NCBI GenBank assembly: GCA_963663995.1
Contig: OY760660.1
Location: 270,001-302,000 of the forward strand
Origin: Erysipelotrichaceae bacterium
GTDB taxonomy: Bacteria > Bacillota_I > Bacilli_A > Erysipelotrichales > Erysipelotrichaceae
Direction: 5' to 3'
DNA length: 32,000 nucleotides
The position numbers were made by a program, and so were the translations under genes. The notes beneath the pieces were generated by a model. That model was not told the DNA's origin and searched no databases. It worked only from the letters and a program-made list of their open reading frames with translations. Of this stretch, positions 1 through 32,000 are shown in pieces; positions within the stretch are counted from its first letter, which is position 1; every line of letters begins with the position of its first letter.

Positions 1-164
1 TATTTGTGATAGAGGTAAATACATTTCTGAGACTGAGGCACATCAACTAATTGAATTACCTTAAGAATTATGATCTACTTTGCTTTATATTCTTTTTATC
101 AAAATTATGACAAATAAGTATTTGAATAAAATGAAGTGATACAAGTTGATAGCATATTCTATTC

Positions 165-205
165 AAAAAAGGAGTAATCATTTATAGTTTGATTGCTCCT
201 TTTTT
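165..205. terminator. Bidirectional intrinsic terminator downstream of the LTA-synthase-like gene
   Basis: A-run 165-170. Stem GGAGTAATCA (171-180) pairs with TGATTGCTCC (190-199, one G.U), loop TTTATAGTT, then T-run 200-205. Confidence 0.6.
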
Positions 206-224
206 ATGGTCGTTTATAAAATAA

Positions 225-2366
225 CTATGATTCTTCTATAACGTCACTAGCATCACCAACGATAAATGGCAATGTAGTACTTAATTTCTTACCTGTTTCA
301 GTCACTTGACTGACTTTGATGCTCATACCATCAGTAAGTTCTGCACCTGTTACGATTAGAGTATTTTCATCTAAAAATATGGTGTCTTTTAGTTTTCCAT
401 CAAAGTAAACTTCACTCCACTTAGTAAAGTTCTCGCCTTTAACAAATATAGCTTCACCCATTGGTTCAGCATTTGTAATAGTAATCTCTTTTACGCCCAT
501 TACCATATCCTTTTTCAAATAAGGATTTATTCCATTATAGACATCTTTATTACCGTAGAGCATATCGTATTGAAGAAGTTCAAGTTCTGTTTCATAGTCT
601 TGACTATCAGCCATTTCTTGATGATATTTGTTTAATAATCCATTGGTGTAACCAAGACGACCCATCACAACAGATCCAAGTTGGTAAGCATTATAATCCT
701 GTTGAATACGTTCTAAACCAATGTTGTCCCAGATAACATATTCTGTTTGAAAAGGTGATCCACTAAAGAGATCTTCTTCAGTTATATCAAGGGTAGGGAG
801 ATGATCACCATAGAAAACAACTACCACTGGTTCGTTATAATTTTCTAAGCTCTCTATTAATTCACCCACAAAGGCATCTTCTTCGTGAATTTGATTTACA
901 TAATAAAGGTATTTGTAATAAGTAGCCTCTTTTAAGGTAAATACATCTTCTGTTGTACTGCTTGTAATTTCAGGAGTTATAGGGGTAATAACAGATTCTA
1001 AATTATTCATTGGTGGAATAGATGAAGCTGCATAAATTTCTATTTGTGGATTCTCAATGACCGGATAGTCTGGATACTTTCCATGGGATTGTACTGTAAC
1101 TGTAAAGATAAAATCTTGTTCCTCTGTAGATTCAAGTGTACTCATGATTTCAGGGACAAGAATACTATCATCAGCCCAACCTAGTTCATTATATTCAACA
1201 TTATTCATATACTCTATCGATGTAAAACCATCGAAACCTAATTTAGGATAAACAGAATGACGAGAATAAAATGTTCCCATATTGTTATGGATTGCTTGGC
1301 TGTGATAGCCCAATTCTGAAAGATCATAGGCATAACTTTCAACCGTTGATTCAGATAGTATAGTTTTATATGGATATTCACCTGCGCCAAAATAATCTAG
1401 ATTCATACCTGTTATAATTTCAAACTCAGTATTGATAGTTCCTGCACCAATTGAAGGTACGGTAACATAGCCTGAAGAATAGTTTTCACGTAAGGCTGTC
1501 ATGTTAGGAATGGGATCTTCACTAAAGCTTAGTGCTTTTATACGTTTAGCATCAAAAAAAGATTCTAGTTGAACGAAGATAATGTTGGGGATATCATTAG
1601 GATTTTTATTGATATTTTCAGTTGTATCAACTTGAACATCATTCATTGAATTAATGACTGAATTGACACGGTCAGTTGAATAGCTATCAGGTTTATTAAT
1701 GCCTTTATCCACGACACTGGTCGCAAAACTATAGGCTAAACCATAATCAATATAAGCATCAGCAATATTACCGAAGTTAGTTGAAACATTTCCTGTAGCT
1801 TCAGCCCAGCTAAAACTGCTCAGCATAATGACAAAGGACAGCGTAGTGCTAACAAAAGCATGTATTGGATTCCATTTTGTACGAGGCATTTTTATACCTA
1901 TAATGACTATCAACAAAACAACAATCAATACTGCGACGAAAAACAGTGATAATTCGAAGAAATTTAAATAACGACCAATGACTGTGAATACGGATGTCAA
2001 CATCTTAAAGTCCATCGCGGTAAGTGGAGTTGTTCGAGATCCTAGTAGAATGAAATTGATAATCCCTAACCATAACCATATCGCGTCAACAATGACATAA
2101 CCGAGGTGACGTTTAGGTAAGAGAAGTCCAAATGATAGAAATAAAGAAATTAAGGCAACACTGCAAATAAACATAATCGGATTATTCAATGGTGTCACTA
2201 AACCTAGTAGAATTGAGCGTTGATTCAATATTTCTAATATGAGTTGTATAAATATGGCATTCAAAATAATTTCTTTAAAAAGTTTCTCTTTATTTGAGTC
2301 AGAATTTAGAGTTGGGATTTTTATTTTTGAAGTCAGTGCTGATAAGATTTTTTTTAGTTTGAACAT
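225..2366 (-). CDS. LTA synthase family (sulfatase-domain) membrane protein with extra C-terminal beta-rich domain
   Basis: 713-aa ORF. About 5 N-terminal hydrophobic helices, then a sulfatase/alkaline-phosphatase-type ectodomain (NIIFVQLESF, GAGTINTEFE, VVVFYGDHLP) as in LtaS-type enzymes, plus a ~100-aa C-terminal extension. Confidence 0.8.
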   Translation of the reverse strand: MFKLKKILSALTSKIKIPTLNSDSNKEKLFKEIILNAIFIQLILEILNQRSILLGLVTPLNNPIMFICSVALISLFLSFGLLLPKRHLGYVIVDAIWLWLGIINFILLGSRTTPLTAMDFKMLTSVFTVIGRYLNFFELSLFFVAVLIVVLLIVIIGIKMPRTKWNPIHAFVSTTLSFVIMLSSFSWAEATGNVSTNFGNIADAYIDYGLAYSFATSVVDKGINKPDSYSTDRVNSVINSMNDVQVDTTENINKNPNDIPNIIFVQLESFFDAKRIKALSFSEDPIPNMTALRENYSSGYVTVPSIGAGTINTEFEIITGMNLDYFGAGEYPYKTILSESTVESYAYDLSELGYHSQAIHNNMGTFYSRHSVYPKLGFDGFTSIEYMNNVEYNELGWADDSILVPEIMSTLESTEEQDFIFTVTVQSHGKYPDYPVIENPQIEIYAASSIPPMNNLESVITPITPEITSSTTEDVFTLKEATYYKYLYYVNQIHEEDAFVGELIESLENYNEPVVVVFYGDHLPTLDITEEDLFSGSPFQTEYVIWDNIGLERIQQDYNAYQLGSVVMGRLGYTNGLLNKYHQEMADSQDYETELELLQYDMLYGNKDVYNGINPYLKKDMVMGVKEITITNAEPMGEAIFVKGENFTKWSEVYFDGKLKDTIFLDENTLIVTGAELTDGMSIKVSQVTETGKKLSTTLPFIVGDASDVIEES

Positions 2367-2490
2367 AGATTTTTATTGATAAATACTTTCCTTGCATGTT
2401 GATGCAATCTAATGAATGATAAAGTATCTTCCTTCGTAAGTCAATAAAATAAAATAGATGTAACACGTCATTTTAAACGCAATAACTTAT

Positions 2491-2520
2491 TGCGTTTACC
2501 TAGAAAAAGAAAATTATAAT
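2491..2520 (+). promoter_or_regulatory. Candidate sigma-A promoter inside the IS30 left end, driving the transposase
   Basis: TTGCGT (2491-2496), 18-nt spacer, TATAAT (2515-2520). About 50 nt upstream of the transposase ATG, which has an AAGGAG SD. Confidence 0.4.
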
Positions 2521-2570
2521 AAAAATACGTTAAGATCTTGAGGTTTTGAAGAGAAAGGAGTTGTTTTCTT

Positions 2571-3737
2571 ATGGGAAAACATTTAACCACACGAGATCGA
2601 GTTATCATTCATTATCAGATTGAACATAATCGTGATACCAGTCTTAAATCATTAGCTTTAGATTTGAATTGTAGTGAATCAACTGTGTATAGAGAGTTAA
2701 AAAGAAACGTGATTAATCGAGGTTCTAAACAGCGAAGATTTATGAAGGGACAACCAGAACCTTGTCCTAAACTTCAAAGATTTCCTTATGTCTGTAATGT
2801 ATGCACACATAAATCACGCTGCAGTAAAGATATCTTTGAATACGATGCTTATGAAGCGGATAAGAAAGCGTTCTATTTAATGAAGGATTCAAGAAGTCAT
2901 CCACAAATCACAACGAAGAAACTCAAAGAACTGGATGACTTAGTGAGTGATAGAGTCATGAATCATCAATCACTCTTTCATATCCTTCAAAGTGATGAAA
3001 GAATTAGTGTTTCTGAATCAACACTTAGACGCTATATTGATAAACAATATCTTCAGTGTCGAAACATTGATTTACCACGAACAGTACGCTTTCCTAACTC
3101 TAAAACATCGACTAGAGTCTCTAGACACCGCATTAATGTTGAGTTTCTAGTGAATCGTACCTATCAGGACTTTAGGGATTATAATCATTCAAGCTCAAGA
3201 GTCACTCTACAAGTCGATACCGTCATTGGTAAGAAAACGGATAAGAAGTGTTTACTGACTTGTTTCGAGCCACTCTCGAGATTTCAATGGGGATACATTG
3301 TCTATAAATCAGCGACCTCAGTCAATAATGCCTTGGCTGATTTGATTCAAACGCTTTACACATCAAACCATTTATTCTTCGATTGTATACTCTCAGATAA
3401 TGGTGGAGAGTTTCAATCACTACCTCAATTAGAGATGACTGATGAAGGAGAAATACTGACACGCATCTTCTACTGTGATCCCTATTCTTCATTTCAGAAA
3501 GGTGGGTGTGAACGTAATCATTCACTTATTCGTTATGTCATTAAAAAAGGAGAAAGCTTTGATTTTGTTTCACAAGACGAGATCAATCAGCTATTCTCCC
3601 ACATCAACTCCCAGAAGCGTAAAAGCTTGGCTGGGAAAACGCCTTTTCAGGCATTCACTGAACGATTTCACTTTCAACCTAGTGAATTCATTCAAGTCTT
3701 TGAAGTACAACCTTCAAAGATTAAACTAAAGAAATAA
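2571..3737 (+). CDS. IS30 family transposase
   Basis: 388-aa ORF. N-terminal HTH region (SESTVYRELKRN) and a C-terminal DDE-type catalytic region (LQVDTV, LSDNGGEF, GGCERNHSLIRY) typical of IS30 transposases. Confidence 0.9.
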   Translation: MGKHLTTRDRVIIHYQIEHNRDTSLKSLALDLNCSESTVYRELKRNVINRGSKQRRFMKGQPEPCPKLQRFPYVCNVCTHKSRCSKDIFEYDAYEADKKAFYLMKDSRSHPQITTKKLKELDDLVSDRVMNHQSLFHILQSDERISVSESTLRRYIDKQYLQCRNIDLPRTVRFPNSKTSTRVSRHRINVEFLVNRTYQDFRDYNHSSSRVTLQVDTVIGKKTDKKCLLTCFEPLSRFQWGYIVYKSATSVNNALADLIQTLYTSNHLFFDCILSDNGGEFQSLPQLEMTDEGEILTRIFYCDPYSSFQKGGCERNHSLIRYVIKKGESFDFVSQDEINQLFSHINSQKRKSLAGKTPFQAFTERFHFQPSEFIQVFEVQPSKIKLKK

Positions 3738-3866
3738 TCTTCAGCTGCCTTTAAGATCTTAACGGCCCACATTGCGTTTAACTTGAAATAACCACAATTT
3801 CAAGTTCCTTTTAGTGCGGTCAAAAGACCTTAATAAGTACCTTTATTATAATCTTTTCAAACAAAA

Positions 3867-3900
3867 AGTGATATCCAAGACTGAATATCACTCATTTTTT
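3867..3900. terminator. Orphan bidirectional intrinsic terminator in the IS30-csp spacer
   Basis: AGTGATAT (3867-3874) pairs with ATATCACT (3885-3892), 10-nt loop, followed by CATTTTTT. An A-run precedes the stem. No ORF ends here. Confidence 0.45.
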
Positions 3901-4064
3901 AACGAAATTAACTATTCTTCTATTTTTATTGCGTTAAGTTTAAATACTAACCTAAAATAAAATAGAACAAAATTAAAGCTTATTTTAAATGAAAGATATA
4001 GTGTGCATTATCAACATTTATGAGAAATGTTTGTGTTTATTTGAAGTAAACGATCTCACTTTAA

Positions 4065-4093
4065 TTGCTTTATGTTGTGATATGTGGTATTTA
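4065..4093 (+). promoter_or_regulatory. Candidate csp promoter (extended -10) implying a ~135-nt leader
   Basis: TTGCTT (4065-4070), 17-nt spacer, TGgTATTTA (4085-4093). Strong SD AAGGAGG just upstream of ATG 4237. Confidence 0.35.
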
Positions 4094-4236
4094 ATATATG
4101 CGTGTTTTCAAAAGTTTAAGAGTTTTCATAAAATTACATACGTTCAATTTACTCAACAAAAGTATTTCCTCGTAATTAATTTAGTAAATTTTGGAATTGT
4201 GAAAAAAGCAAATAATCCAAGAAGGAGGAAAATACA

Positions 4237-4434
4237 ATGACAGGTACAGTTAAATGGTTTAACAGTGAAAAAGGATTTGGTTTCATCACTAGTGATGAAG
4301 GTAAAGATGTCTTCGCACATCATACACAAATTCAAAAAAGCGGTTTTAAAACATTAGAAGAAGGCGAAAAAGTTTCTTTTGATGAAGTCCAAGGTCAAAA
4401 AGGACCACAAGCACAAAATATCGTTTCTTTATAA
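4237..4434 (+). CDS. csp: Cold-shock protein (CspA family)
   Basis: 65 aa. Contains KGFGFI (RNP1) and VFAHH (RNP2) motifs. Preceded by AAGGAGG. Confidence 0.95.
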
Positions 4435-4450
4435 GAACAACATTTTGATT

Positions 4451-4490
4451 AAAAAGGATTATCTCTTCTGAGGTAATCCTTTTTTTGTTT
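4451..4490. terminator. Bidirectional terminator between csp (+) and the SBP gene (-)
   Basis: AAAAAGGATTA (4451-4461) pairs with TAATCCTTTTT (4474 onward), then T-run TTTTTTTGTTTT. Confidence 0.7.
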
Positions 4491-4498
4491 TAATAGTA

Positions 4499-6157
4499 TT
4501 ATTTATCGATATCTTTATAAGCCCACTTATAAGAGGTCTTGTATCCACTTAAGTAGGAATAAATATTATGAATGTTAGGATTTTGTAAGTATGTTCCTGC
4601 AGCTTGGTATAGAGGAACGATTACCGCATCATTTAATAAAATATCTTCAGCTTTTTGTAAGTCTGAGAAAGCTTCTGAAATAGTTTTATTTTGAGGTGAG
4701 AGTAAAGCATCATAATTTGAATTATTATAACCAATAAGATTATAGGCATTATTTGATAGCCATTTATCGAGATAGGTTGTTGGCCAATCATAATCAGGTA
4801 ACCATCTAGAAAGGGTTAGATCATATTCTCCAGCACGATAGATTAATAATTTTTCAGCAAGTGGTAAAGGTTTGATTGAAACACTTATACCATAATCTTT
4901 AAATAAACTATCTAATTCTTGGCTAATAAATTCAATAATAAGTGCAGCCGTGGAGGTTTCATAATTAATAATTTCTAAATGAATATTATTATCACCTAGT
5001 GAATAGCCTAATTCTTCCATACCTTCAGCAAACAATCGTTGTGCTTCTTCTTTGTTGGTAAGCATATAACCATCACCACGCAATGATTCATAAGGGGTTC
5101 CTTCGAATGATAGGTACTGACTAGGAATAAAACTATAAGCAGGAAGTGATCCATCTTTTAGTATTTCATTTGTAATATATGATTTATCGATTTGTAAAGC
5201 GATGGCTTGACGCACTTTTAAATTATCAAAAATTGGACTACCAAAAGAATCGTCTATTAACGGTGAGCCATCAAAAATGCCACCATTGGCGATATTGAGC
5301 ATTAAATAATAGATAGCTATATCAGGTATAACAAGTGCATCTGAATCATTTTTACGTTGTTCAGAAAATTCACCTACTAGGGGTACACGATCAATCTCAC
5401 CAGCATCATAAAGTTCAATACCTGTTGCAGGTTCATAGTTTTCAATCACACGCCAAGTTATGGCTGGTGTTAAAACAACATCTGTTTCCCAATAATGCTC
5501 GTTTCTTGTCCAAATGAATTGTGAACCATGGGTCCACTCAGACATATAGTACGGTCCGTTATACCACATAGACTCAGCCGTTGAACCATAATTACTTTCA
5601 CTACTTTCTATTGTTTCATAAGGAATGGGGTAACTTGTCACAAAAGCCATAATGCTTAAGAAATAGGGAACATTATCAGATAATGTAACGGTCAATGTTT
5701 GATCATCAACGGCTTCATAATCAATGATTTTAGCAACATCCGTTAAAATGAATGTGTATTGAAATATTTCGTTTATAACGCGATCCCATGAATAGACAAA
5801 GTCACTAGCATTTATAGTTCTTTGAACTTCACCTAAATAATTAACCCATTTTGCTTCTGGATTTAGGTGGAATGTCCATGTAAGGGTATTTTCATCAAAT
5901 GACCAAGACTCTGCAACACCAGGGACGATCTCACCTGGTATTTGTCCTTGCATGACAAGACCTTCCATGACATTAGCAATGGAATTCATTGATATTGGAT
6001 CAGTCGCATTATTTGAATCAAGGGTAGGGATATCTTCAGCTTCAAACATGTTAATGACAGCCCCTAAATTGCTTGGATTGTTTGGGATTGTTGAACAGCC
6101 AAAAAGACTAAAAGAAACGATTAAGGATATTACAAATTGTTTATAAAAATATCTCAT
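4499..6157 (-). CDS. ABC transporter substrate-binding lipoprotein, family 5 (OppA/DppA-like peptide-binding)
   Basis: 552 aa. Signal peptide with lipobox LFGC. Length and overall sequence are typical of peptide/nickel SBPs. AGGAG SD. Confidence 0.8.
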   Translation of the reverse strand: MRYFYKQFVISLIVSFSLFGCSTIPNNPSNLGAVINMFEAEDIPTLDSNNATDPISMNSIANVMEGLVMQGQIPGEIVPGVAESWSFDENTLTWTFHLNPEAKWVNYLGEVQRTINASDFVYSWDRVINEIFQYTFILTDVAKIIDYEAVDDQTLTVTLSDNVPYFLSIMAFVTSYPIPYETIESSESNYGSTAESMWYNGPYYMSEWTHGSQFIWTRNEHYWETDVVLTPAITWRVIENYEPATGIELYDAGEIDRVPLVGEFSEQRKNDSDALVIPDIAIYYLMLNIANGGIFDGSPLIDDSFGSPIFDNLKVRQAIALQIDKSYITNEILKDGSLPAYSFIPSQYLSFEGTPYESLRGDGYMLTNKEEAQRLFAEGMEELGYSLGDNNIHLEIINYETSTAALIIEFISQELDSLFKDYGISVSIKPLPLAEKLLIYRAGEYDLTLSRWLPDYDWPTTYLDKWLSNNAYNLIGYNNSNYDALLSPQNKTISEAFSDLQKAEDILLNDAVIVPLYQAAGTYLQNPNIHNIYSYLSGYKTSYKWAYKDIDK

Positions 6158-6190
6158 TTTTCGCTGCTCCTAAAAAATTGATACACGAAA

Positions 6191-6218
6191 ATTATAACAA
6201 TGTGAAAAGTGAAGTCAA
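6191..6218 (-). promoter_or_regulatory. Strong sigma-A promoter for the SBP gene
   Basis: Minus strand: TTGACT (6218-6213), 16-nt spacer, TGtTATAAT (extended -10, hexamer 6196-6191). About 30 nt upstream of the AGGAG SD. Confidence 0.6.
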
Positions 6219-6259
6219 ACAATTTAATTTTACTTATGTCAATTAGCTTAAAATTCTAT

Positions 6260-7435
6260 TTAAATATCTTCAAATATATATTTTCCAGCGACAAAACCTG
6301 TAGATAAAGCAATCGTGATATTGTATCCACCTGTTAAAGAATTTATGTCTAGAGTCTCCCCACATATAGAAAGCCAAGGATGGATTTTAGATTTCATCGT
6401 CTTAGGATTAACTTCTTTTAAACTTAATCCACCAGCGGTCACAAAAGCACTACTGAAGCCACGGGTATTATGAATGGTTAAGTCAAATGCTTTTATTGTG
6501 TTAGCTATTTGATTTTTAGGGGTATTGTTTTCTAGATATTGAATTAAACGTTTAGGTATTTGATTTTTTTTTAGGGTGTCCATCAAATCTTTGTCTTGTT
6601 GAAGACTTTCTAAACTTAATTTTGGACAAAAATCTATTTTGACTGTTATTTGATGATTTCCATCAAAAGCATCACTTAGGTATGAACTTGTCTGTAGTGC
6701 TGCTGGACCTGATAAACCAAAATGAGTTATTAGTAAATCGTTTTCAACAGTCTTTACTTTTTTCTTATCCTTAAAGGATGTAATTTTAATATCTTTAAAT
6801 GATAAGCCTTGAAGTTCTTTTGATTGGATGCAAGCATCATTTGAAACTAAGGCAACTTCAGCTGGTTTTAAATCAGTTATATGATGACCAAGGGACTTTA
6901 ATAGATTAAAACCTGATCCATCTGATCCTGTATGGGAAAAGGTTTGTCCACCGGTGGAGATAATACAGGCATCAAAAGAGATTGATTGATTAAGCGTACT
7001 GATTGTTTTTGATTTCTCATCGATAGCTAGGACTTTGTTATTAAGTAAAAAATCAACACCTAGTGACTTCATTTCTTTTTCAAGAACCGCTACTACATCT
7101 ACCGCTTTGTTTGTGATTGGAAAAAGACGATGATGATCTTCTTCTTTGAGTTTTAAAGAGCGCTCATTAAAAAAATGAATGATACTTTGTGGATTAAACT
7201 CTGCCAGAGAACTATAAAGAAAACGACCATTTTTAGGTGTATGGTTTATGATCTCTTCATTTGATACATTTGCACTTAAATTACATCGTCCACCACCACT
7301 TAACCTCATTTTGACCCCTAGTCGATTATTTGAATCGATTAAAGTAACCTGACTATCAGGATAATGCTTCTTAGTAGAGATAGCAGCCATACATCCAGCT
7401 GGACCGGCCCCAATAATAATTACTGCTTTCTTCAT
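6260..7435 (-). CDS. NAD(P)/FAD-dependent oxidoreductase, HI0933/BaiN-like flavoprotein
   Basis: 391 aa. N-terminal VIIIGAGPAGCMAA dinucleotide-binding motif and SGGGRCN motif characteristic of this family. Confidence 0.8.
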   Translation of the reverse strand: MKKAVIIIGAGPAGCMAAISTKKHYPDSQVTLIDSNNRLGVKMRLSGGGRCNLSANVSNEEIINHTPKNGRFLYSSLAEFNPQSIIHFFNERSLKLKEEDHHRLFPITNKAVDVVAVLEKEMKSLGVDFLLNNKVLAIDEKSKTISTLNQSISFDACIISTGGQTFSHTGSDGSGFNLLKSLGHHITDLKPAEVALVSNDACIQSKELQGLSFKDIKITSFKDKKKVKTVENDLLITHFGLSGPAALQTSSYLSDAFDGNHQITVKIDFCPKLSLESLQQDKDLMDTLKKNQIPKRLIQYLENNTPKNQIANTIKAFDLTIHNTRGFSSAFVTAGGLSLKEVNPKTMKSKIHPWLSICGETLDINSLTGGYNITIALSTGFVAGKYIFEDI

Positions 7436-7442
7436 TGTTTAA

Positions 7443-7448
7443 AGTATA
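7443..7448 (-). promoter_or_regulatory. -10 hexamer 7 nt upstream of the flavoprotein ATG (leaderless candidate)
   Basis: Minus strand reads TATACT-TTAAACA-ATG. No SD. Confidence 0.4.
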
Positions 7449-7529
7449 TCGGATAATTGTATAGTTAAACATCAATTTAAACTATTTAATGAATCACAGA
7501 GTGTAAATATACAGAGTGATATTTGAAAA

Positions 7530-7538
7530 TGCTATACT
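7530..7538 (+). promoter_or_regulatory. Extended -10 element 6 nt upstream of ATG 7545 (leaderless candidate)
   Basis: TGcTATACT (7530-7538), then TTGTTC, then ATG (7545). No SD. Confidence 0.5.
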
Positions 7539-7544
7539 TTGTTC

Positions 7545-8204
7545 ATGGAAAAAATACTCGAAAAATTAAAAATTGATCAGTTTAAAAATTGTGCGTTTCT
7601 TATGATACCTGATGATTTGAAAGAAGACTTTAAAAATTATAATCAAGAACCATTATCAAGGGATCATGATGCGATATTTGCTTTTAGTACAAGTCATTCA
7701 GAGTTCTTTACAAATTTAAAAGAACTCGTAGATAAAGATCTTTTATTAGATGGTGGCTCTTTATTTATTTGTTATCCTAAAAAGGGAAATAAAATCTATC
7801 CTGACTTTGTTCATCGCGACGAAATATTTGCTAAAGTGGAAATGGATGATGATGGATTTATATATCATTCGAAATATCGATTTAATCGTATGTTAGGATA
7901 CAATGATCAATTTACTTTGTTAGAAATAAAAAAAGAATTGAATTACAAAGCAAAAAACACTGTATCAACTCGTAAAGAAGATTATATTCATTTAATTCCT
8001 GAAGTCGAAAAACTCATTGAAAAGAACGCTAGTGCTTTAGCATTCTATAAAACTTTAAGTCCTGGTTATCGCAAAGATTGGGCAGTTCATATCTTTAGCG
8101 CAAAAACAGATGAGACAAAAAATAAACGCATAGAAGAAACCATTCATCTTTTAAATCAAGGGTTTAAGAATATGACCCTCTATCGACAATCTAAAAACAA
8201 GTAA
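7545..8204 (+). CDS. YdeI/OmpD-associated-like (DUF1801-type) protein
   Basis: ORF track starts at TTG 7539. ATG 7545 is preferred. The C-terminal segment YRKDWAVHIFSAKTDETKNKRIEE resembles the YdeI family. Confidence 0.55.
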   Translation: MEKILEKLKIDQFKNCAFLMIPDDLKEDFKNYNQEPLSRDHDAIFAFSTSHSEFFTNLKELVDKDLLLDGGSLFICYPKKGNKIYPDFVHRDEIFAKVEMDDDGFIYHSKYRFNRMLGYNDQFTLLEIKKELNYKAKNTVSTRKEDYIHLIPEVEKLIEKNASALAFYKTLSPGYRKDWAVHIFSAKTDETKNKRIEETIHLLNQGFKNMTLYRQSKNK

Positions 8205-8230
8205 AAAACCTTAGTTGATCTAAGGTTTTC
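8203..8230. terminator. Bidirectional terminator between the ydeI-like gene and lysR
   Basis: AACCTTAG (8207-8214) pairs with CTAAGGTT (8220-8227), loop TTGAT, flanked by an A-run and a T-run. Confidence 0.65.
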
Positions 8231-9136
8231 TTAACGACTCTTAAGCATATCCACATAGCGTTGAGCTAAGTGTGATAGTTCTTGGTTTTTCTTCCAAACA
8301 AGTGTTATTCGTGAAGGTGTCGATTGTCCTTGAATTGAACAAATTCTAATATCATCATTTCGTTCTAAGTCGACAAAAACTTTTGCGGAAGATTGAGAAA
8401 TAATTGATACACCTAAACCGTTTAAAGCCCAACTAATGGATGAGGTAATACTTTCATTTGAACATATGATTTGTGGGGCAAATCCTAGTTCTGCGCAAGC
8501 ATCAATAATTTTCTTTTCATCAATCGCATGAACAATTAATGGCTTTTGTGAAAGTTGTGCTAAACTAATCGATTCATTTGGAATATCATCAAACCATTTT
8601 TTCAAGCCGACCGCTACAAAGTTATTTGAAGTTTTTTCTAAATAACGCTCATCTTTCAAGACTAAATAGTTATAAAGACTGTGATTAAAGTTTTCTTTGA
8701 TGATTGCGATGTCGACTAAATCTTTATCTAAATTAGTTAGGGCTGCAATACTGCTAGACTCATGGATTTGGAATTCAACATTAGGAGTTGTTTTAAGAAA
8801 ATCATTTATTGATTTTGGGAGAAATCCCATCGATATTGTCCCAATCGTTCCGATTCTTAAAATTCCAGAAAATCCTTCTTTAATATTATTGAATTCATTG
8901 ATGATCGCATTATAGTTACTAATCATTATTTTAGCGTGATGTAGAAGTCTTTCACCCTCAGCCGTAATTTCCATTAACTTCTTTTTGCGAATAAAAAGTG
9001 TAACGCCTAATTCGTTCTCTAAACTTTTAAGTTGATTACTTAATGGTGGTTGAGAAATGTTGAGAACTTTAGCAGCCGATGTGATTTGCTTCTCTTCAGC
9101 AATCGTTACAAAATATCTTAATTGACGAATATCCAT
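8231..9136 (-). CDS. LysR family transcriptional regulator
   Basis: 301 aa. N-terminal MDIRQLRYFVTIAEEKQITSAAKVLNISQPPLSNQLKSLE HTH plus a LysR substrate-binding domain. GGAGGG SD. Confidence 0.9.
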   Translation of the reverse strand: MDIRQLRYFVTIAEEKQITSAAKVLNISQPPLSNQLKSLENELGVTLFIRKKKLMEITAEGERLLHHAKIMISNYNAIINEFNNIKEGFSGILRIGTIGTISMGFLPKSINDFLKTTPNVEFQIHESSSIAALTNLDKDLVDIAIIKENFNHSLYNYLVLKDERYLEKTSNNFVAVGLKKWFDDIPNESISLAQLSQKPLIVHAIDEKKIIDACAELGFAPQIICSNESITSSISWALNGLGVSIISQSSAKVFVDLERNDDIRICSIQGQSTPSRITLVWKKNQELSHLAQRYVDMLKSR

Positions 9137-9158
9137 ATTTATCCCTCCGATACTTTTA

Positions 9159-9164
9159 ATTATA
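9159..9164 (-). promoter_or_regulatory. Candidate -10 (TATAAT) for lysR
   Basis: Minus strand reads GTGTATAAT, about 20 nt upstream of the GGAGGG SD. Confidence 0.4.
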
Positions 9165-9222
9165 CACGAAAGATATGAAAGTGTATATGTATTATATGAA
9201 AAATGAATTTAAAACACATTAT

Positions 9223-9238
9223 TATATATATATATATA
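9223..9238. repeat. (TA)8 dinucleotide microsatellite in the lysR / HD-GYP divergent intergenic region
   Basis: Direct read: TATATATATATATATA. Confidence 0.95.
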
Positions 9239-9318
9239 ATCCTATAAATAATAAGCGTTTGTATTTGTGTTTTCCTAGTATAATACTTATTATATTCATA
9301 TAGATTAGGATACTGTTT

Positions 9319-10629
9319 ATGGGAAACAACAAAGAAGTAAAAATCAACATCTTATTACGTAAAAGAGAAATCGAGAACATTCGTATTAGTTTACTTGTTC
9401 GTCTTTTTTACATACTAGGAGTTGTTGCAACAGCCGTACTATATCCTCAAGGTACTTACGCAGTTCTCGTAAGCTTTTTAGTCTTAGCCATTAATAGTAT
9501 TTATTTTACTCTTGCTTGGAAGAATATCACTAATCGTAATAATTTAATTAATATTGCGATTTTAGGGGCAGCCATAGACATTACATTTATGTTAGTTATG
9601 CCATGGGTTTGGTATATGGCGGATGGTGGATTTACCTATCCATTAGTGCTCTTAATGAAAAACCCACTTCTATTTGTAAATGTTATGATTTTATTATTAA
9701 TAAATAGTTATTCTCTAAAATCGATAGCGGTTGGAATATATTCAAGTGGAATAGTTATCATCTTATTGATTAATCATATTCTTGTGATGACAAATACGAA
9801 TACAGTTCTTGCCTTAAATCGTGTCGAACATATTCTGTCTTATCAATATGATCCTAATCTTTTCTATATGATGTTATTTGCATTTACAATGTCCTCCATC
9901 GTTATTGCGATAAAACTACGACGTGATGAAAAAGTATTGGTTGAATTTGTTGGTTATGAAGCAGATTTAATAGGTGCTTTAGAAGAGCGTGATGATGCAT
10001 TTTCAAAAATTGAAGATGCTTATATGGAAATCATTGAACGTATCACTAAACTTACTGAATATTATGATGCAGAAACAGGTGAGCATATTCGTCGTACCCG
10101 TGGATATATTGAATTATTCTGTAAAGAACTAGGTTTATCAGACGAAGAAACTAAAAAAATTGCCGATGCAGCACCTTTACATGATATTGGTAAAATTGGT
10201 ATTCCTGATGCGATTCTTCAAAAGAAAGGCCCTTTAGATGCTGAAGAGTGGGAGATTATGAAATCTCATGCATTAATTGGTGCGGGTGCTTTAAGTGAAA
10301 GTGATGTTCCAGTTATTCAAATTGCTTGTCAAATTGCTTTAAGCCATCATGAAAAATATAATGGGAAAGGTTATCCATATGGTTTAAAAGGGGAAGAAAT
10401 ACCTCTAGCCGCTCGAATTATGGCGATCGCCGATGTCTATGATGCTTTAAGAAGTCCAAGACCTTATAAAGAAGGTTTTGATCATAACACAACCTACCAA
10501 ATAATTACGCAAGGTGATGTAAAGACACACCCTGAAGATTTCGATCCAAAGATTCTTAAAATCTTCAAAGAAAATCATAGAAAATTCCAAGAAATATATG
10601 ATCAATATGCCAATCATACAAAACATTAA
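9319..10629 (+). CDS. Membrane-anchored HD-GYP domain protein (putative c-di-GMP phosphodiesterase)
   Basis: 436 aa. About 200 aa of N-terminal hydrophobic helices, then an HD-GYP domain (LHDIGKIGIP, HHEKYNGKGYPYGL, ADVYDAL). Confidence 0.8.
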   Translation: MGNNKEVKINILLRKREIENIRISLLVRLFYILGVVATAVLYPQGTYAVLVSFLVLAINSIYFTLAWKNITNRNNLINIAILGAAIDITFMLVMPWVWYMADGGFTYPLVLLMKNPLLFVNVMILLLINSYSLKSIAVGIYSSGIVIILLINHILVMTNTNTVLALNRVEHILSYQYDPNLFYMMLFAFTMSSIVIAIKLRRDEKVLVEFVGYEADLIGALEERDDAFSKIEDAYMEIIERITKLTEYYDAETGEHIRRTRGYIELFCKELGLSDEETKKIADAAPLHDIGKIGIPDAILQKKGPLDAEEWEIMKSHALIGAGALSESDVPVIQIACQIALSHHEKYNGKGYPYGLKGEEIPLAARIMAIADVYDALRSPRPYKEGFDHNTTYQIITQGDVKTHPEDFDPKILKIFKENHRKFQEIYDQYANHTKH

Positions 10630-10672
10630 CAGCAGGATTTAAACGGGATTATTCATTAAAATGTAAAATTTT

Positions 10673-10701
10673 GAAAAAGTCTGAAAAGACTTTTTCATTT
10701 T
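10673..10701 (+). terminator. Intrinsic terminator after the HD-GYP gene
   Basis: AAAAAGTCT (10674-10682) pairs with AGACTTTTT (10687-10695), loop GAAA, then a T-rich tail. Confidence 0.7.
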
Positions 10702-10750
10702 CATTGTTCTTGGTGTAAAATAGATTTTAAGTTTATGAAAGAAGGAAACT

Positions 10751-11776
10751 ATGATTTACTTTGATAGCGATTATTTAGAGGGGGCTCATCCAAAAATTCT
10801 TGAAAAATTAGTTGAAACTAATCTTTATCAGGAACGAGGGTATGGCTACGATACCTATACACAATCAGCAAAAGAAAAAATACGTTTAGCTTGTCATAAA
10901 CCAGAAGCTGAAATATATTTTCTAGTGGGTGGAACCCAAACCAACTCATTAGTCATTAAATCGTTTTTAATGCCCTATGAAGGAGTTGTTTCACCTGATA
11001 GTGGACATATTGTTGATCATGAAGCTGGGGCGATTGAAGCGACGGGTCATAAAGTTATTACTGTAAAACATTCTCACGGTAAAATAACAGCTGCACAAAT
11101 TAAAAACTATATGGAAAACTTTCGTAAAGATCCATTAAAAGCACATATGGTTCAACCTGGTTTAGTCTATATCTCTCAACCTACAGAATTTGGAACACTT
11201 TACTCTAAATCTGAATTGGAGAATATCTATAAAATGGCACATGTTTATGACTTACCAGTCTACATTGATGGGGCTCGTTTAGGTTATGGCATCATGGCTT
11301 CAACAACTGATGTTGATTTAGATGTTATTTCAAATAACTGTGATGCTTTCTATATTGGTGGAACAAAAATTGGTGCTTTAATTGGTGAAGCTTTGGTATT
11401 CCCACGGCCTGGGCAAATAAAGCATATCTTCACCCATATCAAACAACATGGCGCATTACTTGCGAAAGGACGTGCTTTAGGGATTCAATTTGATACATTA
11501 TTTACTGATAACCTGTACTTTGATATTTCAAGACATGCGATTGTCTTAGCTGAAAAACTTAGACAAGGGTTTAAAGATAAGGGCTATCACTTCTATTTAG
11601 ATTCACCCACAAATCAACAATTTATTATTCTAGATAATTTAAAAATAAGAAAATTACAGAAGGATTTCTCCTTTACTTTATGGAAACCAATTGGCGTTAA
11701 TAAGTGGGTTTGTCGCTTTTGTACTTCTTGGGCGACTACAGAGGATCAAGTTAACCAACTCCTCAATGCGATTTAA
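10751..11776 (+). CDS. Threonine aldolase / beta-eliminating lyase family PLP-dependent enzyme
   Basis: 341 aa. Fold-type I PLP enzyme features and a YIGGTKIGAL lysine motif resembling Firmicute low-specificity threonine aldolases. Confidence 0.65.
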   Translation: MIYFDSDYLEGAHPKILEKLVETNLYQERGYGYDTYTQSAKEKIRLACHKPEAEIYFLVGGTQTNSLVIKSFLMPYEGVVSPDSGHIVDHEAGAIEATGHKVITVKHSHGKITAAQIKNYMENFRKDPLKAHMVQPGLVYISQPTEFGTLYSKSELENIYKMAHVYDLPVYIDGARLGYGIMASTTDVDLDVISNNCDAFYIGGTKIGALIGEALVFPRPGQIKHIFTHIKQHGALLAKGRALGIQFDTLFTDNLYFDISRHAIVLAEKLRQGFKDKGYHFYLDSPTNQQFIILDNLKIRKLQKDFSFTLWKPIGVNKWVCRFCTSWATTEDQVNQLLNAI

Positions 11777-11862
11777 ATAGATTGTTAAGACAATGTAAAG
11801 ATAAGCGATTGGAATGTTATTTCATCGCTTTCTTGTATACTTTCTAACGATAGGAGAGTTTT

Positions 11863-12222
11863 ATGCATCACATTCGAAATTTCATTGGTTACTTCATTGC
11901 TGGGTTTTGTGCCATGTTGTTGTGGCCGATGCTTGCAGATTTTTTAAATATAGGCTTATTTGGAAACTGGATTGCTGCTGTTTTAATTATTGGACCACTT
12001 TGGTTTATCAATCATCATATAGGTTTAATTAAACATCATGAGGAAAGTGCTTTTGTTGATATGGCTATTGGAATTGGGGTCGCTGGTTTATCAAAAGGTT
12101 ATTTCATTGATGGATTAAGTGGCTTATTTGAGTCATTACCAACCCTTATATTGGTAATCTTGGGTGGATCGTTTGGTGGATTCTTGGCTTATATCGTAGA
12201 AAAGAGAAGTAAAATAGCATGA
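11863..12222 (+). CDS. Small 4-TM membrane protein, paralogue A (family not recognised)
   Basis: 119 aa, four hydrophobic segments, AGGAG SD. Shares the motifs (W/F)IAAxLIIGxxWxxNHxxGLI, VDMA and LPxLxxxxLGG with the next ORF. Confidence 0.7.
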   Translation: MHHIRNFIGYFIAGFCAMLLWPMLADFLNIGLFGNWIAAVLIIGPLWFINHHIGLIKHHEESAFVDMAIGIGVAGLSKGYFIDGLSGLFESLPTLILVILGGSFGGFLAYIVEKRSKIA

Positions 12223-12557
12223 CGATTCCACAAGCACTATTTACTTTTATGGGGGCAGCTCTTTTTCCGTTTTTTGTCATTTTATTTTTTGACAAATTTG
12301 TGCATAAATTTGGTGGTATCGGTGGTTTTATAGCAGCAGGTTTAATTATCGGTAATATGTGGTTAGTCAATCATGGCTTTGGTTTAATCACACAAAGTGG
12401 ACCTGTATGGGTTGATATGGCATTTGCAGCAGGTTCTGGTGTATTTGTTTCAACCTTACTCCATCAAGGAAAATTATCAAAAGCACTCCCAAATCTATTT
12501 GTAGCTTTCTTAGGTGGACTTATCGCTGGAGCGATAATATCAATAATTTTAAACTAA
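12219..12557 (+). CDS. Small 4-TM membrane protein, paralogue B
   Basis: 112 aa. Start overlaps the stop of paralogue A (ATGA). Shares the same motifs. Confidence 0.7.
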   Translation: MTIPQALFTFMGAALFPFFVILFFDKFVHKFGGIGGFIAAGLIIGNMWLVNHGFGLITQSGPVWVDMAFAAGSGVFVSTLLHQGKLSKALPNLFVAFLGGLIAGAIISIILN

Positions 12558-12578
12558 CTATCAATTTGATAGTTTTTT
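12556..12578 (+). terminator. Intrinsic terminator after the small-membrane-protein pair
   Basis: AACTATCA (12556-12563) pairs with TGATAGTT (12567-12574), loop ATT, then TTTT. Confidence 0.65.
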
Positions 12579-12580
12579 AT

Positions 12581-12628
12581 TTGACAAGTTTTAATAATTG
12601 TATTAATGTATTAATCAAATAATACAAG
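12581..12628 (+). promoter_or_regulatory. Promoter plus candidate GntR operator for the ytrA-like operon
   Basis: TTGACA (12581-12586), 17-nt spacer, TAATGT (12604-12609). Tandem TGTATTAA x2 (12599-12614). Inverted repeat TTGTATTA (12598-12605) / TAATACAA (12620-12627). Confidence 0.5.
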
Positions 12629-12639
12629 AAAGGAAGAGC

Positions 12640-13017
12640 ATGGAACAATTTAATTCAAATCAACCCATCTACCTTCAAATCGTAGAACGTATTAAAAAAG
12701 AAATCGTCTCTGGCCAACTTAAAGCTGATGAACAATTATCTACGGTTCGCGATCTCGCGCTAAAATATCAAGTTAATCCAAATACGGTACAAAGAGCATT
12801 TAGTGAACTTGAAAGAGATGGTTTAGTGAGAAGTGAAAGAACAGCAGGTCGCTATGTCAGTTCTGATGAAAAATTAATTGATTCACTTAAAAAACAAATG
12901 ATTGAAGAAAAAATAGAAGCGTTTGTACATGAGCTAAATCAACTAAATATTAGTTTAAATGAAAGTCTCGAATATATAAAAATAGCTTATGAGAAGGAGG
13001 AAAACAAAAATGATTGA
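12640..13017 (+). CDS. GntR family regulator, YtrA subfamily (short C-terminal domain)
   Basis: 125 aa. wHTH region PIYLQIVERIKKEIVSGQLKADEQLSTVRDLALKYQVNPNTVQRAFSELERDGLV. Only ~50 aa follow the wHTH. Confidence 0.85.
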   Translation: MEQFNSNQPIYLQIVERIKKEIVSGQLKADEQLSTVRDLALKYQVNPNTVQRAFSELERDGLVRSERTAGRYVSSDEKLIDSLKKQMIEEKIEAFVHELNQLNISLNESLEYIKIAYEKEENKND

Positions 13018-13699
13018 AATTAAGAATTTAAGCAAAAACTACGGTAAAGCAAATGCTTTAAGTAATGTTTCCTTAGACTTAAAAGAAGGTCAAATTATTG
13101 GTCTTCTAGGTCCTAATGGATCTGGTAAGACGACCTTGATAAAAATATTGAATGGTTTACTTAAAGATTATATGGGTGAAGTTAAAATTGATGGACAGGA
13201 GATTGGTGTCTATACTAAAAACATTATTTCCTATCTACCTGATATTAACTATTTTGCAAATTGGATGAATGGTGAAAAAGCGATAGCCTTATTCAAAGAT
13301 ATGTATGCAGATTTTGATGAACTTAAACTTAAAAAATTATTAGATAGTTTAAAGATTGATATCAAACAACCTTTAAAAGAAATGTCTAAAGGGATGAAGG
13401 AGCGTTTTCAATTAGCGCTTGTGATGTCAAGAAATGCGAAAATCTATATTTTAGATGAGCCCATTGGTGGTGTTGATCCAGCGGCACGTGAATTAATTTT
13501 AGATACGATTTTAAGCAATTATAATGAAGGCTCAATTGTCTTGATCTCAACTCATATTATTTCAGAAATTGAAAATATCTTTGACACTGTCATTTTCTTA
13601 AAAGATGGACAAATTAATTTAGTCGGTGAAGTCGAAGATATCCGAAACACTCATCAAAAATCAATTGATGAACTATTTAGAGAGGTGTTCAAATGTTAA
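13010..13699 (+). CDS. ABC transporter ATP-binding protein
   Basis: Walker A GPNGSGKTT, signature-like MSKGMKE, Walker B IYILDEP. ATG 13010 preferred (AAGGAGG SD) over the track start 12989. Overlaps the GntR stop (ATGATTGA). Confidence 0.9.
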   Translation: MIEIKNLSKNYGKANALSNVSLDLKEGQIIGLLGPNGSGKTTLIKILNGLLKDYMGEVKIDGQEIGVYTKNIISYLPDINYFANWMNGEKAIALFKDMYADFDELKLKKLLDSLKIDIKQPLKEMSKGMKERFQLALVMSRNAKIYILDEPIGGVDPAARELILDTILSNYNEGSIVLISTHIISEIENIFDTVIFLKDGQINLVGEVEDIRNTHQKSIDELFREVFKC

Positions 13700-14505
13700 T
13701 CAAACTCATAAAGCACGATATTCTTTCAACTTATCGTCATATCTTACCTGTATATTTAGCAGTGTTAATTGTTGCGTTAGTAGGTGGTATTTCTGCTTAT
13801 TTCAATGATGTAAGTTGGTTAAATGTACTCATTATGGTTTCATTTTTCGCAAGTATGGTTGCTTTGATTGTTTCAATGATTGTGATTGTTAATCAACTTT
13901 TTTATAAACGATTATATACAAGCGAAGGTTATTTAAATTTCACACTTCCAGTTTCTACAACAGAAACATTCTTATCAAAAATTATTACAGCTATGTTTTG
14001 GATGTTTATCAGTATTTTAGTTAGTGTAAGTGGATTCTTAATCTTTGTCTTCATTCTTTCCTTTACAAATGGGGCAATAGAGTTGCGTCAAATGTTTAGT
14101 CAATATGGAGATCAAATCGTATTCTTTATCACAGAAATGTTAAAAATGTCACTCTATTCATTCCCACATTTCGTTGCAGGAACTGCTTATTCATTAACCT
14201 TATTATTATTTGCGATTGTCTTAGCTCAAAGTGCCTATATTCCTAAAGCGAAAGTTGTTGTTGGTATTATCGTTTATATTCTACTTTCTGGTATTATTAG
14301 TAATATCTCTGATAACATCTCAGCTTTTACTTGGATGAGCACTATGATGAACGCTAATACGATATCTACGACCCAATTGTTTAACTTTGATTATCAAATC
14401 TATTGGGATGCCTATTTCTTAAGTATTGCTTTTTATGCGATTATTGCAGCAGCTCTATTCTATGGATCTGTTTGGATCAATGATCGTAAATGTGAATTAG
14501 TCTAA
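13693..14505 (+). CDS. ABC-2-type membrane permease (uncharacterised)
   Basis: 270 aa with about 6 hydrophobic helices. Overlaps the ATPase stop. GAGGTG SD. Confidence 0.65.
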   Translation: MLIKLIKHDILSTYRHILPVYLAVLIVALVGGISAYFNDVSWLNVLIMVSFFASMVALIVSMIVIVNQLFYKRLYTSEGYLNFTLPVSTTETFLSKIITAMFWMFISILVSVSGFLIFVFILSFTNGAIELRQMFSQYGDQIVFFITEMLKMSLYSFPHFVAGTAYSLTLLLFAIVLAQSAYIPKAKVVVGIIVYILLSGIISNISDNISAFTWMSTMMNANTISTTQLFNFDYQIYWDAYFLSIAFYAIIAAALFYGSVWINDRKCELV

Positions 14506-14528
14506 GATCCTTAAAAGGATCTTTTTTT
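14504..14528 (+). terminator. Intrinsic terminator after the ABC operon
   Basis: AAGATCCTT pairs with AAGGATCTT (14504-14523), followed by a T7 run. Confidence 0.75.
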
Positions 14529-14622
14529 GAAAATTTTGCCAAAATAATGAAAAGCTCTATACATTTTTAAACAAAGGATTATAATACATTTCGCTAGGCA
14601 AATTTAAAAAGTAGGTTTGGTT

Positions 14623-15849
14623 ATGATGAGTCGAAATGAGTGGATTTTAATTAGTGTTACAGCTTTGTATATTATGGCATCTACGATGTCATCAGTTTTT
14701 GTTAATGTGTATCTTTATGCCTTTACAGGCTCTCTTTATTCAATGACTGTTTATGCGATGATTCGCTTTTCTTTTTTCCCAATTGGTTTTCTTTTAGGCG
14801 GACGATTATCACGTAAAATATCACTTTCAAGAATTCTAACATTAGGTTTAATCATCATTACAATCGCACTCGCACTACTCTTGTCGATAAATTCTTTATT
14901 TGATCAGTATCCAATATTGATATATTCATTAGGTTTTGTCTTTGGAACAGGAGAAGGCTTATTTTGGTTTTCAACCAACAGTTTAAATATTAGTGCTTCA
15001 ACACCTGACTCGCGTCCAAAATTTATCGGTACTCTTGGTATAAGTAATTCATCAGCGATGGTTATTGCTCCGTTTTTAGCATCATTAATCGTTAGCGTTT
15101 CTCTTACAGATACGATTGGTTATCTTCATATCTTTCAAGTCGTTATTGTAGTGCAATTAATCACCGCAATAATTTCAACACGTATCCAACTGAAAACCGT
15201 TCAAAATCCATATACTTTAAAAGATAAATGGAACTTAAAAATTGATAATCAGTGGCGGTATGTACTGGTATCTCACTTTTTTTTAGGGGTAAGAGACAGT
15301 TTGATTTTAGTTTTATCAGGCTTATTAGTTTATAACGCAACAGGAGGACAAGGTTCACTCTATGGTCAATTATTAACAGTGTTCGCTTTAATAAATGTTG
15401 GCGCGAATTTTGTGGCGGCACGGGTTATTAAACGACAAAATAGAATTAACATGTATATTTTAGGTGCAGTTATTCTATTTACTTCTACGACCGTACTTGT
15501 CTTAGTTCCTAATATTTATGGAGCGATTTATTTTGGAATTATGAATGCTTTAGGTAATCCATTCTTTATCAATCCTTTCCAAATCATTATGATGAATGCG
15601 ATTGGAGATTATAGTTCTAAAGAGAATATCTATGCAAGAATGATTATGAAAGAAATTTTCTTGGATTTAGGTCGTGTTTTAGGAATGAGTTTTATTTTGA
15701 TCTTTGCTTTTATCTTACCTGAATCGATATCACTTATTGTTTCAGTTGTCGTCGCATCAAGTTTCTCGCTTATTTTAGTATCTTATGCTTATTTCTATCA
15801 TCGTAAACGAGACAATGAGAAAAATGCTAATCAAAAAGTATTTGTTTAA
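14623..15849 (+). CDS. MFS-type transporter
   Basis: About 408 aa with about 12 hydrophobic helices. Track start is TTG 14617. ATG 14623 or 14626 is more likely. Confidence 0.65.
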   Translation: MMSRNEWILISVTALYIMASTMSSVFVNVYLYAFTGSLYSMTVYAMIRFSFFPIGFLLGGRLSRKISLSRILTLGLIIITIALALLLSINSLFDQYPILIYSLGFVFGTGEGLFWFSTNSLNISASTPDSRPKFIGTLGISNSSAMVIAPFLASLIVSVSLTDTIGYLHIFQVVIVVQLITAIISTRIQLKTVQNPYTLKDKWNLKIDNQWRYVLVSHFFLGVRDSLILVLSGLLVYNATGGQGSLYGQLLTVFALINVGANFVAARVIKRQNRINMYILGAVILFTSTTVLVLVPNIYGAIYFGIMNALGNPFFINPFQIIMMNAIGDYSSKENIYARMIMKEIFLDLGRVLGMSFILIFAFILPESISLIVSVVVASSFSLILVSYAYFYHRKRDNEKNANQKVFV

Positions 15850-15885
15850 AATACTTAATGTTAAAATTAGTTTATAGAGAATAAT

Positions 15886-16323
15886 ATGAAATCACAAAAT
15901 GTCATAATTCAAAAAGTTTTAAATGATTATAAGAAGGCAGTTGAAGCAAACGATGAAGCATTGCTTTTATCATTATATTGTCATGATGCTCATCTCTATG
16001 ATTGTTGGGATGACTGGGAATTAAGAAGCAATGACGAAATAAAAAAGATGATCAATCTTTGGTTTAGTGGTTTAAATGCTGAAAGAGTACATTTAAAAGT
16101 TGATTTTGAAGATATATCGATTGATCAAGATGAAAGAATATCTAGTCTTCATTGTCTTATCTTATTTGCAGCTTATGATGATAATAATGTCAAATTAAGA
16201 CAAATTAAAAATCGTTTCACCTTTTTATTAAAGCGTGAAGAAAATCAGTGGCGAATTTATCATCAACATTCTTCTTTGCCAATTTCGTCTGAGACAGGGA
16301 AAATGATCCTTTTAACAAAATAA
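15886..16323 (+). CDS. SnoaL-like / NTF2-fold (DUF4440-type) protein
   Basis: 145 aa. The pattern (DAHLYDCWDDWE ... QWRIYHQHSS) resembles NTF2-like small proteins. Weak call. Confidence 0.45.
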   Translation: MKSQNVIIQKVLNDYKKAVEANDEALLLSLYCHDAHLYDCWDDWELRSNDEIKKMINLWFSGLNAERVHLKVDFEDISIDQDERISSLHCLILFAAYDDNNVKLRQIKNRFTFLLKREENQWRIYHQHSSLPISSETGKMILLTK

Positions 16324-16365
16324 AGAGGCTGTAACGAATAAACAGGCTCAAGAATAGAAGTAAAG

Positions 16366-16400
16366 GAAAAGGTCCAGGCATTACGCTTGGACCTTTTCTT
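16366..16400 (+). terminator. Intrinsic terminator at the IS1182 left end, immediately upstream of the transposase -10 box
   Basis: GAAAAGGTCCAGGC (16366-16379) pairs with GCTTGGACCTTTTC (16385-16398, one G.U), loop ATTAC, T-rich tail. Confidence 0.7.
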
Positions 16401-16415
16401 AGATATAATTTAGTC

Positions 16416-17972
16416 ATGGAAAATATAAATATTCGTCATGAGCTAAACCACTACCCGAACACTAGTGATTATAGCTCAACCCAAGTCGTTTTGCCACTTG
16501 ATTGTGGAATTTTAATTGAAACAAATGATCCAGTGATGAGTTTTAATCAAATCATGGATGAAATTAATCTTAAAGTGTTCGTTAAGAGATATACAAAAGG
16601 TCGCCATGATTATGAAGAGATCACATTGATTAAGCTTTTATTGTTTGCTTATATGAATCAGATAACGAGTCTAAGAAAGATTGAATCAGCCTGTAAAACA
16701 GATATTCGATTTATCTGGTTATCAAAAGGGATACGCCCGAGTCATATGACTTTTTATCGCTTGATGAAGGAAAGACTTAAAGGGCGATTTGAAGATTTGT
16801 TTTATGAAATTAATAAAGTGCTTATTCGTAAAGATCACATAGATACCAGTGTTCTCTATATCGATGGAACGAAGTTTGAAGCGAATGCGACGAAGAATAG
16901 TTTTGTTTGGAAGAAAGCAGTGTTGAAGAACCAAAAGAAGTTATTTGAAAAGATTAGTGCTTTTTATAAAACTTATTCATTAGAAACAAAGTCTAGTTAT
17001 CACGCTGATGATTTAAGTGAATTCAAGATGGCTTTATACAATGACTGTTTACTTAAAAAGATTGAGTTTGTCAGTGGTAAAGGACATCCTAAACATCCTT
17101 TACAAAAAGCTTATGAAACAATTAGAGATTATCAAAACAAGTTAATCGAATATGAGATTCATCTACAAATCTGTGGAGATCGAAACAGTTACTCTAAAAC
17201 TGATCATGATGCGACCTTTATGCATATGAAAGAAGACTATTATATGCGAACAGGCATCTTTAAACCTGGCTATAATGTGCAGCTAGGGGTCAGTGATGAA
17301 TATATCATGATGGCTAAAACTTATCCTAACCCAACAGACACGAAAACCTTTATCCCTTTTCTAGAAGCGTATAAGAAAGCTTATGGTCATTATCCTAAGA
17401 CACCCGTCGCAGATGCAGGCTATGGAAGTTATGATAATTATCTCTATTGTGTGACACGCGGTATGGAACTCTTTCAAAAATATAGTCTTTATGAACAGGA
17501 AAAACATGGAGTTAAGAAGAAACAAAAATTTCAATCTAAATCCATGAGACAAGAAGATGGATCCTTTATCTGTCCTGAAGGGAAATCCTTTAACTACGTC
17601 GATTCTCATTTAGATGAAAAAGGTTTATATCCTAAATTGATTCATCATTATCAGTGTATTGATTGTACAGACTGTCCTTTAGCTAAAGACTGTAAGAAAA
17701 GTGAAGCTAATCGACAGTTGAGTATTAATCCTGTTCTCTTAGAACTACAGTCCATCGCTAAAGAAAACTTAGATAGTGAGCGAGGGATACAATTAAGAAT
17801 GAATCGATCTGCACAATCAGAATCAACCTTTGGAATCCTTAAATATAACTGGGGAAAACAAAGATTTACACGTCGTGGTAAAGAAAATGTGGATAACGAG
17901 TTATATTGCCTCTGTATTGGCTATAACTTAATGAAATATCATTCAAGAAAACTAAGACATAAACTCAATTAA
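16416..17972 (+). CDS. IS1182 family (IS5-like DDE) transposase
   Basis: 518 aa. The N-terminal region and the C-terminal motif RSAQSESTFGILKYNWGKQRFTRRG...YNLMKY are typical of IS1182-family transposases. Confidence 0.85.
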   Translation: MENINIRHELNHYPNTSDYSSTQVVLPLDCGILIETNDPVMSFNQIMDEINLKVFVKRYTKGRHDYEEITLIKLLLFAYMNQITSLRKIESACKTDIRFIWLSKGIRPSHMTFYRLMKERLKGRFEDLFYEINKVLIRKDHIDTSVLYIDGTKFEANATKNSFVWKKAVLKNQKKLFEKISAFYKTYSLETKSSYHADDLSEFKMALYNDCLLKKIEFVSGKGHPKHPLQKAYETIRDYQNKLIEYEIHLQICGDRNSYSKTDHDATFMHMKEDYYMRTGIFKPGYNVQLGVSDEYIMMAKTYPNPTDTKTFIPFLEAYKKAYGHYPKTPVADAGYGSYDNYLYCVTRGMELFQKYSLYEQEKHGVKKKQKFQSKSMRQEDGSFICPEGKSFNYVDSHLDEKGLYPKLIHHYQCIDCTDCPLAKDCKKSEANRQLSINPVLLELQSIAKENLDSERGIQLRMNRSAQSESTFGILKYNWGKQRFTRRGKENVDNELYCLCIGYNLMKYHSRKLRHKLN

Positions 17973-18062
17973 ATAGTTATAAAACCTTAAAAGTTCTTTT
18001 TAAGTCGTCTAGTTTTCTAAATTTAATCCAAAAAAATATCAAAACCATCAGATTAAACAAAA

Positions 18063-18140
18063 AAAGAAGCTGTAACGCCTCTAGTTTCGTTTTCATCCAT
18101 ACCATGGATATTCACTATTCTATTTCGTTACAGCCTCTTT
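18063..18140 (-). terminator. Large-loop hairpin plus T7 run (minus strand) formed by the subterminal repeat and the right IR; likely terminates the DUF2202 gene
   Basis: AGAAGCTGTAACG (18065-18077) pairs with CGTTACAGCCTCT (18126-18138, 1 mismatch). The loop contains the ATCCAT/ATGGAT mini-hairpin. On the minus strand it is followed by TTTTTTT (18065-18059). Confidence 0.45.
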
Positions 18141-18165
18141 TTAATGACTTTCTATTTAATTTTTA

Positions 18166-18900
18166 TTATCGACGACCATTACCACGAACTTCAGCTTGCA
18201 TACCTTGTTGCATATCTTCGTTCATGTTTTGTTGACTCATATCATCGTTTGCATGAATCAAAGTATCTTCATTACCTGATGCATAAGCTTCAAAAGTGAC
18301 TAAGTGATTATCTAATGATGCATCCATTAGGTTGGTTAATACACGCTCTACATTACTTGGTAAATCTTGAGCTAAGTAACCTTCGTATAGATCTGCATTA
18401 GCGATTTCTGCGGCAATGCCGATTTCATAAGCTTCTTGTAGGCTATCGGGGATAACTACATTAGCTTCTGAATTATCTTCAGGAATAGCTAAGTTATATC
18501 TTTCAAATAGATTTGCTAAAGCATCTGCATGCTTTGTTTCAGCTGTAATGAGACTTGTGAATGGTTCTTGTACGCCATAGGCTGCTTCAATCGCTTCATA
18601 TTCAGCTCTTGCATTGTATTCATCTTCAATTAAGACAGTAAGCATAGCTTCGAGATCGTCTGAGTTTATATCGTAGCCATCGAGTGATAAGGTTACACCT
18701 TCACCCATTAGACCTTGCATATTGTCTGCTGAGTAACCGCGTTCGATTTCAGATTGACCATAAGCCATTGTTCCTAGATATTGTTGATCTTCAGTACATT
18801 CGACTTCTGTCGTCGCATTGACTGTTTGTGCGCCAGTTAAAGCAATTCCTAATAATAGCGTGGAGGCTGTTAAGCCAGTTAATAATTTATTTGTTTTCAT
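18166..18900 (-). CDS. Secreted ferritin-like DUF2202 protein with Met/Gln-rich C-terminus
   Basis: 244 aa. Signal peptide (MKTNKLLTGLTASTLLLGIALTGAQTVNA). IEDEYNARAEYEA ... TAETKHADALANLFERYNLAIPED repeats are typical of DUF2202. AGGAG SD. Confidence 0.65.
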   Translation of the reverse strand: MKTNKLLTGLTASTLLLGIALTGAQTVNATTEVECTEDQQYLGTMAYGQSEIERGYSADNMQGLMGEGVTLSLDGYDINSDDLEAMLTVLIEDEYNARAEYEAIEAAYGVQEPFTSLITAETKHADALANLFERYNLAIPEDNSEANVVIPDSLQEAYEIGIAAEIANADLYEGYLAQDLPSNVERVLTNLMDASLDNHLVTFEAYASGNEDTLIHANDDMSQQNMNEDMQQGMQAEVRGNGRR

Positions 18901-18952
18901 AGTTTGTTTTTCTCCTGTGTGGTAGATGTATGTCTTACTTTCTACACTTCAC

Positions 18953-18962
18953 AGTTTAAACT
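18953..18962. promoter_or_regulatory. Perfect 10-bp palindrome AGTTTAAACT (GT-N4-AC core), candidate GntR/HutC operator
   Basis: Direct read. Lies in the divergent intergenic region between the DUF2202 gene and the HutC-type regulator. The TAAACT half-site recurs in the regulator's -10 (19073-19078). Confidence 0.35.
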
Positions 18963-19069
18963 TCAGCTATGACAAAACAGTGACAAGGATAAGACAAAGT
19001 GGTAAAGAACTTGTGAGTAATTTACATCAAAGAATACTACTTTCGTCTACTATTATTTTCTTTTAACAT

Positions 19070-19078
19070 TGGTAAACT
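19070..19078 (+). promoter_or_regulatory. Extended -10 element 6 nt upstream of ATG 19085 (leaderless candidate)
   Basis: TGgTAAACT, then ATGAAT, then ATG. No SD. Confidence 0.5.
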
Positions 19079-19084
19079 ATGAAT

Positions 19085-19816
19085 ATGGACTATATAAAGA
19101 TAAATAAAGTGTCGAAAATACCGATTTATGAACAAATTGAGTCATCGATTGAATTAGCCATCAATAATAATGACCTTGTTCATCAGTATCAATTACCGAC
19201 CGAAAAGGAAATTTCAGAGTTTTATAACATTTCCATTGGAAGTGTTAAAAGAGCGCTTATCAACTTAGAAGATAGAGATTTGATCTATCGAATAAAAGGG
19301 AAAGGGTCTTTTGTTAATAATCGTCCACATAGTACATTTAGCTTAAAACAATTGAAGTTAGATGAGCCTTTTGATTGTGATTTTTACTCAGCCCTTGTTG
19401 AAAAGAAGAAAAGTGAGAAATACGAATATGCCATTTCTAAGCAGTTTACTTGTCCTAATCTTTACCATGTTGTTCGGATTTACAATGATAATGTTTTTTC
19501 ACTCATTGTTGAAGAAAGTTATTTAGCTGAAAAAGCATTTAGACATATTGAATATGAATTAATAAAGGAAACACCAATTACAGCTATTATTGATCATTAT
19601 TCTTTAAGCAGTTTAAAGAAACAAGTTAATACGATGTATGCAGAAAAAGCTGATTCTAAACTTGCTAAAATCTTTGCGATTAAAGTGAATGATCCAATAT
19701 CCTGTATTAATAGTACTTACTTTAATACAAATGGAGATGTTGTTGCGGTAATTATCCGTAAAGTACCAAGTGAGTATACCTTAATAGAAAGTGAGACCAA
19801 ACATGTACAATCTTAA
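19085..19816 (+). CDS. GntR family regulator, HutC subfamily (wHTH + UTRA)
   Basis: Contains IPIYEQIESSIELAI...LPTEKEISEFYNISIGSVKRALINLEDRDLIYRIKGKGSFV, then a ~150-aa UTRA-like domain. Track start is 19079; ATG 19085 is preferred. Confidence 0.8.
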   Translation: MDYIKINKVSKIPIYEQIESSIELAINNNDLVHQYQLPTEKEISEFYNISIGSVKRALINLEDRDLIYRIKGKGSFVNNRPHSTFSLKQLKLDEPFDCDFYSALVEKKKSEKYEYAISKQFTCPNLYHVVRIYNDNVFSLIVEESYLAEKAFRHIEYELIKETPITAIIDHYSLSSLKKQVNTMYAEKADSKLAKIFAIKVNDPISCINSTYFNTNGDVVAVIIRKVPSEYTLIESETKHVQS

Positions 19817-20534
19817 TATTGATCGACGTAAAAAGGTCGATGTTCCAACCCAATTAGTAGATTCAATCAAAGAATACATTTCAACAAAACAACAATTTGT
19901 TGATAATCGAATGTGGGCAATTGATGAATTTGCTGACCACTATGAAATTAGTATGGATCAAGCTGAATGGGTTTATAAGCAACTATTAGAAAGTAATTTG
20001 ATACATCAAGATAAGAATGCTTATTTTATTGAAGATTTTGAAATACCCGTTATTTCTTTCAATAAAATGAATTCAATAAAAGATTTGATTTCTTTAAATA
20101 ATATGGAAGCTAGTTTTAAAGATTTAAAACAGGAAATTGTAAGCTGCCCAGAAGAATTACAAGAAATGAAACTAGACACAAATCAGAGATTTTTAAGAAT
20201 AGAACGATTATATTATGGTAATGAAAAACCATTGATTTACACGGTTCATTATTATGATCTTAATCAATTTAAAGATTTAGATAAGTTTTATCAAAAAAAT
20301 ACTGAAATATCTGATCTGCTTTTCAAACATTATGTTGCGAATAAAGATTCAAGTAAATTAAGATTTAAAGGTAAGATGTTAAGTAAAGCAGAAATGCAAT
20401 TGTTTGATACACAAAATCCTTTAAGTAATTATCTTGAAAGTTTTATTTATCAAAAAGATCATTCTTTGTATGAGTACACTCAAATTTGCATTTTAGCAGA
20501 TACACTTAGATATCGGATTGATTTTGATTTATAA
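19803..20534 (+). CDS. HutC/UTRA-like paralogue with a degenerate wHTH
   Basis: Same length and architecture as the preceding gene, but canonical recognition residues are replaced (MWAIDEFADHYEISMDQAEWVYKQLLESNLI). Overlaps the upstream stop by 14 nt (ATG 19803; the track used GTG 19791). Confidence 0.6.
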   Translation: MYNLNIDRRKKVDVPTQLVDSIKEYISTKQQFVDNRMWAIDEFADHYEISMDQAEWVYKQLLESNLIHQDKNAYFIEDFEIPVISFNKMNSIKDLISLNNMEASFKDLKQEIVSCPEELQEMKLDTNQRFLRIERLYYGNEKPLIYTVHYYDLNQFKDLDKFYQKNTEISDLLFKHYVANKDSSKLRFKGKMLSKAEMQLFDTQNPLSNYLESFIYQKDHSLYEYTQICILADTLRYRIDFDL

Positions 20535-20556
20535 TAACGCTTAATAGGAGCGTTTT

Positions 20557-21099
20557 ATGAAAGACTTTTATACAATAGATATTGCTGGCTTAAAAAGGGA
20601 ACTACCCATCTTAAAAATAAATAATGATTTATCAATAGCGAGTTTTGTTATCTTAGGAGACACAGAACTCGTTCTTCATGTTGCCCCAAAGTTACTTGAT
20701 AAATGTCCAGAATGTGAGGTTTTAGTGGCAGCTGAGGCAAAAAGTATTCCTTTAGTTTATGAAATGGCGAGACTATTGAAACATGATCGCTATGTAGTTG
20801 CCCGTAAAAGTGTTAAAGCTTATATGGGAGACGCTACCATAGATTCAGTACAATCAATTACGACAAGTCATGAGCAAATCTTAGCTTTAGATGAAAATGA
20901 TCTTAAATATATTAAAAATAAAAGGGTATTGATTGTTGATGACGTAATCAGTACGGGTGCATCGTTAGATGCTTTAGAGCGTTTGGTCAATCAAGCACAA
21001 GGTCAAATTGTAGCTAAAACAGCCATCTTAGCTGAAGGAGATGCAGGATTAAGAACGGATATTATTTTCTTAGAAAAACTTCCATTGTTCAAAAACTAA
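20557..21099 (+). CDS. Type I phosphoribosyltransferase, Apt-like
   Basis: 180 aa. PRPP-binding motif VLIVDDVISTGASL. AGGAG SD. Starts 22 nt after the preceding gene. Confidence 0.75.
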   Translation: MKDFYTIDIAGLKRELPILKINNDLSIASFVILGDTELVLHVAPKLLDKCPECEVLVAAEAKSIPLVYEMARLLKHDRYVVARKSVKAYMGDATIDSVQSITTSHEQILALDENDLKYIKNKRVLIVDDVISTGASLDALERLVNQAQGQIVAKTAILAEGDAGLRTDIIFLEKLPLFKN

Positions 21100-21157
21100 A
21101 AAACACATTAAAAACACATGAACTTTTAATAAATATCGATTATGATAATAATATGGT

Positions 21158-21182
21158 TGGGGTTATTTTTAACCCTTTTATT
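21158..21182 (+). terminator. Weak candidate terminator after the PRT gene
   Basis: GGGTT (21160-21164) pairs with AACCC (21171-21175), loop ATTTTT, then TTTTATT. Confidence 0.35.
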
Positions 21183-21208
21183 ATGGTTTAGAGGAAATGA
21201 GGAGAAAT

Positions 21209-21673
21209 ATGAAAATCGGATTGATTATCCATTCAAATACAGGTCATACATTAGAAGTAGCAAATGATCTAAAAATGAAACTTGCACATAATCATGAAGT
21301 GACGTTGCTTCATGTTAATAGTAAAAACGAAGAACAAAGTCAAAAAGGCTTTGTTGAATTAAAAGACAGTCCAGATATAAACGGCTTTGACTATCTTGTG
21401 TTTGGTGCACCTATACATGGATTTGCTTTATCAAAAACAATGGCCACTTATTTAAAACAGCTACAAAATAAGTCGCATAAAAATGCTTTTATCTTTGTTA
21501 CCCACTTTTTTCCAAGTCCAGGACTTGGCGGAAGACAAGGCTTAAGACAGATGATTAAATATTTAACAAGTAAAGATATTCAGATTGTAAATGCTTCTAT
21601 CATTCCTTGGACATTTGGTAAAAGAAAAGCCATTAAACATTTGTTAAGTGCATTTGATATTATAGAGAACTAA
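21209..21673 (+). CDS. Flavodoxin-like fold protein
   Basis: The N-terminus MKIGLIIHSNTGHT and a ~155-aa size suggest the flavodoxin/NAD(P)H-dependent FMN reductase fold. GAGGAG SD favours ATG 21209 over the track start 21197. Confidence 0.5.
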   Translation: MKIGLIIHSNTGHTLEVANDLKMKLAHNHEVTLLHVNSKNEEQSQKGFVELKDSPDINGFDYLVFGAPIHGFALSKTMATYLKQLQNKSHKNAFIFVTHFFPSPGLGGRQGLRQMIKYLTSKDIQIVNASIIPWTFGKRKAIKHLLSAFDIIEN

Positions 21674-21712
21674 AAAGGTCTAGACATCTTGATGATGTTT
21701 AGACCTTTCTTT
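21673..21712. terminator. Bidirectional terminator between the flavodoxin-like gene (+) and gltB (-)
   Basis: AAAGGTCTA (21674-21682) pairs with TAGACCTTT (21700-21708), flanked by an A-run and a T-run. Confidence 0.65.
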
Positions 21713-21714
21713 AA

Positions 21715-24700
21715 TTAACGAGATTCATTAAAGACTTCAAGTTGAGCATTTTGATAACTTAAGCCTTCTTTTAACTTCTCTTCAATCTTTAAGTGGATAC
21801 TATGTAATTCACTTGGATAAACTTTAACGAATGCTTTGGATGTACTTGGCCAATTCTTGAGAATTGATTTTGCAAGTTCACTATCGGTTAAGCTTACGTG
21901 TTTTTCGATTCGTTGTTTTAGATAAGTTTTTTCATCAGTAGAAATATCATATAAATCAACCATATCTAAATTTGCTTTTGTTTCTAATTCTTGTTTAGGA
22001 TCATAAACATAAGCGATTCCACCTGACATACCGGCCGCAAAATTAAATCCAAATTGACCTAAAATAATAACTTCACCATTGGTCATATATTCACAACCAT
22101 GGTTACCGATACCTTCAACAATTAATTTTGCCCCTGAGTTTCTTACCGCAAAACGCTCACCAGCACAACCGTTGATATAAGCTTCACCAGATGTTGCCCC
22201 AAAGAAAGCAACATTTCCAATAATGCTGTTCTCTTCTGCTTTGTAGTCTAAATCTTGGTAACGTTTAACAATAATGCTTCCACCAGATAAACCTTTACCA
22301 CAGTAGTCATTTACATAACCTTCAAGATTCAAGGTAATACCACTTGGAATAAAAGCACCAAAGCTTTGTCCAGCAACCCCTTTTAAATCAAGCACAAAGT
22401 TATTTTCAGGTAAGCCATTTCCACCATATCGTTTAGTGATTTCATGACCAAATTGAGTTCCAAAAGTACGATCAACATTGCTAATTGAAAATGTAGCTTG
22501 TTGAGATAATGCTTTTTTAAGACTTTGTTTGAAATAAGGAATTACGATTTTTTGGTCTAATGATTTATGAAGTGAATGATTGGGGGAGATATGTCCATAT
22601 TCAGCTTGCGTATTGTTTAGGATGTTTGATAAATCAATTTTATTTCTAAAATCTACTTGTTGTAAGATTTCAGTATGACCAACCATTTCATTGATGGTTC
22701 TAAAGCCAAGTTCTGCCATAATTTCTCGAACTTCTTCAGCAATATACAACATGAAATTAACGACATACTCTGGTTTACCAATGTATTTTTCACGACGTTG
22801 AGGATTTTGAGTCGCGATACCCATCGGACAAGTATCCATATGACAAACCCTTGCCATAACACAACCTAAAGCGACAAGAGGGGCAGTCGCAAAACCAAAT
22901 TCTTCAGCCCCTAATAATGCTGCAATCACAACATCACGCCCAGAAATTAATTTACCATCTGTCTCGAGTTTAATTCGTGATCTTAAGTTATTTAAAATGA
23001 GTGTTTGATGTGTTTCTGCTAAACCTAATTCCCAAGGTAAACCAGCATGTTGAATAGAACTTAATGGAGATGCACCAGTGCCACCATCATGACCACTGAT
23101 TAGAATTCCATCAGCACGACCTTTTGCAACTCCAGCGGCTATCGTCCCAACTCCATTTTCAGAAACTAGTTTAACCGATACTTTTGCACTACTATTAGCA
23201 TTTTTCATATCGTGAATAAGCTGTGCTAAATCTTCGATACTATAAATGTCGTGATGAGGAGGAGGGGAGATTAATGTAACCCCTAAAGTAGAATTACGGG
23301 CTTTCGCAATCCATGGCCATACTTTCATTCCAGGTAGTTGACCACCTTCACCAGGTTTTGCTCCTTGAGCCATTTTGATTTGAATTTCTTGGGCTTGAGA
23401 TAAATATTCTGATGTTACCCCAAAGCGACCTGAAGCAATTTGTTTAATGGCTGAATTACGAGAATCCAAGCCCTTATCTAAATAACGAGCCGGATCTTCT
23501 CCACCTTCACCTGTATTACTTTTTGCATGTAAACGATTCATCGCAATCGCTAAAGCTTCATGTGCTTCAGGTGATATCGAACCATATGACATTGCGCCTG
23601 TTTTAAAACGTTTAACAATTTCTCGGGCAGGTTCTACTTCATCAAGTGGTACTGAAATACTTTCTTTGAAACCCATTAATGAACGAATATTTATCGGACC
23701 AAATTCAGGACTGTTTAAATCAGCAGTGACTTTTTTAAAGAGTTCATAATTTGCACTCATTACAGCTTCTTGTAAACCTTTAATGGTGTCTGGATTATAA
23801 ATGTGGGATTCTCCACCTTTTTTAAATCTAAAAATTGAACCAGGATCAATACTTGTTTCACTTTCAGCTTTTTCAATGCGTTTAACAATTGCTTGAGCAA
23901 TGTCGTTTAAATCAAGTCCACCAATCCGAGAAACGGTATTGGTAAAGTATTTATCAATTAGTTTGGTTGAGATACCCAAAGCTTCAAAAATTTGAGCACC
24001 TTGATAAGATTGTAAAGTTGAAATACCCATTTTTGACATGATTTTAACAATTCCCGACAAAGAAGCTTTTAAGTAATTCTCTTGAGCTTTTTCAATCTCT
24101 AAATCTTTTAATTGTCCGTCACTTACAAATTTCGAGACTAAATCTAAAGCAAGATATGGGTAGATAGCACTTGCCCCATAGCCAACAAGTAAGGCAAAAT
24201 GATGTGTTTCTTTGGCTTCAGCACTTTCTACAATTAAGGATACGCGTGTACGTGTACCTTGAGCTGTTAAGTGTTGGTGCATACCTGATAAAGCTAATAA
24301 TGAAGGGATTGGTAAATGGTTTTTATCCCAATTGCGATCTGAAAGGATTAGAAGGGTATAACCTTCAGCAATGGCTTCATCGGCTTTTTTAAATAAGTCA
24401 TTTAAAGCTTTCTCTAAATCTTGTCCCGTTTCTCCACTGAATGTTGCATTTAAACGAATCGCATTTAAACCTTCACGTTTACAATTCAAAATCTTTTTAA
24501 ATTGTTCATGACTTAACATTGGGCTATCGAGTTTTAAACGACGAGCATCTTCTTCTTTGACATCAAGTAGATTTCCAATACCACCTAAGTCCATTTGTGT
24601 AGACATCATCATTCGCTCTCTTAAAGCGTCAATAGGTGGATTAGTAACTTGGGCAAAAGTTTGTTTGAAATAGGCGAATAAGTTTTGATCAGATTTAGAA

Positions 24701-26238
24701 AGGATTGCTAAAGGACCATCATGACCCATTGAAGCAATATTTTCTTTACCATCTCTTGCCATCGGTAAAAGAATATTTATTCTTTCTTCTAAAGTATAGG
24801 CAAAAGCTTTTTGCCACTTATTTAAATCATCAACTGATTTTTCGACTTCACAGTCACAATCAGGTAGTTTATCAATATGGACTTGTTGCTTGTCTAACCA
24901 TGTTTTATAAGGTTTTGCTTTTGCAATCGTATTTTTGATTTCATCATTTCTAATAAATGACTTTTTATTAGTATCAATGTATAAAAGTTCACCTGGTTTT
25001 ACTTGGCCACTTTCAACAATATTCTTTGGATCAATATCAAGAACACCAATTTCCGATGCGATAACTAATCGATTATCTTTGGTTAAAATATAACGAGAAG
25101 GACGTAAACCATTACGATCTAGTGTAGCCGCAACATTTTCGCCATCAGTAATGACCATAGCAGCAGGACCATCCCATGCCTCCATGTGTAATTGTGAAAA
25201 AGCATAGAATGATTTTAATTCTTCAGGTAAATCTTTGTTTTCCCAAGGTTCAGGAATCATCATCATGATGGCTTGGGCTAAAGGAATACCTGCTTCAACT
25301 AAAAATTCTAATGTATTATCAAAAATCGATGAATCCGATCCATTATCGAAAACAATCGGTAAAAGTCTTTGCATATTGTCGCCAAAAACATTATTAACGA
25401 GAGAATTTTGACGTGCTTTCATTCGATTTAAGTTACCACGTAAGGTATTGATTTCACCATTATGAATCAACATACGATATGGATGTGCTCTTTCCCAAGA
25501 AGGGAAGGTATTTGTAGAATAACGTGAGTGAACTAAAGCAATAGCTGAAGTATAATTTAAATCCTGTAAGTCTAAGTAAAAACCATCTACTTGTTCAGCT
25601 GTTAACATCCCTTTATAAACAATCGTTTTAGAGGATAATGACGAAAAGTAAAAATAATCATCATCTGATTCGTGCATTTCTTTTGTGATGTGCTCACAAC
25701 GTTTGCGAATAACATAGAGTAATCGTTCAAAAGATTCATCACTTGTATCATCACTTGCTTGAATAAAGAGTTGACGCACATGTGGTCGATTCGCACGAGC
25801 ACTTACACTTAAAACAGCTTCTTGAACAGGAACATAACGCCAACCTAATGTAATTTGATGTTCTTCTTCAACAAGTCTTTCTATGACTTCTTGAATTCTT
25901 AAACGTTGTTGTTTGTGACGTGGTAAAAAGACCATCCCGACACCATATCGTTTAAAGGCAGGTAGTTCAAAACCTAATTCAATCGATCTAAAATATGCAT
26001 CAGGAATTTGGGTTAATATTCCAGCTCCATCCCCGTTTTCCTCAATCGAACCAGCACCACCTCTGTGTGCGAGTCTTCTTAAAACATTTAGGGCGTCTGC
26101 AACAATTGAGTGACTTTTAATGCCATCAATTTGGGTTATACAACCAATTCCACATGCATCATGTTCGAATTGTGGGTTGTATAGATTTTGCGCTTTAGGG
26201 TAACCTAAGCTTTTGTTAGTGTACTTTTCATTAAACAT
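21715..26238 (-). CDS. gltB: Glutamate synthase large subunit
   Basis: About 1507 aa. Ntn amidotransferase Cys (FEHDACGIG), central and FMN-binding domains, and a C-terminal GXGXG-type domain. Track start is 26253; the second ATG, 26238, is preferred (see leaderless finding). Confidence 0.95.
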   Translation of the reverse strand: MFNEKYTNKSLGYPKAQNLYNPQFEHDACGIGCITQIDGIKSHSIVADALNVLRRLAHRGGAGSIEENGDGAGILTQIPDAYFRSIELGFELPAFKRYGVGMVFLPRHKQQRLRIQEVIERLVEEEHQITLGWRYVPVQEAVLSVSARANRPHVRQLFIQASDDTSDESFERLLYVIRKRCEHITKEMHESDDDYFYFSSLSSKTIVYKGMLTAEQVDGFYLDLQDLNYTSAIALVHSRYSTNTFPSWERAHPYRMLIHNGEINTLRGNLNRMKARQNSLVNNVFGDNMQRLLPIVFDNGSDSSIFDNTLEFLVEAGIPLAQAIMMMIPEPWENKDLPEELKSFYAFSQLHMEAWDGPAAMVITDGENVAATLDRNGLRPSRYILTKDNRLVIASEIGVLDIDPKNIVESGQVKPGELLYIDTNKKSFIRNDEIKNTIAKAKPYKTWLDKQQVHIDKLPDCDCEVEKSVDDLNKWQKAFAYTLEERINILLPMARDGKENIASMGHDGPLAILSKSDQNLFAYFKQTFAQVTNPPIDALRERMMMSTQMDLGGIGNLLDVKEEDARRLKLDSPMLSHEQFKKILNCKREGLNAIRLNATFSGETGQDLEKALNDLFKKADEAIAEGYTLLILSDRNWDKNHLPIPSLLALSGMHQHLTAQGTRTRVSLIVESAEAKETHHFALLVGYGASAIYPYLALDLVSKFVSDGQLKDLEIEKAQENYLKASLSGIVKIMSKMGISTLQSYQGAQIFEALGISTKLIDKYFTNTVSRIGGLDLNDIAQAIVKRIEKAESETSIDPGSIFRFKKGGESHIYNPDTIKGLQEAVMSANYELFKKVTADLNSPEFGPINIRSLMGFKESISVPLDEVEPAREIVKRFKTGAMSYGSISPEAHEALAIAMNRLHAKSNTGEGGEDPARYLDKGLDSRNSAIKQIASGRFGVTSEYLSQAQEIQIKMAQGAKPGEGGQLPGMKVWPWIAKARNSTLGVTLISPPPHHDIYSIEDLAQLIHDMKNANSSAKVSVKLVSENGVGTIAAGVAKGRADGILISGHDGGTGASPLSSIQHAGLPWELGLAETHQTLILNNLRSRIKLETDGKLISGRDVVIAALLGAEEFGFATAPLVALGCVMARVCHMDTCPMGIATQNPQRREKYIGKPEYVVNFMLYIAEEVREIMAELGFRTINEMVGHTEILQQVDFRNKIDLSNILNNTQAEYGHISPNHSLHKSLDQKIVIPYFKQSLKKALSQQATFSISNVDRTFGTQFGHEITKRYGGNGLPENNFVLDLKGVAGQSFGAFIPSGITLNLEGYVNDYCGKGLSGGSIIVKRYQDLDYKAEENSIIGNVAFFGATSGEAYINGCAGERFAVRNSGAKLIVEGIGNHGCEYMTNGEVIILGQFGFNFAAGMSGGIAYVYDPKQELETKANLDMVDLYDISTDEKTYLKQRIEKHVSLTDSELAKSILKNWPSTSKAFVKVYPSELHSIHLKIEEKLKEGLSYQNAQLEVFNESR

Positions 26239-26303
26239 GGTTAGATTATACATAAAAAGTAGTCTTTTTTCACTAAGTATACAGTGACTTACATGAAAGA
26301 AAT

Positions 26304-26333
26304 TTCAAAAAAAGAACACATCAAGTGTTCTTT
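26304..26333 (-). terminator. Intrinsic terminator after the M23 peptidase gene, separating it from gltB
   Basis: AAAGAACAC (26311-26319) pairs with GTGTTCTTT (26325-26333), loop ATCAA. A T-run follows on the minus strand (A-run 26305-26313 on plus). Confidence 0.65.
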
Positions 26334-26345
26334 GTAAGTTATTCA

Positions 26346-27515
26346 TTAATTTAAATAGTTAAGTGGGTTTTGATAGCTACCATTTTTTAAGACTTCAAAG
26401 TGTAAATGGGTTCCAGTAACATAACCAGTTTTTCCCATACCTGCAATTTTTTGTCCAGCATTTACGGTATCACCAACACTCACACCAATCGTATTTAAGT
26501 GTCCATATTTAGTGACTAATCCATTACCATGATCTATAGCAATACAATTACCTAAAGCACCTTCCCAACCAGCAGTAATAACAGTACCGGCAGCATATGC
26601 ATAAATAGGTGTATTTAAACTGTTTGAGATATCAATGCCTGAGTGGAATGTTCTAACCCCAGTAATAGGATGGGTACGATAACCAAAATAACTTTGGAAA
26701 GTACCATTAGTCACACCGAAGTTACCGCCAGTGTCACGCATTACAGTTGCTTTTGTACCAACTTTAACAACATGAGTACTAGCTTCTTCAAGGATTGTTT
26801 CATTTAAGACAATCGTTTCTTGAGCAACACCATTAAGTAAAGTAATCTTATACTCAACTTCTTTTAAGCCTTCAACACCTTGTTCAATAATTGTTCTTTC
26901 ATCTGCATATAAACTACTATCTTTAATCGTTTCAACTTCATAAGGGATAACTTCTTCAACAATATTTGTGAAACTGATTTTTACATCGATAACAGGATCA
27001 GCAGCTTCTAATAAGATTTCATCACCTGGGTGAATGAGTTCAGGATCTAAACTTGGATTTAGTAAAATAATACTATCAATGGAGACTTGATAGTTTTCAG
27101 CAATCTTCCAAACATTATCGCCTTCTTGAACAACCACGATTTCGGCTGATGTTTCAGTTTGAGATAAATAATCTCGCAATAGATCTAAACTATCATACGC
27201 ATTTCCATCAATTTTAGTTTCTCTAATCTCAATTTTTTGAAGGAACTCCATACTTTCGATTTGAGCATTTTCATCTACTAAAGCGAAATAACTCTCTTTG
27301 TATTGATCTAAAACTTCTTGCACTTCTTCAACATTTTGGAAGGTATAAAGGATTTCATCGTCAACAACGAATTGATATGCTTTATTTAAGATTAATGATC
27401 GTGGTTGAATTCCTTGAGTAGGAATTAACATCATCACGAATAATATAAAGAAAAACCCAAATAATAAATGGGATTTTGATAGTTTGTTTAAGGTTTGATT
27501 TATTTTGTCTCGCAT
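26346..27515 (-). CDS. Membrane-anchored LysM-G5-M23 peptidoglycan endopeptidase
   Basis: N-terminal TM anchor, LysM (VVVQEGDNVWKIAENYQVSIDSIILLNP), a G5-like segment, and M23 motifs HSGIDI and HLHFEV. Track start is GTG 27563; ATG 27515 is preferred. Confidence 0.85.
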   Translation of the reverse strand: MRDKINQTLNKLSKSHLLFGFFFILFVMMLIPTQGIQPRSLILNKAYQFVVDDEILYTFQNVEEVQEVLDQYKESYFALVDENAQIESMEFLQKIEIRETKIDGNAYDSLDLLRDYLSQTETSAEIVVVQEGDNVWKIAENYQVSIDSIILLNPSLDPELIHPGDEILLEAADPVIDVKISFTNIVEEVIPYEVETIKDSSLYADERTIIEQGVEGLKEVEYKITLLNGVAQETIVLNETILEEASTHVVKVGTKATVMRDTGGNFGVTNGTFQSYFGYRTHPITGVRTFHSGIDISNSLNTPIYAYAAGTVITAGWEGALGNCIAIDHGNGLVTKYGHLNTIGVSVGDTVNAGQKIAGMGKTGYVTGTHLHFEVLKNGSYQNPLNYLN

Positions 27516-27642
27516 GAAACTATTATAGTAGAAAATGACTAAAAATATTGTGTCTTTTTTCACATATTTTCTCAGCTATTTAAATTTATATATATTATGT
27601 TGTTTTTTAGATGAAAAACCATATAACTTTAATAGTATTTAG

Positions 27643-27651
27643 TGTTAAAAT
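27643..27651 (+). promoter_or_regulatory. Extended -10 element 6 nt upstream of the 27-aa ORF
   Basis: TGtTAAAAT (27643-27651), then TTATCT, then ATG 27658. Confidence 0.45.
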
Positions 27652-27657
27652 TTATCT

Positions 27658-27741
27658 ATGTCAATGATCTTTTTAATAGGTTTAGGTATAGTCTTTATAT
27701 TTATTGCGATTGTCGCAACACTAGCCTTCATCAAACACTAA
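27658..27741 (+). CDS. Unlisted small ORF: 27-aa single-TM hydrophobic peptide (MSMIFLIGLGIVFIFIAIVATLAFIKH)
   Basis: Hand translation. An extended -10 lies at the leaderless spacing, and a terminator hairpin begins 5 nt after the stop codon. Too short to appear in the ORF track. Confidence 0.45.
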   Translation: MSMIFLIGLGIVFIFIAIVATLAFIKH

Positions 27742-27771
27742 AAAACAGTTTATCGTGTAAACTGCTTTTTT
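27741..27771. terminator. Bidirectional terminator shared by the small ORF (+) and the distal mgtE (-)
   Basis: A5, then CAGTTTA (27746-27752) paired with TAAACTG (27758-27764), loop TCGTG, then C and T6 (27766-27771). Confidence 0.55.
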
Positions 27772-29125
27772 AGATCGTAATAAAGCGTATCGCTAAATTG
27801 AAGTATACAAGCAAAGCTAATGCATCAACGATAGTCGTAATAAGTGGGGATGCCATAGCAGCTGGATCTTGTTTTAAGGCTAGTGCTATTAGTGGGAGTA
27901 AACCACCAGTTGTTTTAGCCATTAAGATTGTGATAAAGATGGTGATTGAAATGATTAAATCAACCTGTAAACTATTTTCAGGATTAAAGACAAGGAGTCT
28001 AATAACATTTACCGCAAATAGAATAAGGCCAATCACAAAAGCTACCCTTAATTCTTTAAATAATACTTTTGCGAAATCTTTCAAGGTTAAATTTTCTAAG
28101 GCGATATCACGAATAACCATAATAGATGCCTGGGAGCCAGCATTACCAGCCGTTGACATAATCATCGGTAAGGAAACTGCTAGAGCTGGAATATAAGCTA
28201 ATGCGTCTTCATAACCTTGTAAGATAAATCCTGTAAAAGTTGCTGAAACCATTAAGACAACTAGCCAGGTAATGCGTGATTTTGCCATAATTAATGAACT
28301 AGTCTCTACATAGGATCCATCCATTGGATTGATTGCGGCAATCTTCTGCATATCTTCGGTTGTTTCTTCAACCATAACGTCGATAATATCATCAACGGTT
28401 ATAATACCCATTAGTTTAAATTCATTATTGACTACCGGTAGTACGTTATAGTCATATTTTTTAAAGGTGTTGGAAACTTCTTCTTGGTCGTCATTGGTAT
28501 TAATCGCAATTACATCACTTTCCATTAAGTCACCAATCACTTCATTTTCTTGGGCGAATAGAATATCGCGTAAACGTATTGAACCAACTAAGGTTCTATT
28601 TTCATCAACAATATAGGAGTTGGTGATTGTTTCAGCCCCTTTACCTTGTCGCTTAATACGCGTAATGGCTTGCTTAACCGTATTGCTACGCTTGAGTTCA
28701 ACAAAATCAACAGTCATCATTGAACCAGCTGAATCTTCTGGATAACTCAGTAATAAGTTTATGTTGGCTCTTTGATCAACGCCAGCATTTCTAAGAAGTT
28801 TTGTCACTAAATTAGAAGGGAGTTCTTCAATAAAATCAACAATATCATCAGTGTATAAATTTTCTAACATCTTCTCTATTTCAGGACCACTAAAAGCTTC
28901 TATAACATCTTGTTGAATCGTGGATGTAAGATAGGTGAAAAGTTCAGCACTAATATCTTTCTTTAGTATTTTAAATAACAAAAGAATGGATTCTAAATCA
29001 AGATCACACACTAATGCGGCTAAGTCTACAATGTTATAGTCTTCAAAAACCGTTCTGATTTCAGTATATTTGCGTGCTTCAATAATTGCTTTGAAGATTT
29101 TGAGATTCATTTTCTTCTTTGCCAT
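27770..29125 (-). CDS. mgtE: Magnesium transporter MgtE, paralogue 2 (distal)
   Basis: 451 aa. N-domain, CBS pair and TM domain with GNAGSQAS and LKQDPAAMASPLITTIVDA motifs. Confidence 0.9.
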   Translation of the reverse strand: MAKKKMNLKIFKAIIEARKYTEIRTVFEDYNIVDLAALVCDLDLESILLLFKILKKDISAELFTYLTSTIQQDVIEAFSGPEIEKMLENLYTDDIVDFIEELPSNLVTKLLRNAGVDQRANINLLLSYPEDSAGSMMTVDFVELKRSNTVKQAITRIKRQGKGAETITNSYIVDENRTLVGSIRLRDILFAQENEVIGDLMESDVIAINTNDDQEEVSNTFKKYDYNVLPVVNNEFKLMGIITVDDIIDVMVEETTEDMQKIAAINPMDGSYVETSSLIMAKSRITWLVVLMVSATFTGFILQGYEDALAYIPALAVSLPMIMSTAGNAGSQASIMVIRDIALENLTLKDFAKVLFKELRVAFVIGLILFAVNVIRLLVFNPENSLQVDLIISITIFITILMAKTTGGLLPLIALALKQDPAAMASPLITTIVDALALLVYFNLAIRFITI

Positions 29126-30486
29126 TAGAGGTACCTCATAAAACTAGTCGCAATACTGAAATATGTGATCAGTGATATTGCATCAACTAAAGTAGTGATA
29201 AAAGGACCAGCCATTGTGGCAGGATCTTGTTTGAGTAAAACAGCGATTAAAGGAAGTAAACCACCTACTAAGTTGGCACTTAAAACAATAACAAGTATCG
29301 TTGCAGACACTAATAAGGCAATATTCCAGCCAACTTCAGGCATAAATAAACCAATTCTTAAGGTGTTTATTACAAATAAAACAAGTCCAATATATAAAGA
29401 AACAGTTACTTCTTTTTTAATAATATCTAATGCATCTTTTAATCCCATATCGTCAATAATGATTCCTCGAATAACCATTGATGAGGCTTGAGATCCTGCA
29501 TTACCACCCGTATCCATCAACATAGGGATAAAGATGGCTAAAGTTGGAAGTAAAACTAATAATTCTTGGTTACTAGAAACGATATAGCCTGTAAAGGTTG
29601 CTGAAATCATTAATATCATCAACCAAGGTAATCGAGATTTCACAATTTCTATTGTATTTGAATTGAGATAAGAATCACTAATAGGATTCATCGAACCCAT
29701 TTTATGGAAATCTTCTGTTGCTTCTTCTTCAAAAACGTCTAAGATATCATCAACCGTAATAATCCCTAGAATTACACCTGTACTATCAACAACAGGAATT
29801 GCCGTAATATCATATTTTGATATTAGTTTAGCGGCTTCTTCTTGGTCATCGCTAGTAAAAACTGAATGTACATCATTTTCCATGATATCTTCTATTTTAA
29901 TTAAATCTTGGGCAAATAGAATTTCTTTCAATTCTACAACCCCAACTAAATGGTTCTTATCATCAACGATATAACACCAAGCGATTGTTTCTGCTAACTT
30001 ACCTTGACGTGATATTTTACGCATAGCTGCTTCAACTGTCGTATTTGAACGTAAAGTTATGAATTCATTACTCATGATTGAACCACAGGAATTTTCTTCA
30101 TAACTTAAAAATGTGTTAATATCCTGTCTTAGTTCTGGTGACGCAGAATTCAAAATCTTCATCACTAATTCATCTGGTAATTCACTTAAGATTTCATTCA
30201 AGTCATCAGAATAGAGCTCTTCTAATAATTTATGAAGCATTTCTGGGTGAAGATGATTAGATAAGCGTTCAACCGTTTCAGGATCTAAATAGGTTAAAAG
30301 TTCAGCCCCAATATCTTTTCTAAGAATTTTGAAAAGATGTAATAGTTGATCGGTTTCTAAAGGGTCGACAATCGCAGCAGCATCAACAATATTTGTTTCA
30401 TCAAAAAAAGTACGAATACGTTTGTATTCTTTTGATTCAATTGCTTGCGAAAGGTTTTCAAATGTTTCGATTTCTAATAGTTCCAT
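29125..30486 (-). CDS. mgtE: Magnesium transporter MgtE, paralogue 1 (proximal)
   Basis: Same architecture (GNAGSQAS; LKQDPATMAGPFITTLVDA). Its stop overlaps the paralogue-2 start (TAATG at 29127-29123). Start is uncertain: ATG 30486 (MELLEIE, best aligned with the paralogue), ATG 30513 or TTG 30522. Confidence 0.85.
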   Translation of the reverse strand: MELLEIETFENLSQAIESKEYKRIRTFFDETNIVDAAAIVDPLETDQLLHLFKILRKDIGAELLTYLDPETVERLSNHLHPEMLHKLLEELYSDDLNEILSELPDELVMKILNSASPELRQDINTFLSYEENSCGSIMSNEFITLRSNTTVEAAMRKISRQGKLAETIAWCYIVDDKNHLVGVVELKEILFAQDLIKIEDIMENDVHSVFTSDDQEEAAKLISKYDITAIPVVDSTGVILGIITVDDILDVFEEEATEDFHKMGSMNPISDSYLNSNTIEIVKSRLPWLMILMISATFTGYIVSSNQELLVLLPTLAIFIPMLMDTGGNAGSQASSMVIRGIIIDDMGLKDALDIIKKEVTVSLYIGLVLFVINTLRIGLFMPEVGWNIALLVSATILVIVLSANLVGGLLPLIAVLLKQDPATMAGPFITTLVDAISLITYFSIATSFMRYL

Positions 30487-30627
30487 CTCTTTTATTTTAA
30501 GGGTTATTAGCATATTAACCAAACAAAAAGTCAGCTTTTAAAAAATATATAGATAAAATTCTACAAATTTCAAAGAAAACATTGACTTAAAGTGAACTCA
30601 AGGGTTTAGGATAGTTATGGAGACTTT

Positions 30628-31053
30628 ATGAATCAAATAGAAAAAGCAAAACAAATATTAGTAGAAAATGATTATACATGTGTCCTATTAAAGAATGACA
30701 CGCAATATACAAGTAAGAAAAAAGGGGTAGCACCAGTCCTTGATTTAATGAGCGAGGGCATTGATTTAGAAGGCTTTGTCTTAGCTGATCGAGTCATTGG
30801 GAAAAGCGTTGCATACTTAGTTGTTGAAGCAAAAATTAAAGAAGTTTATACCTATATGATTAGTCAACATGCGATTGAGGTGTTTGAGAAATATCAAATT
30901 CCTTTTATCTATACAATAAAAGTAGATCGTATTTTAAATAATACAAAAGATGGCTTTTGTCCAATGGAATCAACAGTACTTGATGTCAATGATCCCACAG
31001 AAGCTTTTGTATTATTGGAAAATAAATTAAAAACACTTAGGAAGGGGATTTAA
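30628..31053 (+). CDS. DUF1893 (TM1506-like) protein
   Basis: 141 aa. The pattern YTCVLLKND...KGVAPVLDL...DRVIGKSVAYL...GFCPMES resembles the DUF1893 family. GGAG SD. Confidence 0.55.
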   Translation: MNQIEKAKQILVENDYTCVLLKNDTQYTSKKKGVAPVLDLMSEGIDLEGFVLADRVIGKSVAYLVVEAKIKEVYTYMISQHAIEVFEKYQIPFIYTIKVDRILNNTKDGFCPMESTVLDVNDPTEAFVLLENKLKTLRKGI

Positions 31054-31055
31054 GA

Positions 31056-32000
31056 ATGGATAGAATTAAAAAGAATTTTGGATTTGGTTGTATGCGATTA
31101 CCGATGAATGGAGAGAAAGTTGATACCGTTGAATTTTCTAAAATGGTAGATGAATTTATTGATCAAGGGTTCAACTATTTTGATACAGCCCATGGTTATT
31201 TAAAAGGGGAAAGTGAAAAAGCAATTAAAGAATGTTTAACTTCTCGTCATGATAGAAGTGAATATTTACTCGCTAATAAATTAACTGCACCATATTTTGA
31301 TAAAGAAGAGGATGTTAAGCCTTTCTTTGAGTCACAGTTAGAACTTTGTGGTGTTGATTACTTTGATTTTTACTTAATGCATGCACAAAGCAGTAATAAT
31401 TTTCCGCATTTCAAAGCATGTCGAGCTTATGAACAAGCTTTTGAATTAAAAGCAGCTGGTAAAATTAGACATGTAGGCTTGTCCTTTCATGATCAAGCGA
31501 GTGTATTAGATAGTATTTTAGAGCAATATCCAGAGATTGAGTTTGTCCAAATTCAATTCAACTACTTAGATTTAGATGATCCGGCTATTGAATCACGTAA
31601 ATGTGCCGAAGTATGTTTAAAACATAAAAAACCTATGGTCATTATGGAACCAGTAAAAGGTGGTAACTTAGTTAATATGCCTGAGCCTGCTTTAAAAATC
31701 TTGAGTGATTTAGAAGGTGGCTCAGCAGCCAGTTATGCGATTCGTTTTGCGGCAAGTCAAGAAGGTGTCATGATGGTTTTATCTGGCATGAGTAATCTTG
31801 AACAAATGAATGATAATCTTTCTACAATGAAAGATTTCAAACCGTTAAATGAAATTGAATATAAAGCCATCGATGAAGTTAGACATTACTTTAAAACATT
31901 GAATTTAATTGGTTGCACGGCTTGTCAATACTGTGTCGAAGGATGTCCAGAACAAATCCTTATGCCAGACATTTTCTCAGCAGTAAATAACTATCATCTT
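31056..32000 (+). CDS. Aldo/keto reductase with C-terminal 4Fe-4S-type Cys cluster (3' end outside the window)
   Basis: Hand translation from ATG 31056 (SD AGGAAGGGG). Open through 32000 with no stop. Contains MDRIKKNFGFGCMRLP...FDTAHGY...HVGLSFH...CTACQYCVEGCP. Not in the ORF track because it has no stop in the window. Confidence 0.8.
   Translation, partial: MDRIKKNFGFGCMRLPMNGEKVDTVEFSKMVDEFIDQGFNYFDTAHGYLKGESEKAIKECLTSRHDRSEYLLANKLTAPYFDKEEDVKPFFESQLELCGVDYFDFYLMHAQSSNNFPHFKACRAYEQAFELKAAGKIRHVGLSFHDQASVLDSILEQYPEIEFVQIQFNYLDLDDPAIESRKCAEVCLKHKKPMVIMEPVKGGNLVNMPEPALKILSDLEGGSAASYAIRFAASQEGVMMVLSGMSNLEQMNDNLSTMKDFKPLNEIEYKAIDEVRHYFKTLNLIGCTACQYCVEGCPEQILMPDIFSAVNNYHL

Follow-up and report, generated by a model that had tools for sequence, protein, structure and literature searches.

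In the window, the whole 32,000-nt stretch of DNA analysed, seven listed genes start 6–7 nt downstream of a -10 hexamer with no Shine-Dalgarno (SD) sequence, and these are very probably genes for leaderless mRNAs. The source lineage is an uncultured low-GC member of the Bacillota (32% GC), with Erysipelothrix and Acholeplasma/Haploplasma as its nearest named relatives. The pattern was found in 7–8 of about 30 window genes (about 25%, a small sample), roughly a third of the transcription units, and coexists with SD-led genes that have strong SDs on very short leaders. The housekeeping sigma factor would bind the TATAAT-like -10 box, which is extended by TGn at the weaker hexamers. With the A of the ATG counted as +1, the box lies at -12 to -7, so RNA polymerase would start on this A and the mRNA would begin with 5'-AUG, at which ribosomes would initiate directly without SD pairing. 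We infer the sigma factor, the ribosome initiation mode and the transcription start position, the last from the canonical distance between -10 and +1. Sequence evidence supports the -10 boxes as functional and as placed for transcription to start at the A of the ATG.

The seven "-10, 6–7 nt, ATG" sites reported in the initial annotation were all read in the sequence. They are listed below with a possible eighth case.

7433–7448, minus strand: flavoprotein (HI0933-like), TATACT 7448–7443, 7 nt, ATG 7435, SD-less
7530–7547, plus strand: ydeI/OmdA-like gene (Pfam OmdA), extended -10 TGcTATACT 7530–7538, 6 nt, ATG 7545
16364–16418, plus strand: transposase start at the left end of an IS1182 element, hairpin 16364–16400, TATAAT 16404–16409, 6 nt, ATG 16416
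19034–19087, plus strand: candidate promoter of a GntR/HutC regulator, extended -10 TGgTAAACT 19070–19078, 6 nt, ATG 19085
26236–26273, minus strand: candidate gltB promoter, -35-like GTGAAA 26273–26268, 17 nt, TATAAT 26250–26245, 6 nt, ATG 26238
27513–27527, minus strand: M23/LysM/G5 peptidase, TATAAT 27527–27522, 6 nt, ATG 27515
27643–27741, plus strand: 27-aa hydrophobic small protein, TGtTAAAAT 27643–27651, 6 nt, ATG 27658, stop 27741
30484–30522, minus strand: first mgtE gene, possible eighth case, not among the seven sites annotated initially, TTGGTT 30522–30517, 17 nt, TAAAAT 30499–30494, 7 nt, ATG 30486

The absence of an SD claimed for the seven sites was confirmed, with no match of at least 4 nt to the SD core (AAGGAGGTGAT) at -18 to -4, and mgtE likewise had none. 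The scan of this upstream region gave an SD match for 17 other window genes. The SDs named earlier for other genes, those besides the AKR gene being checked, were present as AGGAG, GGAGG, AAGGAGG or similar. The start codon was ATG at every site, and the spacing was 6 nt in six cases and 7 nt in two, mgtE included. Upstream of each candidate gene lies an intergenic region, a divergent gene or a terminator-like hairpin, which places the gene first in its transcription unit. The TGn extension was restricted to sites with non-consensus hexamers, and a pyrimidine at -1 with A at +1 was found in 6 of 8 sites and likewise, among the relatives, at the orthologous sites that were read. Both features are as expected of genuine promoters and start sites. 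At most sites, -35 elements were poor or missing, and a two-hexamer promoter scan showed no enrichment over shuffles (53 found vs. 70 expected), so the promoter assignment depends on the -10 box alone. No Rfam leader RNA was detected in the entire window.

The possibility of chance was considered, since TATAAT-like hexamers are common in intergenic DNA of 28% GC and internal ATGs could have been picked to fit. Of the intergenic positions, 1.1% carried a strict hexamer, defined as TAnnnT with at least 5 of 6 matches to TATAAT, and 4% carried any TAnnnT; moreover, four of the seven starts differ from the longest-ORF start. At the strict density, about 0.7–1.3 matches would be expected at a spacing of 6–7 nt over 30–60 candidate starts. 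Strict matches were found at six of the seven listed sites and at mgtE, with a Poisson probability of about 7e-6 to 5e-4 for at least seven. The spacing histogram of the window contained four cases at 6 nt and two at 7 nt, with none at 4, 5 or 8–11 nt. A -10 box at 6 or 7 nt was present in 8 of 12 SD-less genes vs. 0 of 17 SD genes (Fisher P = 1e-4). The wider sample, drawn from the window and related loci, comprised about 150 genes with 219 candidate ATGs, orthologous sites being statistically non-independent. It gave 15 strict -10 boxes at 6 nt and three at 7 nt. Counts were near zero at spacings of 0–5 and 8 nt, and a second mode at about 21–25 nt corresponded to SD-led genes with short leaders. 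Control low-GC loci from other lineages were processed identically, alternative ATGs being admitted there too, and yielded 0/178 at 6–7 nt compared with 18/219 (Fisher P = 2.4e-5). The 6–7 nt peak is clade-specific. The sharp peak with empty neighbouring positions, the low Poisson and Fisher P values, the empty controls and the conservation in relatives, including genomes of 38–43% GC, make chance a very improbable explanation.

Relatives at 50–80% protein identity retained the -10 box, the ATG and a spacer of 6 nt amid diverged flanks for the M23 peptidase (five lineages), gltB (three), HutC (four), the ydeI-like gene (two) and the IS1182 transposase (seven other copies). For M23, TATAATA-N4-C-ATG was unchanged in the window and in related loci L086, L087, L089 (43% GC) and L090 (38% GC), whereas the more distant L091 carried an SD in place of this block. 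The whole gltB arrangement of GTGAAA, 16/17-nt spacer, TATAAT, 6 nt and ATG was kept in L086 and L087/88. HutC relatives had TGaTAAACT, TGtTAAACT or TGtTAGAAT followed by 6 nt and ATG, always with TGn, and a conserved 19-nt element upstream of the gene (19034–19052) is a candidate operator. The mgtE block TTGGTT-17-TAAAAT-7-ATGGAA was kept in L086, with ATG 30513 missing there.

The longest-ORF calls for four genes had been suspected of over-extension. Their longer-ORF starts were all present (TTG 7539 for the ydeI-like gene, ATG 19079 for HutC, ATG 26253 for gltB and GTG 27563 for M23), and the suspicion held because relatives lose or frameshift these upstream starts, with homolog lengths fitting the short forms. 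The ydeI homolog in L083 reads TGaTATACT-7nt-ATG, and there the longer-ORF TTG falls out of frame. ATG 19079 was ATA in 3/3 HutC relatives, whose called length is 238–243 aa. ATG 26253 was AGG in L086, and the gltB call in L087 starts at an ATG overlapping the -10 box. The GTG 27563 extension of M23 was frameshifted in L087, and most homologs are 389 aa long vs. 405 aa in the call of the source genome. The lost starts and homolog lengths thus support the proposed ATG as the probable N-terminus of the protein.

The flavoprotein and the 27-aa gene are the weaker cases, because their relatives have 6–12 nt spacings or an SD-led leader. The flavoprotein can only start at 7435, since a TAA stands in frame just 2 codons before it and its GxGxxG motif (IIGAGPAG, residues 6–13) runs from residue 8. 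Its relatives were SD-less with variable spacing: TAAGAT-6 or TATACT-12 in L082 and TATACT-9 in L081, with a terminator-like hairpin directly 5' of the hexamer. The 27-aa peptide was conserved in L087/88 (MSFVYILGIGSFILVIALIGILAFIKH), where a leader with a strong SD (AAGGGGGAAG) precedes it. Therefore, the gene is real, and its leaderless state would be particular to the lineage of the window.

Two genes alternate between the leaderless and SD-led forms among relatives. A further gene of the window was compared with its L086 ortholog.

30607–30630, plus strand: start of a TM1506-family gene, TAGGAT, 15-nt spacer containing GGAG, ATG 30628

The window sequence was TAGGAT-agttatGGAGacttt-ATG vs. 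the SD-less TAGGAT-agtagat(7)-ATG of L086. The TM1506 gene of the window is the SD-led counterpart to a putatively leaderless ortholog in L086.

The transposase start belongs to a complete mobile element, the ends of which were set by comparison with seven other copies in unrelated flanks.

16322–18140, plus strand: IS1182-family insertion sequence, perfect 17-bp terminal inverted repeats 16322–16338 and 18124–18140

The transposase had Pfam matches to DDE_Tnp_1_6, DDE_Tnp_1 and DUF772, with E-values of 2.4e-11 for DUF772 and 2.6e-29 for DDE_Tnp_1_6. The tblastn matches were annotated as IS1182 family transposases, plasmid homologs included, and close homologs were all 518 aa long. Both the transposase domains and the repeat-bounded, multi-copy, single-ORF structure (about 1.3–2 kb) of the IS1182 family were observed. 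The left-end hairpin is terminator-like, with 16 bp, a T-run and a fold of -25.6 kcal/mol. The hairpin, TATAAT, 6-nt spacer and ATG were shared by copies at 68–93% protein identity, and the loop alone varied. This hairpin would stop read-through arriving from outside the element. A read-through transcript would be leadered without an SD, so only mRNAs initiated at the weak promoter of the element itself would be translated. The layout suggests a simple way of insulating a transposase from host read-through transcription.

Two further explanations were considered. In one, transcription starts further upstream, and the hexamer acts in the mRNA as an unstructured A/U-rich landing site for the ribosome or S1, giving leadered, SD-independent mRNAs. 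This reading gains from the weak -35 boxes and from alternative upstream promoter-like pairs for the 27-aa gene and for mgtE, where TTGAAA-18-TATATT (30573–30544) would imply a leader about 50 nt long. At least one other window gene, starting at 2366, has neither an SD nor a nearby -10, so SD-independent initiation is probably present in this organism. However, an A/U-rich enhancer would need no exact TAnnnT register, TGn, fixed 6-nt distance or pyrimidine at -1 with A at +1. The terminator-like hairpin directly 5' of the hexamer in the IS element, and in relatives for the flavoprotein, moreover leaves no room for an upstream promoter on the same transcript. Leadered mRNAs are therefore an unlikely explanation of the pattern.

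Alternatively, the promoters may be real with a start 1–5 nt before the ATG or at a variable position, giving very short leaders in place of strictly leaderless mRNAs. Spacings of 7, 9 and 12 nt in the window and relatives (the L081 and L082 flavoproteins, the L086 PRT gene and L081 gene 16666, for example) are consistent with this. The commonest spacing, however, is exactly 6 nt, for which the canonical +1 is the A, and mapped transcription start sites of a related mollicute lie 6–7 nt past the -10 box (PMC7745072). Very short leaders are judged unlikely, slightly more so than SD-independent leaders, and leaderless transcription is preferred. Functionally, there is little difference between very short leaders and leaderless initiation.

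In low-GC Firmicutes, leaderless initiation is generally regarded as rare. The classical leaderless genes are single cases, such as lambda cI from PRM, Tn1721 tetR, and actinomycete resistance genes, including those for aminoglycosides. The classical cases and the window both include regulators and mobile-element genes, here GntR/HutC and the IS transposase. The classical cases are isolated exceptions in SD-dominated genomes, whereas the window pattern recurs in the housekeeping gene gltB and in a cell-wall hydrolase.

Leaderless architecture is already known in bacteria as a mechanism, and its frequency here is unusually high for the group. In the group C genomes of GeneMarkS-2 (Actinobacteria, e.g., M. 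tuberculosis, and Deinococcus-Thermus), the predicted leaderless share is 25–50% of operons; in Firmicutes, 36 of 1064 genomes (3.4%) fall into group C (PMC6028130). In Deinococcus, experiments validated an ORF-adjacent -10 motif as the promoter from which leaderless genes are expressed (PMC12340547). Group C and the window share a Pribnow-type -10 box 6–8 nt from an SD-less, operon-first start, alongside SD-led genes. The GC content of group C genomes, however, is high or medium, and their TAnnnT has an uninformative middle, while the source genome has 32% GC, with a near-consensus TATAAT or TGnTAxAxT. Zheng et al. (2011) reported leaderless genes in Firmicutes (Lactococcus/Streptococcus, Oenococcus/Leuconostoc and Mycoplasma) with a mean of 4.2% and a maximum of 16.6% of genes, and some Firmicutes have TGnTAtAAT-type leaderless signals (PMC3160421). 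Like the window, these genomes show a low-GC TAtAAT signal that is preceded by a TG peak and sits around -10 with respect to the start codon. Their shares are low compared with about 25% in the window (7–8 of about 30 genes, a small sample), which comes from a different, uncultured branch close to Erysipelotrichales/Acholeplasmatales. In Mesoplasma florum, of a related Bacilli/Mollicutes lineage, promoters are likewise -10-dominated, and transcription starts 6–7 bases past the -10 box, preferably at purines and in some cases exactly on start codons (PMC7745072). M. florum has only about nine leaderless genes; the share in the lineage of the window appears far higher.

The following combination is proposed tentatively. 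Wall-bearing Bacilli near the Erysipelotrichales/Acholeplasmatales split may have about one third of their transcription units leaderless, above any share in Firmicutes in the cited literature; genes may switch readily between the leaderless and SD-led forms when short indels arise in the interval from a fixed -10 box to the ATG; and IS1182 may join an insulating terminator to a leaderless transposase, making read-through untranslatable. None of these findings would change the known mechanism. If true, a lineage with about a quarter of its genes leaderless beside genes with strong SDs would offer a useful natural model of coexisting initiation modes. It could show how genes move between modes and how this relates to reductive evolution towards Mollicutes. 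Standard callers over-extend these proteins and overlook the conserved 27-aa membrane protein entirely. Leaderless-aware callers would help with MAGs of the lineage.

The seven sites proposed in the initial annotation as leaderless genes, each a -10 hexamer followed by 6–7 nt and an ATG, were re-read in the window (32 kb, ~32% GC, ~30 genes). All seven were found as described. They are listed below as read from the sequence, together with one gene that has a Shine-Dalgarno sequence (SD).

HI0933-like flavoprotein, minus strand: TATACT, 7 nt, ATG 7435
ydeI/OmdA-like gene, plus strand: TGcTATACT, 6 nt, ATG 7545
IS1182-family transposase, plus strand: TATAAT, 6 nt, ATG 16416
GntR/HutC regulator, plus strand: TGgTAAACT, 6 nt, ATG 19085
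gltB, minus strand: TATAAT, 6 nt, ATG 26238
LysM-G5-M23 peptidase, minus strand: TATAAT, 6 nt, ATG 27515
27-aa ORF, plus strand: TGtTAAAAT, 6 nt, ATG 27658
First DUF6905-like membrane gene, 11863: SD-led, with a -10 of the 21–25-nt mode

The gene names agreed with Pfam assignments. None of the seven sites (0/7) had a match of at least 4 nt to the SD core, and clear SDs (e.g., AGGAG, GGAGG, AAGGAGG) were present at 17 other genes among those preceding the AKR gene at the end of the window. The four upstream in-frame starts that ORF calling would choose, TTG 7539, ATG 19079, ATG 26253, and GTG 27563, were also present.

The intergenic DNA of the window has a GC content of 28%, and 1.1% of its positions carry a strict -10 hexamer, defined as TAnnnT matching TATAAT at five or six bases. 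At this frequency, about 0.7–1.3 matches would be expected at a spacing of 6–7 nt over 30–60 candidate starts. Seven strict matches were found, in addition to TGgTAAACT (4/6), with P ~7e-6 to 5e-4. A spacing histogram was built from a crude ORF-based gene list with all in-frame ATGs near ORF 5' ends, a procedure as free in its choice of starts as the first reading. In the window, strict hexamers fell at spacing 6 (n = 4) and spacing 7 (n = 2), with none at 4, 5, or 8–11. When related loci were added, the 219 candidate ATGs included 15 with a strict hexamer at 6 nt and 3 with one at 7 nt; identically processed control loci gave 0/178 at 6–7 nt (Fisher P = 2.4e-5). The controls were ten low-GC loci of other lineages (Bacillaceae, Sedimentibacter, and others), obtained by a gltB search of genome contigs, with matches of at most 56% identity in unrelated phyla, which gave no usable synteny. 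Within the window, the hexamer occurred at 6–7 nt in 8 of 12 SD-less genes vs. 0 of 17 SD genes (P = 1e-4). A second -10 mode, ~21–25 nt before the ATG, was observed at SD genes, e.g., lysR 9136. This distance implies very short SD leaders of ~15 nt, with little beyond the SD. The leaderless interpretation was supported by these spacing statistics and by comparison with relatives.

Loci of relatives at 50–82% protein identity were compared: L081 and L086 from one relative (1.96-Mb ENA contig, ERZ21878193 ctg13477c), L082–L085 and L087–L088 from others, and the further loci L089 (43% GC), L090 (38% GC), and L091 (34% GC). The flavoprotein was 100% identical to a protein encoded on a 1.95-Mb contig. 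The nearest named relatives, Erysipelothrix and Acholeplasma/Haploplasma, showed ~50% identity. At the M23 gene, TATAATA-N4-C-ATG was invariant in the window, L086, L087/88, L089, and L090, and the remaining upstream DNA diverged. The more distant L091 had an AAGGGG SD instead of this block. The M23 protein is 389 aa long in most homologs, and the source-genome call (P0241) is 405 aa, which confirmed the predicted over-extension by ORF calling. Translation of the extension from GTG 27563 was rejected: it is missing from most homologs and frameshifted in L087, where its 16 codons are represented by 47 nt and are thus out of frame. An M23-alignment search of metagenome contigs gave only distant M23 domains and no member of the clade. 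For gltB, the arrangement GTGAAA, 16/17-nt spacer, TATAAT, 6 nt, ATG was kept in L086 and L087/88. The upstream ATG 26253 is AGG in L086, and in L087 the gene caller chose an ATG overlapping the -10 box.

Two exact copies of the 12-mer GTGAAAAAAGAC were found in the window, both on the minus strand and upstream of these genes (27563–27552 at M23; 26273–26262 at gltB). The -35-like GTGAAA of gltB comes from it. The M23 copy was kept in L086 and differed by one base in L087; the gltB copy had two changes in L086. GTGAAAAAAGAC may serve both genes as a site for one regulator, or may act like an UP element. The source genome also encodes a second M23 peptidase (P0127, 79% identical).

Three relatives had TGaTAAACT, TGtTAAACT, or TGtTAGAAT, then 6 nt and ATG, at the HutC gene, and in all three the upstream ATG 19079 is ATA. 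The 19-nt element ATACTACTTTCGTCTACTA (19034–19052, ~-51 to -33 from the HutC ATG) showed almost no variation among four lineages. This element, which overlaps the -35 region, is a candidate operator for autoregulation by the HutC-type regulator. The ydeI-like gene in L083 had TGaTATACT, 7 nt, ATG; with this 7-nt spacer, the longer-ORF TTG is out of frame. An in-frame TAA two codons before the flavoprotein ATG, together with GxGxxG at residues 8–13, fixes the start of this gene. A downstream SD-led start was rejected because this FAD-binding motif would be lost. In relatives, the flavoprotein gene had no SD, and -10-like hexamers directly following the lysR terminator lay 6, 9, or 12 nt from the start, so its transcripts would be leaderless or almost leaderless. 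The flavoprotein is the least tidy of the seven cases. A ydeI-like gene between lysR and the flavoprotein gene was found only in the lineage of the window (7436–8230); in relatives (L081 9950–10001; L082 9960–10001) the flavoprotein gene immediately follows the lysR terminator. This position suggests that the flavoprotein promoter region was rebuilt through rearrangement.

The 27-aa ORF lies divergently upstream of the M23 gene and encodes a hydrophobic peptide, MSMIFLIGLGIVFIFIAIVATLAFIKH in the window (27658–27741) and MSFVYILGIGSFILVIALIGILAFIKH in L087/88 (~9559–9642, minus strand of L087). It is absent from the gene calls of related loci but is a real gene. In L087/88 the ORF is preceded by a leader with a strong SD. 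The TM1506 gene had a leaderless-type TAGGAT-7-ATG in L086 (~6817–6837, minus strand of the locus) and, in the window (30607–30630), TAGGAT, a 15-nt spacer with a GGAG SD, and ATG. TM1506 thus apparently switched initiation mode through a small indel. Mode switching between lineages was therefore seen in two genes, TM1506 and the 27-aa gene, in opposite directions. Further candidates were found in unrelated genes of relatives: SelO and LplA (L089), Fic (L083), and the TM1506 gene of L086.

The TGn extension occurred only at hexamers departing from TATAAT (ydeI, HutC, and the 27-aa gene), and orthologs retained it. A pyrimidine at -1 with A at +1 was present at six of eight window sites and likewise at the orthologous sites read in relatives. 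A two-hexamer promoter scan (53 found vs. 70 expected from shuffles) showed no enrichment, which makes -35 boxes uninformative in this DNA; a score of 10/12 was reached by the gltB promoter and an upstream mgtE candidate only. The promoters of the seven sites look -10-dominated, with weak -35 boxes. The mgtE candidate, a TTGAAA-18-TATATT pair, is the rival promoter for the first of two tandem mgtE paralogs (27770–30522). ATG 30486 is the probable start of this first gene: TTGGTT-17-TAAAAT-7-ATG was kept in L086, where ATG 30513 is absent. Upstream of the paralogs, neither an M-box nor any other Rfam riboswitch was found. Rfam and tRNA scans of the window gave no matches, and thus no riboswitch leader of an Rfam family contradicts or explains the pattern. 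The gene for a 713-aa membrane protein (start 2366, minus strand) had no SD within 18 nt and no nearby -10, with AAGGAAAG ~22 nt upstream. The organism may therefore also use SD-independent leadered initiation.

Because a canonical -10 hexamer occupies -12 to -7, a gap of 6 nt would make the A of the ATG position +1. In Mesoplasma florum, a related mollicute, mapped transcription start sites lie 6–7 bases after the -10, with purines preferred (PMC7745072). From this geometry and these start sites, it is quite likely that the genes, taken as a set, give 5'-AUG mRNAs translated without SD pairing; where transcription starts, which sigma factor acts, and how ribosomes initiate are inferred. By gene, M23, gltB, HutC, and the IS transposase ranked highest, followed by ydeI, the flavoprotein, and then the 27-aa gene and mgtE.

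The architecture is an established bacterial leaderless type, and this lineage is a further case of it. In GeneMarkS-2 group C, the Pribnow box lies 6–8 nt from the start and 25–50% of operons are leaderless; the group is common in Actinobacteria and Deinococcus-Thermus and includes only 3.4% of Firmicutes (PMC6028130). In Deinococcus, the role of the -10 motif was experimentally validated (PMC12340547). Zheng et al. reported TGnTAtAAT-type leaderless signals in some Firmicutes (Lactococcus/Streptococcus and Oenococcus/Leuconostoc clades, and Mycoplasma), with a mean of 4.2% and a maximum of 16.6% leaderless genes (PMC3160421). For M. florum, the number of leaderless genes is only about nine (PMC7745072). 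The share of 7–8 in ~30 genes, from one window and a few related loci, is high for low-GC Bacillota. The result has practical value for start-codon annotation. Of moderate scientific interest are the frequency of leaderless genes in an uncultured Bacilli lineage, the lability between leaderless and SD-led initiation, and an IS element with the same design.

The IS1182-family element (16322–18140) is complete, and its terminal inverted repeats of 17 bp are perfect. A tblastn search of the transposase against plasmids gave only ~35%-identity homologs, which were too divergent for placing the IS ends. Seven metagenome copies with 68–93% protein identity and unrelated flanks were therefore used. 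The copies all kept a hairpin of 16 bp (-25.6 kcal/mol) and its T-run, then TATAAT, 6 nt, and ATG, and the transposase is 518 aa in all close homologs. This conserved terminator-like hairpin upstream of the -10 would block read-through transcription. A leadered read-through transposase mRNA would have no SD and would be poorly translated, and the transposase would thereby stay under its own weak promoter. The copies L092–L098, from wastewater and other metagenomes, had the same ends. A third, imperfect repeat copy (18061–18077) can pair with the right end of the IS, and in L092 and L094 a further transposase gene from this family lies directly upstream of the IS.
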